Source of the DNA: a virus
Taxonomy: Duplodnaviria; Heunggongvirae; Uroviricota; Caudoviricetes
Reading direction: 5' to 3' (one strand)
Virus record (IMG/VR): IMGVR_UViG_2778261450_000006
Span: 1-41,586 of that record
Length of the DNA: 41,586 nt
In this document: positions 1 to 41,586 of the stretch, in pieces
How the letters are laid out: each line of letters starts with the position of its first letter
How positions within the stretch are numbered: position 1 is the first letter of the stretch
Made by a program: the position numbers and the translations under genes
Notes under the pieces: model-generated
Told to the model about the DNA's origin: nothing
The model's database searches: none
What the model saw: the letters and a program-made list of their open reading frames with translations, nothing else

Positions 1-1719
1 ATGATTTTTAGGGATAGCTTGAGAGTATTACCTTATGGTCGAGTAGATAATGATTTCTTCCAGATAGAAGAAAGACGTTCATGGAATGCAGGGCGATATT
101 ATTGGTCTAATAGAAGGATTTTTGGTTATATTGGAATTACTCAATCCAGTAATAAAGAGCTGAAAGATAAGTCGGGGAGAGAGGGATTCATAAGAAACCA
201 GGCTGCAAGAGAACTGAAAACTATTATATCTAATTTGTTAACTGAACTTGCTGATAGATTTTTTGGTTCACGTTCTGATGACCGTAAAGAGCTTTTAGAA
301 CAAGTTAAGCGTGAAAAAGAGTTAAGAAAATCTGCTCAACAACAAGCTCGAAAATCAACACAAAAAAGTTTTTCAGAAGCTTTGAAGAATCAGACACCAG
401 TTCTTGATGCTTCCTTGGAGGCTGTTAAAAGGCTGAAAACTAAGCTTGATAAAACTGATGGTTCGTTAGATTTAAACTATCTTAAAATTATAGACAGTGA
501 TCTTACAAACTTAGATGCGTTGCGCAGTGAAATTAAAACGCCTATCAAACCTCCAAAACTTGGAATGTATGAAGAGAAATATAGAGACTACAGAGATAAA
601 TTTAATGAGTTCTCTGCGTATATTCTACAAATGAAGTTAGCAATTAATAAACTTGATTCTGAATTAAATAAACTTGAGCCTTCATTGTCAGCGAAAAATC
701 ACCTTGAAAAAAATCAAGGTATTATTAATTCTAAACTAACTAAGTTTAATAACACGATAGAGGAGAAGATACATTCTCTTTTAAAAAAATGGGCCGATGA
801 AATAAAGGTTGATCGAAGTGATTATTATGCTAAAACTATATCAGTTGTTGATTCAATAGATAATGATTCACAAATTGAAAATGTGTTTAATTTGCTCGAT
901 AGTTTATATGTTGAGTCAGTTGATACCCTAACTTTCAAATATCAATCAATAATAAAAGGTCTCGATAGATTATTTGAAGGTATAAACTTAGATTCAGCAT
1001 TCTCATTATCTGAAGAAGAACGCTCATATTTTGAAGAAAAAGCTAAAAGTTTAAACGCGCTTGCACAGTTAGGTATTAGTGTTGAGATAATATCTCATGA
1101 ACTTGAAGAAATGGATTCTATGGTAACCAGAGGACTAAACTCTCTTCCTACTTCTGTAAAAGAACACCCTGGTTTTTCATTGGCGTTAAATGCTCACAGA
1201 TCGCTTACTCAACAAATACGTTTCTTATCACCTTTGAAAATATCAGGTTATCAATCCAGGCAGAGAATAACTGGAAAAAATATCATGGATTATGTCCTGA
1301 AGTTCTTTGGGGAGCGTTTCGAACGGCAACGAATAACTATTGAATTTAGTGAAGAGTTTAAGCAAATCGCAATAACAGATATACCATCAAGGATCTATCC
1401 TGTTTTTACTAATATTATCAACAATGCAATGTATTGGGTCAGTCTGTCAAATAATAGGCTCATAAAGATTGGTTTTGTGAATTCTTTGGTTATCATAGCA
1501 AATTCTGGTCCGGCAATTGATACCGATGATATCCCGCGACTATTTGAACTATTTTATAGCAAAAGAGCAAATGGACATGGGGTAGGTCTGTATCTATGTC
1601 GAGAAAACCTTGCTGTTGCACATCATAAAATATGGTATTCAGAACCTGATGAAGGCGATAACTATTTAATAAAAGATGGCGCTAATTTTGTGATCCAGTT
1701 CAATGGAGTGGAGTTCTAA
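1..1719 (+). CDS. Histidine-kinase-like protein (HisKA-like H-box plus GHKL ATPase domain); N-terminal ~380 aa charged and coiled-coil-like; possibly 5'-truncated by window edge
   Basis: ORF begins at base 1. C-terminal third carries H-box-like ISHELEEM, N-box FTNIINNAMYW, G1-like ANSGPAIDTDD and G2 GHGVGLYLCRENL. Stop overlaps start region of the downstream gene. AT-rich. Confidence 0.6.
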   Translation: MIFRDSLRVLPYGRVDNDFFQIEERRSWNAGRYYWSNRRIFGYIGITQSSNKELKDKSGREGFIRNQAARELKTIISNLLTELADRFFGSRSDDRKELLEQVKREKELRKSAQQQARKSTQKSFSEALKNQTPVLDASLEAVKRLKTKLDKTDGSLDLNYLKIIDSDLTNLDALRSEIKTPIKPPKLGMYEEKYRDYRDKFNEFSAYILQMKLAINKLDSELNKLEPSLSAKNHLEKNQGIINSKLTKFNNTIEEKIHSLLKKWADEIKVDRSDYYAKTISVVDSIDNDSQIENVFNLLDSLYVESVDTLTFKYQSIIKGLDRLFEGINLDSAFSLSEEERSYFEEKAKSLNALAQLGISVEIISHELEEMDSMVTRGLNSLPTSVKEHPGFSLALNAHRSLTQQIRFLSPLKISGYQSRQRITGKNIMDYVLKFFGERFERQRITIEFSEEFKQIAITDIPSRIYPVFTNIINNAMYWVSLSNNRLIKIGFVNSLVIIANSGPAIDTDDIPRLFELFYSKRANGHGVGLYLCRENLAVAHHKIWYSEPDEGDNYLIKDGANFVIQFNGVEF

Positions 1720-1720
1720 T

Positions 1721-3469
1721 ATGACAGTGGCAAATTATAATTCTCTTGTCCAGAAAACTTTCTGCGAAAATGCAATTCGTTCCGTTGTCATGATTGATGA
1801 CGATTTTCTGACGTATTCTGAATCAATCAGGGCGTTGAATAACGAAGTTGATTTAGACTACAACAAAATTGACTCATCTAAACGAGCCGCTACTCTTGAG
1901 AGCTTTTTTCAATCTAAAAATATGATTTGTGATGTTGACAATGGTTCTGTTAATTTCGATGTGGATCGGATTAGAAAATCAGATCTTATTATTGTAGATT
2001 ATCATCTTGATAATAATGCACCTGATAAAACACTTAAACTATTACAAGATTTGAAAGACTCCGATCATTTAAATATGATTGTAATATATACTAGAGAGAA
2101 TTTAGAAACGGTTTGGATGCAGATATCATCGACTCTCAAAGGTGCTCTGGATATCAACAGCTTGATCATTGACTACGATAATGAAGATGTCCAAAGTTAT
2201 TGGGAAGACGTTGTATTACCGAACTTAAATGATAATGGTAATAAAGCTCTCACAAGAGATGAAACAATAGCCTATATTAAAGACAGTAAGCCTTGTAGAA
2301 GAATTAAAAGATTAATACATGATGATGCTGTGTTGGAGGATCAAAAGGATAAAAACTTCATTGCAAAAATGATTGCAGAATATGCTGTGTCTAGAAATGC
2401 AATTATTTCTAGCAACACATCTGGCAATGTCATTCGGGGTGATGAAAGCGGAGTAAAATGGATTCAATGTGGTAATATCTTTGTCTCCCTATTTCATAAG
2501 GTTCAAGATGATCATGAAAACGATGGAGATAGGATTTGGCAAACTCTCAATGATTCTCTCATTGAATGGAAACCATCTTATTATCAGTTAATAAAATCTG
2601 AAATTCAGAATGCAATCGAAGCTGAGGCTTTATCTTTTGTAAATCATTTGGCTAACGATCATTACGGTCAAGCTGCGTGGTTAAATGAGATATTAAAATC
2701 AGACTCGCCTGATATTAGATGTAGAAATATTGACTTTGTATTTGGTAATTTATCAGAAGAGCTTTATCAAAGACTTAAAAATAATAATACGCTGGATGAA
2801 TTTATCAAAAGTGTTTTTGATAGCTATTCAAATGAATACGCTAACAGCGGAGTTGCTGCATTGCTCCAATATTGCTCTTCAAAAATGGATCTGCCATCAA
2901 ATAATGATACTTATCACGAAATGTATCATGCTTTAAATATGAATTTGTCTTCAAAGAATTTTGAAGATGGTCATATTTCTACTGGCACTATTTTCTTTGA
3001 TACAGAGTCGAACAAATGGTATTTATGTGTATCTGCGGCATGTGATTTGGTTCCTACTCAGGGTAACGACCCTCACCATGTAAGATTAAGTCCGCACAGG
3101 CTCATTAAAGTTCTGGAGCTTTTTAACGCCAGTCAGAGTAAAGCATTGCCATTTGCTGAACATTCGAAATATATATATGTAATGCATAAAAATCAAAGAA
3201 AATATCTCTCTATTTTCGAAGGGGATAAAACGCTTCCTGTTGTTGATTATATGGTGGTGTTGAATCATGGAACAACAGTTGATGGCGAAGAAAAAAATAT
3301 TATTTCTGCCGTGTTTTTAAGTAATATGGATGGCAACGTGCAAAATGTTCCTGTCCGACTCAAACTTAAATCTCAACTGAGAACTGGTTATGCAGAAAGA
3401 TATCAGGCTATAGCGTCTCAGTATAGCTCAAGGATTGGTGTGGATTATGTATCAATGATGCTACCATAA
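1721..3469 (+). CDS. Receiver (REC) domain protein with ~450-aa C-terminal domain of unknown function (candidate effector)
   Basis: ATG at 1721 preceded by GGAGTGGAG (track ORF starts 1703). N-terminus has REC-like pattern VVMIDDD ... DLIIVDYHLDN ... NMIVIYT. No HTH or other recognisable output domain. Coupled to upstream kinase-like gene. Confidence 0.6.
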   Translation: MTVANYNSLVQKTFCENAIRSVVMIDDDFLTYSESIRALNNEVDLDYNKIDSSKRAATLESFFQSKNMICDVDNGSVNFDVDRIRKSDLIIVDYHLDNNAPDKTLKLLQDLKDSDHLNMIVIYTRENLETVWMQISSTLKGALDINSLIIDYDNEDVQSYWEDVVLPNLNDNGNKALTRDETIAYIKDSKPCRRIKRLIHDDAVLEDQKDKNFIAKMIAEYAVSRNAIISSNTSGNVIRGDESGVKWIQCGNIFVSLFHKVQDDHENDGDRIWQTLNDSLIEWKPSYYQLIKSEIQNAIEAEALSFVNHLANDHYGQAAWLNEILKSDSPDIRCRNIDFVFGNLSEELYQRLKNNNTLDEFIKSVFDSYSNEYANSGVAALLQYCSSKMDLPSNNDTYHEMYHALNMNLSSKNFEDGHISTGTIFFDTESNKWYLCVSAACDLVPTQGNDPHHVRLSPHRLIKVLELFNASQSKALPFAEHSKYIYVMHKNQRKYLSIFEGDKTLPVVDYMVVLNHGTTVDGEEKNIISAVFLSNMDGNVQNVPVRLKLKSQLRTGYAERYQAIASQYSSRIGVDYVSMMLP

Positions 3470-3540
3470 TTATTATATTTTAGGCGTGGTGATTTTTTTT
3501 CGCCATGCCTATTTTATATTTATCATCACAATGATGTTGT

Positions 3541-3957
3541 TTATTTTTGTTTAAGTCTTCTAAGCTTCATGCATTCTAATGAGAATAATAATAGAGTTGT
3601 GCTGTATATAAAGCCAGAGTTAGTTAATAACTTTAAATTTAATGCTTCAGGATTTTCACTGAGAAAGTGAAAGGCATAAACTAAGTATACAGCTAAAGTA
3701 GCCGTTCCAATTGTTGGTCCAATATCGCCTTGATCATGAGGTTCAAGGTTTACATTGAACTTGAAGATTAGCCATTCAAATCCCCAAGTAAAAAAAACAA
3801 CTAATATCATGGCTGCGAATAATTTCGCGATGTTATCTGCTGATGGATTCATCAGAACAGATTGTTTCTGAAAAAATTCACAAAGTGAGAGTCCGAAAAA
3901 AATAAAAAAAAGTGGTCTGGAACTAAATTTTTCAAAAACTTTGAATAGGGTTTCCAT
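3541..3957 (-). CDS. Small multi-pass membrane protein (hypothetical)
   Basis: 138-aa ORF with several hydrophobic stretches (LFFIFFGLSL, AAMILVVFFTWGFEWLIF, TATLAVYLVYAF, FIYSTTLLLFSL). Lies directly downstream of the P4-type integrase on the same strand. Confidence 0.45.
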   Translation of the reverse strand: METLFKVFEKFSSRPLFFIFFGLSLCEFFQKQSVLMNPSADNIAKLFAAMILVVFFTWGFEWLIFKFNVNLEPHDQGDIGPTIGTATLAVYLVYAFHFLSENPEALNLKLLTNSGFIYSTTLLLFSLECMKLRRLKQK

Positions 3958-3995
3958 TTTCTTTACCTTCAGGATTATATTAGCTATTCTGATAC

Positions 3996-5225
3996 TTAGG
4001 CTACCAGAGCATTTGATCTTTGAGCTTGAACGTAATCACTCCACCATTGCATCAAACTCTGTCGCTCTATCAGATATTCTGCACGATTGTATGCTGCGAT
4101 AATTTCATCTTTTTTCGAGTGGGCAAGCGCTGCCTCAAGAACTTCAGCTCTGAATTTACCAGACTCCTCTGCCGCTGTTCGTGCAATAGAACGCATACCG
4201 TGAGCTACAAGCTCGCCTCCGAACCCCATTCGGATGATAGCTGCGTTGGCTGTTTGTTCATGCATATGATTAAGAGGCGCTTTTATGCTGGGGAAAACCC
4301 ATTCTCTATGCCCACTTATTGATTTCATTAATTCAAGGATGCGCAAAGCTTCTTTACTCAAAGGAACTTTGTGAAGCTTTTTCATTTTCATGAAATCAGC
4401 AGGAATGTTCCAAATGCTGTTGGTTGTATCAATATCAGACCACCTTGCGCGAACGGCTTCACCCGGACGAACCCATGTCAACAATTGCCATTCAATTAGC
4501 ATACGTGTTTCCAACCGGATTGACGCATTCGTCAAAGATTCCATAAACCTTGGCAATTCGCTTGGGGGAAGGGCAGGCATATTTTGCTTTTTTGGTTTAC
4601 TGAATCTTTGACCAAGGTTGTCAGCCGGGTTGAACTCAATAAGTTCTTCAGTAGCTGCCCACCGGAAGATTTCATTCAGACGTGAAATGATACGGCGTAG
4701 AGTTTCCAATACGCCTCGTTGCTCAATAGGATCAAGGTGTTGTTTTAAGAGCTTAGGTCGGATCTCATTGATAGGGACATTACCCAGACCGGGAAAGACA
4801 TTTCTCTCTAAGCTGCGCCAGATGTCTGCTGCATGGTCTTGTGAGATACCTGATGTCTTTACCTTCTCATCTAACCATTTCCGCGCTACGGCTTGGAGAG
4901 TGTGCTCAGTAGCACTCTTTAATGCCTTCGCCTTATCGTTGTTATGGATTTGGGGATCAACACCATTTGCCAGAAAGGAGAGATATTCATCACGTAAGGC
5001 TCTGGCTCTTGCAAGGGTAAGGTGAGGATATGTCCCAAGGCTCATTTTGGTTCTTTTCTTGCTCACTGGTACTGCATACCTGAAATACCAATTTTTCTTG
5101 CCTCCTTTCGCCAAAGGAGCGATTCGTAGAATCAGACCATCACCGTCAAACAAGTTGATTTCTTTATCGGCTGGCTTGGTGCTTTTGATTTCAGTGTCAG
5201 TGAGCTTCTTAGCGATTTTTGCCAT
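3996..5225 (-). CDS. intA: P4-type tyrosine integrase (IntA/CP4-57-like)
   Basis: N-terminus MAKIAKKLTDTEIKSTKPADKEINLFDGDGL and C-terminal HGMRS...AHS...AYNRAEYL..QWW motifs typical of P4-family integrases. Start chosen at the internal ATG (5223-5225) with GAGGG RBS; track ORF extends to 5267. Adjacent to the 45-bp ssrA 3' fragment. Confidence 0.85.
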   Translation of the reverse strand: MAKIAKKLTDTEIKSTKPADKEINLFDGDGLILRIAPLAKGGKKNWYFRYAVPVSKKRTKMSLGTYPHLTLARARALRDEYLSFLANGVDPQIHNNDKAKALKSATEHTLQAVARKWLDEKVKTSGISQDHAADIWRSLERNVFPGLGNVPINEIRPKLLKQHLDPIEQRGVLETLRRIISRLNEIFRWAATEELIEFNPADNLGQRFSKPKKQNMPALPPSELPRFMESLTNASIRLETRMLIEWQLLTWVRPGEAVRARWSDIDTTNSIWNIPADFMKMKKLHKVPLSKEALRILELMKSISGHREWVFPSIKAPLNHMHEQTANAAIIRMGFGGELVAHGMRSIARTAAEESGKFRAEVLEAALAHSKKDEIIAAYNRAEYLIERQSLMQWWSDYVQAQRSNALVA

Positions 5226-5390
5226 TTTGGGACCCTCGGTTTTTGGACCCTTCTTAATGGGTCCCATTCAGGGTGCCATAACTCGTAGTTCTCAGCAATT
5301 CTCACTGGACGACAATAGACGTAAAAAAGCCCGCAGAGCTTGTGCTGTGTGGGCTTAGTAGACTTCATTGAACTTCAAACAACTAAAAAG

Positions 5391-5435
5391 TGGTGGAGCT
5401 GGCGGGAGTTGAACCCGCGTCCGAAATTCCTACAT
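5391..5435. repeat. 45-bp direct repeat identical to the 3' end of ssrA (att core; prophage attR and original island att)
   Basis: tggtggagctggcgggagttgaacccgcgtccgaaattcctacat is identical to 40527-40571; flanks diverge on both sides. Confidence 0.9.
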
Positions 5436-5528
5436 ACCATTTTCACTATAACAAAAACATTAACTTGCGTTTAAAATCATCAAGTTAGTATTATCTTATG
5501 TTTGTCCGTTTTACTCATTTTTAATGCT

Positions 5529-5548
5529 CTGTCGCCAATCTGTCGCCA
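5529..5548 (+). repeat. Two direct copies of CTGTCGCCA 11 bp apart (candidate integrase arm-type sites)
   Basis: ctgtcgcca at 5529-5537 and 5540-5548; the same 9-10-mer recurs as an inverted pair at 40430-40468 near the other prophage end. Confidence 0.4.
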
Positions 5549-5550
5549 CA

Positions 5551-6201
5551 TTATCCGCTGCTTGAGTTGAAATCTGTGGGTTTACGGAGATTAGATCTTA
5601 TGGTTTTTTCAGCGATACGAATAGTCGAAAATTTATGCAGGTTCATCAGTGCTATACAAATCCCAAGTGCAAAAAAGTAGCTGGACATTCCTAATCTTTG
5701 CATATCAGTAAGTTTATTAATTTTCTCTAAAATATGTTGGGTTACTAATCCTTCGTATACAAAAGGTATGGAAGTTATAAAACCGCCAATAAAATAGAAT
5801 GTTAAGCTTATCAGCTTTATAGATTTTCTATATATCCAAAAGCGATATCTTTTTTTTGTCCATTTAAATATTTGTTTTTCACTACTAATAGAAATTAGTT
5901 TTTGACACTTGCTATAGTTATCAATGTCATTAACTGGATCGTTAACACCTAAAAGAATCTCTCTCTGTTCTGGAGTTAGGTTCTTATCTTTTGTTATTGC
6001 AGCAATACCATAATTATATGCAACTTTCTTGATTTTGGGATCTTCAGTATTCTTATATAGATTGTATGCAAACTCGCTAATGTTTTTGCGCGAGTTGAAA
6101 ATCTTATCTTTGGGGAAAACCCAGCCGGATCTTACCGCGAGCATCTGTATGATCGGGGTAATTATCGCGACAGAATACTTAATTATCTCGTTTATGTTCA
6201 T
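5551..6201 (-). CDS. AT-rich cargo protein with C-terminal transmembrane segments (hypothetical; moron between attR and int)
   Basis: 216-aa ORF, lysine-rich and AT-rich, hydrophobic segments LISLTFYFIGGFITSIPFVY and MSSYFFALGICIALM. Not part of the canonical P2/186 gene set at this position. Confidence 0.5.
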   Translation of the reverse strand: MNINEIIKYSVAIITPIIQMLAVRSGWVFPKDKIFNSRKNISEFAYNLYKNTEDPKIKKVAYNYGIAAITKDKNLTPEQREILLGVNDPVNDIDNYSKCQKLISISSEKQIFKWTKKRYRFWIYRKSIKLISLTFYFIGGFITSIPFVYEGLVTQHILEKINKLTDMQRLGMSSYFFALGICIALMNLHKFSTIRIAEKTIRSNLRKPTDFNSSSG

Positions 6202-6215
6202 GATCCATTGTTTAC

Positions 6216-7232
6216 TTAAATTAAGTTATAAAGAGGGTTTTTTGTTACTGCATCCTCCAGGTGGTCTGGAGAGAAGTGTGCATAAATCATCGTCATTTTA
6301 ATATCTGAGTGCCCTAAAATATCACGTAAAACGAGTATGTTCCCACCGTTCATCATAAAATGGCTGGCAAATGTATGGCGCAGGACGTGGGTGCATTGGC
6401 CTTCCGGTAGTTCAATACCGGCCCGTTTTACCGCCCGTTCAAAGGCTTTTCTGCATGGTGTGAATAATTTCCCTCGGTTTTTGGGTAGCTCGTTGTACAG
6501 ATCCTGAGATATCGGTACGGTACGGTTTTTTTTACCCTTGGTCTTTGTATAGGTAATCCGGTATTTCGATAGTTGATGGCCCTGCAGGTTTTCAGCTTCA
6601 CTCCAACGAGCACCGGTTGCTAGGCATATTTTTGCAATCATTAGCAGACTGGGGCTTTGAGAATCAGCACAGGCATCCAGCAGACGTTTAATTTCCTCCG
6701 GGGTTAGGAACGCCAGTTCACCCTCCGTAATTTTAAATGTTGGAAGCCCGGCAAGCGGGTTGGGGGCTGACCAGTGGCCCAGCTTTTTCAGTGTACCAAA
6801 AACAGATGATAGGTTGCGCTGTTCAAGGTTTACCGTGCGGGGCTTAACGGGTGACATGAACGAGCCGTCTTCATTTTGGACCTCCCCCTTTAATCTGGCT
6901 TCCCGATATTTTGTGAAATCACCTGCTGTCAGCTCAGAGGCGATGGGATCGCCTAGACCATTACAGATAATTCTAAGTTTCGCCATCAGGCGTTTGGGGT
7001 CTGCGAGTGTTTGACCATATAGGGAATACCACTGCTCAATCACTTCTGATAATCGCCGCCGATCTTCCTTCTCACCAAGCCATGGCTTTTTGTTTACTTC
7101 GTTCATGGTGAAGTTTTCGAATGCTATGGCTTCGCCTTTCGTGGCAAATTGCTTACGCACGCGCTTGCCATTGCGTCCATTGGGATAGCACTCACACAAC
7201 CATTTTCCGTTCGGCTGTTTTCTGATGGTCAT
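6216..7232 (-). CDS. int: P2/186-family tyrosine integrase
   Basis: 338 aa; GRNGKRVRKQF...AFE N-terminus and C-terminal LATGARWSEA ... HVLRHTFASHFMMNGG ... LGHSDIKMTMIYAHF catalytic region, as in P2 Int. Confidence 0.9.
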   Translation of the reverse strand: MTIRKQPNGKWLCECYPNGRNGKRVRKQFATKGEAIAFENFTMNEVNKKPWLGEKEDRRRLSEVIEQWYSLYGQTLADPKRLMAKLRIICNGLGDPIASELTAGDFTKYREARLKGEVQNEDGSFMSPVKPRTVNLEQRNLSSVFGTLKKLGHWSAPNPLAGLPTFKITEGELAFLTPEEIKRLLDACADSQSPSLLMIAKICLATGARWSEAENLQGHQLSKYRITYTKTKGKKNRTVPISQDLYNELPKNRGKLFTPCRKAFERAVKRAGIELPEGQCTHVLRHTFASHFMMNGGNILVLRDILGHSDIKMTMIYAHFSPDHLEDAVTKNPLYNLI

Positions 7233-7233
7233 A

Positions 7234-7866
7234 TCAAAGGCTCTTAATGATTTTCAGTGCACGGCCTACTACCTCAATGTCATCCAGGCCACACTCAAAC
7301 GATGAATCATCCTGATGCACTACTAATCTGTTTCCCGGGAGTCGAGTCAATTTAACAATGCTTTTTATCCCGTCGATATCGACTAACCACATACCATTCA
7401 CTGGTGGTGTTTGGTTGCGATCTATTAAATAAGAATCACCAGAAGTAGTCACCAGCAGTAGGTTGCTTGAGTCTGAGGGGAGTATGCTGCTATCAATGAT
7501 TGCTTTTCCAGCATCGACCAATAAACCACCGTTGAGAGTCGCCTTGTCAATTTCAGGAGATACTAGTTCAGAAAGAGGTACAACCTTGCTGGAGTTCACG
7601 GAATTGATATTTTTTTTAGGTTCAATGTTTGGACCTGGCTCCCCCTGTCCGGTGGTTAGCCACAGTAAAGAAACTCCTGTTTCCAAGGCGCACTGAATCA
7701 CCCACTCTGCAGGAAAACTATCTCTTAAGTATCTGTTTGCCATGGTGCTTTTTGATGCGCCTAAGTGATCGCAAAGTTGCTGTCTGGACTTGAAATCATA
7801 GGCTGCCATTAGTCTATGGATAGCTTCTCTTCCCCCTGTATTCTCTCCAGCCTTTACCTGTATCAT
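7234..7866 (-). CDS. cI: CI-type immunity repressor (186 CI-like)
   Basis: 210 aa directly upstream of int on the same strand, divergent from apl/cII; N-terminal motif QCALETGVSLLWLTTGQG resembles 186 CI. Confidence 0.8.
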   Translation of the reverse strand: MIQVKAGENTGGREAIHRLMAAYDFKSRQQLCDHLGASKSTMANRYLRDSFPAEWVIQCALETGVSLLWLTTGQGEPGPNIEPKKNINSVNSSKVVPLSELVSPEIDKATLNGGLLVDAGKAIIDSSILPSDSSNLLLVTTSGDSYLIDRNQTPPVNGMWLVDIDGIKSIVKLTRLPGNRLVVHQDDSSFECGLDDIEVVGRALKIIKSL

Positions 7867-7877
7867 TTTTTAATCCT

Positions 7878-7930
7878 GTTGACGTATCAAATATTGGATC
7901 GTAGTATCTCGATGTATCAAATATTGAATC
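7878..7930. promoter_or_regulatory. Immunity switch region: candidate rightward promoter (TTGACG 7878-7883, TAGTAT 7902-7907) with two 17-bp direct-repeat operator-like elements
   Basis: gtatcaaatattggatc (7884-7900) and gtatcaaatattgaatc (7914-7930) lie between divergent cI and apl. Confidence 0.4.
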
Positions 7931-7985
7931 AATTAAAACGAGATAAAACGACGTAAACCAAACCTTAATCGGGAGATACTGCACT

Positions 7986-8228
7986 ATGAGCACTGATATT
8001 TCAATTCGTGTACCAAAAGAGATGGCTACGCCTGCAGAGTTCGCGGAATGGGAAGGTATCTCCCGCGGCTCCGTGTATCAAAAAATTCACCATGGTCAGC
8101 TTGCTAAATACATGGTCAAGAAAGAAAAAAATAAAGGCCGCGTAAACCTTCGTTATCTGATGTACAAAACTGATCAGGTCCGTGAATCCCTCGGTCATTC
8201 CAACTTCCGCGTCATTGTTGGTAAGTAA
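7986..8228 (+). CDS. apl: Apl/Cox-like excisionase and transcriptional regulator
   Basis: 80-aa ORF first in the rightward early operon, divergent from cI, followed by cII-like gene; position and size match 186 apl. Confidence 0.7.
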   Translation: MSTDISIRVPKEMATPAEFAEWEGISRGSVYQKIHHGQLAKYMVKKEKNKGRVNLRYLMYKTDQVRESLGHSNFRVIVGK

Positions 8229-8260
8229 GTTCAATTATGGGAACTTTCTAAGGGGGCACC

Positions 8261-8770
8261 ATGTTTGATTACAAGATTTCCAAACATCCGCATTTCGATG
8301 AAGCCTGTAGGGCTTTTGCACTGCGTCACAACCTGGTGCAACTGGCAGAACGTGCAGGCATGAATGTACAGATTCTGCGGAACAAGCTGAACCCAGCTCA
8401 GCCTCATTTATTAACCGCACCAGAAATCTGGCTGCTTACCGATCTGACTGAAGATTCAACGCTGGTAGATGGTTTTCTGGCACAGATTCATTGTCTGCCA
8501 TGTGTACCGATTAATGAGGTGGCAAAAGAGAAACTGCCACATTACGTCATGAGTGCAACCGCAGAGATCGGGCGTGTTGCTGCAGGTGCGGTATCTGGCG
8601 ATGTAAAAACCTGTGCCGGTCGTCGTGATGCTATCAGCAGCATTAACTCTGTAACACGACTGATGGCGCTGGCGGCTGTTTCATTGCAGGCCCGTTTACA
8701 GGCTAATCCTGCGATGGCGAGTGCAGTTGATACCGTGACTGGCCTCGGTGCTTCATTCGGTTTGCTGTGA
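8261..8770 (+). CDS. cII: CII-like lysogeny-establishment activator (186 CII family)
   Basis: [24 protein letters not shown]...[33 protein letters not shown] closely resembles 186 CII as recalled. Confidence 0.8.
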
Positions 8771-8777
8771 GGTGCTT

Positions 8778-9074
8778 ATGCTGACGAAAGAACCATCATT
8801 TGCATCGCTGCTGGTAAAACAAAGCCCGGCAATGCACTACGGTCACGGCTGGATCATGGGTGAGGATGGTAAACGCTGGCACCCGTGCCGTTCACAAGAT
8901 GAATTGCTGTCTGAATTGACCACGGGGAAACGGAGAAAGTCAAAATGTATGCAGCGGAAAGTGAAGTGGTTTATCAGTTTCGTTACAGAGGGGAGAGTTA
9001 TTCAGTACCTGAAGATGATTTGCTCTGTTGTTATCCGTCGTTGTCGGGCGATGGCAGTTACTTTTTCACGCTAA
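8778..9074 (+). CDS. Hypothetical early protein (extent uncertain; 3' part overlaps next ORF)
   Basis: ATG at 8778 just after cII stop; reading frame stays open to 9074 but overlaps the better-supported ORF starting at 8945. Confidence 0.3.
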   Translation: MLTKEPSFASLLVKQSPAMHYGHGWIMGEDGKRWHPCRSQDELLSELTTGKRRKSKCMQRKVKWFISFVTEGRVIQYLKMICSVVIRRCRAMAVTFSR

Positions 9075-9169
9075 AGGATGGGACGTTTTTACGAGGAGAG
9101 CAGGTTAAAGAAACGATACGAAAAAATGTATCTCCTCTCGAACGTTACCGTAAGAACAAAGAACAATAG
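8945..9169 (+). CDS. Hypothetical early protein
   Basis: 74-aa ORF with GGAGAAAG RBS upstream of ATG. Confidence 0.45.
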   Translation: MYAAESEVVYQFRYRGESYSVPEDDLLCCYPSLSGDGSYFFTLKDGTFLRGEQVKETIRKNVSPLERYRKNKEQ

Positions 9170-9191
9170 TTGCGTTTTGGGGATATGAATT

Positions 9192-9533
9192 ATGGCAATT
9201 AATGGCGCTGCAGCGACTGTTCCATTAAGCCCCGGTGAACGCCTGAATGGACTTAATCATATTGCGGAGTTAAGGGCGAAAGTATTTGGCCTTAATATTG
9301 AGTCAGAGCTTGAGCGGTTTATTAAAGATATGCGTGATCCACGGGATATCAATAATGAACAAAATAAACGGGCACTGGCTGCCATATTCTTTATGGCAAA
9401 AATTCCAGCTGAACGTCATAGCATCAGCATTAATGAGCTGACCACTGACGAAAAGCGGGAGTTGATTAAAGCAATGAATCATTTTCGTGCAGTGGTGAGC
9501 TTATTTCCCAGACGGCTAACCATGCCGAATTAA
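9192..9533 (+). CDS. Hypothetical phage early protein
   Basis: 113-aa ORF in early operon with plausible RBS. Confidence 0.5.
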   Translation: MAINGAAATVPLSPGERLNGLNHIAELRAKVFGLNIESELERFIKDMRDPRDINNEQNKRALAAIFFMAKIPAERHSISINELTTDEKRELIKAMNHFRAVVSLFPRRLTMPN

Positions 9534-9600
9534 CCAACTAATGAAATTAATGGCGTAAACCCGCCGGGCATCCCTTTATCTAAATTCAGGAGAATTGATT

Positions 9601-9834
9601 ATGCGTAATATTGAAACCCTCTCGACTAAAACCGGACCGGATGACGCAGGGCTTAATATTTTACTGACAGAGGCTCGTCTGGAAGAACGCCGGGCAAGGG
9701 CTGAAGCAATGGCAGCTCGCCTTGATAGCCTGGCGTGTCATATCACATCCCGCCAGCTAAACCACGTCGAAGCGGCAGAACTGCTGCGTGTAACTGCTGA
9801 AGCAATCCAGAACGAAGCGCAGGAGATCCACTAA
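9601..9834 (+). CDS. Hypothetical phage early protein
   Basis: ATG at 9601 preceded by AGGAG (track ORF starts at TTG 9595); stop overlaps next start (TAATG). Confidence 0.5.
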   Translation: MRNIETLSTKTGPDDAGLNILLTEARLEERRARAEAMAARLDSLACHITSRQLNHVEAAELLRVTAEAIQNEAQEIH

Positions 9835-10061
9835 TGGCTGATGCAATGGATCTCGTACAGCAGCGCGTTGAAGAAGAACGCCAGCGCCATATTCGTGCTG
9901 CCCGTGCCAAAACACCGGGCGTGTCTCGCGTGCTTTGTATTGAATGTGAAGCGCCAATTCCGCCAGCACGACGCCGCGCCATTCCGGGAGTGCAGCTTTG
10001 CATTACCTGCCAGGAAATCGTAGAGCTGAAAGGCAAACATTACAACGGAGGTGCTGTATGA
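9834..10061 (+). CDS. TraR/DksA-family C4 zinc-finger protein
   Basis: 75 aa with CIECEAPIP...CITCQ four-cysteine motif typical of phage TraR/DksA-like proteins. Confidence 0.7.
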
Positions 10062-10360
10062 CAAGGGCAGTGCGTATCCATCAATTAAAAATTGCACCTA
10101 AGTATTTCAACGCTGTGGTTGCAGGTCAAAAGACGGCTGAACTTCGTAAAGACGATCGTGGCTATAAAGTTGGTGATGTTCTTTCTCTTTGCGAATGGAA
10201 GCATGGCGTATTTACGGGTAGGGAATGGGCCGCTGTTATCTCTCATGTGCTTCCGGTTAATGACGTCATGGCAGTTTCAGAACAATGGGTGATGCTATCA
10301 ATTCGCCCATTAACTCCATTAGAAGCTTTGGGATATGTTATTGCAGGAGGTGCTGTATGA
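10058..10360 (+). CDS. Hypothetical protein, possibly ASCH-like/DUF3850 fold
   Basis: 100-aa ORF starting at ATG 10058 with GGAGG RBS; start and stop junctions overlap neighbours (ATGA). Confidence 0.5.
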
Positions 10361-11214
10361 GCACCATCCTGAAATGGGCAGGTAATAAAACTGCCATTAT
10401 GTCCGAACTGAAAAAACATCTTCCTGCTGGCCCGCGACTGGTTGAACCTTTCGCGGGTTCCTGTGCTGTGATGATGGAGACGGATTACCCCAGCTATCTT
10501 GTTGCGGATATTAATCCTGATTTAATCAACCTCTATAAAAAGGTTGCTGCTGATTGTGAATCGTTTATATCTCGCGCCAGAGTTTTATTTGAGATCGCAA
10601 ACAGGGAGGTGGCTTATTACAACATAAGGCAGGAGTTTAATTACTCAACTGAAATTACTGATTTCATGAAAGCGGTATATTTCCTGTATCTAAATCGTCA
10701 CGGTTACCGTGGTTTATGTCGCTATAACAAGAGCGGGCATTTCAACATTCCCTACGGTAATTATAAAAATCCGTATTTCCCTGAAAAAGAAATTCGCGCA
10801 TTTGCAGAAAAAGCCCAGCGAGCAACGTTTATCTGCGCCAGCTTTGATGAAACGCTGGCGATGTTGAAAGCGGGGGATGTGGTGTATTGCGATCCGCCGT
10901 ATGACGGTACGTTTTCCGGCTATCACACTGACGGCTTCACTGAAGATGACCAGTATCACCTGGCATCTGTTCTTGAACATCGGTCATCAGAAGGACATCC
11001 GGTCATTGTTTCTAACAGTGACACATCCCTGATCCGTTCGCTGTATCGCAATTTTACTCACCACTACATCAAGGCAAAACGCAGCATCGGTGTGGCAGCT
11101 GGCGAGGGTAAATCAGCAACAGAAATCATTGCTGTTTCCGGGCCGCGCTGCTGGGTGGGATTTGATTATTCGCGTGGCGTGGATAGTTCTGCCGTGTACG
11201 GAGTACGTGCATGA
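10357..11214 (+). CDS. dam: Orphan DNA adenine methyltransferase (Dam family)
   Basis: Start [18 protein letters not shown] (AdoMet-binding) and DPPY catalytic motif; no adjacent restriction endonuclease gene. Confidence 0.85.
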
Positions 11215-13625
11215 GTCATGCCGATATGAACAACTGCTGCGGCTTTAACGAAGCTGCCGCATCGTTCTCATGGAACAGCCCGAAAAAGGCCATTAACCCT
11301 TATCTGGACCCGGCGGAAGTTGCGCCGGTTTCTACGCTTTCAAACCTGATCACTCTGTACGCTGCCGATAACGAGCAGGAACAGCTGCGCCGTGAGGCGC
11401 TGAGTGATCAGGTCTGGGAGCGTTATTTCTTTAATGAATCCCGTGATCCTGTCCAGCGCGAAATGGAGCAGGATAAGCTCATTAGTCGGGCAAAGCTGGC
11501 GCATGAGCAGCAGCGTTTTAACCCGGACATGGTCATTCTGGCAGACGTCAGCGCCCAGCCCTCCCATATCAGCAAGCCGCTGATGCAACGTATTGAATAC
11601 TTCAGCAGCCTTGGCAGGCCAAAGGCTTATTCCCGCTATTTGCGTGAGACGATTAAGCCATGTCTGGAACGGCTGGAGCATGTACGCGACAGTCAGCTAT
11701 CCACATCTTTTCGCTTTATGGCAAGCCATGAAGGGCTGGACGGCCTGCTGATTCTGCCTGAAATGAGTCAGGATCAGGTGAAACGCCTGTCCACCCTTGT
11801 TGCTGCGCATATGAGCATGTGCCTTGATGCAGCTTGTGGCGATTTGTATGTCACCGATGACGTTAAGCCAGAAGAAATCCGCAAGACATGGGAAAAGGTG
11901 GCAGCAGAAACCCTGCGACTGGATGTCATACCGCCTGCGTTTGAGCAACTCCGCCGGAAAAGAAACCGCCGTAAACCCGTGCCATATGAACTCATTCCGG
12001 GTTCGCTGGCGCGTATGTTGTGCGCCGATTGGTGGTACCGGAAATTATGGAAGATGCGTTGCGAATGGCGGGAAGAGCAGTTGCGTGCTGTTTGCCTGGT
12101 CAGCAAAAAAGCATCTCCCTATGTCAGCTATGAAGCCGTGATGCATAAACGTGAGCAGCGCCGTAAGTCGCTGGAGTTTTTCCGTTCTCATGAACTGGTG
12201 AACGAAGACGGCGACACGCTGGACATGGAGGATGTGGTAAACGCCAGCAGCAGCAACCCTGCGCATCGCCGCAATGAGATGATGGCCTGTGTTAAAGGTC
12301 TGGAGCTTATCGCGGAAATGCGCGGTGACTGCGCCGTTTTCTACACCATCACCTGTCCGTCACGTTTCCATTCCACGCTAAATAACGGCAGGCCCAACCC
12401 GACCTGGACAAATACGACGGTAAGACAAAGCAGTGATTATCTGGTCGGCATGTTTGCTGCATTTCGTAAGGCGATGCACAAAGCCGGATTGCGCTGGTAT
12501 GGCGTGCGGGTGGCTGAGCCGCATCATGACGGTACAGTTCACTGGCACCTGTTGTGTTTTATGCGCAAAAAAGATCGCCGCACCATTACTGCTTTGTTGC
12601 GTAAGTTTGCCATTCGTGAAGACCGCGAGGAGCTGGGTAATAACACGGGACCACGCTTTAAGTCTGAGCTGATAAACCCGCGCAAAGGTACGCCAACAAG
12701 CTACATCGCGAAATACATCAGTAAGAACATTGACGGGCGTGGTCTGGCTGGCGAGATCAGCAAGGAAACGGGTAAATCCCTGCGTGATAACGCTGAATAC
12801 GTTAATGCCTGGGCGTCTCTGCATCGTGTTCAGCAATTCCGCTTCTTTGGCATTCCGGGGCGTCAGGCTTACCGTGAACTGCGATTGCTGGCTGGTCAGG
12901 CGGCAAGGCAACAGGGGGACAAAAAAGCAGGTGCGCCGGTACTGGATAACCCGCGCCTTGATGCAATCCTGGCTGCTGCTGATGCTGGTTGTTTTGCCAC
13001 CTACATCATGAAGCAGGGCGGCGTACTGGTTCCCCGCAAATATCACCTCATCAGAACTGCTTATGAAATCAACGAAGAACCGACCGCATATGGCGATCAC
13101 GGTATTCGTATTTATGGCATCTGGTCACCCATTGCAGAGGGCAAGATCTGCACTCATGCGGTGAAGTGGAAAATGGTTCGTAAGGCTGTTGACGTTCAGG
13201 AGGCGGCAGCCGACCAGGGCGCTTGCGCCCCTTGGACTCGTGGCAATAACTGTCCCCTTGCTGAAAATTTGAACCAACAAGGGAAAGACAAATCAGCTGA
13301 TGGGGATACCAGAACGGAAATCACCCGCATGGATGACAAGGAATTGCACGATTACCTGCACAGTATGAGCAAAAAAGAGCGCCGGGAACTGGCAGCAAGG
13401 TTACGCCTGGTTAAACCGAAACGGCGTAAAGACTACAAACAGCGAATTACAGATCATCAGCGACAGCAGCTCGTCTATGAACTGAAGTCCAGAGGATTTG
13501 ATGGCAGCGAGAAAGAGGTCGATTTACTCCTTCGCGGCGGCAGTATTCCGTCAGGAGCAGGCCTGCGTATCTTCTATCGGAACCAGCGTCTGCAGGAGGA
13601 TGATAAATGGCGGAACCTGTATTAA
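11211..13625 (+). CDS. A: Replication initiation protein A (rolling-circle nickase, P2 gpA family)
   Basis: 804 aa; HUH-like VHWHLL motif and YIAKYISK tyrosine motif; position between early genes and SOS operon. Confidence 0.9.
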
Positions 13626-13717
13626 TTACGCAGGTTAACAATTCGTGCTCTTAATAATACCAGGCATATCAGGCTGATGAGCGTAAAAAAACGTTTTACA
13701 TCAGTAAGATTATTATA

Positions 13718-13737
13718 TACTGTAAATATAAACAGTG
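13718..13737. promoter_or_regulatory. LexA (SOS) box overlapping the promoter of the tum/dinI-like operon
   Basis: tactgtaaatataaacagtg is a perfect CTGT-N8-ACAG match, ~40 bp upstream of the 13778 ORF. Confidence 0.7.
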
Positions 13738-13777
13738 GTTATGTATACAGTGTTGCTTTGGTGTCATAGGAGGAAAG

Positions 13778-13966
13778 ATGCAGGACTATTTTTTGGAGTC
13801 TTTGAAGCTCCAGCGCATTGATTTTTTTCTTAAGCTTGTAGCGGCTAGTGAGTGTAGTGATGAAGAGAAGGGGCTGGCCCTGCAGTGGGTTTCTGAACTG
13901 ACAGATGAACTCATGGCAAAAATCAGAACCCACGAATACAACCGCTCAATGGATGTCATCAGCTGA
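13778..13966 (+). CDS. Small SOS-controlled protein, candidate Tum-like antirepressor N-terminal module
   Basis: 62-aa ORF with AGGAGG RBS directly downstream of the LexA box; position corresponds to 186 tum. Confidence 0.45.
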   Translation: MQDYFLESLKLQRIDFFLKLVAASECSDEEKGLALQWVSELTDELMAKIRTHEYNRSMDVIS

Positions 13967-13976
13967 GGTGACTTTT

Positions 13977-14210
13977 ATGCGCATTGAAATAATGATCGAT
14001 AAAGAGCAGAAGATTAGCCAGTCTACCCTGGACGCTCTGGAGTCAGAGCTTTACCGCAACCTGCAACCCATCTATCCCAAGACAGCTATCCGCATCCGTA
14101 AAGGGTCGGCAAACGGCGTTGAGCTGAGTGGCTTAAAGCTTGATGAAGACAAAAAGCGGGTGATGGAAATTATGCAGCAGGTTTGGGAAGACGACAGCTG
14201 GCTGCACTAA
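13977..14210 (+). CDS. dinI: DinI-family protein
   Basis: MRIEIMIDKEQKISQSTLDALESEL...EDKKRVMEIMQQVWEDDSW resembles E. coli DinI; ATG 13977 with GAGGTG RBS (track ORF starts 13905). Confidence 0.75.
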   Translation: MRIEIMIDKEQKISQSTLDALESELYRNLQPIYPKTAIRIRKGSANGVELSGLKLDEDKKRVMEIMQQVWEDDSWLH

Positions 14211-14283
14211 GGAACGTTCCTGATGTAAGAACTTGATTCTGACGTCAGCAAGGTTGAACAACGAGAGTAGCGAGGCGTTAGCC

Positions 14284-14544
14284 ATGGGTAAAAAAGACAG
14301 TAATCACCAGATTATTTATCGGGGCCAGGTGCTGGAACGGTTTACCCCTGGCGGCTGGGTCTTCTTTCAACGCCCAAAGGAGTGTGGCGGAGGTTTTTGG
14401 TTGGGCCGCACCTATGAAGACTGCTTCTGGCTTGAGCTGGAATTCCCCGTTTCGCTATATGACGGCCTGGAGTTTTTGATGGAAGTCACCAGGGTAGAGC
14501 AGAGAAGTGATGAGGTTGACGCGAATTATTCCCTGTTTGATTAA
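14284..14544 (+). CDS. Hypothetical protein
   Basis: 86-aa ORF from ATG 14284 (track ORF starts 14233); no recognisable motif. Confidence 0.4.
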   Translation: MGKKDSNHQIIYRGQVLERFTPGGWVFFQRPKECGGGFWLGRTYEDCFWLELEFPVSLYDGLEFLMEVTRVEQRSDEVDANYSLFD

Positions 14545-14592
14545 AAATGTATTAGCTTATAATGGAATACTATTTTTGCAGGTGGGGGCGCA

Positions 14593-15204
14593 ATGGATTT
14601 AGTCTTTAAAATTCTGGCTTCGTTGGGTGGGGTGTCTTTTGTTGCATCTGGCATATTTGTTTGGATCGGGAAAGTTTATTTAGAAAGATATAAGTCGCGG
14701 CTAAACAAAGATATTGCTGAATTTCAATCACAACTGAGTGCAACTAATGAAAGAATAAAGGCTAAGTTAGACAATTCTGTTTATGTAACGAAAGCGTATT
14801 TTGATAAGGAGTTATCAGCATATAGTCTCATTTGGAATTCGATGTTTGAAACCAGAGAAAGCGTGCTTAAGCTGAGGCCTGCGCTGGATCATTTTGACCC
14901 CAACGAACCATTTGAAGAGAGAAAATTTAGAAGGTTGAAAGTTTTTTTCGATGCATTTAATACTTTTGTTACAAGTGTTGAGTCTAACAAACCGTTCATC
15001 TCACCAGAGGTTTATATAATCTTGGACCGTTTCCGGAAGGAATGCCTTTCAGAGTCAATATCGTTTCAGCATGGCGATCCAGAATTTGACTGGCAAAATT
15101 ATTGGAAAGAGGCAGAGTTGAACCGTACAACCATCACCAAGCTTTTTGATGAGACGTGTGATGCAATTCGAGACAGGATGCACACATTAACTGTGGTTAC
15201 GTAG
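14593..15204 (+). CDS. Membrane-anchored protein of unknown function (single N-terminal TM helix; cargo)
   Basis: 203 aa, hydrophobic N-terminus ILASLGGVSFVASGIFVWIG followed by a soluble domain; AT-rich; followed by a terminator. Confidence 0.5.
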   Translation: MDLVFKILASLGGVSFVASGIFVWIGKVYLERYKSRLNKDIAEFQSQLSATNERIKAKLDNSVYVTKAYFDKELSAYSLIWNSMFETRESVLKLRPALDHFDPNEPFEERKFRRLKVFFDAFNTFVTSVESNKPFISPEVYIILDRFRKECLSESISFQHGDPEFDWQNYWKEAELNRTTITKLFDETCDAIRDRMHTLTVVT

Positions 15205-15295
15205 TTTTCCAAAAAGTCTCGATGCCCGCTTTGGCGATTGTGCATGTCTATGCCGCATGAATCCGCATGATCGTTTGAGGATCGTTTTAGCTGAG

Positions 15296-15319
15296 GCCCG
15301 CTAGGAATGGCGGGCTTTT
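15296..15319 (+). terminator. Rho-independent terminator
   Basis: gcccgc / gcgggc stem with 8-nt loop followed by TTTT. Confidence 0.5.
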
Positions 15320-15364
15320 GCTTATGTCATGCAGGCGCATGAAAACCACTACATAAAGCGGGCA

Positions 15365-15383
15365 GGCGTGGCGGGGATACGAG
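15365..15383. other. Candidate cos (cohesive-end) site of the P2/186-family phage
   Basis: ggcgtggcggggatacgag resembles the P2 19-nt cohesive end GGCGAGGCGGGGAAAGCAC as recalled from memory. Confidence 0.35.
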
Positions 15384-15535
15384 CGCGCGCTAAGTCATAT
15401 AAGAGTTATATATTGATTTGATTGCTGGACATGCATACAGTATCGCTCTATCATCTAATAAATCTTAGAGTATTTGGCAATGTTTGGATAAAATGGAACC
15501 TAACTTATTCATAATCCGCTAAACAGGGATGTCAG

Positions 15536-16450
15536 ATGCCATACCAATTGGTAGAGCTTAGCCCCGTAGCTAACGATCTTGAACAGTTAGGAACCAAAGA
15601 GAAGTTTTGGTTCTATTTCTCCGATGACACTGTAAATTTGCAGTTGTTTAAGTACTCTAGGCCAGGTACTGGCGAGCATTGGTCTGAAAAGTGTGCTGCT
15701 GAGTTATGTCATTTGCTTAACATTCCACATGCTAGCTATGATTTGGCGCGATACAATGGTCGATTCGGTGTGGTGACTCAGAATATCATTCCATCTGGTT
15801 TCCGGATGGTAATGGGAAATGAAGTGCTTCACAGTTCGACATTCGATTATCCTGGGCCTTTACAAGCCGGGGAAAAGCCGGTAAGGGTCAGAGAACACAC
15901 TGTCACAAGGGTATTGGGTTGTTTGGATAGGGAATCTATCAAGCCTCCTCCGAGTGTATATGATCTAACCGGGCTAAATGCAGCAGATGTATTTTGTGGA
16001 TATTTGATGCTCGATGCACTTGTGAGTAATCAAGATCGCCATCATGAAAATTGGGCGATCATGCTTAACAATGAAACTGGTGAGCAGTTTTTGTGTCCAA
16101 CATACGATCATGCCGCTAGTTTAGGAAGGGAGATGTTAGATGATGAGCGTAACGAACGGCTTAATACTAAAGATAAAAATCGACAAATCCCATGTTTTGT
16201 AAGAAAAGCTCGCTCTGAGCTATTCAAAGCAAAAACTGATAAAAAGCCCTTGCTGACCGTTGAAGCATTTCAACATGCAGTTGAAGGGAGAGTTGCCGCT
16301 CGCGACCATTGGTTAGGTAAGTTGAGCGTTTTAACAGAAGATTCCATTACAGATGTGTTTAACCAAGTGCCTTCATCGTGTATATCCGACAGTGCACGTA
16401 GATTTGCAACGTTAATGGTAATGGAAAATCGCAGAAGGTTACTAGAATGA
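15536..16450 (+). CDS. HipA-like serine/threonine kinase core (lacks HipA N-terminal subdomain)
   Basis: P-loop-like GTKEKF near N-terminus and catalytic motif LDALVSNQDRHHENWAIM matching the HipA D-x-H-x-x-N region; YDHAASLG follows. AT-rich leader. Confidence 0.7.
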   Translation: MPYQLVELSPVANDLEQLGTKEKFWFYFSDDTVNLQLFKYSRPGTGEHWSEKCAAELCHLLNIPHASYDLARYNGRFGVVTQNIIPSGFRMVMGNEVLHSSTFDYPGPLQAGEKPVRVREHTVTRVLGCLDRESIKPPPSVYDLTGLNAADVFCGYLMLDALVSNQDRHHENWAIMLNNETGEQFLCPTYDHAASLGREMLDDERNERLNTKDKNRQIPCFVRKARSELFKAKTDKKPLLTVEAFQHAVEGRVAARDHWLGKLSVLTEDSITDVFNQVPSSCISDSARRFATLMVMENRRRLLE

Positions 16451-17187
16451 CTAATACAAACTCCGTTTACGTCGCATGGCAGGCACCAGATACCAGAGAC
16501 TGGCATGTTGTTGGTAACTTGCAAGAGCGCAAATCGGGGTATGTTTTCAGGTATACCAAAGGTGCTCTTAAATCTACTAAATTTACAAAGTTTAGCGGCA
16601 TGAGTGATGTTCGTGAAACTTATGTTTCGGAAGAATTGTTTCCTCTTTTTAAAAATCGCCTTTTATCACCGAGACGTCCAGAGTATCCGAGTTTCATTAA
16701 ATGGCTTGGATTTGAAGAAGATAAGGTAAATCCTATCGATATTCTTGCTCGCTCGGGAGGCTTACGAAGCACTGATCAGCTGCAGATTTTCAAAAAAATT
16801 GATGTTGATTCTGATGGTAACTTTGAGCATTTTTTCTTCTTACATGGACTTGGTTACTTAAATAGCTTAGCTAATGCTCGTGTATCTGAATTGAAACCGG
16901 GGCAAATTTTGCGTCTTTGCTTGGATCTTCAAAATGAATACGATGGGGATGCTGTTGTCGTTCGTGCAGATAAACCAGCTGAAATCGTTGGTTACTGCCC
17001 TAGGTATTTAAGTAATGATATCAAGAAGATGTTATTGGATGATCCAAAATCAATCACTTTAACGGTCGAAAAGATTAGCGATGATGCTCCTCATAACTAT
17101 CGGTTATTATGTAAATTATCAGGAGTACTAAGCCAAGCCTGTCAATCGACGCTGATTCCTCAGGATGAGTTTGAACCTATTGAGTAA
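16447..17187 (+). CDS. HIRAN-domain protein with N-terminal HipA-N/HipS-like region
   Basis: C-terminal LKPGQILRLCLDLQNEYDGDAVVVRADKPAEIVGYCPRYL matches the HIRAN signature; start overlaps kinase stop (ATGA). Confidence 0.65.
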   Translation: MTNTNSVYVAWQAPDTRDWHVVGNLQERKSGYVFRYTKGALKSTKFTKFSGMSDVRETYVSEELFPLFKNRLLSPRRPEYPSFIKWLGFEEDKVNPIDILARSGGLRSTDQLQIFKKIDVDSDGNFEHFFFLHGLGYLNSLANARVSELKPGQILRLCLDLQNEYDGDAVVVRADKPAEIVGYCPRYLSNDIKKMLLDDPKSITLTVEKISDDAPHNYRLLCKLSGVLSQACQSTLIPQDEFEPIE

Positions 17188-17196
17188 ATGAAGAAA

Positions 17197-17220
17197 AGCC
17201 ACCAAACGGTGGCTTTTCTT
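17197..17220. terminator. Bidirectional rho-independent terminator between the HIRAN gene and convergent Q
   Basis: agccacc-aaac-ggtggct stem-loop flanked by A-run and T-run. Confidence 0.6.
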
Positions 17221-17221
17221 A

Positions 17222-18262
17222 TTATGGGACTATATCTAGCGAGTAGGTATTAAACTGTATCGCCTCCTTGCCAAGCCAATCATTCATCTCCTGTAATCGC
17301 TTTTGTAGTGGCATTAGCTCATTTCGGACGAATACACGGCTTGCCTTTTCCACATCCCCAAACCCCCCAACATTATTCGGCATAATCCCCATCATTTGCG
17401 GCGGCACGCGGTGCGCTGCCATCATGTCATCCCGACTCACGTTCTTGATGTTAAGAAATTCATCCTTCGCCGCGACTTCTGACAATGGGATGATCTGAAG
17501 CCCGTCTTTTTTGCCGTTAGGTGAGTACATAAACAGGTTGCGGAAGTTGCCTGGACCTTTGGCGCTTTTCATCGCGTTGCGGAGGTTGTTCACATCCTCC
17601 TGATTCTGCGCGGCATCGGTCATGTACATGATGAAGCCTGCATGGCTGCCGTTAATGTAATACTTACGGCGGAACAACGTGGCGGACTCGTTGAGCAGGG
17701 CTGACGGAATGGCAGAAAGATAACCGGGCAGGCCGTAGATCTCCTGGTTGATATCCGGTTCCATCAGATGAAAGATGCTGCCTTTCGTGAACTGATACGG
17801 CTGCGTAGTCATGCCGTATTGCACAAACCAGTAGGTATCCAGGTCTAACCCGCGTCGGGTGTATTTTGCCAGAGCAGGCTCAAGGGCGATAACTTCACCG
17901 AAGCGGTTCGTGCGTTTCTCCAGGTAGGCGTTACCAAATACCAGATAGTCCTGCACAAAACGTGAAAAAGCCTGCTGGCTGAGCAGCGGGTGGGGGATGT
18001 AGGTACTGGTCAGAATGTTGCATTTCACCGCAATTGGTGAACTGTGATGCACGGCGGCGCGGAAGGTGCGCGCCAGTCCGTCAAAGCTTACTGGCGGCTC
18101 ATACCAGCGATCTGTCTGTACGCATTCCACATAGTCCAGTAGTTCGCGGCGGTCCAGAACAGGAACGGGATCACCGAAGCTGAATGCTTCGGCTGTAGTT
18201 TGACTTTTATGCTGGATCTGGTTCGTCGACGCAGCGCGGTTCTTCTTACTCTTTCCCATCAA
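17222..18262 (-). CDS. Q: Portal protein (P2 gpQ family)
   Basis: 346 aa, size and position (leftward, paired with P, divergent from O) match P2 Q. Confidence 0.9.
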   Translation of the reverse strand: MMGKSKKNRAASTNQIQHKSQTTAEAFSFGDPVPVLDRRELLDYVECVQTDRWYEPPVSFDGLARTFRAAVHHSSPIAVKCNILTSTYIPHPLLSQQAFSRFVQDYLVFGNAYLEKRTNRFGEVIALEPALAKYTRRGLDLDTYWFVQYGMTTQPYQFTKGSIFHLMEPDINQEIYGLPGYLSAIPSALLNESATLFRRKYYINGSHAGFIMYMTDAAQNQEDVNNLRNAMKSAKGPGNFRNLFMYSPNGKKDGLQIIPLSEVAAKDEFLNIKNVSRDDMMAAHRVPPQMMGIMPNNVGGFGDVEKASRVFVRNELMPLQKRLQEMNDWLGKEAIQFNTYSLDIVP

Positions 18263-20025
18263 AAAATCTCCACAATATTACTGGTATTGGCGGACTCGCC
18301 CTGCAGTGGTTCGTTAAACAGTGCGTGCATTGTTGCCCAGGCCAGATCGGCGTGGCTGGCTTCTTCGCTGCGGCTGGCTTCATAGGTTGGGCGGTTGCCA
18401 CTGGCGGTGGTTGCGCGACGGATTGCCATGAATGACTGCGCAATGTCGGTGTGCCCGGCGTCAAACTCCAGACGGCGGTGGCTGATAATGTCGTAGGCCT
18501 TGAGTACCAGGGCGTTTTTAACGTTGGGGTTGTAGACAAACTCCCGGACGGCAGGAAAGAACGCTTTCACGTTCTCGTAAACCCCGTGACCAACGCCGGT
18601 TGAGTCGATACCGATATAAGTCACGTTGTACTGTTCGGTAAGTTTTTTGATGGCGTCAGCCTGGGCGCGGAAGTCCATCCCGCGCCACTGGTGACGCTCA
18701 AGAATGCGGAACTTACCACCCGGCACGGCTGGCGGTGCCACCACCACGCATCCAGCGCTGTCGCCGTTTTGCGTACCTTTTGCCGGGTCATAACCGATCC
18801 ACACTTCGCGCCAGCCAAACGGGCGCAGCGCCAGTGCATGAAAGTCGGTCCAGACTTCCCAACTGTCCACCATGCACGCCTGCAGCTCGCTGAGCGGAAA
18901 CACGGACGCGAGATCGTCCACAAACTCGCACATCAGCAGGTTCTGGTATTCGTCTGGGCTGTACTCCATGCGTAGCTGGTCGAGGTCGAACAGGTTACAG
19001 CCGCCGCGCACCGCATCTTCCACGGTGACTATCTGGCGGTATTGCCCGTCTGCGCACAGCAGGCCGGGGGCCAGATTGCTGTGGGACAGGTCGATGTCCA
19101 CCTTATCGGCTTTGTTGCGCCCACGGTTGAACAGCGCACCGGACCAGAACGGATAAGCACTGTGTGTCAGACTGGATGGCGTGGAAAAATAGGTTTGTCG
19201 CCATTTTTTGTGAATAGCCATACCGGAAGCCACTTTGCGCAGCTCCTGGAATTTCGGTATCCAGAAATATTCATCCAGATACAGGTTGCCGTGGTAACTC
19301 TGGGCCGTGCGGGCATTGGTGCCGAGGAAGTAAAGCGTGGCCCCGTTAGGAAGCACCATCGGATCGCCTTTCAGCTCCACCTCCACTTCTTTGGCAAAGT
19401 CGATGATGTACTGTTTAAAGACGTGGGCCTGAGCCTTGCTGGCAGAAAGGAAAATCTGGTTACGCCCGGTCAGCAGGGCGTCAATCAGGGCTTCACGGGC
19501 AAATTAAAAGGTCGCGCCGATCTGGCGTGACTTCAGCAGGTTGCGGATGCGGTTGGTTTTTCCGGCTTCCCACCAGTGGCGCTGGTAGTTGAACATAGAG
19601 GAATGGAAGATTTCTTCCAGTTTCTCAATCTGTTCATCGGTGAAAACATTCTTTTCCGGCTGACGACGTGGGCCTTTGTTGCGGTTGGCAACGTTAGGGT
19701 TTAAGTCGGCTTCGTTGCCGCCATTGTTAAACTTGCCGATCCGCGCGTGGCGCTCAGACTGGCGTGCCAGCAGGTCAATTTCTTTGAAATCTTTCCCTTC
19801 TTTGTGCTCCTTCATAATGAGCTGGCAGTAGCGTGCGGCGGTGGTGAGCTGCATCTGATCCAGCGGCCCATAGTCACCCCACTTGTCGCGTTTTTTCCAG
19901 CTGTGAACGGTTGCAACTTTCTCGCCCAGCATTTCAGCAATGCGGGCGACGCGGTATCCCTGAAAGTACAGCAGCATGGCCTGCCGACGGGGATCGAGAT
20001 CTGCGGGTGTCAGTGTGGTGTTCAT
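18259..20025 (-). pseudogene. P: Terminase ATPase (large) subunit gpP interrupted by an in-frame TAA
   Basis: ORFs 19504-20025 and 18259-19386 are in the same frame; a single TAA at 19504-19506 (minus strand) is the only stop, and the 39 codons between it and the next Met (FAREALIDALLTGRNQIFLSASKAQAHVFKQYIIDFAKEV) continue the protein. Combined length 588 codons. Confidence 0.8.
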
Positions 20026-20071
20026 GGCACAAACCTACAGCCTTGAATGAAGGCTTTCCCCGCCTGCGGTT

Positions 20072-20089
20072 TGTGTGGTTGTTGGTACA
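20072..20089. promoter_or_regulatory. Candidate Ogr-dependent late promoter element (TGT-N12-ACA) in the P/O divergent region
   Basis: tgtgtggttgttggtaca lies between divergent P and O, as for P2 late promoters. Confidence 0.45.
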
Positions 20090-20167
20090 AATACCGCGCA
20101 TTGTTTCACTGCCCCCATCACCGCAACCATAAGGCTCCAGTAAGTTTTTTCTAACGGAGCACGGCTC

Positions 20168-21001
20168 ATGACAGTGAAAGCAAAGCGTTTTCGCATCGGG
20201 GTGGAAGGTGCCACCACCGACGGACGCGAAATCCAGCGTGAATGGCTGGAACAGATGGCAGCCAGCTACAACCCGGCGGTGTATACCGCGCTGATTAACC
20301 TTGAGCACATCAAGTCTTATCTGCCGGACAGCACCTTTAACCGCTACGGCAAGGTGACTGCGCTGTTTGCTGAAGAAATCACGGAAGGTCCGCTGGCAGG
20401 CAAGATGGCGCTGTATGCCGACGTTGAGCCAACGGAGTCCCTGGTGGAACTGGTGAAAAAAGGCCAGAAATTATTCACCTCTATGGAAGTCAGCCCGAAG
20501 TTTGCTGATACGGGCAAAGCCTACCTGGTCGGCCTGGCTGCCACTGATGACCCTGCCAGTCTGGGCACTGAAATGCTGACATTCAGCGCCAGTGCAGCCC
20601 ATAACCCGCTGGCAAACCGCAAGCAGAATCCCGCCAATCTTTTTACCGCTGCAGAGGAAACGGTGATCGAACTGGAAGAAATCCAGGATGACAAACCGTC
20701 CCTGTTTGCCCGTGTCACGGCGCTGTTCACCAAAAAAGAGCAGTCCGATGACGCCCGGTTCTCTGATGTGCATAAGGCCGTGGAACTGGTCGCCACTGAG
20801 CAGCAGAACCTGAGTGCGCGCACCGAAAAATCCCTGTCTGAGCAGGAAGAACGCCTGTCTGAGCTGGAGACTGCCCTGCAGGCACAGCAGACCGCCTTTA
20901 ACGAACTGGTGGACAAGCTGAGCCATGAAGACAGCCGCCAGGACTACCGCCAGCGTGCAACAGGCGGTAACGCCCCCGCTGACACTCTGACCAATTGCTG
21001 A
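20168..21001 (+). CDS. O: Capsid scaffolding protein (P2 gpO family)
   Basis: 277 aa, position and size match P2 O. Confidence 0.9.
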   Translation: MTVKAKRFRIGVEGATTDGREIQREWLEQMAASYNPAVYTALINLEHIKSYLPDSTFNRYGKVTALFAEEITEGPLAGKMALYADVEPTESLVELVKKGQKLFTSMEVSPKFADTGKAYLVGLAATDDPASLGTEMLTFSASAAHNPLANRKQNPANLFTAAEETVIELEEIQDDKPSLFARVTALFTKKEQSDDARFSDVHKAVELVATEQQNLSARTEKSLSEQEERLSELETALQAQQTAFNELVDKLSHEDSRQDYRQRATGGNAPADTLTNC

Positions 21002-21017
21002 TGGAGCACAAAACCTG

Positions 21018-22076
21018 ATGAAGAAGAATACCCGCTTTGCTTTTAACGCTTACCTGCAGCAGCTGGCGCGTCTGAACGGTGTGGCAGTTGAAGAACTGTC
21101 CAGCAAGTTCACCGTGGAGCCGTCTGTACAGCAGACGCTGGAAGACCAGATCCAGCAGTCCGCCGCTTTCCTGACGCTGATTAACGTCACGCCAGTGACT
21201 GAGCAGTCCGGTCAGCTGCTGGGGCTGGGTGTTGGCAGCACCATTGCCGGAACCACTGACACCACCGCGAAAGAGCGTGAACCTGTCGATCCGACGCTGA
21301 TGGTCGATGTGGAATATAAATGCGAGCAGACCAACTTTGACACGGTGCTGACCTACGCGAAGCTGGACCTGTGGGCGAAGTTTCAGGATTTCCAGGTGCG
21401 TATCCGTGACGCCATCGTGAAACGTCAGGCACTGGACCGCATCATGATCGGCTTTAACGGCGTGAAGCGTGCGAAAACCTCCAACCGTAGTGAAAACCCG
21501 CTACTGCAGGATGTGAACAAAGGCTGGCTGCAGAAAATCCGTGAGGATGCACCGGATCACGTCATGGGCAGCACCACCACGGGCGGTGAAACCACACCGG
21601 GTGCGGTGAAAGTCGGTAAAGGTGGCGAATATGCCAACCTGGACGCAGTGGTGATGGATGCCGTCAATGAGCTTATCGACGTGGTCTACCAGGACGATGA
21701 CGATCTGGTGGTGATTTGCGGTCGTGAACTGCTGTCTGACAAGTATTTCCCGCTGGTCAACAAAGAGCAGGAAAACAGTGAAAAACTGGCTGCCGATATG
21801 ATCATCAGCCAGAAACGCATGGGTGGCCTGCAGGCCGTGCGTGCGCCGTTCTTCCCGCCGAATGCGCTGCTGATCACCCGTCTGGATAACCTGTCCATCT
21901 ACTGGCAGGAAGACACCCGCCGCCGTTCAGTTATCGACAACCCGAAACGTGACCGGATTGAAAACTTTGAATCCGTTAACGAAGCCTATGTGGTTGAGGA
22001 CTACCGCTGCGCCGCACTGGTGGAAAACATCCAGATTGGCGATTTCAGCGCCGCTGCAGCAGAAGCCGGAGCGTAA
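21018..22076 (+). CDS. N: Major capsid protein (P2 gpN family)
   Basis: 352 aa, follows O; size matches P2 N. Confidence 0.9.
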   Translation: MKKNTRFAFNAYLQQLARLNGVAVEELSSKFTVEPSVQQTLEDQIQQSAAFLTLINVTPVTEQSGQLLGLGVGSTIAGTTDTTAKEREPVDPTLMVDVEYKCEQTNFDTVLTYAKLDLWAKFQDFQVRIRDAIVKRQALDRIMIGFNGVKRAKTSNRSENPLLQDVNKGWLQKIREDAPDHVMGSTTTGGETTPGAVKVGKGGEYANLDAVVMDAVNELIDVVYQDDDDLVVICGRELLSDKYFPLVNKEQENSEKLAADMIISQKRMGGLQAVRAPFFPPNALLITRLDNLSIYWQEDTRRRSVIDNPKRDRIENFESVNEAYVVEDYRCAALVENIQIGDFSAAAAEAGA

Positions 22077-22079
22077 CCC

Positions 22080-22730
22080 ATGAGCCTGAGTCCCGCACGG
22101 CAGCATCGCCTGCGCGTTCAGGCTGAACAGGCCGCCCGTGAGGGCGGCAGCGTTCGCCACGCGTCGGGCTATGACCTGATGCTGCTGCAACTGGCGGAAG
22201 ACCGCCGCCGTCTCAAGGGCGTTCAGTCCACGGTCAAAAAAGCGGAGATTAAGGTGGAACTGCTGCCGAAGTACGCCGCCTGGGCAGAGGGTGTCCTGAC
22301 TGCCGGAGGCGCACAGCAGGATGACGTGCTGATGTACGTGATGCTGTGGCGCATTGATGCCGGAGATTATGCCGGGGCGCTGGAGATCGGGCGTCACGCC
22401 CTGCGTCATGGCTGGGTGATGCCGTTAGGTAACCGCAACGTGCAGACCGTGCTGGCAGAGGAAATGGCAGATGCAGCCCAGAGCGCAATGCTTGCCGCCA
22501 CCGGCTTTGATGCCGATCTGTTGCTGCAGACCCTGGAGCTGACAGACGGTATGGATATGCCGGACCAGTCACGGGCGCGTCTGCATAAAGCGATTGGCGC
22601 TGTCCTGAGTGAAAGCAACCCGGCTTCCGCCCTTAATCATCTCAACCATGCGTTACAGCTCGATCCCCGCTGTGGCGTGAAAAAAGACAAACAGCAGCTG
22701 GAGCGCAGACTGCGCAATGACAGCCGCTGA
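22080..22730 (+). CDS. M: Terminase small/endonuclease subunit (P2 gpM family)
   Basis: 216 aa following N. Confidence 0.85.
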   Translation: MSLSPARQHRLRVQAEQAAREGGSVRHASGYDLMLLQLAEDRRRLKGVQSTVKKAEIKVELLPKYAAWAEGVLTAGGAQQDDVLMYVMLWRIDAGDYAGALEIGRHALRHGWVMPLGNRNVQTVLAEEMADAAQSAMLAATGFDADLLLQTLELTDGMDMPDQSRARLHKAIGAVLSESNPASALNHLNHALQLDPRCGVKKDKQQLERRLRNDSR

Positions 22731-22825
22731 CAGAACGTGCCCCCGCGCACGGGCGGCACGGGGTGGCGAAAGGCACTGCCACATCAAAACCCCGTCCACC
22801 GCCCTCTATTTCAGGAGAAAGCAGC

Positions 22826-23290
22826 ATGAAGTTTGTTGCGCCAGAACAGGCACCGGAACAGGCGGAAATCATCAGAAATACGCCGTTCTGGCCTGATGTG
22901 GACCTGTCGGAGTTTCGCAGTGTCATGCGCACTGACGGCACGGTGACGCAGCCGCGTTTAAAGCAGGTTGCGCTGTCGGCAATTTCGGAGGTCAACGCAG
23001 AGCTGTATGAGTTTCGCAGACGCCAGCAGATGCTGGGGTATGCCTCGCTGGCAGAAGTCCCGGCGGAACAACTGGACGGCAAAAGTGAGCGCATTCAGCA
23101 CTATTTCAACGCGGTTTACTGCTGGGCACGCGCCATGCTCAACGAACGTTACCAGGACTATGACGCCACGGCATCCGGTGCGAAGCGAGGCGAGGAACTG
23201 GCGGAAGCAAGCGGTGATTTATGGCGTGACGCCCGCTGGGCCATCAGCCGGGTGCAGGATGCGCCGCACTGCACAGTGGAGCTTATCTGA
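22826..23290 (+). CDS. L: Head completion protein (P2 gpL family)
   Basis: Start at ATG 22826 with AGGAG RBS (track ORF begins 22763). Confidence 0.8.
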   Translation: MKFVAPEQAPEQAEIIRNTPFWPDVDLSEFRSVMRTDGTVTQPRLKQVALSAISEVNAELYEFRRRQQMLGYASLAEVPAEQLDGKSERIQHYFNAVYCWARAMLNERYQDYDATASGAKRGEELAEASGDLWRDARWAISRVQDAPHCTVELI

Positions 23291-23493
23291 TGAAAGTGCG
23301 TGCGCATCAGTATGACACGGTGGACGCGCTTTGCTGGCGTCATTACGGGCGCACGCAGGGTGTCACGGAGCAGGTACTGAAGGCAAATCCGGGGCTTGCC
23401 GAATACAGCCCCTTTTTACCTCACGGGCTGCAGGTGGAGCTGCCGGACATTCCGACCACCACCACCGTGCAGACCGTCCAGCTATGGGACTGA
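23290..23493 (+). CDS. X: Tail protein X (P2 gpX family)
   Basis: 67 aa; start overlaps L stop. Confidence 0.8.
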   Translation: MKVRAHQYDTVDALCWRHYGRTQGVTEQVLKANPGLAEYSPFLPHGLQVELPDIPTTTTVQTVQLWD

Positions 23494-23496
23494 ATT

Positions 23497-23712
23497 ATGA
23501 CGCTTGAGCGAATCAGCGCCTTTATCACGTATTGCATCGCCGTCGTGCTGGCCTGGCTGGGCGATTTGTCCATCAAGGATGCCTCAACGCTGGGCGGCCT
23601 GATGATTGGTGTGCTGATGCTGGCTATCAACTGGTACTACAAACACAAAGCCTACCAGCTTCTGCGCGACGGGCAGATCTCGCGGGAGGACTATGAATCC
23701 ATCAATCGTTAA
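23497..23712 (+). CDS. Y: Holin (class with two TM helices; P2 Y position)
   Basis: 71 aa, two hydrophobic helices and charged C-terminus, immediately upstream of endolysin. Confidence 0.7.
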   Translation: MTLERISAFITYCIAVVLAWLGDLSIKDASTLGGLMIGVLMLAINWYYKHKAYQLLRDGQISREDYESINR

Positions 23713-24208
23713 ACGCTGCCTTGTCGGGACCGTGCTGGCTATTGCTGCCACGCTGCCGGGTTTTCAGCAGCTTCACACCTCCGTGGAGGGGCTGAAACTG
23801 ATTGCCGATTACGAAGGCTGTCGTCTGCAGCCGTATCAGTGCAGCGCGGGTGTCTGGACCGACGGCATTGGTAATACATCGGGCGTCATTCCCGGCAAAA
23901 CCATTACGGAGCGACAGGCAGCAGAAGGGCTGATCTCCAACGTGCTGCGTGTGGAGCGGGCGCTGGAAAGGTGTGTGAAGCAACAGCCGCCGCAGAAGGT
24001 GTATGACGCTGCGGTGTCGTTTGCCTTCAACGTGGGTACGGGCAATGCCTGCAGTTCCACGCTGGTGAAATTACTCAATCAGCGGCGCTGGGCGGATGCA
24101 TGCCGACAGTTGCCGCGCTGGGTTTATGTGAAAGGTGTTTTTAATCAGGGGCTGGATAACCGCCGTGCGCGGGAGATGGCCTGGTGCCTTAAAGGAGCTG
24201 GACTATGA
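23693..24208 (+). CDS. K: Endolysin, lysozyme-like with N-terminal signal-anchor-release (SAR) segment
   Basis: Hydrophobic N-terminus CLVGTVLAIAATLPG followed by lysozyme motif LIADYEGCRLQPYQCSAGVWTDGIGNT. Confidence 0.8.
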   Translation: MNPSIVKRCLVGTVLAIAATLPGFQQLHTSVEGLKLIADYEGCRLQPYQCSAGVWTDGIGNTSGVIPGKTITERQAAEGLISNVLRVERALERCVKQQPPQKVYDAAVSFAFNVGTGNACSSTLVKLLNQRRWADACRQLPRWVYVKGVFNQGLDNRRAREMAWCLKGAGL

Positions 24209-24633
24209 CGCGTGCACTGGCAGTAGTGGTGGCGCTGGCACTCGTTGCGCTGGGCTGGCAGTCGTGGCGGCTTAACAGCGCCAGCCACACCATCGAAACG
24301 CAGCGCACGGCGCTGAAAAGTAAAGCGCAGGAACTGACGAAGAAAAACAGCCAACTGATCGGTCTGTCCATTCTGGCTGAAACCAATAACCGGGAGCAGG
24401 CGCGGCTCTATGCCGAAGCAGAACAGACCAGCGCACTGCTGAGACAACGACAACGCCGGATCGAGGAACTGAAACGTGAGAACGAGGATTTACGCCGCTG
24501 GGCTGATACTCCTTTGCCTGCTGACATTATCCGGCTGCGGGAACGTCCGGCACTCACCGGAGGTGCAGCTTACCGTCAGTGGTTGTCCGCGAGTGACGCC
24601 GTGTCGGCTGGAGCAGGCAGCGCCGCGCACTAA
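24205..24633 (+). CDS. lysB: Spanin inner-membrane subunit (LysB/Rz-like)
   Basis: N-terminal TM helix ALAVVVALALVALGW, coiled-coil periplasmic domain. Confidence 0.75.
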   Translation: MTRALAVVVALALVALGWQSWRLNSASHTIETQRTALKSKAQELTKKNSQLIGLSILAETNNREQARLYAEAEQTSALLRQRQRRIEELKRENEDLRRWADTPLPADIIRLRERPALTGGAAYRQWLSASDAVSAGAGSAAH

Positions 24634-24766
24634 CGGTGATCTGAACGCATTGCTGGATGAAACGGAGGCCGCCTGGGCGGTCTGTGCAGACAAAGTGGAC
24701 ATGATTATTGCGTGTCAGGAGCGAAACAGTGAACAAACCACAGTCCCTGCGCCACGCCCTCAATAA
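24476..24766 (+). CDS. lysC: Spanin outer-membrane lipoprotein subunit (LysC/Rz1-like), in +1 frame overlapping lysB
   Basis: GTG start, signal peptide with lipobox LTLSGC, proline-rich mature region; embedded in and extending past lysB. Confidence 0.6.
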   Translation: MRTRIYAAGLILLCLLTLSGCGNVRHSPEVQLTVSGCPRVTPCRLEQAAPRTNGDLNALLDETEAAWAVCADKVDMIIACQERNSEQTTVPAPRPQ

Positions 24767-25160
24767 AGCAGTGCCTTATGTCCGCAATAACCCGGACAAA
24801 CTGCATCTGTTTGTGGATAACGGTTCGCTGGTTGCCACGGGGGCCAGCTCCATGTCATGGGAGTACCGTTATACCCTCAACGTGGTGATTGAGGATTTCA
24901 GCGGCGACCAGAATCTGCTGATGGCCCCGGTTTTGCTGTGGCTGCGTGATAACCAGCCCGATGCCATCAATAACCCGGCGTTACGGGAAAAACTATTCAC
25001 CTTTGAGGTGGATATTTTGCGCAACGATGTCTGTGATATCAGCCTTAACCTGCAACTGACGGAGCGTGTGCTGGTCAGCACTGACGGCAGTGTGTCGAGT
25101 GTTGAAGCGGTAGCGGAACCCGATGAACCTGAAGAAATGTGGACGGTGAAACGTGGCTGA
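24729..25160 (+). CDS. R: Tail completion protein R (P2 gpR family)
   Basis: GTG 24729 preceded by AGGAG (track ORF starts at TTG 24708). Confidence 0.8.
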   Translation: MNKPQSLRHALNKAVPYVRNNPDKLHLFVDNGSLVATGASSMSWEYRYTLNVVIEDFSGDQNLLMAPVLLWLRDNQPDAINNPALREKLFTFEVDILRNDVCDISLNLQLTERVLVSTDGSVSSVEAVAEPDEPEEMWTVKRG

Positions 25161-25599
25161 ACTGCAGAAGGTGGACGATTGGCTGAGTGCTTTGCTGGCG
25201 AATCTGGAACCAGCCGCAAGAAGCCGCATGATGCGCCAGCTGGCGCAGGAACTGCGCCGGACACAGCAGCAGAATATCAGAATGCAGCGCAATCCAGATG
25301 GCAGCAGTTATGAACCTCGACGGGTAACAGCACGCAGTAAAAAGGGGCGCATCAAACGTCAGATGTTTGCAAAGCTGCGCACCACAAAATACCTGAAAAC
25401 TGCCGCCAGCGCCGACTCTGCCAGCGTACAGTTTGAAGGTAAGGTGCAGCGTATTGCCCGTGTTCACCATTACGGCCTGCGCGATCGTGTAAGCCGCCGG
25501 GGGCCAGAGGTACGTTATGCGGAGCGGCTGTTACTAGGTTTTACTTCATCTGACAAAGATGAAATTGCATCTGTCGTTTATAAATGGCTAAGGCCTTAA
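25153..25599 (+). CDS. S: Tail completion protein S (P2 gpS family)
   Basis: 148 aa, GTG start overlapping R stop. Confidence 0.85.
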   Translation: MAELQKVDDWLSALLANLEPAARSRMMRQLAQELRRTQQQNIRMQRNPDGSSYEPRRVTARSKKGRIKRQMFAKLRTTKYLKTAASADSASVQFEGKVQRIARVHHYGLRDRVSRRGPEVRYAERLLLGFTSSDKDEIASVVYKWLRP

Positions 25600-25613
25600 T
25601 TCCTTCGTTATAT

Positions 25614-26600
25614 TTACTCTTTGTAAATTCGATCTGGCTCGTTGTACTCTATTTCTCTCAGTCGACCATTTTTAATGGTGAAATTACCTTTTTCTGATTT
25701 AAATTCCCCACCACATTTACAAGGCTTGTTATCAGAAAGAGTGTAGTTTTTTAGTATTAGTTCATCATCGTTGTCAAAGGTGGGGATTATTTTTTTAGTT
25801 TCAGCGCATTGCGTGCACTTAACTTGCAATTCCGGGAGTGTGGTACAAGCTGTAAGGCTCAGTTCGACATTCTCTGGAACAATGTAATATCCTAGCAATG
25901 GTGTCCCACGACTTTCTGAAACACCTTTGTATGTATTGGTTATGCCTCCAATAAATGCAAGGATTTCATCATACGCTTGAGTATTACGCATTGTTACCCA
26001 GCAATCTCGATCTTCATAACTATACTCACGACCTGCAACGCAAATTGCTGTAACGTAACGAAAGTCTTCTTTGTATATTTTTTTATACCTTTCGGCTTCA
26101 GTAATTCCATTTGGTGATAAGTCACTACTTAGAGCAAATATTACCGAGCGAAGTTTCTCTATTTTGTGTTGGATTAGTTTGCCTGATTCATCTTTTATTC
26201 CAGGTAAGTAACCGAATTTCTCATTAAGTTCTTTTGCACTTGAGTGTGCAGAGCTGAGTTCCGATGAACTTAATGTGGTTTTTACCTCAATGGTATATAG
26301 AACTGATTCTATTGGGAATAACCCTGTGGCACCATCGATTAATATCGGAGGGAGTATTGATTTATTGTAAATAATAATATCTATTTGAGGTGATAACTTT
26401 CCTGAATACTGTTCAATGATTTGCCCTGTGCCAATGCCAACATCTGCGGGCAAAAGAGGTCGAAATAGTTGACTTAATAATATTTCTAGAACAGCTCCCT
26501 TAACACCCTGGTGGGAAAATCCTGCAGCACTTTTGGCTTGAGCAATCGCCGATTCGACCTTCCCTCTAAGTAAAGCCTGATACTGGTTCTTATTTTTCAT
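25614..26600 (-). CDS. Cargo protein: PD-(D/E)xK-like nuclease fold with C-terminal zinc-ribbon (candidate anti-phage defence gene)
   Basis: 328-aa antisense ORF between S and V, strongly AT-rich against a GC-rich late operon. Motifs PQIDIIIYN ... ESVLYTIEVKT (D ... E-x-K) and C-terminal CTQCAETKK ... CKCGG cysteine cluster. Confidence 0.6.
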   Translation of the reverse strand: MKNKNQYQALLRGKVESAIAQAKSAAGFSHQGVKGAVLEILLSQLFRPLLPADVGIGTGQIIEQYSGKLSPQIDIIIYNKSILPPILIDGATGLFPIESVLYTIEVKTTLSSSELSSAHSSAKELNEKFGYLPGIKDESGKLIQHKIEKLRSVIFALSSDLSPNGITEAERYKKIYKEDFRYVTAICVAGREYSYEDRDCWVTMRNTQAYDEILAFIGGITNTYKGVSESRGTPLLGYYIVPENVELSLTACTTLPELQVKCTQCAETKKIIPTFDNDDELILKNYTLSDNKPCKCGGEFKSEKGNFTIKNGRLREIEYNEPDRIYKE

Positions 26601-26714
26601 GTTTGTTTCTCAACCAAGTAGTTAACAATTTTTATATAGTAATTCTTAATTGTGTCATGGACCAGACTAAGCTCACCTTGTTCTTAGATACATCATTCAT
26701 GGCAATCTATAGCT

Positions 26715-27293
26715 ATGAACGCACAACTCACAGAAATCATGCGCCTTATCACCAACCTAATCCGCACCGGAACTGTAACGGAAGTGGACCGGGACAACTG
26801 GCTGTGCCGGGTGAAAACGGGTGAGCTTGAAACCAACTGGATTAACTGGCTGACGCTGCGCGCGGGCAACTCGCGCACCTGGTGGAAACCGTCTGTGGGG
26901 GAGCAGGTTGTGCTGTTCAGCCTGGGCGGCAATCTGGAAACCGCCTTTGCCCTGCCTGCCGTCTATTCAAACCAGTTTCCGCCGCCGTCCAAGTCTGAGG
27001 ACGGCAACGTGACGGAATACCCAGACGGCGGTTGGTTTGAGTACGACCCCGAAACCGGGCGCTGGTACGTTCGGGGTATTAAATCCATGGTGATCGAGGC
27101 GGTGGATAACGTCACCTTCAAAACCGGGGAGTTTATCGTGGAAGCCGACACCACCCGTATTAACAGTGAGGTGGTGATCAACGGTGGTGTGACTCAGGGC
27201 GGCGGCCCGATGAGTTCCAACGAGATCGTGGTGGATGACCACGCGCACAATAAAGTGAAGTCTGGCGGCGACACATCGGGAGGCCCGGTATGA
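26715..27293 (+). CDS. V: Baseplate spike/assembly protein V (P2 gpV family)
   Basis: 192 aa, first gene of baseplate block V-W-J-I. Confidence 0.9.
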   Translation: MNAQLTEIMRLITNLIRTGTVTEVDRDNWLCRVKTGELETNWINWLTLRAGNSRTWWKPSVGEQVVLFSLGGNLETAFALPAVYSNQFPPPSKSEDGNVTEYPDGGWFEYDPETGRWYVRGIKSMVIEAVDNVTFKTGEFIVEADTTRINSEVVINGGVTQGGGPMSSNEIVVDDHAHNKVKSGGDTSGGPV

Positions 27294-27649
27294 CGATGTA
27301 TTACGGCATGAACAGCGCAACGGGCAGGGCCATTACCGATATTGAGCACCTCAATCAGTCTGTTAAAGACATACTCATCACGCCACAGGGTAGCCGCATT
27401 GCCCGTCGGGAATATGGTTCTCTGCTGTCGGCACTGATAGACCAGCCACAAAATCCGGCACTACGCCTGCAGGTCATGTCGGCAGTGTATGTGGCGCTGA
27501 GTCGCTGGGAGCCACGGCTGACGCTGGATTCCATCACCATTAACAGCAATTTTGACGGTTCAATGGTGGTGGAGCTGACCGGGCGGCGTAATAACGGTGT
27601 GCCTGTTTCCCTTTCCGTATCAACAGGAGCAGAGAATGGCAGTGATTGA
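27290..27649 (+). CDS. W: Baseplate protein W (P2 gpW family)
   Basis: 119 aa, overlapping V stop. Confidence 0.9.
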   Translation: MTMYYGMNSATGRAITDIEHLNQSVKDILITPQGSRIARREYGSLLSALIDQPQNPALRLQVMSAVYVALSRWEPRLTLDSITINSNFDGSMVVELTGRRNNGVPVSLSVSTGAENGSD

Positions 27650-28544
27650 CCTTTCGCAGTTGCCTGCGCCGCAGATTGTGGATGTGCCGGACTTTGAGAC
27701 GCTGCTTGCCGAACGCAAGGCCGAATTTGTTGCGCTTCATCCGAAAGATGAGCAGGAAGCAGTGATCCGCACGCTTGAACTGGAATCTGAACCCGTCACC
27801 AAATTGCTGCAGGAGAACGCTTACCGTGAGTTGCTTCTGCGCCAGCGCATTAACGAAGCCGCGCAGGCTGTGATGGTGGCTTACGCTATGGGCAGCGATC
27901 TTGACCAGATCGCTGCCAACTACAACGTGAAACGCCTGACGGTGACGCCTGCTGATAATGACGCTGTGCCGCCCGTTGCTGCAGTGATGGAAAGCGATGA
28001 AGCGTTACGCCTGCGTGTGCCTGCAGCCTTTGAGGGGCTTTCAGTTGCGGGACCAACTGCCGCTTATGAATTTCATGCCCGAAGCGCCGACGGTCGGGTG
28101 GCGGATGCCAGTGCAACCAGTCCGGCACCTGCAGAGGTGGTGCTGACAGTCCTTAGCCGCGAAGGCGACGGAACAGCAGAAAAAGACCTGCTGGATGTGG
28201 TGGAGAAAGCACTGAACAGTGAGAATGTCCGCCCGGTGGCTGACCGTCTGACGGTTCGCAGCGCGGAAATCATCCCGTACCGCGTGGAAGCCACCATTTT
28301 TCTCTATCCGGGACCGGAAGCAGAGCCGGTAATGGCAGCGGCAAAAGCCAGCCTGCAGAAGTACATCGCCAGTCAGACGCGTCTTGGTCGGGATATTCGC
28401 CGTAGCGCCATCTTTGCCGCCCTGCATGTTGAGGGTGTGCAGCGTGTGGAGCTGGCTTCTCCTCTGGCGGATGTGGTCCTGAACAAAACACAGGCGGCAT
28501 CATGTACGCAGTGGAGCGTAACCAACGGAGGAACGGATGAATAG
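27636..28544 (+). CDS. J: Baseplate protein J (P2 gpJ family)
   Basis: ATG 27636 with AGGAG RBS (track ORF starts 27597); 302 aa. Confidence 0.9.
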   Translation: MAVIDLSQLPAPQIVDVPDFETLLAERKAEFVALHPKDEQEAVIRTLELESEPVTKLLQENAYRELLLRQRINEAAQAVMVAYAMGSDLDQIAANYNVKRLTVTPADNDAVPPVAAVMESDEALRLRVPAAFEGLSVAGPTAAYEFHARSADGRVADASATSPAPAEVVLTVLSREGDGTAEKDLLDVVEKALNSENVRPVADRLTVRSAEIIPYRVEATIFLYPGPEAEPVMAAAKASLQKYIASQTRLGRDIRRSAIFAALHVEGVQRVELASPLADVVLNKTQAASCTQWSVTNGGTDE

Positions 28545-29142
28545 TCTGCTGCCACCGGGTTCAACACCACTGGAGCGCCGACTGGCGCAAACCTGCAGCG
28601 GGATTTCTGATCTGCAGGTGCCGCTTCGTGACTTGTGGAATCCGGCAACCTGCCCGGTCAGTTTCCTGCCTTATCTCGCCTGGGCGTTCTCTGTGGATCG
28701 CTGGGACGAGGGCTGGACAGAAAGCGTCAAGCGCCAGGTGGTGAAGGATGCTTTTTATATTCATCAGCATAAAGGGACCACCAGTGCCGTGCGTCGGGTG
28801 GTGGAGCCGTTCGGCTTTCTGATCCGCATTATTGAGTGGTGGCAGACCGGAGAGACACCGGGCACGTTTCGTCTGGATATCGGCGTGCAGGACCAGGGCA
28901 TCACTGAAGATACCTATCTGGAACTTGAGCGACTGATAAGCGATGCCAAACCATGTAGCCGTCACATGATCGGCATGTCCATCAACCTGCAGACCAGCGG
29001 CCCGCATTGGGTGGGAGCCGCCAGCTATCTTGGCGAAGAAATCACGATCTATCCGTATATCAACGAAACAATTATTTCCGGCGGCACCGCGCATGAAGGC
29101 GGGGCGGTCCATGTTATTGACACAATGAGAGTGAATCCATGA
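28537..29142 (+). CDS. I: Baseplate/tail protein I (P2 gpI family)
   Basis: 201 aa, overlaps J stop and H start. Confidence 0.85.
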   Translation: MNSLLPPGSTPLERRLAQTCSGISDLQVPLRDLWNPATCPVSFLPYLAWAFSVDRWDEGWTESVKRQVVKDAFYIHQHKGTTSAVRRVVEPFGFLIRIIEWWQTGETPGTFRLDIGVQDQGITEDTYLELERLISDAKPCSRHMIGMSINLQTSGPHWVGAASYLGEEITIYPYINETIISGGTAHEGGAVHVIDTMRVNP

Positions 29143-30644
29143 GCACAAAATTTTATACCCTGCTGACGGATATTGGCGCGGCGAAACTTGCCAGCGCCGC
29201 CGCGCTCGGTGTGCCTTTAAAAATTACCCATATGGCGGTCGGCGATGGCGGCGGAACATTGCCAACGCCGGACGCAAAGCAGACAGCATTAGTAAATGAG
29301 AAACGCCGGGCTGCGCTGAATATGCTCTATATCGACCCGCAGAACAGCAGCCAGATTATTGCCGAACAGGTGATCCCTGAAAACGAGGGCGGTTGGTGGA
29401 TACGTGAAGTGGGCTTGTTTGATGAGTCCGGGGCATTGATTGCCGTGGGCAACTGCCCGGAAAGCTATAAGCCACAACTGGCTGAAGGCAGCGGGCGCAC
29501 CCAGACCGTGCGCATGGTGCTGATTACCAGCAGCACGGACAATATCACACTGAAAATCGACCCTGCCGTCGTGCTGGCAACCCGCAAGTATGTGGATGAC
29601 AAAGCACTGGAGTTGAAGGTGTACGTGGATGACCTGATGGCAAAACATCTTGCCGCACCGGACCCGCATTCACAGTATGCACCCAAAGAAAGTCCGACGT
29701 TTACCGGGACACCCAAAGCGCCAACGCCAGCAGCAGGGAATAACACCACGCAGATTGCGACCACCGCGTTTGTTCAGGCGGCTCTGACGGCTCTTATTAA
29801 TGGTGCGCCAGCCACGCTGGACACGCTGAAAGAAATAGCCGCAGCCATTAACAATGATCCGAAATTCAGTACCACCATTAACAATGCACTGGCACTGAAA
29901 GCGCCGCTGTCGAGTCCGGCACTCACCGGAACGCCAACCGCACCTACTGCGGCACAGTCGGTCAACAATACACAGATTGCCACCACGGCATTTGTGAAAT
30001 CGGCGATTGCGGCAATGGTGGGTTCTGCACCTGCGGCACTGGATACACTGAACGAACTGGCGGCGGCGCTGGGGAATGATCCGAACTTTGCCACGACAAT
30101 GCTTAATGCGCTGGCAGGTAAACAACCGCTGGACAATACGCTGACTAATTTGAGTGGAAAGGATGTCGCTGGTCTTCTCGCATACCTTGGTTTGGGAGAA
30201 GGTTCTCCAGCTATTGGCGTTCCGTTCTTCTGGCCGTCCGCTGCAATGCCAAATACTGTAATCGACAGCTGGTCCAGTATGGTGTTTTTGAAGTTCAACG
30301 GCGCGAAATTCTCTGCCACTGATTATCCTGTGCTGGCGAAAGTGTTTCCTTCGCTGGTATTACCTGAAGCCCGCGGTGATTTCATTCGTATCTGGGATGA
30401 CGGGCGAGGTGCAGATGGTGGTCGTGAATTATTAAGCTGGCAGGCAGCTACAAACTTTTCTCAGTTTGCCGGGAATATAGGCGAAGGTGCGGGACACGCA
30501 ATTAACTTTCATGATGGCATCGCCGGAAATCAGCCAGGATTTTCACGATTTAATTTCACCAGTAACTCTGTGGGTGATGGTGTGAATTTTGTTGCTGTCA
30601 GACCGCGAAATATTGCATTTAACTTTCTGGTGAGGGCTAAATAA
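29139..30644 (+). CDS. H: Tail fibre protein H (constant N-terminal region plus currently expressed variable C-terminal cassette)
   Basis: 501 aa with repeated tail-fibre motifs (TQIATTAFV ... NDPKFSTT; NTQIATTAFVKSAIAA ... NDPNFATT). The recombination site encoding LGLGE lies at 30175-30200 inside the gene. Confidence 0.9.
   Translation: MSTKFYTLLTDIGAAKLASAAALGVPLKITHMAVGDGGGTLPTPDAKQTALVNEKRRAALNMLYIDPQNSSQIIAEQVIPENEGGWWIREVGLFDESGALIAVGNCPESYKPQLAEGSGRTQTVRMVLITSSTDNITLKIDPAVVLATRKYVDDKALELKVYVDDLMAKHLAAPDPHSQYAPKESPTFTGTPKAPTPAAGNNTTQIATTAFVQAALTALINGAPATLDTLKEIAAAINNDPKFSTTINNALALKAPLSSPALTGTPTAPTAAQSVNNTQIATTAFVKSAIAAMVGSAPAALDTLNELAAALGNDPNFATTMLNALAGKQPLDNTLTNLSGKDVAGLLAYLGLGEGSPAIGVPFFWPSAAMPNTVIDSWSSMVFLKFNGAKFSATDYPVLAKVFPSLVLPEARGDFIRIWDDGRGADGGRELLSWQAATNFSQFAGNIGEGAGHAINFHDGIAGNQPGFSRFNFTSNSVGDGVNFVAVRPRNIAFNFLVRAK
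30175..30200. repeat. Invertase crossover site (hix/gix/cix-like 26-bp site) inside tail fibre gene H
   Basis: ttctcgcatacc-TT-ggtttgggagaa; the 14 bp ttggtttgggagaa is repeated in inverted orientation at 31980-31993. Confidence 0.6.
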
Positions 30645-31237
30645 TGAAACCTGTTTTTGATGAAAATGGGCTGGCTACAGTGCCGGGCGATATGCGTTGT
30701 TTTTATTATGATGCTGAAACATCTGAGTATACGGGCTGGTCTGATGAATATATTAATACTGGCGTAAGTATGCCCGCCTGTTCCACTGGTATTGACCCTG
30801 GCGAAAACATTCCGGGAAAAGTGGCAGTATTTACGGGTAAGGGATGGAGCCATGAAGAAGACCATCGCAATGAGACTGTTTACTCAACAGAAAATGGCGC
30901 AGCTGTTACAGTGGATTATATCGGTGCCATCAAAGACGGTTATGTCACGCTTTCACCGTTAACGCCATACGATAAATGGGATGGTGAGAAATGGGTGACG
31001 GATACCGAGGCACAGCATAGCGCCGCAGTAGACGCGGCAGAAGCACAACGTCAGTCACTGATTGATACTGTAATGGCTTCCATTAGTCTGATTCAACTGA
31101 AATTGCAGGCCGGACGGAAACTGACGCAGGCAGAAACAACCCGACTTAACGCCGTGCTGGATTACATTGACGCGGTGACGGTAACAGATACCAGCACCGC
31201 GCCGGATATCATCTGGCCTGAACTGCCGGAGGCGTAG
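30644..31237 (+). CDS. G: Tail fibre assembly protein (P2 gpG/Tfa family), currently expressed copy
   Basis: 197 aa directly after H; C-terminal motif LDYIDAVTVTDTSTAPDIIWPELP shared with the inverted copy. Confidence 0.8.
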   Translation: MKPVFDENGLATVPGDMRCFYYDAETSEYTGWSDEYINTGVSMPACSTGIDPGENIPGKVAVFTGKGWSHEEDHRNETVYSTENGAAVTVDYIGAIKDGYVTLSPLTPYDKWDGEKWVTDTEAQHSAAVDAAEAQRQSLIDTVMASISLIQLKLQAGRKLTQAETTRLNAVLDYIDAVTVTDTSTAPDIIWPELPEA

Positions 31238-31628
31238 GCCATTCAATATCTGGCGCACTGGAAGTATCGACCAGCTCCAGTGCGTCCAGATAATCCAGCC
31301 ACAAATTATATTGCGCCAGTTCCTCACCTTTCAGACGACCAATAGCCGCTTTACCAGGCCATTGCCTGCTGTTCATGTGCTCGTTGGCTTCATTAATAAG
31401 TTTTCCTTTTTTCAACTCTGCCAATGCAATAAGGTTTTCTTTTGATAAAGGTGGTTGCTCTGTCAAAACCGGATATCCCTCCTGATTGCTGACTATTTTC
31501 ATGCCATTATCCTGACCATCCAGTAGTGACAGCCATTCATCCGTGGTTATCTCAACAGCATCTGAAGGTGCTTTATTTAAATCGGTAAAAAAACCATTTT
31601 CTTTTTGTGAATAGAAGTATCTGTCCAT
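31209..31628 (-). CDS. Alternative tail fibre assembly protein (inverted copy)
   Basis: 139 aa on opposite strand; C-terminus LWLDYLDALELVDTSSAPDIEWPTP parallels the + strand Tfa; 3' ends overlap convergently. Confidence 0.75.
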   Translation of the reverse strand: MDRYFYSQKENGFFTDLNKAPSDAVEITTDEWLSLLDGQDNGMKIVSNQEGYPVLTEQPPLSKENLIALAELKKGKLINEANEHMNSRQWPGKAAIGRLKGEELAQYNLWLDYLDALELVDTSSAPDIEWPTPPAVQAR

Positions 31629-31631
31629 TTA

Positions 31632-31991
31632 TCAATCTCCAAAAGCAATCCAGTAAGCAAAAGGATTTATTCCTTGCTCAGTCACAGATGACATCAGGGA
31701 AAATTGCGATGGTGAAACAGGTAATGCTGCAAAACTAACCATTGTTGACACACCTGACCGTGCATTATCGTACGATGCAACAACACAATAATTGGTATTG
31801 CTGAAAGATATCGGCAGGGTGATATTTACAGGTGAGCCTAATGGCCCTGATGCTGATATTCCCATTTGAATGATGGTTCCATCAGGCAATTTTCTCCAGC
31901 GATTAGAACTCGGATTTCTTTTCCAGGCTGACATATCCGGTATCTGATTTTCTCCTGTGCCTACATCCCTTTTCGCCGCTTCTCCCAAACC
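31632..31991 (-). CDS. Alternative tail-fibre C-terminal cassette (promoterless; fused to H constant region after inversion)
   Basis: Minus-strand frame reads ...GLGEAAKRDVGTGENQIPDMSAWKRN... from the crossover site. No independent start expected; the Met in the track ORF (to 32033) lies beyond the site. Confidence 0.6.
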   Translation of the reverse strand, partial: GLGEAAKRDVGTGENQIPDMSAWKRNPSSNRWRKLPDGTIIQMGISASGPLGSPVNITLPISFSNTNYCVVASYDNARSGVSTMVSFAALPVSPSQFSLMSSVTEQGINPFAYWIAFGD

Positions 31992-32005
31992 AACGTTTAT
32001 GAAAA
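31980..32005. repeat. Invertase crossover site (inverted partner of 30175-30200)
   Basis: ttctcccaaacc-AA-cgtttatgaaaa; reverse complement shares ttggtttgggagaa with the H-internal site. Confidence 0.6.
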
Positions 32006-32060
32006 TGCAGAGATAACGGCTAACTGGCATCATCTCCGGTTTTTATTCAGGGGGATGATC

Positions 32061-32627
32061 ATGCTTATTGGCTATGTACGCGTGTCAACAAATGACCAGA
32101 ACACCGATTTGCAACGTAATGCACTGAACTGCGCGGGATGTGAGCGGATTTTTGAGGATAAAATCAGTGGCACTAAGTCCGACAGACCGGGGCTGAAAAA
32201 GCTGCTCAGGACACTATCGGCAGGAGACACGCTGGTTGTCTGGAAGCTGGACAGGTTGGGGCGCAGTATGCGGCATCTTGTTACGCTGATAGAGGAGTTG
32301 CGCCAGCGTGGTGTGAATTTCCGAAGCCTGACTGACAGTATTGATACCAGTACCCCAATGGGCCGTTTCTTTTTTCATGTCATGGGTGCCCTGGCTGAAA
32401 TGGAACGCGAACTGATAGTTGAACGTACCAGGGCAGGGCTGGCTGCAGCTCGTGCCAAAGGCAGAGTAGGTGGACGCCGTCCTAAGTTGACCACCGAACA
32501 GTGGGCACAGATTGGGCGTTTACTCGAGGCCGGAGAATCAAGACAGCGTATTGCACTGATTTTTGATGTGGGTGTTTCCACAATTTATAGAAAATTTCCG
32601 GCAAATAAGAGTAATGAATCCCCCTGA
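32061..32627 (+). CDS. Serine DNA invertase (Hin/Gin/Cin/Pin family)
   Basis: MLIGYVRVSTNDQNTDLQ with catalytic Ser in YVRVST, resolvase core and C-terminal HTH (GVSTIYRKF). ATG 32061 with GGGGG RBS (track ORF starts 32055). Confidence 0.9.
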   Translation: MLIGYVRVSTNDQNTDLQRNALNCAGCERIFEDKISGTKSDRPGLKKLLRTLSAGDTLVVWKLDRLGRSMRHLVTLIEELRQRGVNFRSLTDSIDTSTPMGRFFFHVMGALAEMERELIVERTRAGLAAARAKGRVGGRRPKLTTEQWAQIGRLLEAGESRQRIALIFDVGVSTIYRKFPANKSNESP

Positions 32628-32675
32628 ATCAGCATTATTTTGATTATCCCTGCAAGTAGACAAATACCGTCATTT

Positions 32676-32693
32676 TGTGTGAATAACGGTACA
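32676..32693. promoter_or_regulatory. Candidate Ogr-dependent late promoter element (TGT-N12-ACA) upstream of FI
   Basis: tgtgtgaataacggtaca ~85 bp upstream of the FI start. Confidence 0.45.
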
Positions 32694-32769
32694 ACTGCGC
32701 TTAGCTGTTTGTCAGGCACAATCACTTCAACATAGGGCGAAGCCTAATCCAATCAGGAGGTTCGCCACT

Positions 32770-33942
32770 ATGGCTCAGGATTACCACCACGGGGTGCGCG
32801 TTGTTGAAGTCAACGAAGGCACCCGATCCATTACCACGGTGAGCACCGCCATCGTGGGCATGGTCTGCACGGGCGATGATGCCGATGCAAAAATGTTTCC
32901 TCTTAACAAACCTGTGCTGATCACTGATGTGCTGACTGCCAGCGGTAAAGCGGGTGAGTCCGGCACGCTGGCCCGTTCGCTGGATGCCATCGCTGACCAG
33001 GCAAAACCCGTGACCGTTGTTGTGCGTGTGCCGCAGGGTGAAACGGAAGAAGAAACCACGACCAATATCATCGGCGCAGTGACTGCTGAAGGTAAAAAAA
33101 CAGGCATGAAAGCTCTGTTATCTGCCCAGTCACAGCTCGGCGTTAAACCGCGCATTCTCGGCGTGCCAGGTCACGATAACAAAGCCGTTGCGACTGAGTT
33201 GCTGAGCGTGGCGCAAAGCCTGCGTGGGTTTGCTTACCTGTCAGCGTATGGCTGCAAGACGGTACAGGAGGCGATCACTTACCGTGAAAACTTCAGCCAG
33301 CGCGAAGGAATGCTGATCTGGCCCGACTTTACTGGCTGGGACACGGTGCTGAATGCCGAAGCAACGGCATATGCCACCGCCCGTGCACTTGGTCTGCGTG
33401 CCAAAATTGATGAGCAGACCGGGTGGCACAAAAGCCTGTCCAACGTGGGCGTGAACGGTGTCACCGGAATTTCTGCAGATGTGTTCTGGGATCTGCAGGA
33501 CCCGGCAACCGATGCAGGTCTGCTGAACCAGAACGACGTCACCACGCTTGTGCGTAAAGACGGTTTCCGCTTCTGGGGTTCCCGCTGTCTGAGCGATGAT
33601 CCGCTTTTTGCCTTCGAAAACTACACCCGCACGGCGCAGGTGCTGACGGACACAATGGCAGAAGCACACATGTGGGCGGTGGATAAACCGCTTAACCCGT
33701 CGCTGGCCCGCGACATTATCGAAGGTATCCGCGCCAAAATACGCAGCCTGGTCAGTCAGGGCTATCTCATTGGTGGTGATTGCTGGCTGGATGAGTCGGT
33801 GAACGACAAAGACACGCTGAAAGCCGGAAAACTCACCATCGACTATGACTACACGCCAGTGCCGCCACTTGAAAATCTGATGCTGCGCCAGCGCATCACC
33901 GATCAGTACCTGGTGAATTTCGCCAGCCAGGTCAGCGCGTAA
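32770..33942 (+). CDS. FI: Contractile tail sheath protein (P2 gpFI family)
   Basis: 390 aa with AGGAGG RBS. Confidence 0.9.
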
Positions 33943-33951
33943 GGGGACAAC

Positions 33952-34467
33952 ATGGCTTTACCACGCAAATTAAAACATCTGAACCTGTTTAACGACGGGA
34001 ACAACTGGCAGGGGATCGTTGAGTCGCTGACGCTGCCGAAATTCACCCGCAAATATGAGAAGTATCGCGGCGGCGGAATGCCGGGTGCAGTGGATGTGGA
34101 TCTGGGGCTTGATGACAGTGCGCTGGACACAGAATTTTCCATTGGTGGTACTGAACTGCTGCTGTTTAAGCAGATGGGCAAAGCCACGGTAGATGGCATT
34201 CAGCTGCGCTTTACCGGCTCTATCCAGCGTGACGATACCGGGGAAGTGCAGGCCGTGGAGCTTGTGGTGCGTGGACGTCACAAAGAAGTGGATTCCGGCG
34301 AGTGGAAGACGGGCGAAAGCAACACCACCAAAGTGACCAGTACCAACAGCTACGCGAAGCTGACCATCAATGGTGAGGTGCTCTATGAAGTGGACCTTAT
34401 CAACATGGTGGAAATTGTGGACGGTGTGGACCTGATGGAAGCGCACCGCAACGCCCTCGGCCTCTGA
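33952..34467 (+). CDS. FII: Tail tube protein (P2 gpFII family)
   Basis: 171 aa immediately after sheath gene. Confidence 0.9.
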   Translation: MALPRKLKHLNLFNDGNNWQGIVESLTLPKFTRKYEKYRGGGMPGAVDVDLGLDDSALDTEFSIGGTELLLFKQMGKATVDGIQLRFTGSIQRDDTGEVQAVELVVRGRHKEVDSGEWKTGESNTTKVTSTNSYAKLTINGEVLYEVDLINMVEIVDGVDLMEAHRNALGL

Positions 34468-34521
34468 TGTATCTGAACGGCGCGGGATACCGCGCCAGAA
34501 CCCAATTTACAGGACAGCAAA

Positions 34522-34824
34522 ATGAGCGATAAGCAGACTGAAAAGACTATTCAACTGGATACCCCCATCAAGCGCGGTAAAACAGAAATCACCGAAATTG
34601 TGCTGCGTAAACCGCAGTCCGGTGCGCTGCGCGGTACACGCCTGCAGGCCATTATGGATATGGATGTGAACGCGATGATGACCGTGATCCCCCGTATCTC
34701 CAGTCCGGCACTGACTGCACAGGAAATTGCAGAGATGGACCCGGCAGATCTCACTGCCATGTCGGTTGAGGTTGTCACTTTTTTGTTGAAGAAGTCGGTG
34801 CTTGCCGGTTTACCGACAGCCTGA
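34522..34824 (+). CDS. E: Tail assembly chaperone E (P2 gpE family)
   Basis: 100 aa upstream of tape measure; contains slippery T TTT TTG near 3' end. Confidence 0.85.
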   Translation: MSDKQTEKTIQLDTPIKRGKTEITEIVLRKPQSGALRGTRLQAIMDMDVNAMMTVIPRISSPALTAQEIAEMDPADLTAMSVEVVTFLLKKSVLAGLPTA

Positions 34825-34958
34825 CGGTTGACGATCTGGTGGCTGATATCGCCACCATCTTTCACTGGCCGCCATCCGTTACTGACGTTATGCCGCTGAC
34901 CGAAGTGCTGGAATGGCGGTATAAAGCGATTCAGAGAAGCGGGGCCAACGATGAGTGA
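34522..34958 (+). CDS. Predicted E+E' fusion product made by -1 programmed frameshift at TTTTTTG (34779-34785)
   Basis: The -1 frame after the heptamer stays open for 57 codons and stops at TGA 34956-34958, overlapping the T start; same architecture as P2 E/E'. Confidence 0.5.
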
Positions 34959-37900
34959 TAACAACCTGCGGCTGCAGGTCATTCTTAATGCGGTTGACAA
35001 ACTCACCCGCCCATTCCGTGTTGCACAGGCCAGTTCGAAAGAGCTGGCTGGCGCAATTCAGAATACCCGAAACAGCCTCAAAGAACTGAATAAGCAGGCT
35101 GGCAGAATTGATGAATTTCGCAAGACGCGCTCGCAACTAGCCATAACAGCCAACAACCTGAACGCAGCCCGCGAAGAGGCGGCAAAACTCGCCACACAAT
35201 TTGCTGCCACTAACAGGCCAACCGCCGCGCAGGCAAAGTTATTCAGTCAGGCCAAAACACGAGTACAGGAACTTCAGCAGACCTATAACGGCTTGTTGGG
35301 GGCGGTCCAGAGACAACGTCAGGCACTTAAAGAATCAGGGATTGATACCAGACAACTCAGTAGTGCCCAGCGAGAACTTAAGAAAAATGCTGAAGAAACA
35401 AGGCAGGCACTGGAGGGCCAGCAAAAAGCACTTAAACGTCTGGGTGAACAACAGGCACGGATGAACGCTGCCAGAGAACAATACTCAAGACGGCTTGAAG
35501 TGCGCGATCGCATCGCAGGAGCCGGAGCCACTACCACGGCTGCAGGGCTGGCAATGGGTGCGCCAGTGATGGCAGCAGTAAAAAGCTATACCAGCATGGA
35601 AGATGCCATGAAAGGTGTGGCAAAGCAGGTCAATGGTCTGCGTGATGATAATGGCAACCGCACTGCGCGTTTTTACGAAATGCAGGATGCCATCAAGGCT
35701 GCCAGCGAACAGTTGCCGATGGAAAACGGTGCTGTGGACTTTGCCGCACTGGTTGAAGGTGGTGCGCGCATGAACGTCGCAAATCCTGACGACAGCTGGG
35801 AAGACCAGAAACGTGACCTGCTGGCCTTCGCCAGCACGGCAGCAAAGGCGGCAACAGCCTTTGAGCTGCCAGCGGATGAACTGTCAGAAAGTCTGGGGAA
35901 AATCGCCCAGCTCTACAAAATCCCTACCCGCAATATTGAACAGCTCGGTGATGCGCTGAACTATCTGGATGATAACGCCATGTCGAAAGGGTCAGACATC
36001 ATTGATGTCATGCAACGCCTGGGCGGTGTGGCAGATCGTCTGGATTATCGTAAAGCGGCGGCGCTGGGTTCCACCTTCCTGACACTGGGCGCTGCGCCGG
36101 AGGTTGCTGCCAGTGCAGCAAACGCGATGGTGCGTGAATTGTCCATTGCCACCATGCAAAGTAAGAGTTTCTTTGAAGGGATGAATCTGCTGAAACTCAA
36201 TCCTGAAGTGATTGAAAAGCAGATGACGAAGGATGCGATGGGAACTATCCAGCGTGTGCTGGAGAAGGTGAACGCACTGCCGCAGGACAAGCGTCTGTCT
36301 GCCATGACCATGTTGTTTGGTAAAGAGTTTGGTGATGATGCAGCGAAACAGGCAAACAACCTTCCGGAACTGCAGCGCCAGCTAAAACTGACAGCGGGCA
36401 ATGATGCGCTCGGTTCCATGCAGAAAGAATCCGACATCAACAAAGACTCACTTTCCGCTCAGTGGTTGCTGGTCAAAACCGGAGCGCAGAACACCTTCAG
36501 CAGCCTGGGCGAAACGCTGCGCCAGCCGCTGATGGATATTCTGTACACGGTAAAAAGCATCACGGGGGCGTTGCGCCGCTGGGTGGAAGCTAACCCGGAA
36601 CTGACAGGCACACTGATGAAAGTAGCGGCTGTTGTGGCTGCGGTTACCGTAGGCCTCGGCACCTTAGCGGTGGCGCTGGCTGCAGTGCTGGGGCCGCTGG
36701 CAGTCATCCGTCTGGGATTCTCTGTGCTGGGTATCAAAACGTTACCTTCCGTTACGGCAGCAGTAACACGAACCAGCAGCGCGTTGTCCTGGTTAGCTGG
36801 CGCTCCACTGGCACTGCTGCGACGCGGGCTTGCTTCATCGGGCAACGCAGCGGGTTTACTTACTGCGCCGTTGTCGTCTTTGCGCCGCACCGCATCACTG
36901 ACGGGGAATGTCCTGAAAACTGTAGCAGGTGTGCCGGTTGCACTGTTGCGGTCTGGATTATCCGGTTTACGTGCGGTTGCTGTGATGTTTATGAATCCAC
37001 TGGCAGCACTACGCGGTGGACTGGCTGCCGCAGGCGCGGTGCTGCGTGTGCTGGCATCCGGTCCGCTGGCGATGCTGCGCGTTGCCCTGTATGCCGTATC
37101 TGGTCTGTTAGGTGCTCTGCTCAGTCCGATAGGTCTTGTGGTTACTGCACTGGCGGGCGTGGCGCTGGTTGTCTGGAAATACTGGCAACCCATCACCGCA
37201 TTTCTCGGTGGCGTGGTGGAAGGATTCAAAGCGGCGGCAGGTCCCATCAGTGCTGCATTCGAACCGCTTAAGCCCGTGTTCCAGTGGATTGGCGACAAAG
37301 TACAGGCGTTGTGGGGCTGGTTTACTGATCTGCTGACGCCTGTTAAGTCGACCTCTGCCGAACTGCAGAGCGCAGCGGCAATGGGGCGACGATTCGGGGA
37401 GGCACTGGCGGAAGGGCTGAATATGGTCATGCATCCGTTGGACTCCCTGAAATCCGGCGTTTCCTGGTTGCTGGAGAAACTCGGTATTGTCAGTAAAGAG
37501 GCTGCAAAGGCGAAACTGCCGGAAAGCGTGACGCGTCAGCAACCTGCGACGGTGAATGCAGACGGTAAAGTGATGATGCCATCGGGTGGTTTTCCGTCAT
37601 GGGGATATGGCTTTGCGGGGATGTATGACAGCGGCGGCTATATCCCGCGCGGGCAGTTCGGCATTGTCGGTGAAAACGGGCCTGAAATTGTCAACGGTCC
37701 GGCAAACGTGACCAGTCGGAGAAATACAGCTGCACTGGCTGCCGTTGTTGCCGGAATGATGGGCGTTGCTGCCGCGCCTGCAGAGCTTCCGCCGTTACAT
37801 CCTTTGGCACTTCCCGCGAAAGGCGGCGAAGCGATGGTGAGTCGTGCAGCCACTGTGCCGCCCGCTCAACGGATTGAGGCACCGACGCAGATCATCATCC

Positions 37901-38028
37901 AGACGCAGCCAGGACAAAGTGCGCAGGATATTGCGCGGGAGGTGGCACGCCAGCTTGATGAACGTGAACGCAGGCTGAAGGCAAAAGCCAGGAGTAACTA
38001 CAGCGATCAGGGGGGATACGACGCATGA
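34951..38028 (+). CDS. T: Tail tape measure protein (P2 gpT family)
   Basis: 1025 aa, coiled-coil N-terminal half, central hydrophobic Ala/Leu-rich block with tandem ~14-aa repeats, between E and U. Confidence 0.9.
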   Translation: MSDNNLRLQVILNAVDKLTRPFRVAQASSKELAGAIQNTRNSLKELNKQAGRIDEFRKTRSQLAITANNLNAAREEAAKLATQFAATNRPTAAQAKLFSQAKTRVQELQQTYNGLLGAVQRQRQALKESGIDTRQLSSAQRELKKNAEETRQALEGQQKALKRLGEQQARMNAAREQYSRRLEVRDRIAGAGATTTAAGLAMGAPVMAAVKSYTSMEDAMKGVAKQVNGLRDDNGNRTARFYEMQDAIKAASEQLPMENGAVDFAALVEGGARMNVANPDDSWEDQKRDLLAFASTAAKAATAFELPADELSESLGKIAQLYKIPTRNIEQLGDALNYLDDNAMSKGSDIIDVMQRLGGVADRLDYRKAAALGSTFLTLGAAPEVAASAANAMVRELSIATMQSKSFFEGMNLLKLNPEVIEKQMTKDAMGTIQRVLEKVNALPQDKRLSAMTMLFGKEFGDDAAKQANNLPELQRQLKLTAGNDALGSMQKESDINKDSLSAQWLLVKTGAQNTFSSLGETLRQPLMDILYTVKSITGALRRWVEANPELTGTLMKVAAVVAAVTVGLGTLAVALAAVLGPLAVIRLGFSVLGIKTLPSVTAAVTRTSSALSWLAGAPLALLRRGLASSGNAAGLLTAPLSSLRRTASLTGNVLKTVAGVPVALLRSGLSGLRAVAVMFMNPLAALRGGLAAAGAVLRVLASGPLAMLRVALYAVSGLLGALLSPIGLVVTALAGVALVVWKYWQPITAFLGGVVEGFKAAAGPISAAFEPLKPVFQWIGDKVQALWGWFTDLLTPVKSTSAELQSAAAMGRRFGEALAEGLNMVMHPLDSLKSGVSWLLEKLGIVSKEAAKAKLPESVTRQQPATVNADGKVMMPSGGFPSWGYGFAGMYDSGGYIPRGQFGIVGENGPEIVNGPANVTSRRNTAALAAVVAGMMGVAAAPAELPPLHPLALPAKGGEAMVSRAATVPPAQRIEAPTQIIIQTQPGQSAQDIAREVARQLDERERRLKAKARSNYSDQGGYDA

Positions 38029-38510
38029 TGATGGTGCTGGGATTGTACGTGTTTATGCTGCGCACTGTGCCGTATCAGGAACTGCAGTATCAACGCAGCT
38101 GGCGACATGCGGCAAACAGCCGGGTCAACCGACGTCCGTCCACGCAGTTTCTGGGACCGGACAACGACATGCTGACGCTTTCTGGTGTTCTTATGCCGGA
38201 GATAACAGGCGGCAGGCTGTCGTTGCTGGTACTGGAGCAGATGGCAGAACAGGGGAAAGCATGGCCCCTGATTGAAGGCAGCGGCACGATTTACGGCATG
38301 TATGTGATTGAGGGACTGAATCAGACTAAAACGGAGTTTTTCCGCGACGGTATGCCGCGCCGGATTGAGTTCACCCTGTCGCTCAAACGGGTGGATGAAT
38401 CCCTGTCCGATATGTTCGGTGATCTCAGTGCGCAACTGAATAATCTGCAGGACACGGCAACGTCTGCCTTAAGCGATATCAGTAAAACGGTGGGAGGGCT
38501 GCTGTCGTGA
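38025..38510 (+). CDS. U: Tail protein U (P2 gpU family)
   Basis: 161 aa, overlaps T stop. Confidence 0.9.
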   Translation: MMMVLGLYVFMLRTVPYQELQYQRSWRHAANSRVNRRPSTQFLGPDNDMLTLSGVLMPEITGGRLSLLVLEQMAEQGKAWPLIEGSGTIYGMYVIEGLNQTKTEFFRDGMPRRIEFTLSLKRVDESLSDMFGDLSAQLNNLQDTATSALSDISKTVGGLLS

Positions 38511-39607
38511 ATTTCAGCTCTGAACTGCTTAACAAAGGCAACAAAACTCCCGCATTCAGCATCAGTATTGAGGGCAGGGATATCACCACTGTGCTGGATA
38601 ACCGCCTGATGAGTTTGACGCTGACGGACAATCGGGGCTTTGAAGCAGACCAGCTTGATCTGGAGCTGGACGACGCCGACGGAAAAATCGTGCTGCCGCG
38701 CCGTGGTGCGGTTATTACGCTGGCGCTGGGCTGGAAGGGGCAGCCGCTTTTCCCGAAAGGGGCATTCACGGTGGACGAGATTGAACACACTGGCGCACCG
38801 GACCGCCTGACTATCCGGGCGCGAAGTGCTGATTTTCGTGAAACGCTGAATACCCGCCGTGAAAAGTCGTGGCACAAGACCACCGTTGGGGAAGTGGTGA
38901 AGGAAATAGCTGCACGGCACAAACTGAAGATGGCATTGGGTAAAGACCTGTCAGATAAACCCGTGGAACATATAGACCAGACCAATGAGAGTGACGGCAG
39001 TTTTCTGATGCGACTGGCGCGCCAGTACGGTGCTATTGCATCGGTGAAAAATGGCAATCTGTTATTCATCCGGCAGGGACAGGGCAAAAGCGCCAGCGGT
39101 AAACCACTGCCGGTGATCACTATCACGCGTAAGGACGGCGACAGTCACCGCTTTACCCTGGCAGATCGCGGAGCCTATACGGGCGTCATTGCCAGCTGGT
39201 TGCATACCCGCGAACCCGCGAAGAAAGAAAGCACCACGGTGAAGCGTAAGCGCAGAACTAAGAAGCAGAAGAAAGAGCCGGAAGCGAAGCAGGGCGATTA
39301 TCTGGTGGGGACGGATGAAAACGTGCTGGTACTTAATCGCACTTATGCCAACCGGAGCAACGCCGAACGAGCGGCGAAAATGCAGTGGGAACGCCTGCAA
39401 CGCGGTGTTGCGTCATTCTCGCTACAACTGGCGGAAGGTCGGGCAGATCTCTACACGGAAATGCCTGTGAAGGTCAGTGGCTTTAAACAGCCAATAGATG
39501 ATGCGGAATGGACCATTACGACTCTGACACATACCGTCAGCCCGGATAACGGTTTTACGACCAGTATTGAACTTGAAGTGAAAATTGGTGATCTTGAAAT
39601 GGAATAA
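38507..39607 (+). CDS. D: Tail protein D (P2 gpD family)
   Basis: GTG start overlapping U stop with GGGAGGG RBS; 366 aa. Confidence 0.9.
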   Translation: MNFSSELLNKGNKTPAFSISIEGRDITTVLDNRLMSLTLTDNRGFEADQLDLELDDADGKIVLPRRGAVITLALGWKGQPLFPKGAFTVDEIEHTGAPDRLTIRARSADFRETLNTRREKSWHKTTVGEVVKEIAARHKLKMALGKDLSDKPVEHIDQTNESDGSFLMRLARQYGAIASVKNGNLLFIRQGQGKSASGKPLPVITITRKDGDSHRFTLADRGAYTGVIASWLHTREPAKKESTTVKRKRRTKKQKKEPEAKQGDYLVGTDENVLVLNRTYANRSNAERAAKMQWERLQRGVASFSLQLAEGRADLYTEMPVKVSGFKQPIDDAEWTITTLTHTVSPDNGFTTSIELEVKIGDLEME

Positions 39608-39675
39608 ATGGTTCTCAATATTGATATTTTGTGTATCATTGCAATGATTCTGATAGCAAAGGTAGGGATCTGGAT

Positions 39676-39894
39676 ATGATGAATTGTCCAAAGTGTGGTC
39701 ATGCGGCGCACACAAGGAGCAGTTTTCAAGTAACAGAAAGCACCAAAGAGCGTTACTGCCAGTGCCAAAATATTAACTGCGGGAGCACTTTTGTTACCCA
39801 TGAAACAGTGGTCCGGTTTATTGTGACACCTGCAGTGATTGCCACAGCCCCTCCACATCCATTGCCAGGTGGTCAGGGCCATATGAATTTTTAA
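39676..39894 (+). CDS. ogr: Ogr/Delta-type zinc-finger late transcription activator
   Basis: MMNCPKCGHAAHTRSS ... CQCQNINCGSTF ... PHPLPGG resembles P2 Ogr; track ORF begins upstream at 39631. Confidence 0.85.
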   Translation: MMNCPKCGHAAHTRSSFQVTESTKERYCQCQNINCGSTFVTHETVVRFIVTPAVIATAPPHPLPGGQGHMNF

Positions 39895-39901
39895 GAAAGA
39901 G

Positions 39902-39922
39902 AACCTGCTACGGCAGGTTTTT
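39902..39922. terminator. Rho-independent terminator after ogr (possibly bidirectional)
   Basis: aacctgc-tacg-gcaggtt stem-loop followed by TTTATT; also closes the convergent minus-strand gene. Confidence 0.6.
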
Positions 39923-40403
39923 ATTCATCTGGGATCTCACCCGTTTCAAGAAAATGTATAAAGCCAGGCTCATCTATGATGATAGTGCCTTTCATCCTGG
40001 CTGCCGATACTTTTGATGGGCCTGCATTGTAACCGCAACAGAGCATCTGAAGGTTTTGGGTTACAGATGTTCTTACCGTTAATCCTTGTTCATTCGCCTT
40101 ATCAACCAACCTTTCTTTATCTGCTTTCTTAAATCCGGTGAAACACACATCGAATGTATTTTTTTTCGGACCTGACTGCTTAGTGAGATGTGAGTAGTTT
40201 TCGGGGAGGAATGACGCGCATTCCTGAATGGCTTGTTCTTGTGAATCGTATTGTTTAAGAATGCGGTCTTTTCGGAAGGTTTTTATTCGATCGGTGTTCT
40301 TACAAATGCCCTGTATGTGATTTTCGCTATAACTGATGCTCTGTATTGAGTGAACACCGATACGACCATTTGCATTGATGTAAACAAAGTGAAGTTCTTC
40401 CAT
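39921..40403 (-). CDS. Cargo protein with WYL-like N-terminal region and BRCT-like C-terminal domain
   Basis: 160 aa, AT-rich, between ogr and attL. N-terminal RIKTFRKDRI resembles the WYL signature; C-terminal CFTGFKKADKERLVDKANEQGLTV ... GTIIIDEPGFIHFL resembles a BRCT fold. Confidence 0.5.
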   Translation of the reverse strand: MEELHFVYINANGRIGVHSIQSISYSENHIQGICKNTDRIKTFRKDRILKQYDSQEQAIQECASFLPENYSHLTKQSGPKKNTFDVCFTGFKKADKERLVDKANEQGLTVRTSVTQNLQMLCCGYNAGPSKVSAARMKGTIIIDEPGFIHFLETGEIPDE

Positions 40404-40429
40404 GTCAAACCTCTTTGCATGATTTCAAG

Positions 40430-40468
40430 ATGGCGACAGGCAAGATGGACGCAAAAGTCTGTCGCCAT
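40430..40468. repeat. Inverted pair of CTGTCGCCAT (candidate integrase arm-type sites or hairpin) near attL
   Basis: atggcgacag (40430-40439) and ctgtcgccat (40459-40468); same motif as the direct repeats at 5529-5548. Confidence 0.4.
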
Positions 40469-40484
40469 TTTGCCGCCACTACCT

Positions 40485-40518
40485 AAGAAAAAGGGGCTAC
40501 GCTTTCACGTAACCCCTT
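40485..40518 (-). terminator. ssrA rho-independent terminator (supplied by the prophage side of attL)
   Basis: On the minus strand, 9 nt past the tmRNA 3' end: 11-bp stem (one G-U pair), 6-nt loop, then UUUUUCU. Confidence 0.55.
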
Positions 40519-40526
40519 GATTTATT

Positions 40527-40571
40527 TGGTGGAGCTGGCGGGAGTTGAACCCGCGTCCGAAATTCCTACAT
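40527..40571. repeat. 45-bp att core (3' end of ssrA), direct repeat of 5391-5435
   Basis: Exact 45/45 identity; it is the 3'-terminal 45 nt of the tmRNA gene. Confidence 0.9.
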
Positions 40572-40767
40572 CCTCGGTACTACATGCTTAGTCAGTCTTT
40601 ACATTCGCTTGCCAGCTGCGGACGGACACGCCACTAACAAACTAGCCTGATTAAGTTTTAACGCTTCAACCCCAGGCAGGGCTTCCACGCGATCTCTTTT
40701 GGGTTTGACCTCTCTTGATCCCCGTCCTAAGAGCGGAGGCTAGGGAGAGAGGGCTCTAAGCAGGTTA

Positions 40768-40800
40768 TTAAGCTGCTAAAGCGTAGTTTTCGTCGTTTGC
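40768..40800 (-). other. tmRNA tag-peptide reading frame (ANDENYALAA, stop)
   Basis: Minus-strand GCA AAC GAC GAA AAC TAC GCT TTA GCA GCT TAA inside ssrA. Confidence 0.9.
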
Positions 40801-40903
40801 GACTATTTTTTGCGGCTTTTTACGAGGCCAACCGCCCCTCGGCATGCACCTTGGGTTTCGCAAATCCCGTCGAATCCAGAATCAGCCCCAATGTGTAAAG
40901 GTA

Positions 40904-40909
40904 AGTATA
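40904..40909 (-). promoter_or_regulatory. Possible -10 element (TATACT) of the ssrA promoter
   Basis: TATACT on the minus strand ~15-20 nt upstream of the mature tmRNA 5' end; no convincing -35 found. Confidence 0.3.
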
Positions 40910-41103
40910 CCAGATTTATGAGCGCCATGACCAGCCTCAATGGCGTTATCGTTAAAGATTTAGCACCCATGTAGCCTGATTTTTATTCGATTAAGCAATG
41001 GGATGGCAACATTTGTGTCGGATGTGATAGCCAATAAGATGTTCATTCGCGCCGCCGGAGAGGGAGGCGCGGTGAGGAACTGGTCAATAATTGGAGTGCA
41101 GGT

Positions 41104-41586
41104 TTAACGGTGGGCGTTTTTCATGATACGTGCTTTATCCACCTGCCATTCGCGTTCTTTGATATCTGAACGTTTATCGTGCTGTTTTTTACCTTTGGCG
41201 ACGCCGATTTTCACTTTGCACCAGGCATTTTTCCAGTACAGGGAGAGCGCCACTACGGTATAGCCTTCTCGATTGACGCGACCGTACAATGAGTCCAGTT
41301 CGCGTTGGTTGAGAAGTAACTTGCGGGTACGGGTAGGATCGCACACCACATGCGTGGAGGCCACGGCCATTGGCGTGATGTTAGCGCCAAACAGAAATGC
41401 CTCTCCGTCACGCAGAAGGACGTAGCTGTCGCTGATATTGGCTTTTCCTGCGCGCAGGGATTTAACCTCCCAGCCTTGCAGGGCAAGTCCCGCTTCGAAC
41501 TCTTCTTCGATAAAGTATTCGTGACGGGCGCGCTTGTTAAGCGCGATGGTCGCTGAACCAGGTTTATGTGCTTTTTTCTTCGTCAT
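41104..41586 (-). CDS. smpB: SsrA-binding protein SmpB
   Basis: 160-aa product [58 protein letters not shown]... matches E. coli SmpB; start codon is the last three bases of the window. Confidence 0.95.

What the first reader, a model, noticed from the sequence alone, without database searches (positions are those of the whole stretch)
1..3957. Histidine-kinase-like ATPase and receiver-domain protein pair in an AT-rich island next to a P4-type integrase: candidate two-component-style defence module
Two translationally coupled genes. The first ends in an H-box plus GHKL ATPase domain (ISHELEEM, NIINNAMYW, GHGVGL). The second starts with a receiver domain (VVMIDDD, DLIIVDYHL, MIVIYT) followed by ~450 aa with no motif I recognise. 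Neither shows a DNA-binding output domain or periplasmic sensor. They sit in visibly AT-rich DNA a few hundred bp from a P4-family integrase at an ssrA att site, a classic defence-island context. The layout resembles Detocs-like phosphorelay defence systems, but no separate Hpt gene lies between the two and the receiver-fused domain is not an evident PNP-type effector, so it may be a distinct variant. A small membrane protein gene (3541-3957) lies convergent to the pair.
Basis: partly seen in the sequence, partly recalled or inferred. Interest (0 to 1): 0.85.

Follow-up and report, generated by a model that had tools for sequence, protein, structure and literature searches.

The report
IS3-truncated remnant of methylase-linked kinase/receiver module
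The kinase-like and receiver-like gene pair is real, but it belongs to a family already described in 2021, and this E. coli copy is a leftover whose methylase partner and sensor half were deleted at an IS3 insertion, so it is probably not a working defence system.

Summary
ORF1 (1-1719) carries a HEF_HK H-box and a HATPase_c domain. ORF2 (1721-3469) starts with a Response_reg_2 receiver. The two are one nucleotide apart, in 32-35% GC DNA, beside a P4-type integrase and a 45-nt copy of the ssrA 3' end.

The interpretation needs correcting in three ways.
- **Known family.** The pair belongs to the HEF_HK/Response_reg_2 family (PF19191/PF19192, Bellieny-Rabelo 2021). It is not a Detocs variant: there is no Hpt, no PNP and no PADLOC hit.
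- **Three-gene unit.** The intact unit is an operon of C5 cytosine methylase, a ~988-aa paraMORC-type GHKL ATPase fused to a histidine-kinase core, and a ~585-aa receiver protein. A 99%-identical intact copy sits in the same ssrA island in other Enterobacterales.
- **Truncated copy.** The ORF1 allele corresponds to codons 377-988. In identical E. coli records an IS3 abuts the break, and the methylase and the N-terminal GHKL ATPase are gone. All 561 complete E. coli genomes with this allele share the breakpoint.

The parts
1..1719 (+). 5'-truncated remnant of the paraMORC-GHKL/histidine-kinase fusion gene. It equals codons 417-988 of the intact 988-aa protein. In identical E. coli records the frame stays open 120 nt further upstream, to the IS3 end.
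   Evidence: The remnant is 607/612 identical to residues 377-988 of P0006.
1066..1242 (+). HEF_HK (DHp/H-box) domain. The predicted phospho-acceptor His is H366 of the remnant (H782 of the intact protein), at nt 1096-1098 within ISHELEEM.
   Evidence: PF19191, 26.1 bits against cutoff 24.1.
1384..1659 (+). HATPase_c catalytic ATP-binding domain of the kinase core, with N-box NIINNAMYW and G2-box GHGVGL.
   Evidence: E 1.8e-11.
1721..3469 (+). Receiver-domain protein of 582 aa (RefSeq start; an alternative ATG lies at 1703). The ORF is intact.
1775..2245 (+). Response_reg_2 receiver domain. It carries the acidic pair D26/D27, the predicted phospho-acceptor D93 (nt 1997-1999) and T124. The invariant K260 lies further downstream, after an inserted helical stretch.
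2504..3466 (+). C-terminal module of about 320 aa, made of a helical bundle and a beta-rich domain. It is found only fused to Response_reg_2. Conserved motifs are HALN, TGT, WYxCVSxACDxVPxQ, RLxPxR, QLRxxYAxRxQ and RIGVD. Its function is unknown.
3541..3957 (-). 138-aa hydrophobic protein convergent to the pair. It is co-inherited with the module in the enterobacterial subclade. Its function is unknown.
3996..5267 (-). P4-type tyrosine integrase of the ssrA island (the RefSeq start gives 409 aa, 3996-5225).
5391..5435 (.). 45-nt copy of the ssrA 3' end. It marks the att boundary between the integrase island and the P2-like prophage, and is repeated exactly at 40527-40571.

Best explanation
**What it is (shown).** Window 1-3957 is the surviving right-hand end of an ssrA-integrated, mobilisable island. 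The island's cargo was a three-gene, restriction-modification-associated phosphorelay module:
- a C5 cytosine DNA methylase;
- a ~988-aa cytoplasmic protein with an N-terminal paraMORC-type GHKL ATPase (HATPase_c_3), a long coiled coil and a complete histidine-kinase core (HEF_HK H-box + HATPase_c);
- a ~585-aa protein with an N-terminal Response_reg_2 receiver and a family-specific C-terminal module of about 320 aa.

In the E. coli lineage of this window, homology to the intact gene starts at codon 377, directly at the end of an IS3 element. The methylase, the GHKL sensor/ATPase half, the operon's native upstream region and the rest of the island are gone. What remains is a kinase-core remnant, an intact receiver protein, a small membrane protein and the integrase.

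**How the intact module probably works (inferred).** The methylase marks host DNA. The MORC-like GHKL module engages DNA or another infection cue and uses ATP. This switches on autophosphorylation of the H-box His. The phosphoryl group passes to the receiver Asp (D93), which releases or activates the C-terminal module as the output, either growth arrest/restriction or regulation of a linked nuclease.

**Status of this copy (inferred).** The remnant most likely has no defence function. It lacks its native upstream region, the sensor ATPase and the methylase. In the related Ambrosia system, a mutation in the N-terminal region of the kinase-like protein AbrB (N40A; that region aligns to the GHKL part of the intact protein here) abolishes defence.
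For: **Domains.**

**Intact counterpart.**
- A 99%-identical 988-aa protein carries HATPase_c_3 at its N-terminus.
- It sits in the same island, next to smpB, the same integrase and the same 138-aa gene. A C5 DNA_methylase gene overlaps its start by 20 nt.

**Break point.**
- In two E. coli genomes 100% identical to window 1-5400, IS3 ends 121 nt before window base 1.
- The frame is open right up to IS3.

**Census of 5426 complete E. coli genomes.**
- 561 carry this allele at 95% identity or more; every listed match starts at nt 1127/1128 of the intact gene, and none of the 766 matching genomes covers 80% of it.
- 555 match the methylase + 5' region only over its last 74 nt.
- 485 hold the exact IS3 junction.

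**Conservation of the three-gene core.**
- It recurs at 45%, 36% and 25% receiver-protein identity in unrelated contexts.
- It also occurs as an intact, divergent four-gene version with HNH_2 in E. coli E138. About 205 complete genomes give the same short distant match, but only E138 was inspected.

**Receiver fold and catalytic residues.** The fold and the invariant D26, D27, D93, T124 and K260 are shown.

**Ambrosia.**
- AbrB aligns colinearly with the intact protein.
- Mutating conserved residues in any predicted functional domain abolished defence; the panel includes N40A in AbrB and D60A in AbrC (bioRxiv 10.1101/2025.09.30.679545).

**Family description.** The family and its link to restriction-modification systems are described in PMC8011034.
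Against: - Both remnant ORFs are still open in hundreds of genomes. The receiver gene differs from the intact allele by 12 synonymous and only 1 non-synonymous change. These counts mostly reflect divergence before the truncation, so they cannot show selection after it.
- The kinase core (DHp + CA) is complete and could in principle still phosphorylate the receiver if it is transcribed from IS3 or read-through.
- Expression was not testable here.
- The window itself does not contain the IS3. Its presence upstream is inferred from identical public genomes.
- The mechanism of the intact module is therefore inference by analogy.
Confidence: 0.8

Rival explanations
1. The two remaining genes still form a working, sensor-less two-component defence or toxin module. 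This is. The truncated kinase core, translated from the internal ATG, phosphorylates the receiver protein, which acts without any methylase.
For: - DHp and CA domains, the H-box His and the receiver catalytic residues are all intact.
- A GGAG motif lies just upstream of the ORF2 start, one nucleotide after the ORF1 stop.
- Both ORFs are open in 561 E. coli genomes.
- The 2021 paper reports a 'group 2' architecture without HATPase_c_3 in 34 of 222 proteins.
Against: - The N-terminal start is an IS3 breakpoint, not a natural architecture.
- The native upstream region and the methylase are deleted.
- An AbrB N-terminal mutant (N40A) loses defence in Ambrosia.
- Copies are at least 99.4% identical, so open ORFs may only reflect a recent origin.
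- The kinase remnant shows 5 non-synonymous and 3 synonymous changes against the intact allele (pN/pS 0.45), compared with 0.02 for the receiver gene.
- At least some 'group 2' proteins look like broken genes. The 572-aa K. pneumoniae protein is the downstream part of a frameshifted gene.
Confidence: 0.12
2. In the intact family the receiver protein is a transcription factor, not an effector. Once phosphorylated, it switches on the linked methylase or nuclease genes. This is the model proposed for Ambrosia AbrC.
For: - The Ambrosia authors report a wHTH in AbrC.
- They see infection-induced expression of reporters placed in the operon.
- Some family members have a downstream HNH_2 or Vsr gene that could be the regulated nuclease.
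Against: - AbrC is a 209-aa protein that does not match Response_reg_2.
- The minimal conserved module has no nuclease gene to regulate.
- The invariant Cys, Asp, Arg, Gln and Tyr residues in a beta-rich C-terminal domain look more like an active or binding site than a DNA-reading helix.
Confidence: 0.15
3. A divergent Detocs-type system: kinase senses phage, a receiver-fused enzyme depletes a nucleotide, and the Hpt buffer protein has been lost.
For: The only shared logic is a cytoplasmic HK plus a receiver fused to a non-DNA-binding domain in a defence island.
Against: - No Hpt (PF01627) and no PNP/nucleosidase domain were found in any ORF.
- PADLOC gave no significant hit.
- The kinase belongs to the paraMORC/HEF_HK lineage and is tied to a DNA methylase.
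- Hits to the C-terminal module sit at the same position in ~560-680-aa proteins, and all eight full-length ones scanned carry Response_reg_2.
Confidence: 0.02

Closest known systems
HEF_HK / Response_reg_2 'two-component-system-like' pairs (Pfam PF19191 + PF19192; Bellieny-Rabelo, Pretorius & Moleleki 2021, PMC8011034)
   Same: - Both Pfam models hit above their curated cutoffs.
- The genes are adjacent.
- The kinase-like protein is soluble.
- The intact allele has the majority 'group 1' architecture, HATPase_c_3 + HEF_HK + HATPase_c, with a C5 methylase immediately upstream.
- That paper used an E. coli protein as a representative.
   Different: - This copy lacks HATPase_c_3 and the methylase because of a break at an IS3 junction.
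- It would be scored as the paper's 'group 2', but it is a truncation rather than a natural architecture.
- The family has no experimentally shown function.
Ambrosia defence system of Pseudomonas aeruginosa (AbrR/A/B/C/D; bioRxiv 10.1101/2025.09.30.679545)
   Same: - It is a methylase-linked operon with a HATPase_c_3...HATPase_c kinase-like protein (AbrB) followed by a receiver protein.
- AbrB aligns colinearly with the intact homologue here: residues 8-125 (E 6e-11) and 411-479 (E 4e-6), the latter lying partly inside the window's remnant.
- Mutants in the AbrB N-terminal region (N40A) and at the AbrC receiver Asp (D60A) lose defence.
   Different: - Ambrosia has an N6-adenine methylase, an XRE regulator and an HNH nuclease.
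- AbrB is 747 aa.
- AbrC is a 209-aa short receiver protein that does not match Response_reg_2 and lacks the ~320-aa C-terminal module.
- The module here uses a C5 methylase and, in this island, has no HNH gene.
paraMORC/MORC GHKL ATPases of restriction-modification systems (Iyer, Abhiman & Aravind 2008, PMC2292703)
   Same: - The intact protein has an N-terminal GHKL ATPase of the HATPase_c_3 type.
- It is encoded next to a cytosine methylase on mobile DNA.
   Different: - The described paraMORC1-5 families carry S5 plus nuclease, TIR or other C-terminal domains.
- They pair with helicases and endonucleases, not with a histidine-kinase core and a receiver partner.
- The GHKL part is absent from the window.
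Detocs (DtcA/B/C)
   Same: Cytoplasmic kinase plus a receiver fused to a non-DNA-binding output, in defence islands.
   Different: - There is no Hpt and no PNP effector.
- The kinase lineage is different.
- The module is linked to a methylase.
- There is no PADLOC match.

Membership tests
HEF_HK/Response_reg_2 TCS-like system (PMC8011034) | Receiver protein matching PF19192 | tested here: met
   E 3.7e-31, 109 bits against cutoff 27.
HEF_HK/Response_reg_2 TCS-like system (PMC8011034) | Partner with a HEF_HK H-box (PF19191) and a C-terminal HATPase_c | tested here: met
   HEF_HK 26.1 bits against cutoff 24.1; HATPase_c 44.9 bits against cutoff 26.4.
HEF_HK/Response_reg_2 TCS-like system (PMC8011034) | The two genes lie adjacent on the same strand | tested here: met
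   stop at 1717-1719, start at 1721.
HEF_HK/Response_reg_2 TCS-like system (PMC8011034) | N-terminal HATPase_c_3 (paraMORC-type GHKL) in the kinase-like protein (83% of the family) | tested here: not met
   Absent from ORF1. Present at residues 28-137 of the 99%-identical intact protein. Lost at the IS3 junction.
HEF_HK/Response_reg_2 TCS-like system (PMC8011034) | Neighbouring R-M genes, typically a C5 cytosine methylase upstream | tested here: not met
   IS3 and a ygaQ remnant lie upstream in identical E. coli genomes. The methylase is present in the intact island and in divergent loci.
HEF_HK/Response_reg_2 TCS-like system (PMC8011034) | His-to-Asp phosphotransfer | not testable with these tools
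   Only the conserved His (ISHELEEM) and Asp (D93) are seen.
Ambrosia | AbrB-like HATPase_c_3...HATPase_c protein | tested here: inconclusive
   Only the first 399 aa of AbrB were available. They align with the intact homologue at E 6e-11 and 4e-6. The window copy retains only the second stretch.
Ambrosia | Short AbrC-type receiver protein (~209 aa) | tested here: not met
   ORF2 is 582 aa and matches PF19192. AbrC gives only a sub-threshold PF00072 hit and no PF19192 hit.
Ambrosia | N6 methylase, XRE regulator and HNH nuclease in the operon | tested here: not met
   None is present in the window or in the intact island L002. An HNH_2 gene occurs in a divergent E. coli version.
Detocs | Separate Hpt protein (DtcB) | tested here: not met
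   No Hpt hit in any ORF of 1-6201. No PADLOC hit.
Detocs | Receiver fused to a PNP-type nucleosidase (DtcC) | tested here: not met
   The C-terminal module has no Pfam hit and no PNP-like structural match.
Canonical housekeeping two-component system | Membrane sensor kinase, DNA-binding response regulator, core-genome location | tested here: not met
   No TM segment or sensor domain and no HTH were found. The pair is present in only 561 of 5426 E. coli genomes, at an ssrA island.
CcdB/MazF toxin fold (for the ORF2 C-terminal beta domain) | Structural and sequence similarity to CcdB/MazF/Kid | tested here: inconclusive

The most novel reading that the evidence does not exclude
The kinase-core remnant and the intact receiver protein may still be a working pair in about 10% of E. 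coli. On this reading the receiver protein's family-specific C-terminal module (a possible CcdB/MazF-like barrel) is a phosphorylation-gated toxin or effector that no longer depends on a methylase or a DNA-sensing GHKL domain. That would be a degenerate R-M-type phosphorelay re-used as a stand-alone abortive-infection or addiction module.
Probability: 0.1. Interest if true: 0.6.

Novelty: already known. Interest (0 to 1): 0.27.

Why it matters
**For the window.** The module should be annotated as a truncated remnant. It is the wrong copy to clone for a defence assay.

**For the family.** Three points are useful.
- The conserved unit is three genes (C5 methylase, GHKL-ATPase/HK fusion, receiver + unknown module), not two. 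It moves as a self-contained cassette on ssrA islands, Tn7-like transposons and other elements.
- At least some 'N-terminally short' family members counted as a separate architecture in the 2021 survey look like broken genes.
- The family's output domain has no recognisable relative. How a MORC-like ATPase, a His-Asp phosphorelay and DNA methylation combine therefore remains an open mechanistic question. Intact alleles are available for testing: a 99%-identical one in Serratia, Salmonella and Klebsiella, and a divergent one in E. coli E138.

Tried and rejected
- **PADLOC and NCBIfam on the five ORFs of 1-6201.** Nothing specific came back for ORF1 or ORF2.
- **MADS.** I suspected from memory that it might match. 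Its preprint mentions a histidine kinase only as a hotspot boundary gene, so I dropped it.
- **V. cholerae paraMORC3/Shedu VcSduA.** It has a different architecture, GHKL plus a DUF4263 nuclease.
- **PDB sequence-profile search with the full receiver-protein alignment.** No hit below E 0.2.
- **Foldseek against PDB with the C-terminal model.** No significant match.
- **afdb50.** The library was not available.
- **HMM search of 1.84 billion representatives with the C-terminal module.** I hoped to find it fused to other domains. Among the 150 hits listed, the match sits at the same C-terminal position in ~560-680-aa proteins, and all eight full-length ones scanned carry Response_reg_2, so there was no modularity clue.
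- **pN/pS of the remnant against the intact allele.** Too few changes to decide on selection after the truncation.
- **P0128, a 453-aa 'partial' protein.** It is labelled partial and matches the first 453 residues of ORF2 apart from one substitution, so I did not treat it as a second truncation.
- **Literature searches for an experimental test of PF19191/PF19192 proteins.** None found.


Full report
The window opens with two same-strand ORFs, 1-1719 (572 aa) and 1703/1721-3469 (588/582 aa).

- ORF1 matches Pfam HEF_HK (PF19191, aa 356-414, 26.1 bits against a curated cutoff of 24.1) and HATPase_c (aa 462-553, E 1.8e-11). ORF2 matches Response_reg_2 (PF19192, E 3.7e-31).
- The ORF1 stop (1717-1719) is one nucleotide from the ORF2 ATG (1721), with GGAGTGGAG just upstream.
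- The region has 32-35% GC, against 45-61% in most of the window.
- A 138-aa hydrophobic ORF lies at 3541-3957 (-), followed by a P4-type integrase at 3996-5267 (-).

**2. The ssrA context is a tandem array.** ssrA lies at 40527-40889 (-). Its 3'-terminal 45 nt are repeated exactly at 5391-5435, about 125 nt beyond the integrase start.

The 35 kb between the repeats is a P2-like prophage, with an integrase at 6216-7232 and a CI-like repressor at 7234-7866. The integrase island was therefore at ssrA first, and the prophage sits between it and the gene. In E. coli 15A, which lacks the prophage, the same integrase abuts ssrA directly.

**3. The family is already described.** PF19191 and PF19192 were defined by Bellieny-Rabelo et al. 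(2021, PMC8011034).

- The two gene families are adjacent in 91.6% of 644 loci.
- The kinase-like protein is soluble.
- 83% of kinase-like proteins carry an N-terminal HATPase_c_3 (paraMORC-type GHKL).
- The loci are enriched in R-M genes, above all C5 cytosine methylases, with Vsr or HNH_2 genes often downstream.
- An E. coli protein served as a structural representative.

RefSeq already names the two genes 'ATP-binding protein' and 'response regulator receiver domain'.

**4. This copy is truncated.**

- In E. coli genomes 100% identical to window 1-5400, the CDS is annotated at exactly window 1-1719 and an IS3 element lies just upstream.
- IS3 ends 121 nt before window base 1, and the reading frame is open across those 120 nt right up to the IS end.
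- Translated from the IS3 boundary, the remnant is 607/612 identical to residues 377-988 of a 988-aa protein found in Serratia, Salmonella and Klebsiella. That protein has HATPase_c_3 at 28-137, HEF_HK at 772-830 and HATPase_c at 878-969.
- The intact protein is encoded in the same island: smpB, integrase, the same 138-aa gene, a 582-aa receiver gene, the 988-aa gene, and then a 402-aa C5 DNA_methylase gene that overlaps its start by 20 nt. Further left lie a relaxase and further tyrosine recombinases.
- In E. coli all of that is replaced by IS3 next to a ygaQ remnant.

Census of 5426 complete E. coli genomes:

| Query | Result |
|---|---|
| Intact kinase-like gene | 561 genomes carry this allele at 95% identity or more; every listed match starts at nt 1127/1128; none of the 766 matching genomes covers 80% of the gene |
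| Methylase + 5' region | 555 genomes match, only over the last 74 nt |
| IS3 junction | 485 genomes hold the exact junction |

An 83%-identity allele in K. pneumoniae keeps the methylase but has a frameshift at codon ~310 of the kinase-like gene. That is an independent break, unless it is a sequencing error.

**5. The functional unit is three genes.** The trio of C5 methylase, a ~980-992-aa HATPase_c_3...HATPase_c protein and a ~583-607-aa Response_reg_2 protein recurs in unrelated settings.

| Locus | Receiver-protein identity | Setting |
|---|---|---|
| L008 | 45% | Acinetobacter Tn7-like cargo, with an HTH_3 gene beside the methylase |
| L006 | 36% | between housekeeping genes |
| L007 | 25% | metagenomic contig |
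| L009 | 24% (kinase-like protein 37% identical end to end) | E. coli E138, followed by an HNH_2 nuclease |

About 205 complete E. coli genomes give the same short distant match as E138, but only E138 was inspected. The 138-aa membrane protein follows the module in the enterobacterial subclade (81% identical in K. pneumoniae, where no integrase was called next to it). It is absent from the divergent loci.

**6. The receiver protein's output module is unresolved.** Residues about 262-582 have no Pfam, NCBIfam or PADLOC hit and no PDB sequence relative.

- Modelled alone (pLDDT 83, pTM 0.76), they form a helical bundle plus a beta-rich domain.
- Foldseek finds nothing significant. hhalign against MazF and CcdB gives probability below 1%.
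- An exhaustive HMM search finds the module in 662 clusters. Among the 150 hits listed, the match sits at the same C-terminal position in ~560-680-aa proteins. All eight full-length hits scanned carry Response_reg_2.
- Invariant residues suggest an active or binding site: C436, C441, D442, Q552, R554, Y557, R571, G573 and D575.
- No HTH was seen.

**7. Closest tested system.** Ambrosia (bioRxiv 10.1101/2025.09.30.679545) is a P. aeruginosa defence operon. It encodes an XRE regulator, an N6 methylase, AbrB (747 aa, with HATPase_c_3 and HATPase_c), AbrC (a 209-aa receiver protein) and an HNH nuclease.

Mutating conserved residues in any predicted functional domain abolished defence. The mutant panel includes N40A in AbrB and D60A in AbrC. 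The available 399 aa of AbrB align colinearly with the intact homologue here, at residues 8-125 (E 6e-11) and 411-479 (E 4e-6).

AbrC does not match Response_reg_2 and lacks the large C-terminal module. Ambrosia is therefore a sister system, not the same family of receiver protein. Detocs is excluded: there is no Hpt, no PNP and no PADLOC hit.

**8. Mechanism.**

- *Shown:* the domain content, the conserved His and Asp, the operon structure, the break at the IS3 junction, and the distribution.
- *Inferred for the intact module:* the methylase marks self DNA. The MORC-like GHKL ATPase senses DNA or infection. It drives autophosphorylation of the H-box His and transfer to D93. That in turn activates the C-terminal module, either as an effector or as a regulator of a linked nuclease.
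- *Weak supporting argument:* one event removed both the methylase and the GHKL half, and hosts tolerated it. In K. pneumoniae the kinase-like gene is broken while the methylase survives. Both patterns are what one expects if the GHKL-kinase arm is needed for a harmful, restriction-like output.
- *Inferred for this window:* the remnant lacks its native upstream region, sensor and methylase, so it is most likely inert. Whether it is expressed from IS3 read-through could not be tested.

**9. Verdict.** The object is a decayed copy of a known but mechanistically unsolved family. It is of low interest as a finding in this window. It has moderate value as a pointer to intact alleles worth testing.

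Noticed in passing
window 5436-40526 (repeats at 5391-5435 and 40527-40571): A P2-like prophage of about 35 kb is flanked by exact 45-nt direct repeats of the ssrA 3' end. It lies between the integrase island and ssrA, so the locus is a tandem ssrA array. E. coli A8 carries a different, lambdoid-looking prophage at the same site.
   Followed up: partly
window 15536-16450 (+) and 16447-17187 (+): This two-gene pair inside the prophage matches the PADLOC candidate system PDC-M03 (M03A E 2e-122, M03B E 3e-93). It sits in an AT-richer stretch and is likely prophage-borne defence cargo.
   Followed up: no
window 25614-26600 (-): A lone minus-strand gene sits in a GC dip of the prophage. Its 328-aa product matches the PD_DExK and NucC-type endonuclease models (E 7e-32 and 7e-14).
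   Followed up: no
window 5551-6201 (-): A 216-aa hydrophobic ORF lies right after the prophage attachment repeat and next to the prophage integrase. It has no Pfam, PADLOC or NCBIfam match. It may be a moron.
   Followed up: no
L009 5693-12885 (E. coli E138, NZ_AP022351.1): This is an intact, divergent four-gene version of the module: C5 methylase, a 989-aa GHKL/HK protein, a 607-aa Response_reg_2 protein and an HNH_2 nuclease. It lies on a mobile element with ArdC. About 205 complete E. coli genomes give the same short distant match, but only E138 was inspected. It would be a better E. coli candidate for experiments than the window's remnant.
   Followed up: partly
L005 8734-11719 (K. pneumoniae CP141543.1): The 83%-identity allele has a frameshift at codon ~310 of the kinase-like gene, giving 314-aa and 572-aa pieces. 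The methylase is intact and a type I R-M system lies next door. Several 572-aa database proteins from other genera may be similar broken genes. This bears on the 'group 2' architecture of PMC8011034.
   Followed up: partly
L008 1-10104 (Acinetobacter, BKLQ01000004.1): The three-gene module rides as cargo next to TnsC/TnsD/TnsE-like genes of a Tn7-like transposon. An HTH_3 gene lies beside a convergently oriented methylase and may be a C-protein-like controller.
   Followed up: no
ORF2 residues 569-582 (window 3425-3466): The extreme C-terminus carries the invariant motif RIGVD (R571, G573, D575). It is modelled with pLDDT below 50 in the full-length model. It may be a docking peptide or a strand that orders only in a complex.
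   Followed up: no

Follow-up and report, generated by a model that had tools for sequence, protein, structure and literature searches.

Probable sequential occupation of the tmRNA gene ssrA by a P4-family-integrase island and a Fels-2/SopEPhi-type P2-like prophage in Escherichia coli

Introduction

In the stretch of E. coli DNA analysed here (41,586 nt, hereafter the window), two integrase genes of different families lie downstream of ssrA, the gene for tmRNA. This raises the question of whether one element or two entered this target, and in which order. The first-pass annotation had proposed sequential integration at one tmRNA site, with a 186-like prophage inserted between ssrA and a pre-existing island. 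Our analysis establishes that there are two separate elements, and we consider it very likely that two independent integrative elements used the one tmRNA target, the island first and a Fels-2/SopEPhi-type prophage later. The layout itself, an ssrA prophage together with an island, is ordinary, well documented and already known.

Results

Duplication of the ssrA 3' end

40527-40889, minus strand: intact, full-length ssrA (ARAGORN; Rfam RF00023, 295.8 bits, model positions 1-374)
41104-41586, minus strand: chromosomal smpB, upstream of ssrA (160-aa ORF; region 100% identical to annotated smpB of E. coli genomes)
40527-40571, no strand assigned: core copy 1, the working ssrA 3' end and ssrA-proximal prophage junction (exact repeat; four-way att alignment with the arms swapped at the block)
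5391-5435, no strand assigned: core copy 2, a displaced, non-functional ssrA 3' fragment, serving as the int-side prophage junction and the island's ssrA-side junction

The ssrA gene encodes the tag peptide ANDENYALAA, and its 3' 124 nt are 100% identical to those of K-12. Read on the plus strand, its 3' end is the 45-nt block TGGTGGAGCTGGCGGGAGTTGAACCCGCGTCCGAAATTCCTACAT. The duplication reported in the first-pass annotation is real and exact: the second copy lies in direct orientation, and the window holds no third one. Outside the block the identity ends on both sides ('ag' versus 'tt' before it, 'ACCA' versus 'CCTC' after it). A search with the first 20 nt of the block, allowing up to 3 mismatches, found 2 matches in the window, both of them core copies, and 0 of 100 shuffles matched; by our own arithmetic, an exact pair of 45-mers would be expected by chance about 1e-18 times in 41.6 kb. 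The locus thus carries the signature by which Islander recognises a tDNA-integrated element, namely an intact ssrA and a same-orientation displaced 3' fragment with the element between them, and a tyrosine integrase gene (int, 6216-7232) within the interval.

Unoccupied and occupied sites in other genomes

The prophage-free genome AMSHJX01 breaks exactly at the 45-nt block: window 1-5435 aligns to it with 1 mismatch and 40527-41586 with 0 mismatches, and the two alignments overlap by exactly 45 nt. The repeat is therefore the element boundary, and synteny did not break elsewhere. When 5436-40571 was deleted in silico, many E. coli genomes proved to hold the resulting junction uninterrupted, with identities of up to 100%. 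This synthetic island-only junction is present in 956 of 5426 complete E. coli genomes (at least 80% covered, in a single place); among the E. coli genomes listed, at least 13 have the rebuilt island-ssrA join at 100% identity and lack the prophage. Unoccupied-site relatives breaking at the repeat belong to the Islander signature as well.

A repeated 45-mer could mislead a short-read assembler on mixed samples, and the window might in that case be a chimera joining alternative ssrA-adjacent elements of different strains. We find this hardly credible, since the exact junction of island, 45 nt and prophage arm (window 5150-5548) occurs in one piece in 49 of the 5426 complete E. coli genomes, and the ssrA-prophage junction in 166 E. 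coli genomes.

Reconstruction of attP

When the prophage ends were joined in silico, the product was the attP of phages Cartapus, MLG42 and SEN8. In these three genomes the sequence up to 40526, the 45 nt and the sequence from 5436 onwards are joined directly, with no island DNA; the exact block separates the D/ogr side from int, and its flanks hold the same terminator hairpin and 'ACCATTTTT'. Such contiguous arm-core-arm sequences in free or circular elements are a further part of the Islander signature. MLG42 (a Yersinia phage, isolated on Y. pestis) and SEN8 (a Salmonella phage) were deposited as circular phage genomes. Cartapus was deposited as a re-annotated prophage of LF82, and its attP join may be the depositors' reconstruction. 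Four-way alignment of attP, attB, attL and attR displays a classic exchange of arms at the 45-nt block.

These attP sites also bear on whether 1-40526, with both integrases, might be one composite mobile element at ssrA. Both integrase genes do lie downstream of ssrA, and a single repeat pair is visible in the window. This reading is nevertheless extremely improbable, because phage genomes with a 94% identical Int close their attP over the 45-nt core without island DNA, and because the prophage-free junctions described above (at least 13 listed genomes at 100% identity, 956 at 80% coverage or more) hold the island alone. In strain E47, moreover, the same prophage end adjoins another P4-type element, past which lies one more ssrA fragment, of 15 nt; since the prophage abuts another neighbour there, the two elements are independent. 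The P4-type integrase accordingly does not belong to the same element as the prophage.

Terminator and arm sites

40491-40518, minus strand: phage-supplied intrinsic terminator, starting 8 nt past the ssrA 3' end (12-bp stem, GAAA loop, T-run)
40431-40479, no strand assigned: putative Int arm-type sites (TGTCGCCA / TGCCGCCA motifs) in the ogr-side attP arm, with TGTCGCCA at 40431 (minus) and 40460 (plus)
5530-5548, plus strand: putative Int arm-type sites, two TGTCGCCA, in the int-side attP arm

The prophage had been credited with supplying the new ssrA 3' end and terminator, and this holds: the hairpin and T-run at 40518-40491 (folding energy -19.8 kcal/mol, z = -4.8) are kept in the attP of Fels-2, Cartapus, MLG42 and SEN8. 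The arm motifs of GGCGGCA/GGCGACA type are putative Int arm-type binding sites. They match 7 times in the window against 1.6 expected, 4 of the 7 adjoining the two core copies, and they resemble the annotated Int arm consensus of phage 186, YAYCGCCAYTY. The arm on the int side (5436-5548) is also found in Cartapus, with 86.8% identity by blastn over 5391-5548.

Gene content of the prophage

5551-6201, minus strand: 216-aa protein of unknown function (phrog_21256), in a variable cargo slot between int and attP
6216-7232, minus strand: tyrosine integrase of Fels-2 type, predicted ssrA-specific (Pfam Int_N + Phage_integrase, P2/186 family)
7234-7866, minus strand: 186-type CI repressor (Pfam Phage_CI_repr + Phage_CI_C)
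7986-13625, plus strand: early operon with apl, cII, fil-like, DUF5347, Dam methylase and replication protein A genes (Pfam Phage_CP76, DUF5347, MethyltransfD12, Phage_GPA)
13720-14210, plus strand: LexA-type box (13720-13735), then tum-like and DinI-like genes
17222-39607, no strand assigned: P2-type late region with portal, terminase, scaffold, capsid, lysis, baseplate, tail fibre with invertase, sheath, tube, tape measure and D (ORFs, Pfam, homology)
19504-19506, minus strand: in-frame ochre stop TAA in the terminase ATPase subunit gene (18259-20025; translation GATF*FAREA)
39631-39894, plus strand: ogr / 186-B-type late-gene activator (annotated homologue about 39676-39894; phrog_603; annotated in E47 as ogr/Delta-like zinc finger protein)
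39921-40403, minus strand: BRCT-like cargo gene adjoining the junction (weak Pfam BRCT match; phrog_2561, E = 2.5e-77)

The P2-type int does lie at the prophage end far from ssrA, as originally noted. Its product is 94.4% identical to Fels-2 Int (337 aa), 93.8% to Cartapus Int and 54% to 186 Int. Judged by such comparisons, the prophage is of Fels-2/SopEPhi type, P2-like (Peduoviridae), with an Int orthologous to the ssrA-specific Int of Fels-2. A 186-type switch (CI with Phage_CI_C, Apl, CII) is combined with a P2-type replication gene A, and the early proteins are close to those of Fels-2 (Apl 98.7%, CII 90.5%, A 89% identity). CI is 57.6% identical to Fels-2 CI and 32% to 186 CI, and the former value suggests a different immunity class from Fels-2. 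The stretch 13720-14210 is probably an SOS induction module: CTGTAAATATAAACAG is the sole CTGT-N8-ACAG in the window, the DinI-like ORF (13977-14210) matches phrog_189, and the layout of LexA box and tum-like gene corresponds to the p95/LexA/tum annotation of 186.

Homology to the prophages annotated in A41 and E47 shows all P2-type morphogenesis modules to be present. Identity is 98.3% to the A41 prophage over 15241-27568, where the A41 locus stops, and 99.9% to E47 over 31979-41586. In A41 the terminase codon that is TAA here is TAC; the TTTTACTTTGCC context is the same in E47. The TAA may reflect a true defect or an error of sequencing; because of this premature stop, the prophage copy may no longer make particles. 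The int-attP slot holds different genes in Cartapus, A41 and E47, and the 216-aa protein encoded there in the window had no match in Pfam, NCBIfam or PADLOC. In Cartapus the homologue of the BRCT-like gene bears the annotation 'putative exonuclease', and the lysogen expresses it (PMC9928086).

The island with the P4-family integrase

3996-5267, minus strand: P4-family integrase of the older island (annotated homologue start about 5225; Pfam Arm-DNA-bind_3, Phage_int_M, Phage_integrase)
1-3957, no strand assigned: island cargo, comprising a HATPase_c/HEF_HK protein (1-1719, plus), a Response_reg_2 protein (1703-3469, plus) and a 138-aa hypothetical protein (3541-3957, minus)
5327-5353, minus strand: island-supplied terminator-like hairpin (weak, z = -0.9)

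The integrase gene lies 124 nt from the displaced 45-nt copy and points in the same direction as ssrA. Its product has the domains of the P4 family, PF13356 (2.2e-22), PF22022 (2.7e-23) and PF00589 (1.9e-19), and scores 440.4 bits against NCBIfam NF007246 (cutoff 434). The cargo region is 99.98% identical to that of AMSHJX01, in which the island hairpin directly follows ssrA. The far boundary of the island lies outside the window and was examined in relatives only. A41, AMSHJX01 and CP026085 carry an IS3-truncated island remnant of about 5.4 kb; its far end is marked by IS3 and a truncated ygaQ, and its form is the same whether or not the prophage is present. No further ssrA fragment for the island was found in the window, nor in the equivalents in these three relatives to glaH and beyond. 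Loss of the island's own distal att site is thus apparent in close relatives, which places the prophage beside an island remnant rather than beside a second complete mobile element.

Order of events

The island-first order comes from population data and would run as follows. An older island with a P4-family integrase would have entered the extreme 3' end of ssrA. In close relatives IS3 would since have trimmed it to some 5.4 kb, leaving int, one small hypothetical gene and the pair of histidine-kinase-like and receiver-domain genes. At a later time a P2-like phage of Fels-2/SopEPhi type, 35.1 kb long and equipped with a CI/Apl/CII switch in the style of 186, would have integrated into the functional ssrA, its own tyrosine integrase acting through an attP that held an exact copy of the last 45 nt of the gene. 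Recombination inside the identity block would have yielded a complete ssrA with phage DNA as its downstream terminator and displaced the old 3' fragment, attached to the island, by 35 kb. Because the copies do not differ, precise excision would give back a wild-type ssrA with the island attached, and prophage-free genomes could in principle arise in this way.

The reverse order, in which the prophage came first and the island later entered the displaced fragment at its int end, is formally possible, because the P4-type elements of this locus use a short core, some 15-19 nt at the extreme 3' end of ssrA (K-12 CP4-57 attR; the 15-nt fragment of E47); this core is nested in the displaced copy, which is hence still a potential target. 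We consider it very unlikely, however. The island shows the same IS3 truncation, truncated ygaQ and lack of a distal ssrA fragment with and without the prophage (A41, AMSHJX01, CP026085), and the island-only junction outnumbers the tandem one about 20-fold (956 versus 49 genomes). The island is also almost identical to that of the prophage-free AMSHJX01 (1 mismatch in 5435 nt), more so than to that of the tandem strain A41 (23 mismatches), while among tandem strains the prophages diverge by 2-6% and carry different cargo (that of A41 is 94-98% identical to ours). This pattern fits repeated prophage arrivals beside a fixed island, and island-first is the order that we prefer.

Comparison with known systems

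Fels-2 and SopEPhi of Salmonella enterica are reported to integrate into ssrA (PMC3448106; PMC10107115, Table 1). They have the same gene order, with ogr beside ssrA and int at the far end, and their attP shares the ssrA 3' block, terminator hairpin and GGCGGCA/GGCGACA arm motifs with the window prophage. The latter differs in its host, E. coli, in its cargo (PDC-M03 pair, DUF6602 nuclease, 216-aa ORF, BRCT-like gene) and in the terminase nonsense codon. Cartapus (LF82 prophage 4; Elveevirus), described as Fels-2-like with low spontaneous production (PMC9928086), matches window 36700-40571 at 99.8% DNA identity, with no difference in the 45-nt core, but its int-proximal cargo is a RES/NAD+ protein, and its int-side arm and int gene are 84-87% identical in DNA.

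Coliphage 186 (Eganvirus) has the same switch layout, with int-cI leftward, apl-cII rightward, a LexA-controlled tum module and the B/ogr activator beside attP, and its attP combines a tRNA-gene 3' fragment with Int arm sites of related consensus. The proteins are distant, however (Int 54%, against 94% for Fels-2; CI 32%, Apl 30%, A 35%), and 186 targets ileY/ileX rather than ssrA (PMC3448106). The term '186-like' therefore holds for the architecture only.

CP4-57 of K-12 has a P4-family integrase gene immediately downstream of ssrA in the same orientation, the island supplying the sequence after ssrA. The first-pass comparison with CP4-57 is sound for this ssrA-intA layout, with the integrase gene next to the displaced copy, but not for kinship. 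We rejected CP4-57 as the identity of the island: its Int is 48% identical to K-12 IntA, the cargo is unrelated, and the CP4-57 gene content (alpA, yfjH-ypjF) is missing, with no homologue of alpA anywhere in the window. When window 1-5435 was compared by blastn with K-12 2754500-2790000, nothing matched beyond the ssrA fragment and the roughly 70 nt that follow it. CP4-57 also retains a degenerate distal repeat (psaA), whereas relatives of the window island have none.

Islander lists 125 tandem arrays among 3919 islands, with the tmRNA gene as the most enriched target (PMC4383910). For Salmonella LT2, Fels-2 (P2 integrase) and Stm27X (P4 integrase) are both listed as adjacent to ssrA (PMC10107115, Table 1, citing Williams 2003). 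Under the strict Islander definition, each member of a tandem array has its own integrase, as here (P2-family, 6216-7232; P4-family, 3996-5267), and its own displaced tDNA fragment; the prophage has one, and the island, for which none was found, appears to have lost its own and so falls outside that definition. In such arrays the newest element adjoins the intact tDNA and the older ones are displaced with tDNA fragments, which is the arrangement that we propose for the window.

The 45-nt repeat of ssrA

The tmRNA gene ssrA is complete at 40527-40889 on the minus strand and encodes the tag ANDENYALAA (ARAGORN and Rfam agree; RF00023, 295.8 bits, full model). Its 3' end, read on the plus strand, is TGGTGGAGCTGGCGGGAGTTGAACCCGCGTCCGAAATTCCTACAT at 40527-40571, and a second exact copy of these 45 nt lies in direct orientation at 5391-5435, with the identity ending sharply on both sides. 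When a 20-mer of the block was searched with up to 3 mismatches, it matched only the two copies in the window, and none of 100 shuffles gave a match. The exact copy, the 20-mer search and the shuffles thus bear out the ssrA repeat noticed in the first-pass annotation. Since the 1.8 kb nearest ssrA matches E. coli strains at 100%, including E47 (a strain carrying the prophage beside other neighbours), the window can be assigned to E. coli DNA.

Table. Features flanking the two copies of the 45-nt block.
1-3469, plus strand: kinase/receiver pair of the island, overlapping genes
3996-5267, same direction as ssrA: P4-family integrase gene of the island (P4-family domain set, passes NCBIfam NF007246)
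Beyond the P4-family integrase gene: 138-aa ORF of the island
5551-6201, minus strand: 216-aa ORF between int and the attP arm (phrog_21256, unknown function)
6216-7232: P2/186-family int, at the far prophage end from ssrA
7234-7866: 186-type cI, next to int
40518-40491: phage-supplied hairpin, 12 bp plus T-run, 8 nt past the ssrA 3' end (-19.8 kcal/mol, z = -4.8)
41104-41586, minus strand: smpB, upstream of ssrA

Prophage boundaries and attachment sites

The limits of the prophage, the element between the two copies, were examined by two reconstructions. In one, 5436-40571 was deleted in silico, and the resulting junction between the P4-integrase island (1-5390) and ssrA was searched in 5426 complete E. 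coli genomes at a coverage of at least 80%. This junction is present uninterrupted in 956 of them, many at 100% identity. The island-only record AMSHJX01 aligned to 1-5435 with 1 mismatch and to 40527-41586 with none, the two alignments sharing exactly 45 nt. By these alignments it is a near-isogenic site without the prophage, and the proposed comparison with prophage-lacking genomes thus places the break in synteny exactly at the block.

In the other reconstruction, the prophage ends were joined (...40571 + 5436...), and the joined sequence is contiguous in phage genomes. The Escherichia phage Cartapus (LF82 prophage 4) matches 36700-40571 at 99.8% and continues into 5391-5548, the overlap being again exactly 45 nt; as Cartapus is a re-annotated LF82 prophage, its attP join may itself be a reconstruction. 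Its low-level production has been reported by virome sequencing and qPCR (PMC9928086). The exact block lies between the D/ogr side and int in Cartapus, in MLG42 (circular record of a Yersinia phage isolated on Y. pestis) and in the Salmonella phage SEN8, with the same hairpin before it and the same ACCATTTTT after it in all three. A four-way alignment of attL, attR, attP and attB gives a textbook arm exchange at the block. With the island-only junction found in other genomes and attP contiguous in phages, both reconstructions agree in identifying the 45-nt repeat as the element boundary, and the exact prophage limits are 5436-40526 plus one 45-nt core. The ssrA-prophage junction occurs in 166 complete E. 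coli genomes, and the exact junction of island, 45 nt and prophage arm in 49.

The hairpin following ssrA is phage-supplied and conserved in Fels-2, Cartapus, MLG42 and SEN8, so the earlier proposal that the prophage provides the ssrA terminator is correct. The share of phage-derived sequence within the 45 nt is set by the crossover point, which identical repeats cannot reveal. The ssrA gene stays intact, and excision of the prophage would restore it. There are 7 copies of the motif TGTCGCCA in the window, where 1.6 would be expected; four of the seven lie within ~110 nt of the core copies (5530, 5541, 40431 on the minus strand and 40460). The motif is similar to YAYCGCCAYTY, which is annotated around attP of phage 186 as the arm-type consensus of Int, and the copies near the cores are putative Int arm sites.

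Identity of the prophage

From ssrA towards lower coordinates, the prophage carries a BRCT-like gene, an ogr-type activator gene, P2-type tail, lysis and head genes, and a replication and early operon, followed by cII, apl, cI, int, the 216-aa ORF and the displaced 45-nt copy. Annotated homologues are present in E47 and in A41, a tandem E. coli strain. At the level of gene layout, the P2-type int is distal to ssrA and the P4-type integrase gene lies past the displaced copy, as first described.

The Int, Apl, CII and A proteins are 94.4%, 98.7%, 90.5% and 89% identical to those of Fels-2, respectively. The Fels-2 record also has the same polarity, with the attP half beside ogr and int at the opposite end, and integration at ssrA is reported for Fels-2 and SopEPhi in PMC3448106 and Table 1 of PMC10107115. 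On the basis of these identities, the shared site and the polarity, we classify the prophage as a Fels-2/SopEPhi-type member of Peduoviridae. The original label "186-like" therefore holds for the switch architecture only, because Int is 54% identical to that of 186. CI is 57.6% identical to its Fels-2 counterpart, which suggests a different immunity class.

CTGT-N8-ACAG occurs once in the window, as a LexA-type box at 13720-13735 (CTGTAAATATAAACAG). It directly follows gene A and precedes two ORFs that together span 13778-14210, the first small and the second DinI-like. This layout mirrors the p95-LexA-tum module of 186 and parallels that of TumB in PSP3/Fels-2; from the analogy with p95-LexA-tum, we infer that the prophage would be SOS-inducible.

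The gene for the terminase ATPase subunit (P2 gpP homologue; 18259-20025, minus strand) contains an in-frame ochre TAA at 19504-19506, which would cut the protein short at residue 173 of 588. The codon is TAC (Tyr) in A41, and E47 has the same TTTTACTTTGCC context as the window. Because of this stop codon, the prophage is probably packaging-defective, unless the TAA is a sequencing error.

The P4-integrase island

The island resembles CP4-57 of K-12 by position, not by identity: its integrase is 48% identical to IntA, and the rest of 1-5390 has no CP4-57 match. The CP4-57-type arrangement proposed earlier thus survives as an ssrA-int layout only. We also rejected the reading that the integrase is K-12 intA and the island CP4-57. 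It rested on a 99.9% island-ssrA junction match to CP026085, a record labelled "DH5alpha" that has no CP4-57 there; the IntA of MG1655 is only 48% identical. In this 4.83-Mb RefSeq record (NZ_CP026085.1), an IS3-truncated short island replaces CP4-57 at ssrA. The record thus does not resemble a K-12 derivative at this locus, and the strain label may be wrong.

As the window begins at the ATG of the kinase gene, the far boundary of the island was seen in relatives only. In tandem A41 and in AMSHJX01 and CP026085, both island-only, the island ends upstream of the kinase-like gene, at an IS3 ~150 bp away, followed by an N-terminally truncated ygaQ-like pseudogene and then glaH; the annotated CP026085 locus has the same IS3 and truncated ygaQ. 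In these relatives, the second island boundary that was to be mapped has no ssrA fragment: no further one was found in the window, nor by blastn-short in A41 and AMSHJX01. The island in these relatives therefore appears to be a ~5.4 kb remnant without its original distal att site.

The kinase/receiver pair comprises a 572-aa histidine-kinase-like protein (HEF_HK + HATPase_c) and a 588-aa Response_reg_2 receiver-domain protein whose long C-terminal part is uncharacterised; the pair is possibly a conflict system of the two-component type. PADLOC gave no meaningful match for the pair, the 138-aa ORF or the 216-aa ORF, and NCBIfam gave only sub-threshold histidine-kinase matches.

Order of integration

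The island differs from that of prophage-free AMSHJX01 by 1 mismatch in 5435 nt and from that of tandem A41 at 23 positions, and the truncated form is the same with and without a prophage. The A41 prophage is only 94-98% identical to that of the window and carries different cargo. Junction counts stand at 956 for island-only versus 49 for tandem. P4-type elements at ssrA use a short terminal core, also present at attR of K-12 CP4-57, which is nested in the 45-nt block. In E47, the int end of the prophage leads through a 45-nt copy to a different P4-type integrase gene, a SIR2 gene and a P4-like satellite, then to a 15-nt ssrA end and another integrase gene. The prophage therefore occurs beside different neighbours. 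E47 itself was rejected as the source strain, since this locus is rearranged around IS26 and IS1 and has other neighbours.

Taken together, the E47 neighbours, the nested P4 core, the near-identical island, the variable prophages and the junction counts favour, for INDEPENDENCE and the order of events, a resident island followed by repeated prophage arrivals on the ssrA-proximal side. The sequential integration at one tmRNA site proposed at the outset is thus favoured by these comparisons, and its order is what we strongly infer.

The E47 locus (NZ_CP121151.1, 17600-32500) is a three-member ssrA array in which the prophage is split by an IS26-associated rearrangement, the satellite has SIR2 cargo and its own P4-type integrase gene, and the 15-nt ssrA end comes with a further integrase gene adjoining IS1. 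Here the P4-like satellite shares one tmRNA site with a P2-type phage. P4 satellites depend on P2-type helpers, and the two form a putative helper/satellite pair.

Cargo genes

The cargo deserves more attention than the architecture, namely a PDC-M03 pair, a tail-region nuclease gene, the int-attP slot and the kinase/receiver pair of the island. Two genes at 15536-17187 (plus strand), with the early region on one side and the portal gene on the other, match the PADLOC candidate defence system PDC-M03, with a PDC-M03A component (E = 2e-122, weak HipA_C-like kinase signal) and a PDC-M03B component (E = 3e-93, HIRAN domain). A 328-aa DUF6602/PD-(D/E)xK nuclease gene (25614-26600, minus strand; NucC-like in PADLOC) is placed between tail-completion gene S and baseplate gene V in the opposite orientation; it looks like acquired cargo and is possibly a defence effector. 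The 216-aa ORF had no Pfam, NCBIfam or PADLOC match. In Cartapus its slot is filled by a RES/NAD+ protein, in A41 by a 309-aa hypothetical protein and in E47 by an anti-phage dCTP deaminase, and the slot behaves like a variable defence-gene hotspot.

A Hin/Cin/Gin-type serine invertase gene (32055-32627, plus strand) adjoins genes for an alternative tail-fibre C-terminus and for assembly, both inverted (31632-32033 and 31209-31628, minus strand), which indicates that 31209-32627 is a host-range switching segment, annotated likewise in Fels-2.

Comparison with known ssrA elements

When the P4-type element CP4-57 excises in K-12, tmRNA loses U357 and ArfA takes over ribosome rescue (PMC10107115). 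In the window, the 45-nt fragment at the ssrA-side junction of the island is dead, and a phage with scarless excision supplies the live 3' end and terminator of ssrA. We regard it as very unlikely that the prophage functionally insulates ssrA from the P4-type island, as a domesticated block retained with a nonsense mutation and defence-type cargo; if true, the ssrA switch set off by excision of P4-type islands would be disarmed by Fels-2-type phages. Since the island seems to lack its distal att site in this lineage, that switch is probably already dead here.

The tandem layout at ssrA is correct, precise and ordinary, one more example of the repeated traffic at the tmRNA gene that is known from Salmonella and E. 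coli. Its value is mainly in annotation, giving exact prophage boundaries and separating two elements that automated callers might merge. Islander catalogued 125 tandem tDNA arrays, with the tmRNA gene as the most enriched target (PMC4383910). According to Table 1 of PMC10107115, the ssrA 3' end after excision is unchanged with P2-integrase elements and would be mutated by most of the listed P4-integrase elements; the identical 45-nt repeats fit the scarless P2-integrase pattern. The same table, citing Williams 2003, places Fels-2 (P2 integrase) and Stm27X (P4 integrase) together at ssrA of Salmonella LT2.

What the first reader, a model, noticed from the sequence alone, without database searches (positions are those of the whole stretch)
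5436..6215. Membrane-protein moron between attR and the integrase gene
A 216-aa AT-rich gene with two C-terminal hydrophobic helices is wedged between the att core and int, where P2-family genomes normally have int almost adjacent to attP. It is oriented like int and cI, so it could be expressed in the lysogen as a lysogenic-conversion or exclusion function.
Basis: inference. Interest (0 to 1): 0.5.

Follow-up and report, generated by a model that had tools for sequence, protein, structure and literature searches.

The report
Uncharacterised membrane-protein cargo gene after prophage integrase
A real, conserved gene for a small inner-membrane protein of unknown family sits as swappable cargo at the end of the repressor-integrase operon of a 186/Fels-2-like prophage, in a slot already known to hold anti-phage genes; it is a reasonable untested candidate for protecting the lysogen from other phages.

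Summary
Window 5551..6201 (-) is a 216-aa ORF with GC 0.33 against 0.47 for int. It lies 14 nt after int and directly before the int-proximal attP arm of a prophage (about 5436-40526) integrated in ssrA. It is a real gene: dN/dS is 0.07 against the Cronobacter allele, and 94 representative homologues share its architecture. It has three TM helices, not two, and a roughly 100-aa basic, conserved cytoplasmic domain.

Salmonella phage SEN8 joins int directly to the att arm, so the ORF is a 665-bp insertion. Phage 186 has Orf69 in this slot, and 41 of 56 sampled relatives carry some low-GC cargo there, including a dCTPase defence gene. A 2026 paper already lists int-att as a minor P2 defence hotspot.

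The family has no Pfam, NCBIfam or PADLOC match, PHROG 21256 is 'unknown function', and no fold match was found. It recurs downstream of cI in three different operon layouts. It also survives as an orphan, or with a fragment of int or an intact cI-int module, in decayed prophages.

Best reading: lysogen-expressed anti-phage membrane protein (about 0.55 overall; exclusion type preferred). The function is untested. Interest is moderate.

The parts
5551..6201 (-). ORF216, the cargo gene. It encodes a 216-aa predicted inner-membrane protein with TM1 at about 6-28, a basic cytoplasmic helical domain at about 29-126, TM2 at about 128-149, a short periplasmic loop, TM3 at about 171-190 and a cytoplasmic tail.
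   Evidence: ORF list; hydropathy and charge distribution; PHROG 21256 at E=2.7e-69, annotated 'unknown function'; homologues; dN/dS 0.07; AF2 models with pLDDT 78.7 for the full length and 90.7 for the domain.
6202..6215 (-). 14-nt spacer between the int stop codon and the ORF216 start. There is no clear Shine-Dalgarno sequence and no promoter-like site, so co-transcription with int is implied.
   Evidence: Sequence and promoter scan. The same 14-nt spacing occurs between int and Orf69 in phage 186 and in the Cronobacter locus.
5436..5550 (.). int-proximal attP arm. It is conserved in phages that lack the ORF. It ends in two direct arm-type repeats, TGTCGCCAAT (5530-5539) and TGTCGCCACA (5541-5550), which abut the ORF216 stop codon.
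   Evidence: Alignment with SEN8, where the int stop sits where the ORF216 stop sits here. Blastn matches to Felsduovirus phages and to Escherichia phage Cartapus. Repeats read; only the second repeat was returned by the pattern search, which also found two sites in the other arm. One search gives the 186 arm-site consensus.
5391..5435 (-). att core: the displaced copy of the last 45 nt of ssrA at the int-proximal prophage junction.
   Evidence: Exact 45-bp direct repeat with 40527-40571.
5327..5341 (-). Terminator-like hairpin just beyond the att core. It is inferred to be the native ssrA terminator and the likely end of the cI-int-ORF216 transcript in the lysogen.
   Evidence: Terminator scan. 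Its role is inferred.
6216..7232 (-). int, a P2/186-type tyrosine integrase and the upstream gene of the operon.
   Evidence: Pfam Int_N and Phage_integrase. It is 94% identical to SEN8 int.
7234..7866 (-). cI, a 186-type immunity repressor and the first gene of the lysogenic operon.
   Evidence: Pfam Phage_CI_repr and Phage_CI_C.
40527..40889 (-). Intact ssrA (tmRNA) gene at the other prophage junction. Its last 45 nt are the second att core copy.
   Evidence: ARAGORN and the direct repeat.
40491..40518 (-). Strong phage-supplied terminator (12-bp stem) just after the ssrA 3' end. In the excised attP form it would lie directly downstream of ORF216 and attP, like the annotated lysogenic-operon terminator of phage 186.
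   Evidence: Terminator scan and the 186 annotation. The equivalence is inferred.

Best explanation
ORF216 is horizontally acquired cargo in the variable slot between int and the attP arm of a 186/Fels-2-like prophage that integrates in ssrA. It is the last gene of the cI-int-X lysogenic operon. It would therefore be made in the lysogen at repressor-maintenance level, and by analogy with 186 pE more strongly while lysogeny is being established.

The product is a three-pass inner-membrane protein, N-terminus out and C-terminus in. Its most conserved parts, a roughly 100-aa basic helical domain and the C-terminal tail, face the cytoplasm.

Most likely role: protection of the lysogen against other phages.

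Preferred mechanism (inferred, not shown): non-lethal exclusion. The conserved cytoplasmic domain, held at the inner face of the membrane by the TM helices, would bind a conserved partner there. That partner could be a host component used for genome entry or the entering DNA itself. The variable periplasmic loop may set specificity.

Shown: anatomy, operon position, cargo status, purifying selection, recurrence downstream of cI, and the defence content of the slot.

Inferred: expression, topology, the anti-phage role and the mechanism.

The confidence of 0.35 is for the exclusion-type reading. 'Anti-phage in some way' is about 0.55. 'Accessory cargo co-transcribed with cI-int' is about 0.9.
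For: 1. Exact insertion relative to SEN8; the att arm is also conserved in Fels-2, RE2010 and Cartapus, which lack the ORF.
2. Low GC of 0.33.
3. The slot is polymorphic: 15 empty against 41 occupied in 56 relatives, all sampled cargo at GC 0.30-0.36 except an IS-disrupted slot at 0.44.
4. The same slot holds a dCTPase defence gene (PADLOC E=2e-146) and a dCTP-deaminase-like plus ThyX pair in relatives.
5. The literature names int-att as a minor P2 defence hotspot holding 3% of P2 systems. It also reports that 6 of 8 unknown-function loci from P4 hotspots protected against phages (PMC13586616).
6. This prophage already carries candidate defence cargo at both classical hotspots: PDC-M03 A/B at 15536-17187 and a NucC-like PD-DExK nuclease at 25614-26600.
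7. Family members sit downstream of cI in three layouts: cI-int-X, cI-X without int, and cI-156aa-235aa-X. A Burkholderia homologue follows a methylase/PDDEXK/Vsr island.
8. The gene persists when the phage decays. E. coli LR-33 keeps only apl, a truncated cII pseudogene, cI-int-ORF216 and ORF160. A Buttiauxella genome keeps an int fragment plus X. K. quasipneumoniae, Orbaceae and Enterobacter have chromosomal orphans.
9. dN/dS is 0.07.
10. Mean pairwise identity is 0.67 for the cytoplasmic domain and 0.77 for the tail, against 0.38 for the periplasmic loop. Net positive charge of the domain is conserved, median +7.
11. A precedent in a P2-related phage: K139 glo, an exclusion/immunity gene of a P2-related phage whose cI-int interval is described as a hotspot (Nesper 1999 as cited there).
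Against: - There is no functional evidence of any kind.
- There is no hit in PADLOC v2 (2023), Pfam, NCBIfam or the PDB sequences, and no fold match.
- Guilt by location is weak. Only about 3% of P2 defence systems map to this slot, and most cargo found there in this survey is itself unannotated.
- Several homologues are chromosomal orphans among metabolic genes with no defence neighbours.
- A conserved cytoplasmic domain is not what is expected of a protein that meets phage tail or ejection proteins in the periplasm.
- Expression from pL is inferred by analogy with 186, not measured. The ribosome-binding site is poor.
Confidence: 0.35

Rival explanations
1. Abortive-infection type. The protein is a one-polypeptide sensor and effector. 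On infection, the C-terminal two-TM hairpin with its interfacial W-K-x-K helix oligomerises and depolarises the membrane, killing or arresting the cell before progeny phage are made.
For: - Same context evidence as the best explanation.
- A weak profile match of residues 116-194 to the two-TM pore domain of the NaK channel aligns the interfacial helix and both TM helices (E=0.05).
- The architecture is a cytoplasmic domain plus a TM hairpin.
Against: - The NaK match is not significant. There is no T-V-G-x-G filter, and the inter-helix loop is unconserved and shortened in distant homologues.
- There is no PADLOC effector hit.
- The putative 'sensor' domain is the most conserved part, which is unusual for an arms-race sensor.
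- A constitutively co-expressed pore former with no partner gene would be risky, yet orphan copies are stably kept.
Confidence: 0.2
2. Lysogenic conversion unrelated to phages. The membrane protein changes an envelope or physiological property of the host, such as stress tolerance, transport or colonisation. That is why chromosomal orphan copies are retained.
For: - Orphan copies lie among metabolic or housekeeping genes in K. quasipneumoniae (245 member sequences; GC 0.45 in a locus of GC 0.62), Orbaceae and Enterobacter.
- Purifying selection.
- No defence-family hit.
Against: - No enzymatic, transporter or signal domain was detected.
- The strongest recurrent association is with cI and the lysogeny module, and with a slot that holds defence genes.
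- The allele is rare: 2 of 5426 E. coli genomes.
Confidence: 0.2
3. Accessory to the phage's own life cycle. For example, it might modulate the lysis-lysogeny decision, CII or Int stability through a membrane protease, or induction.
For: It is co-oriented with and adjacent to cI and int. If a 186-like pE promoter exists, it would be expressed strongly during establishment of lysogeny.
Against: - It is absent from most close relatives whose int is 92-97% identical, and is replaced there by unrelated cargo or by nothing.
- It occurs with cI genes only 52-65% identical, and without int.
- Orphan copies persist without any phage.
Confidence: 0.1

Closest known systems
int-att accessory/defence hotspot of P2-like prophages (PMC13586616, NAR 2026) and the P2/P4 hotspots of Rousset et al. 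2022 (PMC9122126)
   Same: [quoted passage not shown]
- The locus is polymorphic among syntenic relatives.
- The cargo is low in GC.
- A known defence gene (dCTPase) sits in the same slot in a relative.
   Different: - ORF216 matches no catalogued defence system.
- In this ssrA-int lineage the slot is occupied far more often (41 of 56) than the '3% of systems' figure suggests.
- Most of that cargo is unannotated.
Phage 186 Orf69 (CP69)
   Same: - It is in the same slot, on the same strand, 14 nt after int.
- It lies upstream of attP and of the annotated terminator of the lysogenic operon.
- Its function is unknown.
   Different: It is an unrelated sequence of 83 aa (BLASTP E=42).
Vibrio phage K139 Glo
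   Same: It is an exclusion/immunity gene carried by a P2-related temperate phage. Rousset et al. describe the cI-int interval of K139-like phages as a hotspot.
   Different: - Glo is described as a periplasmic protein. That it lies between cI and int is from Nesper 1999 and my own knowledge, not from the passages read here.
- ORF216 is a three-TM protein after int.
- No homology to Glo was tested here.
Membrane superinfection-exclusion and Abi proteins of temperate phages: P22 SieA/SieB, lambda RexB, HK97 gp15, T4 Imm (from general knowledge)
   Same: They are small, phage-encoded inner-membrane proteins. The prophage-encoded ones are expressed in the lysogen from or near the immunity region, and several act as single genes.
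   Different: - No Pfam or PADLOC hit to any of these families.
- The three-TM layout with a central, conserved, basic cytoplasmic domain of about 100 aa has no recognised counterpart.
PHROG 21256
   Same: Full-length match at E=2.7e-69. This is the family's existing catalogue entry.
   Different: The PHROG carries no function, so membership adds no mechanism.

Membership tests
P2-like int-att accessory/defence hotspot cargo | The gene lies between the integrase gene and the att site, inside the element boundaries. | tested here: met
   The core repeats are at 5391-5435 and 40527-40571, and the ORF at 5551-6201 lies between the core/arm and int.
P2-like int-att accessory/defence hotspot cargo | The locus is variable (empty or with different cargo) among relatives that are otherwise syntenic. 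| tested here: met
   SEN8 has an empty slot. Of 56 IMG/VR relatives, 15 are empty and 41 are occupied by at least five cargo classes.
P2-like int-att accessory/defence hotspot cargo | Recognised defence systems occur at the same slot. | tested here: met
   L116 carries dCTPase (PADLOC PDLC02373, E=2.2e-146). L078 carries a DCD-like gene plus ThyX. See also PMC13586616.
P2-like int-att accessory/defence hotspot cargo | The gene confers an anti-phage phenotype. | not testable with these tools
   This needs plaque and efficiency-of-plating assays.
Catalogued anti-phage defence systems (PADLOC-DB v2.0.0) | A significant HMM match to a system component. | tested here: not met
   0 families at E<=1. 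The database dates from 2023, so later systems are not covered.
Known superinfection-exclusion/Abi membrane protein families (SieB, Imm, RexB and others in Pfam) | Sequence homology to a curated family. | tested here: not met
   No Pfam family at E<=0.01 for the query or for 34 homologues. NCBIfam gave none.
Known superinfection-exclusion/Abi membrane protein families (SieB, Imm, RexB and others in Pfam) | Prophage-encoded, membrane-located and expressed in the lysogen. | tested here: inconclusive
   Three TM helices are predicted. The position at the 3' end of the cI-int operon implies expression. No transcript data were available.
Two-TM tetrameric cation channels (NaK/KcsA type) | A significant sequence match and a selectivity-filter motif T-V-G-x-G after a pore helix. 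| tested here: not met
   The best E-value is 0.05. The filter position aligns to 'skiv.ek'. The loop is the least conserved region and is shortened in distant homologues.
Winged-helix / HTH DNA-binding domains | A structural match of the helices 55-98 plus the beta-hairpin 103-114 to a wHTH fold. | tested here: not met
PHROG 21256 | A full-length HMM match. | tested here: met
   E=2.7e-69, residues 5-207 against profile positions 7-209 of 222. The family is annotated 'unknown function'.
Phage 186 Orf69 | Sequence homology, beyond positional equivalence. | tested here: not met
   BLASTP E=42. Positional equivalence is met.

The most novel reading that the evidence does not exclude
ORF216 founds a new single-gene anti-phage family. 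It would be a membrane-anchored protein with a previously undescribed cytoplasmic fold, carried at the 3' end of the repressor operon of 186-like phages. It would be retained by hosts as the last functional piece of decayed prophages. It would act at the inner face of the membrane by a mechanism unlike known Sie or Abi proteins. By extension, the other unannotated cargo families that fill this slot (395-408 aa, 363-366 aa and 509-514 aa) would form a largely unexplored reservoir of defence genes.
Probability: 0.4. Interest if true: 0.55.

Novelty: new member of a known kind. Interest (0 to 1): 0.4.

Why it matters
If ORF216 protects the lysogen, it adds a compact single-gene membrane system with no known relatives to the defence catalogue. 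It would also show that the int-att slot of ssrA-integrating 186-like phages is a densely used cargo site rather than a marginal one. About three quarters of the sampled relatives carry something there, mostly unannotated.

Retention of cI-int-ORF216 in a decayed prophage, and of X alone or with an int fragment elsewhere, would illustrate how hosts domesticate prophage cargo. If it is not defensive, it remains an ordinary moron of unknown function.

Tried and rejected
1. Homology routes that gave nothing:
- Pfam on the query and on 34 homologues.
- NCBIfam.
- PADLOC.
- tblastn against 50,697 phage records.
- Profile search against PDB sequences, which gave only the NaK match at E=0.05.

2. Fold routes that gave nothing specific:
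- Foldseek against BFVD, no hit at E<=0.001.
- The afdb50 library was unavailable.

3. K+ channel membership was rejected. There is no filter motif, the loop is unconserved and the E-value is not significant.

4. A winged-helix DNA-binding domain was rejected as a membership claim because there is no structural match. A nucleic-acid-binding role for the basic domain is not excluded.

5. I considered a two-gene system split across attP, pairing ORF216 with ORF160 at 39921-40403. It was rejected. ORF160 is in 170 E. coli genomes and in phage Cartapus without ORF216, whereas ORF216 is in 2 genomes.

6. Homology to 186 Orf69 was rejected.

7. Domain fusions gave no hint. The long 'homologues' P0068, P0099 and P0112 are spurious repeat matches to large proteins carrying LRR, NACHT or linker-histone domains.

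8. Scans of genome contigs with the broad alignments failed for lack of a conserved stretch. The scan with the close family found only one species-representative genome.

9. Contexts of several distant homologues were short metagenome contigs and were uninformative.

Full report
**Observation**

The window holds a prophage bounded by an exact 45-bp direct repeat of the ssrA 3' end, at 5391-5435 and 40527-40571. The complete tmRNA gene is at 40527..40889 on the minus strand.

Just inside the 5391-5435 junction lies the ORF 5551..6201 (-), 216 aa with an ATG start. It is followed upstream, on the same strand, by a P2/186-type integrase (6216..7232) and a 186-type CI repressor (7234..7866).

The ORF has GC 0.33 and GC3 0.33, against 0.47 for int. 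The structural genes are 0.50-0.63.

Hydropathy shows three hydrophobic helices, at about 6-28, 128-149 and 171-190.

The 29-126 segment carries 21 Lys/Arg and a net charge of +10, which places it in the cytoplasm. The predicted topology is N-terminus out, C-terminus in.

RefSeq annotates a shorter 197-aa product that starts at an internal Met. The N-terminal helix is conserved in homologues, so the 216-aa reading is preferred.

**It is a real gene**

- There are 28 close clusters at 51-100% identity, plus one at 33%, in Escherichia, Cronobacter and Klebsiella.
- An exhaustive profile search finds 94 representatives at E<=1e-3. Almost all are 200-230 aa with the same layout. They include sequences from Orbaceae, Rahnella, Enterobacter and Burkholderia.
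- Against the 82%-identical Cronobacter allele, dN/dS is 0.07.

**It is an insertion at a defined slot**

Salmonella phage SEN8 (a Felsduovirus) has an int 94% identical in protein. It matches the att core and arm up to window position about 5550 and then continues directly into int.

Its int stop codon lies exactly where the ORF216 stop codon lies here. ORF216 plus a 14-nt spacer, 665 bp in all, is therefore inserted between the int stop and the outermost arm-type repeats. Those repeats are TGTCGCCAAT at 5530-5539 and TGTCGCCACA at 5541-5550. The pattern search returned the second of these, plus two similar sites in the other arm at 40460-40481.

**The slot is not normally empty**

Phage 186 carries Orf69 (83 aa) at the same place, also 14 nt after int and on the same strand. 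Its record annotates the terminator of the lysogenic operon beyond attP. Orf69 is unrelated to ORF216.

I fetched the 80 best IMG/VR loci encoding this int lineage (92-97% identity) and measured the distance from the int stop to the ssrA core. The core was found in 56 loci:

| Distance from int stop to core | Loci | Content |
|---|---|---|
| 117 bp | 15 | empty |
| 1306-1360 bp | 17 | 395-408 aa proteins |
| 1143-1182 bp | 10 | 363-366 aa membrane proteins |
| 1652-1668 bp | 8 | 509-514 aa proteins |
| 764-786 bp | 2 | ORF216 family |
| more than 1700 bp | 4 | other |

All sampled cargo has GC 0.30-0.36, except the IS-disrupted slot of L073 at 0.44. The sample was not dereplicated.

- One of the 'other' slots holds a dCTPase defence gene (PADLOC E=2.2e-146).
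- Another holds a dCTP-deaminase-like gene plus ThyX.
- The three abundant classes have no convincing Pfam hit and no PADLOC hit.

[quoted passage not shown] It also reports that 6 of 8 unknown-function loci from P4 hotspots protected against phages (PMC13586616).

In E. coli complete genomes, 220 of 5426 carry this int lineage, but only two carry this ORF216 allele.

**Expression (inferred)**

There is no promoter-like site between int and ORF216, and the gap is 14 nt. By analogy with 186, the gene would be the last cistron of the pL/pE transcript cI-int-X.

In the lysogen, a terminator-like hairpin at 5341-5327 follows the att core. I infer it to be the native ssrA terminator. In the excised form, a strong phage-supplied hairpin at 40518-40491 would follow attP.

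**Recurrent linkage to the lysogeny module**

- Homologues follow int in Cronobacter turicensis, Klebsiella and many IMG/VR prophages. There int is 87-94% identical, but cI is only 52-65% and the cargo only 51-82% identical.
- A 33%-identical homologue directly follows a 280-aa CI with no int between them.
- In Rahnella a 30%-identical homologue is the third gene after CI.
- In Burkholderia ubonensis a 23%-identical homologue follows a C5-methylase, a DUF2357/PDDEXK gene and Vsr.

**Persistence without the phage**

- E. coli LR-33 has lost the replication and structural genes. It keeps ssrA, ORF160, a truncated cII pseudogene, apl, cI, int and ORF216 at 99.7-99.9% identity.
- A Buttiauxella genome keeps an int fragment next to the gene.
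- K. quasipneumoniae has an orphan copy with 245 member sequences and GC 0.45 in a locus of GC 0.62. Orbaceae and Enterobacter asburiae also have orphan copies among chromosomal genes.

**What the protein looks like**

The full-length AlphaFold2 model has pLDDT 78.7. The cytoplasmic domain alone, residues 27-127 modelled with 32 diverse homologues, has pLDDT 90.7 and pTM 0.75. It consists of four helices and a beta-hairpin.

The only sequence hint is a non-significant match (E=0.05) of residues 116-194 to the two-TM pore domain of NaK. It aligns the W-K-x-K interfacial helix and both TM helices. There is no selectivity filter, and the loop is unconserved.

Conservation is highest in the parts that face the cytoplasm. 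Mean pairwise identity is 0.67 for the domain and 0.77 for the C-terminal tail, against 0.38 for the periplasmic loop. The domain's positive charge is conserved, with a median of +7 across 32 homologues.

The invariant residues cluster in the motif [YL]-G-x-A-A-[LI]-T-[KG]-D-x-x-L-[TS]-x-x-Q-R.

**Interpretation**

I consider the cargo status and operon position well established, at about 0.9.

The function is not established. The context favours a lysogen-protective, anti-phage role at about 0.55:
- the slot holds defence genes;
- the prophage is loaded at both classical hotspots;
- the linkage to cI recurs in different layouts;
- the gene is retained in prophage remnants.

Within that reading I prefer non-lethal exclusion at the inner face of the membrane (0.35) over an abortive, pore-forming mode (0.2). 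Three points support the preference:
- the conserved part looks like a docking module for a conserved partner rather than a fast-evolving sensor;
- the channel resemblance fails its defining test;
- a lone, constitutively expressed pore former would be hazardous.

This preference is weak. Phage-unrelated lysogenic conversion (0.2) is kept alive by the chromosomal orphans. A role in the phage's own lysogeny (0.1) is disfavoured, because close relatives lack the gene or carry unrelated cargo instead.

**Comparison with known systems and novelty**

In kind, this is a moron in an already described hotspot. The positional precedents are 186 Orf69 and the K139 glo exclusion gene.

It is not a member of any catalogued defence, Sie or Abi family, of the K+ channels, or of the wHTH proteins. 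Each was tested and failed. It belongs to PHROG 21256, which has no assigned function.

I rate it a new member of a known kind, of moderate interest. A specialist would not be surprised by cargo here. The family is, however, uncharacterised, compact, widespread and easy to test. The survey also shows that the slot is much busier in this lineage than the literature figure implies.

Noticed in passing
window 15536-17187 (+): A two-gene pair in the GpA-portal hotspot. A 304-aa HipA_C-like protein matches PADLOC candidate system PDC-M03 component A (E=2e-122). A 246-aa HIRAN-domain protein matches component B (E=3e-93). Just upstream are unannotated ORFs at 14233-14544 and 14593-15204, and a DinI-like gene at 13905-14210.
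   Followed up: partly
window 25614-26600 (-): A low-GC (0.37-0.39) 328-aa gene inserted among the tail and late genes on the opposite strand. It matches DUF6602 and a PD-DExK / NucC-like nuclease model in PADLOC (E=7e-32). It is likely cargo of the tail-region hotspot.
   Followed up: partly
window 39921-40403 (-): A 160-aa ORF on the other side of attP. In the lysogen it lies directly downstream of ssrA and its phage-supplied terminator. In the excised form it would follow ORF216 and attP on the same strand. It shows weak BRCT and PDC-S48 C-terminal similarity. Phage records annotate it inconsistently as 'exonuclease', 'DNA ligase' or hypothetical. It is present in 170 E. coli genomes, independently of ORF216.
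   Followed up: partly
window 1-5267: A second element lies in tandem at ssrA. It has a P4-type integrase (3996-5267, -), a 138-aa hydrophobic ORF (3541-3957, -) and an AT-rich pair: HEF_HK/HATPase_c (1-1719) and Response_reg_2 (1703-3469). Neither matches PADLOC. In E. coli SCU-172 the equivalent position holds a P4-like satellite with a NACHT gene.
   Followed up: partly
window 6195-6215 (ORF216 start region): Relative to the Cronobacter allele (ATGGATCTGAAC...), the E. coli allele has a 1-nt insertion (ATGGATCATGAAC...). This puts the ancestral ATG out of frame, leaving a 9-codon upstream ORF, and creates the present ATG 7 nt downstream. No clear Shine-Dalgarno sequence precedes either start.
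   Followed up: partly
L128 (E. coli LR-33, NZ_AP027523.1 1221151-1230158): A prophage remnant of about 3.7 kb lies between ssrA and ypjA. It keeps only ORF160, a truncated cII, apl, cI, int and ORF216. The replication and structural genes are deleted.
   Followed up: partly
L046-L125 (IMG/VR relatives), slot downstream of int: Three abundant unannotated cargo families occupy the int-att slot. They are 395-408 aa proteins (17 of 56; shared motif RYSVAGLPCLYLG), 363-366 aa membrane proteins (10 of 56; motif SSVPLAxIVNNIHRT) and 509-514 aa proteins (8 of 56). None has a convincing Pfam hit or any PADLOC hit.
   Followed up: partly
L037 5655-6339; L126 4875-5540: In L037 the ORF216 homologue is preceded by a fragment that encodes the C-terminal end of int (EDAVTKNPL...) and a P4-integrase fragment, downstream of a different cargo gene. 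In a Buttiauxella MAG it is preceded by an int fragment only. This suggests the cargo moves or survives together with the int 3' end.
   Followed up: no
L003/L004 (K. quasipneumoniae), gene at 6001-6624: An orphan homologue (64% identity) lies between a FAD monooxygenase and a LysR regulator, with no phage genes nearby. Its GC of 0.45 is intermediate between the phage copies (0.33-0.35) and the surrounding locus (0.62), which suggests long residence and partial amelioration.
   Followed up: partly
window 10285-11214 (+): A Dam-type N6-adenine methyltransferase (orphan-MTase model, E=3e-111) lies in the early operon upstream of the replication gene, as in related 186-like prophages.
   Followed up: no

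What the first reader, a model, noticed from the sequence alone, without database searches (positions are those of the whole stretch)
13690..14210. LexA-boxed SOS operon with a tum-like ORF and a separate DinI-like ORF
A perfect CTGT-N8-ACAG LexA box (13718-13737) overlaps the promoter region of a 62-aa ORF, which is followed in another frame by a DinI homologue. From memory, 186 is SOS-inducible through an antirepressor Tum whose C-terminal part is DinI-like. Here the two parts are separate ORFs, which may be the native arrangement or a frameshift that changes induction control of a prophage that is already packaging-defective.
Basis: partly seen in the sequence, partly recalled or inferred. 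Interest (0 to 1): 0.45.

Follow-up and report, generated by a model that had tools for sequence, protein, structure and literature searches.

The report
LexA-controlled prophage induction operon (tumA-dinI)
This is the ordinary, already described DNA-damage switch of Fels-2/PSP3-type P2-like prophages, in which a LexA-repressed promoter drives a small antirepressor gene and then a separate DinI gene; the two-gene layout is native, not a frameshift.

Summary
A consensus LexA box (13718-13737) lies in the 152-bp gap after the P2-type replicase gene A. It is followed by a 62-aa ORF (13778-13966) and, 10 nt later in another frame, a 77-aa DinI-family ORF (13977-14210).

The 62-aa ORF is a homologue of the N-terminal, non-DinI part of phage 186 Tum (profile-profile probability 97%; PHROG cross-hits). 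It is 98% identical to Fels-2 STM2728 and to the gene called tum in E. coli HS prophage DuoHS. Published work shows that deleting only that 62-codon ORF, or making LexA non-cleavable, abolishes mitomycin C induction of DuoHS.

PSP3 annotates the same layout as tumA/tumB, and the literature states that tum is split in Fels-2 and PSP3. Both ORFs are under strong purifying selection, each has its own ribosome-binding site, and the frame offset between them varies among relatives (+1, -1, 0). This excludes a frameshift or a programmed fusion. The locus occurs in about 1,100 of 5,426 complete E. coli genomes.

Verdict: already known, low interest. Two side observations are mildly interesting: the promoter carries a colicin-type double LexA operator that 186 and PSP3 lack, and near-identical TumA travels with CI repressors only 38-58% identical overall.

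The parts
13695..13700 (+). putative -35 hexamer TTTACA of the SOS promoter (equivalent of 186 p95)
   Evidence: Invariant in 10 relatives although the 17-nt spacer diverges. Same position relative to the LexA box as the annotated -35 of 186 p95. Assigned by homology; the generic promoter scan did not call it.
13718..13723 (+). putative -10 hexamer TACTGT, which is the left arm of LexA box 1
   Evidence: 186 p95 is annotated with -10 = TACTGT inside its LexA site. Here it lies 17 nt after TTTACA. Inferred.
13718..13737 (+). LexA box 1, TACTGTAAATATAAACAGTG (core 13720-13735)
   Evidence: Conserved in all relatives. Homologous site in 186 is annotated as a LexA binding site.
13733..13752 (+). 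LexA box 2, CAGTGGTTATGTATACAGTG (core GTGGTTATGTATACAG 13735-13750), sharing one base with box 1; a colicin-type double operator
   Evidence: Conserved footprint. The 31-nt double site is 27/31 identical to the operator upstream of colicin N (cna) and closely resembles that of pesticin (pst). [quoted passage not shown]
13778..13966 (+). tumA-type antirepressor gene, 62 aa (SD AGGAGG 13768-13773)
   Evidence: hhalign against the 186 Tum-N group: 97.2%, E 3e-11. PHROG phrog_698 with cross-hits to phrog_1993 and phrog_8554, which hold PSP3 TumA and 186 Tum-N. 61/62 identical to DuoHS tum ECHS_RS04495, whose deletion abolishes induction. dN/dS 0.07-0.10 against the divergent relatives. AF2 model is a two-helix hairpin, pLDDT 90.
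13977..14210 (+). dinI-family gene (tumB equivalent), 77 aa (SD GAGGTG 13965-13970)
   Evidence: Pfam PF06183, E 2e-24. 43% identical to 186 Tum residues 71-145. Matches E. coli DinI structure 1GHH, E 2e-9. dN/dS 0.02-0.08.
7234..7866 (-). 186-type CI immunity repressor, the presumed target of TumA
   Evidence: Pfam PF07022 plus PF16452. Homologous to 186, Fels-2 and DuoHS CI. Its role as target is inferred from 186 Tum biology (PMC3121763).
14284..15204 (+). two downstream ORFs of unknown function (86 aa 14284-14544; 203 aa 14593-15204) in the position of 186 orf97, possibly co-transcribed; membership of the operon is uncertain
   Evidence: phrog_2100 and phrog_26391, both of unknown function. 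The scan placed no terminator in the gap between dinI and the 86-aa ORF; the only site on that strand (14347-14359) lies inside that ORF, and the terminator scan as a whole was no richer than shuffles. The cos site follows at 15333-15391.

Best explanation
This is the SOS induction module of a Fels-2/DuoHS/Cartapus-type P2-like prophage integrated at ssrA.

In undamaged cells, LexA occupies a double operator that overlaps the -10 region of the promoter just downstream of replicase gene A, and keeps the operon silent. DNA damage activates RecA, LexA cleaves itself, and the operon is transcribed.

The first product is TumA, a 62-aa acidic two-helix protein. It acts as an antirepressor: it binds the 186-type CI repressor (7234-7866, minus strand) and stops it from holding the lytic promoter, which switches the prophage to lytic development without CI cleavage. 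The second product, independently translated from its own ribosome-binding site, is a DinI homologue. It probably modulates RecA filament activity and hence the strength or duration of the SOS signal.

In phage 186 the same two modules are fused into one 146-aa Tum. Here, as in PSP3 (tumA/tumB) and Fels-2, they are separate genes, and that is the native state.

Shown here: sequence homology, operator conservation, purifying selection and synteny. Shown in the literature for a 98% identical gene: a genetic requirement for tum and for cleavable LexA. Inferred: TumA-CI binding, the DinI role, the promoter hexamers, and cooperative double occupancy by LexA.
For: Anatomy.

LexA boxes: 0.00 expected by chance; footprint in 10 phages; 186 p95 has the same -35 / -10-in-LexA-box design.

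Homology of the small ORF to Tum-N: hhalign 97.2%, E 3e-11; 186 Tum-N hits phrog_698 at 5.7e-6, ORF62 hits phrog_8554 at 2.4e-8 and phrog_1993 at 2.2e-3, PSP3 TumA hits phrog_1993; a continuum of intermediates, most of them with a LexA box upstream.

DinI.

Native split.

Literature: PMC3121763 says Fels-2 and PSP3 have tum split, and that the upstream PSP3 gene carries the antirepressor activity.

Experiment in a close relative: PMC12055606 deleted ECHS_RS04495 with primers that fuse the ATG after AGGAGGAAAG to the TGA before GGTGACTTTTATGCGCATTG. That is exactly this ORF. Both delta-tum and lexA(Ind-) lost mitomycin C-induced lysis.

Target present: a CI of the 186 type.
Against: Plain BLASTP finds no similarity between the 62-aa ORF and 186 Tum, so homology rests on small profiles (3 and 4 sequences) and on PHROG models.

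Nothing has been measured for this particular prophage. Its CI is only 44% identical to DuoHS CI and 58% identical to Fels-2 CI, so TumA-CI compatibility here is assumed.

The -10 hexamer is weak (3/6), and the generic promoter scan did not call the promoter.

The terminase nonsense codon means induction may not yield phage.
Confidence: 0.9

Rival explanations
1. The two ORFs are the remains of a fused 186-type tum gene broken by a recent frameshift or nonsense mutation (or by a sequencing error near 13960-13980), which would impair induction.
For: The DinI frame is open upstream to 13905, so a +1 slip in 13905-13966 would give a fusion. 186 has a fused Tum.
Against: The identical junction (TGA, GAGGTG, ATG) occurs in Fels-2, Cartapus, DuoHS, 813R9 and Klebsiella phages. 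Divergent relatives keep two ORFs with different stops and spacers of 10, 11 or 12 nt. Both ORFs are under purifying selection. None of 120 cluster representatives is fused. About 1,100 E. coli genomes carry the locus, and every row sampled is annotated as two genes. PSP3 tumA/tumB and the literature state that the split is normal. Deleting the small ORF alone blocks induction in DuoHS.
Confidence: 0.02
2. A fused TumA-DinI protein is made by programmed +1 ribosomal frameshifting or stop-codon readthrough, reproducing 186 Tum.
For: The open upstream extension of the DinI frame. A hairpin spans the stop codon and the Shine-Dalgarno sequence at 13955-13972.
Against: The frame offset between the two ORFs is +1 here, -1 in SopEPhi, SEN8 and ST437phi4.1, and 0 in MLG42 and PSP3, so no single recoding mechanism is conserved. 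The hairpin is no better than shuffled sequence (z -0.81) and is absent in relatives. dinI has its own conserved SD and ATG.
Confidence: 0.03
3. The 62-aa ORF is not an antirepressor in this prophage. The LexA-controlled unit is merely a DinI cargo gene that tunes the host SOS response, and induction (if any) uses another route.
For: The ORF has no Pfam family and is annotated as hypothetical everywhere. The window's CI differs substantially from the CIs of the phages where tum function was tested.
Against: Homology to Tum-N and TumA. 98% identity to the experimentally required DuoHS tum. Standalone tumA-like genes, nearly all with a LexA box and no dinI, occur in Yersinia, Erwinia and Cronobacter P2-like phages, showing that the small gene is the core of the module. 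The CI N-terminal domain remains 64-82% identical among phages that share this TumA.
Confidence: 0.05

Closest known systems
E. coli HS prophage DuoHS tum (ECHS_RS04495) plus DinI-like ECHS_RS04500; Salmonella Fels-2 STM2728 plus STM2726.1; Escherichia phage Cartapus gp44/gp45
   Same: Small ORF 98-100% identical, the same double LexA operator, the same junction and SD sequences, and the same position after gene A. In DuoHS, tum and cleavable LexA are required for mitomycin C induction.
   Different: The CI repressors are only 44-58% identical to the window's CI. The dinI allele is mosaic: dS about 1.1 against Fels-2, while tumA has dS 0.03. The cargo genes downstream also differ.
Salmonella phage PSP3 tumA/tumB
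   Same: A split organisation with a 60-aa TumA followed by a 77-aa DinI homologue, annotated as such. LexA box upstream. TumB is very close to the window's DinI. The upstream gene is reported to carry the antirepressor activity (PMC3121763).
   Different: TumA belongs to a different subfamily (phrog_1993 versus phrog_698). The two ORFs are in the same frame, separated by TAG plus 3 nt. There is a single consensus LexA box, not a double operator.
Coliphage 186 Tum (p95 SOS operon)
   Same: A LexA-repressed promoter after gene A with the -10 inside the LexA box. An N-terminal antirepressor module plus a C-terminal DinI module. A CI-type repressor as target.
   Different: In 186 the modules are one 146-aa polypeptide with internal starts that also yield DinI-only products. 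It has a single LexA box. The N-terminal module is only remotely similar (no BLASTP hit). orf97 lies downstream instead of the window's two unknown ORFs.
Colicin and pesticin SOS operators (for example colicin N cna, pesticin pst)
   Same: Two LexA boxes sharing one base. The 31-nt sequence is 27/31 identical to the cna operator. In colicins this design binds two LexA dimers and gives very tight repression (PMC2994835).
   Different: Here the operator controls a prophage antirepressor rather than a toxin. In the window box 1 overlaps the presumed -10, whereas in the Col plasmids a TTGACA -35 and a -10 lie upstream of box 1.
Gifsy-1/Gifsy-2 dinI-gfoA/gftA operons
   Same: A LexA-controlled operon that pairs a DinI homologue with a small antirepressor (PMC3121763).
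   Different: The gene order is reversed (dinI first). The antirepressors and their lambdoid-type repressor targets belong to other families.

Membership tests
Tum/TumA antirepressor module of 186-like (CI-type) P2-like phages | Sequence homology to the non-DinI N-terminal part of 186 Tum or to PSP3 TumA | tested here: met
   hhalign 97.2%, E 3e-11. Reciprocal PHROG cross-hits. BLASTP alone is negative.
Tum/TumA antirepressor module of 186-like (CI-type) P2-like phages | Located immediately downstream of replicase gene A, near the right cos end, transcribed rightward | tested here: met
   Gene A at 11211-13625. cos at 15333-15391. Same synteny in 186, PSP3, Fels-2 and DuoHS.
Tum/TumA antirepressor module of 186-like (CI-type) P2-like phages | LexA operator overlapping the promoter | tested here: met
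   LexA binding itself was not measured.
Tum/TumA antirepressor module of 186-like (CI-type) P2-like phages | A cognate 186-type CI repressor (not a P2 C-type) in the same prophage | tested here: met
   PF07022 plus PF16452 at 7234-7866, minus strand.
Tum/TumA antirepressor module of 186-like (CI-type) P2-like phages | Required for SOS induction; binds CI and blocks operator binding | not testable with these tools
   The genetic requirement is shown for the 98% identical DuoHS gene. The biochemistry is known only for 186 Tum (cited in PMC3121763).
Fused 186-type Tum (single polypeptide) | Antirepressor and DinI modules in one open reading frame | tested here: not met
   TGA at 13964-13966, a 10-nt spacer, and a different frame.
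DinI family (Pfam PF06183) | Profile match above the curated threshold and similarity to E. coli DinI | tested here: met
   86.1 bits against a cutoff of 24.2. PDB 1GHH, E 2e-9.
DinI family (Pfam PF06183) | Binds RecA filaments and modulates co-protease activity | not testable with these tools
   Inferred from family membership only.
Enterobacterial LexA (SOS) box | CTGT-N8-ACAG palindrome with an AT-rich spacer in a promoter region | tested here: met
   Box 1 has a perfect core and matches the 20-mer consensus at 17 of 20 positions (my count from the sequence). It is intergenic and conserved.
Colicin-type double overlapping SOS operator | Two LexA boxes sharing one or two bases, with the second having a degenerate left arm | tested here: met
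   13720-13735 and 13735-13750. 27/31 identical to the cna operator. Conserved in 10 phages.
Colicin-type double overlapping SOS operator | Cooperative binding of two LexA dimers, giving very low basal expression | not testable with these tools
   Known for colicin operators (PMC2994835). Not measured for any tum promoter that I could find.

The most novel reading that the evidence does not exclude
Two linked readings remain open.

(1) The Fels-2/DuoHS clade has swapped the single LexA box of 186 and PSP3 for a colicin-type double operator (27/31 identical to the colicin N operator). Two LexA dimers would then hold the antirepressor promoter shut, making induction a late, high-threshold SOS event. 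This could reflect exchange of a regulatory cassette between Col plasmids and P2-like phages.

(2) One nearly invariant TumA allele serves CI repressors that are only 38-58% identical overall. Their N-terminal DNA-binding domains stay 64-82% identical, while their C-terminal domains are as diverged as that of 186. This would mean TumA targets the CI N-terminal domain and can cross-induce heteroimmune P2-like prophages.
Probability: 0.45. Interest if true: 0.35.

Novelty: already known. Interest (0 to 1): 0.12.

Why it matters
It confirms that this ssrA-integrated P2-like prophage keeps an intact, selectively maintained SOS induction switch even though its large terminase gene carries a nonsense codon. 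DNA damage, including from antibiotics such as fluoroquinolones, would therefore still be expected to trigger derepression, excision or replication and host killing, without releasing infectious particles.

For annotation, the 62-aa "hypothetical protein" (sometimes labelled "levan regulatory protein") present in roughly a fifth of complete E. coli genomes should be named as a TumA-type antirepressor. Nothing here changes current understanding of the mechanism.

Tried and rejected
- BLASTP of the 62-aa ORF against 186 Tum found no alignment. Pfam, PADLOC and PDB sequence searches were also empty. Homology was established only with profiles.
- The generic sigma-70 scan found no promoter in 13626-13777. 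The promoter is assigned by homology with 186 p95.
- The hairpin at 13955-13972, which the scan flagged as terminator-like and which I considered as an SD-sequestering or recoding signal, was rejected. Its z-score is -0.81 and it is not conserved.
- A conserved programmed frameshift was rejected because frame offsets differ among relatives.
- A one-mismatch LexA-like site at 3602-3617 lies inside an ORF of a neighbouring island and was treated as chance.
- Bunny et al. 2002 (PMC151935), the primary source for the Fels-2 tum split, is not held in the library. I relied on its citation in PMC3121763.
- A paper search for 'TumA/TumB' returned only unrelated hits.
- The Rfam scan found nothing in the region; the only hit in the window is tmRNA.
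- I did not compute heterology indices because I do not hold the Lewis et al. matrix.

Full report
**Context**

The window holds a P2-like prophage of about 35 kb. It is collinear with Escherichia phage Cartapus (Peduoviridae, Elveevirus) from about 5391 to about 40571. It is integrated at the tmRNA gene ssrA (40527-40889, minus strand). The finding lies just downstream of the P2-type replicase gene A (11211-13625; Pfam PF05840, E 6e-127) and about 1.1 kb before the cos site (15333-15391). That is the position of the p95 SOS operon in coliphage 186.

**Checking the observation**

The sequence contains TACTGTAAATATAAACAGTG at 13718-13737.
- The bare core CTGT-N8-ACAG is unique in the window but not significant by itself (0.57 expected).
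- The extended motif TACTGT-W8-ACAGT is significant (0.00 expected in 100 shuffles).
- The site is an island of conservation in an alignment of ten related phages whose flanks and promoter spacer have diverged.

The 62-aa ORF runs from 13778 to 13966, with AGGAGG four bases upstream. The DinI-family ORF starts at the ATG at 13977, preceded by GAGGTG, and ends at 14210 (Pfam PF06183, E 2e-24; PDB 1GHH, E 2e-9). The two ORFs are separated by 10 nt and lie in different frames.

**What the two ORFs are**

The DinI ORF is 43% identical to residues 71-145 of 186 Tum (E 2e-25).

The 62-aa ORF gives no BLASTP alignment with Tum and has no Pfam family. Three lines of evidence nevertheless show that it is the homologue of the Tum N-terminal module:
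1. Small ORFs at the same position after gene A in Yersinia, Erwinia, Cronobacter and Escherichia P2-like phages form a sequence continuum between 186 Tum-N and this ORF. The shared pattern is roughly [ED]R[IV]-x-[LMF]-[IF]-x-[RK]-[LM]-x-A-x3-C-x7-AL-x-[WL]-[IVL]-[AS]-E-[LI]. Nearly all of them have a TACTGT-N8-ACAGT box 36-61 nt upstream.
2. A profile of the ORF62 group aligns with a profile of the 186 Tum-N group at 97.2% probability, E 3e-11.
3. In PHROGs, ORF62 belongs to phrog_698 and also hits phrog_8554 and phrog_1993. 186 Tum-N hits phrog_1993, phrog_8554 and phrog_698. PSP3 TumA is phrog_1993.

AlphaFold2 predicts a confident two-helix hairpin (pLDDT 90). The protein is acidic, with 12 D/E against 7 K/R.

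**Native arrangement or frameshift?**

The evidence points to a native arrangement.
- The 62-aa protein is 98-100% identical in Cartapus, Fels-2 (STM2728), RE2010, many Klebsiella prophages and phage 813R9. It is 84-90% identical in SopEPhi, SEN8, ST437-OXA245phi4.1 and Yersinia phage MLG42. In every case examined a separate DinI gene follows.
- Against the divergent relatives (dS about 0.9-1.1), dN/dS is 0.07-0.10 for the small ORF. For dinI it is 0.02-0.08.
- The stop codon (TGA, TAA or TAG), the spacer (10, 11 or 12 nt) and hence the frame offset (+1, -1 or 0) differ among relatives, while each dinI keeps its own SD and ATG. In PSP3 the two genes are in frame, separated by TAG plus 3 nt. 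This pattern fits neither a recent frameshift nor a conserved programmed frameshift.
- The 120 listed cluster representatives from the 5.8-billion-protein search are 55-109 aa long. The longer ones reflect upstream start calls. None carries a DinI domain.
- The locus is present in 1,126 of 5,426 complete E. coli genomes. Every sampled row that covers both genes is annotated "hypothetical protein" plus "DinI-like family protein".

**What is already known**

The PSP3 record annotates tumA ("similar to 5' end 186 tum; UV induction of prophage") and tumB ("similar to dinI and 3' end of 186 tum").

Lemire et al. [quoted passage not shown] 2002.

The most direct evidence comes from the Phollow study (PMC12055606). 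It deleted "tum" (ECHS_RS04495) of E. coli HS prophage DuoHS.
- The deletion primers fuse the ATG after ...ATAGGAGGAAAG to the TGA before GGTGACTTTTATGCGCATTG.
- Those flanks match the window at 13758-13780 (one mismatch) and at 13964-13986 (exact).
- ECHS_RS04495 is a 62-codon ORF followed by a DinI-like gene. It is 61/62 identical to the window's ORF and has the same promoter.

**Mechanism**

Steps marked "inferred" have not been measured for this clade.
- LexA binds the operator that overlaps the presumed -10 (TACTGT, 17 nt after a conserved TTTACA). This is the same design as the annotated 186 p95 promoter. The hexamer assignment is inferred.
- After DNA damage the operon is derepressed. 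This is shown genetically in DuoHS.
- TumA inactivates the 186-type CI repressor (7234-7866, minus strand; PF07022 plus PF16452) by binding it. This is known for 186 Tum and inferred here.
- DinI modulates RecA filaments. This is inferred from family membership.
- The two downstream ORFs (14284-14544 and 14593-15204; both unknown PHROGs) sit where 186 has orf97 and may be co-transcribed. The scan placed no terminator in the gap after dinI, only a weak site inside the 86-aa ORF.

**Additional observations**

1. *Double operator.* The promoter carries two LexA boxes that share one base: CTGTAAATATAAACAG at 13720-13735 and GTGGTTATGTATACAG at 13735-13750. Both are conserved in the ten Fels-2-type phages. 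186 and PSP3 have a single consensus box. A blastn search of the promoter against plasmids hit small Col-type plasmids. The matches lie directly upstream of the colicin N and pesticin genes, and the 31-nt double site is 27/31 identical to the cna operator. [quoted passage not shown] By analogy this clade may hold its antirepressor under tighter, later-firing control than 186.

2. *TumA and CI do not co-vary.* TumA that is at least 98% identical travels with CI repressors only 38-58% identical to the window's CI: Fels-2 58%, Cartapus 51%, DuoHS and 813R9 44%, 4LV2017 40%, ST11-OXA245phi3.1 38%. Split by domain, the CI N-terminal DNA-binding domain stays 64-82% identical in these phages, against 39% for 186. 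The C-terminal domain falls to 28-52%, against 31% for 186. This fits TumA recognising the N-terminal domain and raises the possibility of cross-induction between heteroimmune prophages. It is a correlation from eight sequences and is confounded by phylogeny.

3. *The operon is mosaic.* Against Fels-2, tumA has dS 0.03 but dinI has dS 1.1. The window's dinI is closest to the ST437phi4.1 and PSP3 alleles. This fits two independently exchangeable modules.

4. *Standalone tumA-like genes.* Such genes, without a dinI and nearly all with a LexA box, occur in several other P2-like genera. The small gene therefore looks like the core of the switch and DinI like an accessory.

**The "packaging-defective" remark**

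The large terminase gene (18259-20025, minus strand) is 99.7% identical to that of Cartapus but has TAA in place of TAC (Tyr) at codon 174, at window 19504-19506. The portal gene is intact. If the nonsense codon is real and not a sequencing error, SOS induction would still derepress the prophage but should not yield packaged virions.

**Verdict**

The open alternative is resolved in favour of the native split arrangement. The feature is a textbook member of a known and experimentally tested system, so novelty is "already known" and interest is low. The double colicin-like operator and the TumA clade / CI N-terminal-domain correlation are the only elements that might merit a small follow-up.

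Noticed in passing
window 13720-13750: The tumA promoter has two LexA boxes sharing one base. The 31-nt site is 27/31 identical to the double SOS operator of colicin N and closely resembles that of pesticin on small Col plasmids. It is conserved in 10 Fels-2-type phages, whereas 186 and PSP3 have a single box.
   Followed up: partly
window 7234-7866 (minus strand) versus 13778-13966; L011, L022-L029: TumA that is at least 98% identical occurs with CI repressors only 38-58% identical to the window's CI. The CI N-terminal domain stays 64-82% identical while the C-terminal domain drops to 28-52%, which suggests TumA targets the N-terminal domain and could act across immunity types.
   Followed up: partly
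window 19504-19506 (minus strand), within 18259-20025: The large terminase (gpP) gene has a single in-frame TAA where Cartapus has TAC (Tyr174). It is otherwise 99.7% identical. This is either a real inactivating mutation or a sequencing error.
   Followed up: partly
window 15536-17187: Two genes between cos and the portal gene match the PADLOC candidate defence pair PDC-M03A (E 2e-122) and PDC-M03B (E 3e-93). They replace the single DUF4145 gene that Cartapus has at this position.
   Followed up: partly
window 13778-14210 versus L003 (Fels-2): There is a recombination mosaic inside the operon. Against Fels-2, tumA is nearly identical (dS 0.03) but dinI is highly diverged (dS 1.1). The breakpoint lies in the first third of dinI.
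   Followed up: partly
L005-L010 (Yersinia vB_YenM phages, Erwinia ENT90, ESSI2_ev040, Cronobacter ESSI-2): Standalone tumA-like ORFs after gene A with no dinI downstream. Four of the six have a perfect TACTGT-N8-ACAGT box upstream. In ESSI-2 and vB_YenM_324 the ORF is not annotated at all.
   Followed up: partly
window 14284-14544 and 14593-15204: Two ORFs of unknown function (phrog_2100; phrog_26391) occupy the position of 186 orf97 between dinI and cos. They may be SOS co-transcribed cargo.
   Followed up: no
window 1-5390: To the left of the prophage lies another island. It has a P4-type integrase (3996-5267, minus strand), two large ORFs (1-1719 and 1703-3469) and a 138-aa ORF. This suggests tandem elements at ssrA, and a partial att/ssrA repeat at 5391-5548 matches Cartapus 23419-23576.
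   Followed up: no
L015 (Escherichia phage 500465-1, NC_049342): This record has compensating single-base indels in tumA and further indels in dinI, which lead to aberrant gene calls (291-nt and 318-nt CDS). These are probably sequencing errors.
   Followed up: no
annotation of L002, L004 and P0018: The naming is misleading. RefSeq and PHROG label full-length 186 Tum as 'RecA filament binding protein DinI'. The TumA-type ORF is called 'hypothetical protein' or, in some sources, 'levan regulatory protein'.
   Followed up: no

Follow-up and report, generated by a model that had tools for sequence, protein, structure and literature searches.

A predicted membrane-anchored accessory protein beside cos in a Cartapus-like P2-family prophage, a candidate phage-exclusion factor

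Layout of the locus

The window, a 41,586-nt stretch of viral DNA, is a Cartapus/Fels-2-like P2-family prophage. Its early operon runs in the order gpA, orf62, DinI and ORF86; ORF203 follows, and the cos block separates this region from further cargo and the portal gene (Table 1). An earlier note on this DNA had placed an 86-residue and a 203-residue open reading frame between a DinI-like gene and a candidate cos site, and every one of these elements is borne out. The DinI gene is kept in Fels-2, 813R9 and the Klebsiella relatives. One coordinate changes: the first reading frame had been started at 14233, which is an upstream TTG of a mechanically called ORF, and the true start is the ATG at 14284. 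The ribosome-binding site of ORF86 lies within backbone DNA, and a Shine-Dalgarno-like sequence, GGTGGGGG, is found upstream of ORF203 at 14581–14588.

Table 1. Features of the cos-proximal region, in window coordinates
Feature	Position	Strand	Basis
gpA (replication gene)	11211–13625		
DinI-family gene, last conserved backbone gene of the early gpA operon	13977–14210	+	Pfam DinI, 2e-24
Cargo cassette, 955 bp, left of cos (ORF86 + ORF203)	14283–15237	+	Alignment against 813R9 empty site
ORF86, 86 aa, predicted soluble	14284–14544	+	phrog_2100
Candidate sigma-70 promoter of ORF203	14538–14564	+	TTGATT, 15-nt spacer, TATAAT; read from sequence
ORF203, 203 aa, predicted single-pass inner-membrane protein	14593–15204	+	phrog_26391, 6e-144
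cos block, conserved backbone between two cargo slots	15238–15401	.	Seven-locus P2-like alignment
Terminator-like hairpin (GC-rich stem), then TTTTGCTT	15293–15324	+	RNA fold
cos core (cohesive-end sequence), GGCGTGGCGGGGATACGAG	15365–15383	+	P2 cosR match, Cartapus annotation
HipA-like kinase (304 aa) + HIRAN protein (246 aa), second cargo right of cos	15536–17187	+	
Portal gene gpQ, right hotspot border	17222–18262	-	96% identity to Cartapus portal

The cos block is near-invariant in seven P2-like loci and has unrelated DNA on either side. Its core, GGCGTGGCGGGGATACGAG, agrees with P2 cosR, GGCGAGGCGGGGAAAGCAC, at 14 of 19 bases and is invariant among the aligned relatives; in the Cartapus record the cos annotation begins at the base equivalent to window position 15333. 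The left part of the block (window 15240–15340) occurs in 182 E. coli genomes. Within it, the hairpin at 15293–15318 followed by TTTTGCTT folds at -24.5 kcal/mol (z -4.5) and has a conserved stem and a variable loop across relatives; a simple consensus terminator scan did not flag it. The strong hairpin with its T-run agrees with the terminator previously assigned to the end of ORF203, but it sits outside the cassette, in the cos-flanking backbone of all relatives. It would stop both early-operon and ORF203 transcripts ahead of cos.

The variable region extends past cos, where a HipA-like/HIRAN pair precedes the portal gene. This pair corresponds to the PADLOC candidate system PDC-M03 (PDC-M03A, 2e-122; PDC-M03B, 3e-93; Pfam HIRAN, 1e-13) and to system 20 of Rousset et al., with 150 occurrences (Table S5B). 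Cartapus of strain LF82 carries a DUF4145 gene in its place, and the same left cassette has at least 11 alternative cargo partners to the right of cos. The HipA-like/HIRAN pair is a second cargo, independent of the left cassette.

A swappable cargo slot left of cos

Comparison with phage vB_EcoM-813R9, which has an empty site, delimits the cassette. In a global alignment homology stops at 14282 and restarts at 15238, and between these ends 813R9 has only ~4 bp; the 955-bp insert (14283–15237) encloses exactly ORF86 and ORF203. In Fels-2 and the Klebsiella relatives the slot is filled by unrelated genes, and the cargo block is present in only 41 of 5426 complete E. coli genomes. Across related P2-type loci, ORF203 is missing from most close relatives, and the cassette is not conserved backbone. 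The slot lies between gpA and the portal gene gpQ and adjoins cos, and this cos-proximal gpA–gpQ interval is a published P2 defence hotspot, the home of old and tin in P2 (PMC9122126). The proposal that the slot is equivalent to that of old and tin is thus upheld by the empty-site bounds, by the swapped genes in relatives, and by the published hotspot together with the P2 map. In Rousset et al. 2022, ORF203 appears as P2-hotspot system 39 ('1 TM', no Pfam), found at 103 of 18,150 loci (Tables S5A/S5B), and the ORF203 of the window differs from the Table S5B sequence at 2 residues. The contents of the hotspot are partly non-defensive, including partition systems and a cytolethal distending toxin (PMC9122126).

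Base composition differs between the two genes. ORF203 has 38.6% GC, compared with 52.8% for gpA, and the AT-richness that the earlier note had attributed to the region holds for this gene and not for ORF86, at 49.8% GC.

Expression of ORF203 in lysogens

The orthologue of ORF203 in the Crohn's-associated strain LF82 is 100% identical and is one of the two published Cartapus morons, LF82_789 / CARTA_47 (Misson et al. 2023; PMC9928086). In LF82 lysogen RNA-seq, normalised counts are 45.8 for ORF203, 9.0 for ORF86 and 8.2 for DinI, against a prophage median of 6.9, and LF82_789 is expressed 7-fold over the prophage background (PMC9928086). By way of this orthologue ORF203 shows the lysogen transcription expected of a moron (PMC9928086), and ORF86 does not. 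The slot is almost certainly swappable cargo, and ORF203 both cargo and a moron.

A candidate sigma-70 promoter overlaps the ORF86 stop codon, and its position there would fit the 5-fold RNA-seq step from ORF86 to ORF203 in LF82. The TTGATT-15-TATAAT arrangement is kept in a diverged lineage at 83% identity. The 15-nt spacer is non-optimal, and a consensus scan, which admits only 16–18-nt spacers, missed the promoter. Transcript levels of the orthologue vary with conditions, with log2 values of ~5.5 in LB, 7–8.6 in DMEM and 9–10.5 inside macrophages (PMC9928086). The other lysogen-expressed Cartapus genes, cI, the exonuclease and DUF4145, climb in parallel under those conditions (PMC9928086), so the induction of ORF203 is not specific.

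These data bear on the idea that ORF203 serves the phage life cycle, either by anchoring replication or packaging to the membrane near cos or by regulating lysis timing. Its place beside cos and the replication operon, and its predicted membrane anchor and coiled-coil stalk, would suit such a role. We regard it as highly improbable, however, given that ORF203 is missing from most close relatives, including the empty-site phage, is already transcribed while the prophage is repressed and not solely upon induction, and has a foreign base composition, and that Cartapus has the full set of P2-type genes for lysis and replication at other positions.

ORF86 and ORF203 are separate accessory genes

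ORF86 belongs to phrog_2100 and has no Pfam match, no known fold, and no match at E <= 1 in PADLOC-DB v2.0.0. RefSeq annotates an identical 86-residue protein in LF82, where the gene is silent in lysogens, yet increases with the early operon. ORF86 thus behaves as an accessory gene that continues the early gpA–DinI operon; as the last gene of that operon, it may encode a small soluble protein acting in lytic growth. One UniRef relative is labelled Tad2, so identity as a Tad2/DUF2829 anti-Thoeris protein was considered; ORF86 gave no Pfam DUF2829 match or Tad2-like fold, and this assignment was rejected.

The two genes had previously been treated as one cargo pair. One such reading is a module in which ORF203 is a toxic or abortive effector and the early-made ORF86 its antidote or self-immunity factor, much as Esc serves SieB in P22, where the sieB/esc precedent is annotated. 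The cassette bounds fall exactly around both genes, the two occur together in 21 of 21 E. coli-type P2-like loci examined, ORF86 was never found without ORF203 among the sampled E. coli records, and the silence of ORF86 in lysogens with its rise in the early operon would suit an antidote made early. Three observations speak against it. First, in the 83%-identity lineage ORF86 carries a frameshift, has lost its start codon and has gained a stop, and DinI is deleted, but ORF203 is intact. The dN/dS of ORF203 against this lineage is 0.12–0.13 at a dS of ~0.77; by this measure of coding-sequence divergence the gene is under purifying selection. Second, P22-like, SSU5-like and Klebsiella P2-like phages carry relatives of ORF86 but not ORF203. 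Third, one E. coli prophage remnant retains ORF203 alone, and ORF86 does not adjoin the relatives of ORF203 that satellites, other phages and chromosomes carry. Because the pseudogene lineage keeps ORF203, ORF86 is not its obligate partner or antidote, and a toxin–antidote module is very unlikely. The single cargo pair is accordingly given up: the two genes are functionally separate accessory genes sharing one cassette.

The same comparisons address whether both genes are decaying passenger DNA devoid of current function. The ORF86 pseudogene in one lineage and the truncated or N-terminally shortened ORF203 variants in some genomes (P0012–P0017) are what decay would produce. Against this stand the low dN/dS of ORF203 at that divergence, the full length maintained across its 921-cluster family, the conserved candidate promoter, and active transcription, and decay is scarcely credible as an explanation.

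Predicted anatomy and topology of ORF203

The single N-terminal transmembrane helix reported in the earlier note corresponds to a hydrophobic helix at residues ~3–25 (nt 14599–14667), with a best 19-residue Kyte-Doolittle mean of 2.02. The remainder, described there as a soluble domain, is all-helical in the AF2 model (pLDDT 80.7), and the predicted layout comprises a short N-terminal tail, the transmembrane helix, a helical (coiled-coil) stalk and a four-helix bundle. Of 70 aligned family members, 65 have an N-terminal segment hydrophobic enough to pass the cut-off. Lysine and arginine are more numerous after the helix than before it in 68 of the 70 (means 3.6 versus 0.4), which places the domain in the cytoplasm. 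By the positive-inside rule, ORF203 is predicted to be N-out and C-in, with ~6 residues outside and a cytoplasmic four-helix bundle. Residues E73, W81, R95, P96, R114, P134, F135, E154, R193 and R195 are conserved; judged from their positions in the predicted helices, they may have a structural role, in salt bridges and turns. ORF203 shows neither a catalytic signature nor that of a known effector.

Several small inner-membrane proteins of phages and prophages, including HK97 gp15, lactococcal Sie2009 and T4 Imm, exclude other phages by blocking DNA entry. Their functional domain is periplasmic or outside, or the protein is multi-pass, whereas ORF203 is predicted to be N-out and C-in with few residues outside; the separation from this group is one of topology. 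With its soluble domain predicted to be cytoplasmic, ORF203 is not expected to block DNA entry from the periplasm in the manner of HK97 gp15 or Sie2009.

The bundle also resembles the 4HB_MCP-type sensor domains of chemoreceptors and histidine kinases (PDB 4k0d, TorS 3i9w, Tar 1lih), with 3–9% sequence identity. These sensor bundles are periplasmic, in contrast to the predicted cytoplasmic bundle of ORF203, which has no Pfam 4HB_MCP match, no second transmembrane helix and no output domain, and identity as such a sensor was rejected. De novo designed bundles and talin score nearly as well against the ORF203 model, and for this reason the four-helix-bundle likeness is generic.

A widespread family outside known protein families

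The ORF203 family comprises 921 clusters at 50% identity and ranges from Proteobacteria to Clostridia, with further members in phages and satellites. A locus search with a narrower family alignment returned 2 genome loci and 26 viral loci. In satellite-like islands a family member directly follows the integrase and AlpA genes; in Pseudomonas phage Riah one adjoins the cI region, and in Clostridium phage Maintenon one lies between terS and terL. A large number of the distant relatives stand alone in chromosomes, among ordinary metabolic genes and with defence genes lacking nearby, and no conserved partner gene was found across the contexts of the distant relatives.

ORF203 itself has no Pfam or NCBIfam family and no match at E <= 1 in PADLOC-DB v2.0.0. 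Among 70 diverse relatives, PADLOC gave scattered single matches only (E >= 1e-4) and Pfam no consistent family, and a profile search against PDB sequences left the family unmatched. The matches of ORF203 to Val_tRNA-synt_C and Apolipoprotein were dismissed as weak coiled-coil noise, which accounts for the PGAP label 'valyl-tRNA synthetase' in some genomes.

This distribution is relevant to a possible role in lysogenic conversion, in which ORF203 would be a membrane-tethered cytoplasmic adaptor acting on the host envelope, division or stress response, with the topology of YhcB or EzrA, and would benefit the lysogen, for instance in the gut or in macrophages. The rise in transcription from LB through DMEM to macrophages, the solitary chromosomal relatives lacking defence neighbours, the lack of a defence-type domain, and the presence of non-defence cargo in the hotspot are consistent with such a host-directed role. 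We nevertheless judge it somewhat unlikely: the parallel rise of cI, the exonuclease and DUF4145 makes the induction non-specific, the family recurs in defence-enriched slots of several kinds of mobile element, and none of the 70 relatives matches DUF1043/YhcB, EzrA or another Pfam family consistently.

Comparison with exclusion proteins of P2 and lambdoid phages

Like old and tin of P2, ORF203 occupies the variable slot between gpA and cos, is non-essential, and is expressed from the prophage under a promoter of its own, which for ORF203 is a candidate. The genes differ in orientation, old and tin running leftward from a point close to cos and ORF203 running rightward in the direction of cos, and in product: Old is an ATPase/TOPRIM nuclease and Tin a soluble 253-residue protein, while ORF203 is a membrane-anchored helical bundle by prediction. 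Membership in the Old family was rejected (no Pfam or PADLOC match, BLASTP E >= 2.7, profile score -0.7 bits), as was identity with Tin (an 11-residue BLASTP match, E 0.9; profile score -0.5 bits).

SieB of P22 and lambda (PF14163) is a prophage-expressed membrane protein of ~190 residues that aborts superinfecting phages, and it too occurs in P2 hotspots. It shares with ORF203 a similar size, an N-terminal membrane anchor, a lysogen-active promoter of its own (again a candidate in ORF203) and single-gene organization. SieB has two hydrophobic segments and the internal Esc start, in contrast to ORF203, which has a single helix and shows no sign of an internally started product. Homology was rejected, with an hhalign probability of 0.08%, an hmmsearch score of 1.6 bits, and PF14163 matches in none of the 70 relatives (E <= 0.01).

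A possible role in phage exclusion

An anti-phage function for ORF203 is plausible, if short of probable, in light of its slot, expression and predicted architecture. In the proposed scheme, ORF203 is an autonomous moron whose own promoter, placed at the ORF86 stop codon, would drive its transcription in the lysogen, and it would act as a single-gene phage-exclusion factor. The predicted transmembrane helix appears rich in small residues, with G12, G13, S15, S19 and G20 along one face, and the stalk length-variable. The bundle would face the cytoplasm and, at the inner membrane surface, would sense something that an infecting phage makes or a process that it carries out. ORF203 would then block an early membrane-associated step. 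Alternatively, it would oligomerise through its transmembrane helix and collapse membrane integrity, leading to abortive infection; this membrane-permeabilising version specifically is unlikely.

Base rates for such loci vary. Of the P2-hotspot systems that had been cloned, three of eight proved active (PMC9122126), as did six of eight P4-hotspot loci of unknown function, and the predicted antiviral share among unknown P2 proteins is only 15–32%. ORF203 is not among the systems that Rousset 2022 tested, its sequence was not found in the examined supplements of Vassallo 2022 and DefensePredictor, and a literature search that included its RefSeq accession found no phenotype data. Rousset 2022 and Misson et al. 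2023 catalogue ORF203 only by occurrence count and transcription level; its function, its topology, the extent of its family and the boundaries of its cassette are given in neither.

A more far-reaching and rather doubtful joint reading is that ORF203 founds a new, widespread single-gene anti-phage family, built from a bundle sensor, a stalk and an oligomerising transmembrane helix, and that ORF86 is an unrelated early counter-defence or host-takeover factor common to P2-, P22- and SSU5-like phages.

The slot beside cos is among the best-documented reservoirs of anti-phage systems, system 39 is among its more frequent unannotated occupants, and the ORF203 orthologue is switched on in lysogens of LF82. 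A minimal ORF203 construct follows directly from the empty-site bounds, the candidate promoter and the lack of dependence on ORF86. Since this large family lacks a Pfam entry and shows no relation to known defence proteins, a positive phage challenge would add a new membrane-anchored single-gene defence family. If ORF203 has an anti-phage role, one of the two Cartapus morons would be explained; if it has none, it would be another passenger of the hotspot and would help to calibrate the true defensive share of such hotspots.

Layout of the cos-proximal cargo region

The prophage in the window belongs to the P2 family (Peduoviridae). Its gpA–cos stretch shares 99.9% identity with Escherichia phage Cartapus, the P2/Fels-2-like prophage resident in E. 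coli LF82. Two genes lie between the DinI gene and cos: ORF86, an 86-aa ORF, and ORF203, which codes for a 203-aa protein with an N-terminal transmembrane (TM) helix. An earlier note had recognized both ORFs, the helix, a terminator and a nearby cos; all are confirmed from the sequence, but its ORF86 start at 14233 is not borne out. It had also described the region as AT-rich and ending in a terminator. ORF203 is indeed AT-rich (38.6% GC) but ORF86 is not (49.8%; gpA, 52.8%), and the hairpin, although present, is part of the conserved cos-flanking backbone block, outside the cassette. Low GC content (29–37%, compared with ~55% in the structural genes) also marks the left flank (1–4000) and an internal slot (25501–26500), both likely to be further foreign or accessory DNA.

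Features of the gpA-to-portal region (window positions)
Feature	Position	Strand	Remark
gpA	11211–13625	+	
62-aa ORF	13778–13966	+	phrog_698
DinI	13977–14210	+	Pfam 2e-24
ORF86	14284–14544	+	ATG at 14284
ORF203	14593–15204	+	
GC-rich hairpin with T-run	15293–15324	+	-24.5 kcal/mol, z -4.5
cos core GGCGTGGCGGGGATACGAG	15365–15383	+	14/19 bases identical to P2 cosR
HipA-like kinase + HIRAN two-gene cassette	15536–17187	+	
Portal gene	17222–18262	-	

Phage vB_EcoM-813R9 has the same backbone with an empty DinI–cos interval. In a global alignment its homology stops at 14282 and restarts at 15238, with ~4 bp intervening in 813R9; the insert is therefore 14283–15237 (955 bp) and contains exactly ORF86 and ORF203. 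It begins at the ORF86 ATG, and the ORF86 ribosome-binding site is backbone DNA. Other relatives carry unrelated genes in this slot: a 243-aa ORF in Fels-2, 72-aa and 280-aa ORFs in Klebsiella phage ST15-OXA48phi14.1, and a 225-aa ORF in Klebsiella phage ST11-OXA245phi3.1. Since corresponding loci hold other genes or none, the cassette is not backbone, and the proposal of a cargo slot equivalent to the old/tin locus holds: the region is the cos-proximal gpA–gpQ hotspot of Rousset et al. 2022, where old and tin reside in P2 (PMC9122126).

Alignment of relatives shows a near-invariant ~165-bp cos block (15238–15401) with non-homologous DNA on either side, so the hotspot consists of two slots split by cos. 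Across the window and 19 P2-like loci with the ORF86/ORF203 cassette, the slot to the right of cos has at least 11 distinct occupants, in classes assigned by reading the sequences of the loci; these include a DUF4145 gene, a KAP-like NTPase, a reverse-transcriptase pair, an OLD-like ATPase, a RelA/SpoT-like protein, a phosphoribosyltransferase (PRTase) + DprA pair and, in the window, PDC-M03. The association of one left cassette with so many right-hand cargos (loci L002, L004–L007, L010–L029) suggests recombination within or beside cos. The cos block acts as a fixed pivot, with the left and right slots exchanging cargo independently.

In the window's right-hand cargo, the gene for the HipA-like kinase (304 aa) overlaps that for the HIRAN-domain protein (246 aa) ahead of the portal gene. 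The pair matches PADLOC candidate PDC-M03A/B (2e-122, 3e-93) and is P2-hotspot system 20 of Rousset et al., with 150 occurrences; Cartapus carries the DUF4145 gene in its place. The literature search turned up no functional test of precisely this pair; a separate 'Exonuclease + HipA' P2 system was tested without detected activity. The P22 annotation for gene 17 (28414–28725) reads 'allows growth on phage Fels2 lysogen', which implies that without this gene P22 is excluded by Fels-2-type prophages. What Fels-2 uses for this might be encoded in the same hotspot, where its cargo differs from that of the window.

ORF86 and ORF203 are independent genes

A reading of the two genes as one module finds no support. 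ORF86 (phrog_2100) belongs to a family of ~85-aa proteins confined to Enterobacterales, with strongly conserved N-terminal 60 residues. Relatives occur without ORF203 at the end of the ea region in P22-like phages, in the phage-plasmid SSU5, and downstream of DinI in ST13-OXA48phi12.1, a P2-like phage of Klebsiella. In a lineage with 83% identical ORF203 (L024–L028), DinI is deleted and the ORF86 homologue lacks a start codon, is frameshifted and contains a stop, with ORF203 full-length. ORF203 dN/dS is 0.12–0.13 there (dS ~0.77), making decay unlikely. ORF203 also occurs without ORF86 in a degraded prophage remnant of E. coli AHB30 (4103–6533 of that locus). This shortened homologue (~82% identity) adjoins a truncated integrase and is followed by a PRTase + DprA pair, the P2-hotspot system whose action on T7 and lambda was validated in the Rousset et al. 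study (PMC9122126).

One ORF86 relative (P0262, Pantoea trifolii) falls in a UniRef cluster named 'DUF2829 domain-containing'. Membership of ORF86 in DUF2829, the Tad2 anti-Thoeris family, was rejected, as a Pfam scan of 39 relatives and a fold search gave no support.

Expression in the lysogen

Misson et al. 2023 defined the LF82 prophage morons by RNA-seq (PMC9928086). The 100% identical ORF203 orthologue, LF82_789 (CARTA_47, chromosome 2759532–2760143), is one of only two Cartapus morons, with 45.8 normalised counts versus a prophage median of 6.9; the ORF86 orthologue LF82_790 and DinI have 9.0 and 8.2 (PMC9928086). ORF203 is thus expressed in the lysogen and ORF86 is silent there. The 5-fold difference locates a promoter to the 48-bp ORF86–ORF203 spacer or the ORF86 3' end. 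From sequence we infer a candidate at 14538–14564 (TTGATT, 15 nt, TATAAT), a motif kept in the 83%-identity lineage; a consensus promoter scan did not report it because only 16–18-nt spacers were accepted. In the LF82 data, ORF86 expression rises only alongside the early operon, in macrophage conditions, which fits its place as the last early gene; most simply, it is an early lytic accessory gene.

The ORF203 protein family

Searched exhaustively with a profile, 1.84 billion representatives yielded 921 clusters at E ≤ 1e-3, 386 of them at ≤ 1e-10. Almost every one of the best 150 of the 921 is 180–240 aa long. Of 164 family sequences, fragments among them, 143 have a hydrophobic segment at the N terminus. 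The topology and structure check that had been proposed bears out a single N-terminal helix and a helical domain. The AF2 model (pLDDT 80.7) has four helices, a long one (residues 2–92) forming the TM segment and stalk, followed by 107–131, 138–160 and 167–202. The N-terminal tail (median 7 residues) is acidic or neutral and a basic stretch of 15 residues comes after the helix; mean K+R is 3.6 on that side versus 0.4 before the helix, with the excess after it in 68/70 members, so the positive-inside rule predicts a cytoplasmic domain. Stalk length varies, for example by an 11-residue deletion in some members. Judged by where they fall on the modelled helices, the invariant or near-invariant residues (E73, W81, R95, P96, R114, P134, F135, E154, R193, R195) appear to form salt bridges between helices or to shape turns, and do not look catalytic.

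Neither ORF203 nor 70 diverse members have a relative in Pfam, NCBIfam, PADLOC or PDB sequences, and homology to Old, Tin and SieB was ruled out by sequence comparison. Several genomes (E. coli H39–H41) label the orthologue 'valyl-tRNA synthetase' in RefSeq/PGAP. This is a misannotation, probably arising from a sub-threshold coiled-coil match to Pfam Val_tRNA-synt_C (16.7 bits against a cutoff of 25.9).

Close relatives (76–96% identity) come from Escherichia, Enterobacter and Citrobacter, and in the P2-like viral loci recovered they occupy the same slot. Relatives at 40–49% identity directly follow a P4-type integrase and AlpA; the islands concerned also hold an AAA_25 replicase-like gene and a HEPN gene. 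Such islands (L030–L035; 2087–14562 in L033), which include DUF4222, have a lambda-type terminase/portal on one side and a ClpP-capsid fusion gene on the other. Their arrangement could be that of a capsid-forming satellite, or of a satellite that has entered a head module. Two phages carry more distant members: in Pseudomonas phage Riah the gene adjoins the cI region (profile E 4e-43), and in Clostridium phage Maintenon it lies between terS and terL (2e-25). Members from metagenomes and MAGs stand alone in ordinary chromosomal surroundings, with no conserved neighbour. These scattered contexts indicate a stand-alone gene repeatedly put into accessory slots by mobile elements. The family is sizeable and without a characterized member.

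Prior cataloguing and possible function

ORF203 is already catalogued, as LF82_789 and as system 39 of Rousset et al., a protein differing at 2 residues with no Pfam domain and '1 TM' (103 occurrences in 18,150 loci; PMC9122126, Table S5B). Loci with the RefSeq accessions of both ORFs appear in Table S5A (PMC9122126). Cassette DNA and protein are both absent from the tables of tested systems in that study, ORF203 was not found in supplements of Vassallo 2022 or DefensePredictor, and a literature search by ORF86/ORF203 accessions found no citing paper. The ORF86/ORF203 block is present in 41 of 5426 complete E. coli genomes.

ORF203 is a horizontally acquired single-pass membrane protein, kept under selection and expressed in the lysogen, whose gene lies in a defence hotspot. 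The relatives with an empty site make a service to the phage life cycle unlikely. The main rival, a conversion factor for host physiology, we consider rather improbable; the rise in DMEM and macrophages is common to all lysogen-expressed Cartapus genes, and so does not discriminate. Anti-phage action, as the earlier note proposed, is the likeliest single reading, at somewhat less than even odds. In published work, three of eight cloned P2-hotspot systems were active (PMC9122126), as were 6 of 8 P4-hotspot loci without assigned function, although only 15–32% of P2 proteins of unknown function are predicted to be antiviral. ORF203 would target infecting phages at the inner membrane, from its cytoplasmic side. 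It may detect a phage product and then permeabilise the membrane by oligomerising via its helix, which is rich in small residues, or it may instead interfere with an early membrane-associated step. ORF203 is a reasonable, not exceptional, candidate for experiment.

What the first reader, a model, noticed from the sequence alone, without database searches (positions are those of the whole stretch)
15365..17220. HipA-like kinase core plus HIRAN-domain protein inserted between candidate cos and the portal gene
Gene 1 has the HipA P-loop-like GTKEKF and catalytic LDALVSNQDRHHEN motif but lacks the HipA N-terminal subdomain. Gene 2 carries a C-terminal HIRAN signature (NEYDGDAVVV ... IVGYCPRYL), a fold that binds DNA 3' ends, and its N-terminus may supply the missing HipA-N/HipS-like part. 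The pair is translationally coupled, AT-rich, has its own upstream region and a bidirectional terminator, and sits in a variable cargo position of a P2-family prophage. A kinase coupled to a DNA-end sensor fits a toxin/abortive-infection or anti-phage module; I cannot assign it to a described system from memory.
Basis: partly seen in the sequence, partly recalled or inferred. Interest (0 to 1): 0.8.

Follow-up and report, generated by a model that had tools for sequence, protein, structure and literature searches.

The report
HipI kinase with HipN (HipS-HIRAN) partner
This is a real two-gene cargo module in a P2-like prophage, a short HipA-type protein kinase plus a partner that joins a kinase-inhibitor-like domain to a DNA-end-binding domain; the type is already published as "hipIN" and as defence candidate PDC-M03, but nobody has tested what it does.

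Summary
There are two overlapping genes, 15536-16450 and 16447-17187, both on the + strand. They are AT-rich, lie between a cos-like site and the portal gene, and end at a strong bidirectional terminator.

Gene 1 is a 304-aa HipA-superfamily kinase core. Its Gly-rich loop, catalytic Asp and Mg-binding Asp are intact, and it lacks HipA N-subdomain 1. [quoted passage not shown]

It is the hipIN module of Gerdes et al. 2021 (mBio) and PADLOC candidate PDC-M03 (E 2e-122 and 3e-93). These exact proteins, WP_001146828 and WP_000185757, are listed in Rousset et al. 2022 Table S5A among P2 hotspot cargo.

The kinase-partner pairing held in 79 of 80 species-level loci. The module is rare cargo, present in 21 of 5,426 complete E. 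coli genomes, and it also rides on other mobile elements.

The most likely function is a kinase toxin held in check by HipN and released when HIRAN senses DNA ends, giving abortive infection. I found no experimental test of this.

Novelty: already known as a prediction. Interest: modest.

The parts
15240..15398 (+). Conserved cos-region block of this P2-like lineage. It marks the left boundary of the cargo slot.
   Evidence: This roughly 150-bp stretch is the only part of 15205-17221 shared with 1,251 E. coli genomes and with P2-like phages such as Fels-2, SopEPhi and Klebsiella or Yersinia P2-like phages.
15365..15383 (+). cos-like 19-mer GGCGTGGCGGGGATACGAG (context, not part of the module).
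   Evidence: It occurs once in the window. The identical 19-mer occurs once upstream of the portal gene in L001, L007, L008, L089, L090 and L091. It matches P2 cos at 14 of 19 positions (P2 cos seen).
15426..15454 (+). Candidate sigma-70 promoter for the pair (TGGACA-17-TATCAT).
   Evidence: It matches the consensus at 10 of 12 positions and lies 82 nt upstream of the gene A start codon. The scan is not enriched over shuffles, so this is only suggestive.
15536..16450 (+). hipI: a 304-aa short HipA-superfamily Ser/Thr kinase, the putative toxin or effector. Key residues are the Gly-rich loop G19-T20-K21-E22-K23-F24, K39, catalytic D167 with H169 and N172, and Mg-binding D191.
16447..17187 (+). 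hipN: a 246-aa two-domain partner, the putative antitoxin and sensor. It is translationally coupled to hipI through an ATGA overlap, with AGAAGG 9 nt upstream of its start codon.
   Evidence: PADLOC PDC-M03B matches at E 3.4e-93. The AlphaFold model has pLDDT 88.9. The overlap was read directly from the sequence.
16459..16800 (+). HipS-like N-terminal domain of HipN (about residues 5-118).
16825..17130 (+). HIRAN domain of HipN (residues 127-228). The putative 3'-end pocket is N163, Y165, D166 and R186.
17191..17220 (.). Bidirectional intrinsic terminator between hipN (+) and the portal gene (-).
   Evidence: A 13-bp stem folds at -21.6 kcal/mol with z -5.6, flanked by an A-run and a T-run.

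Best explanation
The locus is a hipIN-type module carried as accessory cargo in the cos-to-portal slot of a P2-like prophage.

Shown here:
- HipI is an intact short HipA-superfamily kinase that lacks HipA N-subdomain 1.
- HipN is a HipS-like domain fused to a HIRAN domain that keeps the residues which, in human HLTF, hold a DNA 3'-OH end.
- The two genes are translationally coupled and almost never occur apart.
- The module moves between unrelated mobile elements.
- In sister prophages the same slot holds other defence-like cargo.

Inferred, by analogy with HipBST and HipBA and as Gerdes et al. 2021 proposed:
- When a superinfecting phage produces free DNA 3' ends (incoming linear genomes, replication or recombination intermediates, or a degraded host chromosome), the HIRAN domain engages them and inhibition is relieved.
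- HipI then phosphorylates an essential host protein, most likely an aminoacyl-tRNA synthetase. This is by analogy with HipA acting on GltX and HipT acting on TrpS.
- Translation stops, and the infection aborts before progeny are made. This protects the lysogenic population and therefore the prophage.
- The invariant Thr20 in the Gly-rich loop may allow autophosphorylation control, as in HipA and HipT.
For: Family assignment. PADLOC PDC-M03A and PDC-M03B match at E 2e-122 and 3e-93. The architecture is identical to the hipIN of Gerdes 2021.

Obligate pairing. In 79 of 80 species-level loci, down to 36% identity and spanning Gammaproteobacteria, Cyanobacteria, Deltaproteobacteria, Acidobacteria and Planctomycetes, the HipN gene directly follows the kinase. 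The one exception is cut off by a contig end. No third gene is conserved nearby.

Mobility and cargo status.
- The pair is in 21 of 5,426 E. coli genomes, against 1,251 that carry the cos block.
- It occupies the same slot in a Klebsiella P2-like prophage.
- A 71%-identical variant sits in an AlpA/DUF3987/primase island.
- A 37%-identical pair lies next to the integrase of PM2-like Vibrio phages.
- Homologues of the kinase occur on Nostoc and actinobacterial plasmids.

Slot neighbours. In sister prophages the cos-to-portal slot holds an AIPR (Abi-like) protein, an AAA ATPase plus S8 peptidase, or other cargo.

Literature. The P2 gpA-gpQ interval is a validated defence hotspot, and the exact proteins are listed in its Table S5A. 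The PDC systems were picked because they are embedded in BREX, DISARM or type I RM loci. Other HipA-family kinases have been validated as defence systems, for example HipAD.
Against: - I found no experiment on hipIN or PDC-M03: no toxicity, neutralisation, DNA-binding or phage-challenge data. PDC systems are explicitly described as untested.
- A distant fused relative from the P2 hotspot, pFR108 'Exonuclease + HipA' (a kinase plus a HipS-like segment), is listed among tested systems that showed no activity on an eight-phage panel.
- The HipS similarity rests on a predicted structure plus a sub-threshold Pfam hit. Sequence searches against the PDB did not recover HipS.
- The complex was not modelled, so binding of the HipS-like domain to the kinase is an inference.
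- Fused HipL forms show that the 'antitoxin' can be covalently tethered to the kinase. This fits regulation in cis better than classical antitoxin turnover.
- Neighbourhoods outside Enterobacteria are mostly ordinary genes, with only sporadic defence genes.
- The kinase target is unknown.
Confidence: 0.6

Rival explanations
1. HipN is not an antitoxin. It is a completing and targeting subunit. The HipS-like domain supplies the missing N-subdomain 1 in trans, as in full-length HipA where that subdomain is part of the active enzyme. The HIRAN domain recruits the assembled kinase to DNA 3' ends, where it phosphorylates DNA-bound proteins such as phage replication, recombination or packaging factors. 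On this reading the system interferes directly rather than by cell suicide.
Against: In the only characterised split system, HipBST, HipS inhibits HipT (established knowledge, cited). Nothing here points to a DNA-bound substrate.
Confidence: 0.15
2. The pair is a plain addiction (post-segregational killing) toxin-antitoxin module. It stabilises the prophage or island and has no role against other phages. On this reading the HIRAN domain serves autoregulation or is incidental.
For: Hip modules are classical type II TA systems. The pair rides on integrative elements and plasmids. A distant relative showed no defence activity.
Against: HIRAN is a DNA-end binder, not an operator-binding HTH domain. 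The slot and hotspot are dominated by defence cargo. The system was picked up independently because it is embedded in BREX, DISARM or RM-I loci.
Confidence: 0.15
3. The module serves the prophage's own life cycle. It might sense host DNA damage or the phage's own cos ends to modulate induction, packaging or superinfection by P2-like relatives. Its position right next to cos would then be functional rather than accidental.
For: It lies immediately next to cos, and HIRAN binds DNA ends.
Against: The same pair occurs in non-P2 contexts that have no cos site, including a PM2-like phage, an AlpA island, plasmids and cyanobacterial chromosomes. Only about 1.7% of E. coli genomes that carry this cos block have the pair. 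Other, unrelated cargo occupies the same slot.
Confidence: 0.05
4. The kinase is a CtkA-like secreted or translocated virulence kinase that acts on eukaryotic host cells.
Against: The family is widespread in free-living cyanobacteria, deltaproteobacteria and marine gammaproteobacteria. It is always coupled to a HIRAN partner. No secretion-related domain was detected by Pfam; signal peptides were not specifically tested.
Confidence: 0.02

Closest known systems
hipIN modules (HipI kinase + HipN), Gerdes, Baerentsen & Brodersen, mBio 2021 (PMC8262856)
   Same: A short kinase (279-321 aa) lacks N-subdomain 1, so the Gly-rich loop lies near the N-terminus. [quoted passage not shown] A Thr sits next to the Gly-rich loop. 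The taxonomic spread across Proteobacteria and Cyanobacteria matches their fourth HipI subclade. The proposed function is the same: HIRAN senses phage DNA ends and the kinase triggers abortive infection.
   Different: There is no difference in architecture. Their tree held only 14 hipIN modules, and this accession was not found in the supplement text that is held, so I did not test phylogenetic placement. They did not note the context in a P2 prophage cos-portal slot.
PADLOC phage defence candidate PDC-M03 (Payne et al. 2024, bioRxiv 10.1101/2024.01.29.577857)
   Same: Both proteins match the PDC-M03A and PDC-M03B models over their full length (E 2e-122 and 3e-93). Another paper describes PDC-M03 as a HipA protein plus a HIRAN-domain protein.
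   Different: PDC systems are untested candidates chosen by 'guilt by embedding' in BREX, DISARM or type I RM loci. This copy is in a prophage hotspot, not embedded in such a locus.
P2 gpA-gpQ defence hotspot cargo and the 'HIRAN-kinase' of Rousset et al. 2022 (PMC9122126)
   Same: The exact proteins WP_001146828 and WP_000185757 are listed in Table S5A of P2-encoded loci. A Vibrio prophage hotspot system is annotated 'HIRAN-kinase: HipA_C + Couple_hipA/HIRAN' in Table S6.
   Different: Neither was tested for defence. The related system that was tested, pFR108 (Exonuclease + fused HipA-like kinase), is only distantly similar (27 bits to the HipI profile) and showed no activity on their panel.
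HipBST tripartite toxin-antitoxin system (E. coli O127, Legionella)
   Different: This locus has no HipB-like HTH gene. The HipS-like part follows the kinase gene instead of preceding it, and it is fused to HIRAN. Sequence identity is only 10-21%.
HipL kinases (kinase-HipS-HIRAN in one polypeptide)
   Same: The same three domains occur in the same order.
   Different: Here they are split into two translationally coupled genes.
CtkA (JHP0940) of Helicobacter pylori, PDB 3akj
   Different: Identity is 17%. CtkA is described as a cell-translocating proinflammatory kinase. I did not examine whether it has a HIRAN partner.
HLTF/Rad5 HIRAN domains
   Different: The bacterial domain is fused to a HipS-like domain rather than to a SWI/SNF helicase and RING. 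The equivalents of HLTF R71/Y72 and F142 could not be assigned from sequence.

Membership tests
hipIN (Gerdes et al. 2021) | Short Hip kinase (about 279-321 aa) lacking HipA N-subdomain 1, with the Gly-rich loop near the N-terminus | tested here: met
   The protein is 304 aa and the Gly-rich loop GTKEKF lies at residues 19-24. The model aligns with the HipT and HipA kinase cores only.
hipIN (Gerdes et al. 2021) | Conserved Hip core motifs: Gly-rich loop, catalytic motif and Mg-binding motif (plus the activation loop) | tested here: met
   G19-F24, D167/H169/N172 (DRHHEN) and D191 (YDHAAS) are invariant in 33 homologues. D167 and D191 align with CtkA D155 and D179. The activation loop was not examined separately.
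hipIN (Gerdes et al. 2021) | [quoted passage not shown] | tested here: met
hipIN (Gerdes et al. 2021) | Phylogenetic placement in the HipI subclades of main clade XI | not tested
   No reference HipI sequences were available, and the accession is not in the held supplement text. The spread of homologues across Proteobacteria and Cyanobacteria is consistent with placement there.
hipIN (Gerdes et al. 2021) | HipI is toxic and HipN neutralises it (toxin-antitoxin behaviour) | not testable with these tools
   This needs expression experiments. It is not shown in the literature I could search either.
PADLOC PDC-M03 | Both PDC-M03A and PDC-M03B models matched by adjacent genes | tested here: met
   PDLC04344 matches at E 2.1e-122 over residues 2-304. 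PDLC04347 matches at E 3.4e-93 over residues 1-244. The genes overlap by 4 nt.
Anti-phage defence system (validated) | Reduces phage plating or burst when expressed in a sensitive host | not testable with these tools
   No published test was found.
Canonical HipBA | Full-length HipA (about 440 aa, with N-subdomain 1) plus an upstream HipB HTH antitoxin | tested here: not met
   The kinase is 304 aa. No HTH gene is adjacent; upstream lies the cos region and downstream is HipN. NCBIfam HipA and YjjJ models match only at E 0.12.
HipBST | Three genes: hipB (HTH), hipS (about 100 aa) and hipT | tested here: not met
   Only two genes are present. The HipS-like part is fused to HIRAN and encoded after the kinase.
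HIRAN domain (PF08797) | Pfam gathering threshold, the HIRAN fold, and a conserved 3'-end pocket (HLTF Y93/D94) | tested here: met
P2-like prophage hotspot cargo (Rousset et al. 2022) | Located between gpA and gpQ next to cos, and variable among related prophages | tested here: met
   gpA lies at 11211-13625, cos at 15365 and the portal at 17222-18262. The pair is in 21 genomes against 1,251 with the cos block. Alternative cargo fills the same slot. The exact accessions are in Table S5A.

The most novel reading that the evidence does not exclude
HipN acts as a direct nucleic-acid pattern receptor. Its HIRAN pocket captures the free 3'-OH ends of invading or replicating phage DNA. That capture allosterically pulls the HipS-like pseudo-subdomain off HipI and switches on a protein kinase. 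This would make it a DNA-end-gated immune kinase in bacteria, conceptually like eukaryotic DNA-damage kinases. The kinase might have a substrate outside the known aminoacyl-tRNA synthetase targets of Hip kinases. The idea was published as a hypothesis in 2021, and I found no test of it.
Probability: 0.3. Interest if true: 0.65.

Novelty: already known. Interest (0 to 1): 0.3.

Why it matters
If the proposed mechanism is right, hipIN would be a defence system in which sensing of a phage DNA end is wired directly to a protein kinase. That would add a sensor type (HIRAN) and an effector logic (a split Hip kinase) to bacterial immunity, and it would give the bacterial HIRAN domain a function.

This copy is a convenient test case. 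It is an E. coli-type sequence with its own promoter-like region and terminator in a 1.85-kb cassette. It sits in a prophage hotspot where neighbouring cargo has repeatedly proved to be defensive.

As a discovery it adds little. The architecture, the candidate-defence label and these exact proteins are already in the literature and in databases.

Tried and rejected
- Sequence-only searches of the PDB with the HipN profile or with its N-terminal 121 residues did not find HipS. They returned only chance hits: gamma-crystallin and designed Kelch 'SAKe' repeats whose E-values were inflated by the repeats. The HipS relationship therefore rests on the fold search.
- NCBIfam gave nothing useful for either protein.
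- The simple terminator scan missed the real terminator, because the stem extension absorbs the T-run.
- A megablast search of the phage collection found only the cos block and not the pair. A protein-level search was needed to find the Vibrio PM2-like phages.
- The neighbour survey of 144 ORFs around 31 diverse loci (L008-L038) found no conserved third component and only sporadic defence genes, so no extra partner is proposed. The first attempt exceeded the residue limit.
- 'HIRAN' hits in Millman 2022 and in a 2026 review were the author name 'Hirano'.
- Whole-word searches for 'HipN' and 'HipI' returned clinical acronyms.
- I considered the reading that the pair is P2 backbone and rejected it.
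- I considered a CtkA-like virulence role and rejected it because of the taxonomic spread and the obligate HIRAN partner.
- A model of the HipI-HipN complex could not be made.
Full report
**1. What is in the sequence**

The interval holds two same-strand ORFs. Gene A is 15536-16450 (304 aa) and gene B is 16447-17187 (246 aa). Their stop and start codons overlap as ATGA, and an AGAAGG Shine-Dalgarno-like element lies 9 nt before the gene B start.

The pair is 41.3% GC, against 53.4% for the downstream phage late region (profile).

Upstream lies a single cos-like 19-mer, GGCGTGGCGGGGATACGAG, at 15365-15383. It matches the P2 cos at 14 of 19 positions; the P2 sequence is visible in cloned sequences in Rousset et al. 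Table S2. The 19-mer sits inside a roughly 150-bp block (about 15240-15398). That block is the only part of the region shared with 1,251 E. coli genomes and with P2-like phages.

One promoter-like site, TGGACA-17-TATCAT, lies at 15426-15454. The scan is not enriched over shuffles, so I treat it as suggestive only.

Downstream, a 13-bp GC-rich hairpin at 17191-17220 is flanked by an A-run and a T-run. It folds at -21.6 kcal/mol (z -5.6) and separates gene B from the convergent portal gene.

The flanks are a P2-type replication protein gpA (11211-13625) and a portal protein (17222-18262, - strand).

**2. What the proteins are**

*Gene A.* By sequence it reaches only a sub-threshold Pfam HipA_C match (20.7 bits against a cut-off of 30.5) and nothing useful in NCBIfam. 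An AlphaFold2 model built on 33 homologues (pLDDT 83.8) matches several HipA-type kinases:

A profile alignment to CtkA puts D167 on CtkA D155 and D191 on CtkA D179. From memory, these are the catalytic and Mg-binding aspartates of CtkA.

Several residues are invariant across homologues down to 57% identity: the Gly-rich loop G19-T20-K21-E22-K23-F24, K39, D167, H169, N172 and D191. The Gly-rich loop begins at residue 19, so there is no HipA N-subdomain 1.

I recalled the HLTF HIRAN sequence from memory and verified it as identical to PDB chains. hhalign then places N163, Y165, D166 and R186 on HLTF N91, Y93, D94 and K113. N163, D166 and R186 are invariant in the family. By established knowledge of HLTF, D94 contacts the 3'-OH and Y93 stacks on the terminal base. 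The DNA-end pocket therefore appears to be preserved. The equivalents of HLTF R71/Y72 and F142 could not be assigned.

**3. Is the pair a unit, and is it cargo?**

A scan of one genome per species returned 80 loci with a HipI relative, at 89% down to 36% identity. They come from Gammaproteobacteria, Cyanobacteria, Deltaproteobacteria, Acidobacteria, Planctomycetes and others. In 79 of them a HipN-like gene covering both domains directly follows on the same strand. The only exception is truncated by a contig end. Four loci carry frameshifted kinases.

A survey of 144 neighbouring ORFs from 31 of these loci found no conserved third gene. The neighbourhoods are heterogeneous. They include a few known or candidate defence genes, transposases and two further P2-like prophages, and are otherwise ordinary genes.

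The HipN profile finds 1,002 clusters at 50% identity with E <= 1e-10 among 1.84 billion representatives. Almost all are about 245 aa.

In complete E. coli genomes the pair is present at 98.5% identity or more in 21 of 5,426 genomes, against 1,251 that have the neighbouring cos block. It is therefore not phage backbone.

The same module also occurs in other mobile contexts:
- in the same slot of a Klebsiella P2-like prophage, at 90% identity;
- as a 71%-identical variant in an E. coli AlpA/DUF3987/primase island;
- next to the integrase of PM2-like temperate Vibrio phages, at 37% identity and again with a 4-nt overlap;
- for the kinase, on Nostoc and actinobacterial plasmids.

*The slot.* In sister prophages that carry the identical cos 19-mer, the cos-to-portal interval holds other cargo: an AIPR (Abi-like) protein, an AAA ATPase plus S8 peptidase, or three hypothetical genes. 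Only 92 of 1,293 genomes have the cos block and the portal 3' end within about 835 bp of each other. Some cos-block hits may lie in P4-like satellites, which share the cos signal, so I use this count only qualitatively. The cos-portal interval is thus a commonly occupied cargo slot within the gpA-gpQ hotspot.

**4. What is already known**

- Gerdes, Baerentsen and Brodersen (mBio 2021, PMC8262856) defined exactly this architecture as hipIN. HipI is a short kinase. [quoted passage not shown] HipL is the fused form. They proposed that HIRAN senses phage DNA ends and activates the kinase to cause abortive infection, and said this 'can now be tested experimentally'.
- PADLOC carries the pair as PDC-M03, and both proteins match full-length at E 2e-122 and 3e-93. 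PDCs are 145 untested candidates selected because they are embedded in BREX, DISARM or type I RM loci.
- Rousset et al. 2022 (PMC9122126) showed that the P2 gpA-gpQ interval is a defence hotspot with 1,650 gene arrangements.
  - Their Table S5A lists WP_001146828 + WP_000185757, which are identical to the window's proteins.
  - Their Table S6 lists a Vibrio prophage 'HIRAN-kinase' annotated HipA_C + Couple_hipA/HIRAN.
  - Their Table S2B (tested, not validated) includes pFR108, 'Exonuclease + HipA'. Its kinase is a distant fused HipL-like relative.
- A 2025 NAR paper notes HipA-HIRAN pairs next to diDNase genes in Actinobacteria.
- Other HipA-family kinases have been validated as defence systems, for example HipAD, but with a different partner.
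- I found no experimental work on hipIN or PDC-M03 in the searchable library.

**5. Mechanism**

Shown here:
- an intact kinase core;
- translational coupling and near-obligate co-occurrence;
- a mobile, accessory location among defence-like cargo.

Inferred:
- HipN's HipS-like domain holds HipI inactive, by analogy with HipS and HipT.
- HIRAN engagement of free 3' DNA ends during infection relieves that inhibition.
- HipI phosphorylates an essential translation factor, by analogy with HipA acting on GltX and HipT acting on TrpS.
- Translation arrest then aborts the infection.
- The invariant Thr20 may be an autophosphorylation switch.

I put 0.6 on the overall reading that this is a Hip kinase and sensor module acting in inter-phage conflict or defence. 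Membership of the hipIN kind is much more certain than that. The individual mechanistic steps are much less certain.

The main rivals are these:
- HipN is an activating and targeting subunit rather than an antitoxin. The fused HipL forms and the role of N-subdomain 1 in HipA make this reasonable.
- The pair is a plain addiction module.
- The pair has a phage-intrinsic role tied to cos. Its occurrence in elements that have no cos argues against this.
- The kinase is a CtkA-like virulence kinase. The taxonomic spread and the obligate HIRAN partner argue against this.

**6. Verdict**

The system is already described, however, as a family (hipIN), as a defence candidate (PDC-M03) and as P2-hotspot cargo under these very accessions.

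It is therefore 'already known' as a kind, with an untested function. I score interest at 0.3. A specialist would not be surprised, but the cassette is a clean and tractable candidate for the first experimental test of a DNA-end-sensing Hip kinase.

Noticed in passing
window 19504-19506 (- strand), within the terminase large-subunit gene 18259-20025: The gpP-like terminase ATPase gene is interrupted by an in-frame TAA where a near-identical prophage (L001) has TAC (Tyr): ...RQIGATF*FAREAL against ...RQIGATFYFAREAL. The prophage may be packaging-defective, or this is a sequencing error.
   Followed up: partly
window 25614-26600 (- strand): A reverse-oriented 328-aa gene sits inside the tail and lysis gene block. 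It matches DUF6602 (E 1e-21) and the PADLOC PD-(D/E)xK and NucC-like nuclease models (E 7e-32 and 8e-14). It is probably cargo in a second hotspot of the prophage.
   Followed up: partly
window 14593-15204 (+): An AT-rich (38.6% GC) 203-aa ORF with an N-terminal hydrophobic helix lies on the gpA-to-cos side of the hotspot. It matches phrog_26391 (unknown function, E 6e-144) and has no credible Pfam or PADLOC match. It may be another accessory or defence gene.
   Followed up: partly
window 1-5267: Outside the P2-like prophage there is a pair of genes with HATPase_c + HEF_HK (1-1719) and Response_reg_2 (1703-3469) domains, next to a second tyrosine integrase (3996-5267, - strand). This suggests a separate integrative island abutting the prophage integrase (6216-7232, - strand). 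GC over 1-13625 is only 42.9%.
   Followed up: partly
window 10285-11214 (+): A Dam-like D12-class N6-adenine methyltransferase lies directly upstream of gpA. It matches PADLOC orphan-MTase models (E 3e-111). The same arrangement is seen in the Klebsiella relative L007.
   Followed up: no
window 13905-14210 (+): A DinI-like protein (Pfam E 4e-24) follows gpA. In this ORF call it appears N-terminally extended to 101 aa, whereas relatives are annotated at 77 aa.
   Followed up: no
L001 2800-5699 (E. coli GmM062): A sister prophage carrying the identical hipIN pair also has a SIR2-family protein plus an ATP-binding protein on the gpA-to-cos side. The two sub-slots on either side of cos can therefore be filled independently.
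   Followed up: no
L002-L006 8001-9663: A 71%-identical hipIN variant (10-nt overlap) in E. coli sits between a two-partner-secretion/haemagglutinin operon and an AlpA/DUF3987/primase integrative element. This is a different mobile context from the window.
   Followed up: partly
L088 6935-8649 (Vibrio phage 10N.222.46.E12_PE001): A PM2-like (Vinavirales) temperate Vibrio phage of 14.6 kb carries a HipA-like + HIRAN pair with a 4-nt overlap next to its integrase. The module is therefore shared between tailed and non-tailed phage lineages.
   Followed up: partly
L026, L027, L052, L064 (kinase genes): In four of the 80 related loci the HipI homologue is split into two frames, by frameshift or assembly error, while HipN is intact. 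This could reflect decay of a toxic kinase, or sequencing errors in metagenome-assembled genomes.
   Followed up: no
L089 2622-4388; L091 1129-4396; L090 2147-4341: The cos-to-portal slot of other E. coli P2-like prophages holds an AIPR-family protein, an AAA ATPase + S8 peptidase pair, or three hypothetical genes. These are further candidate defence cargo at the same site.
   Followed up: no
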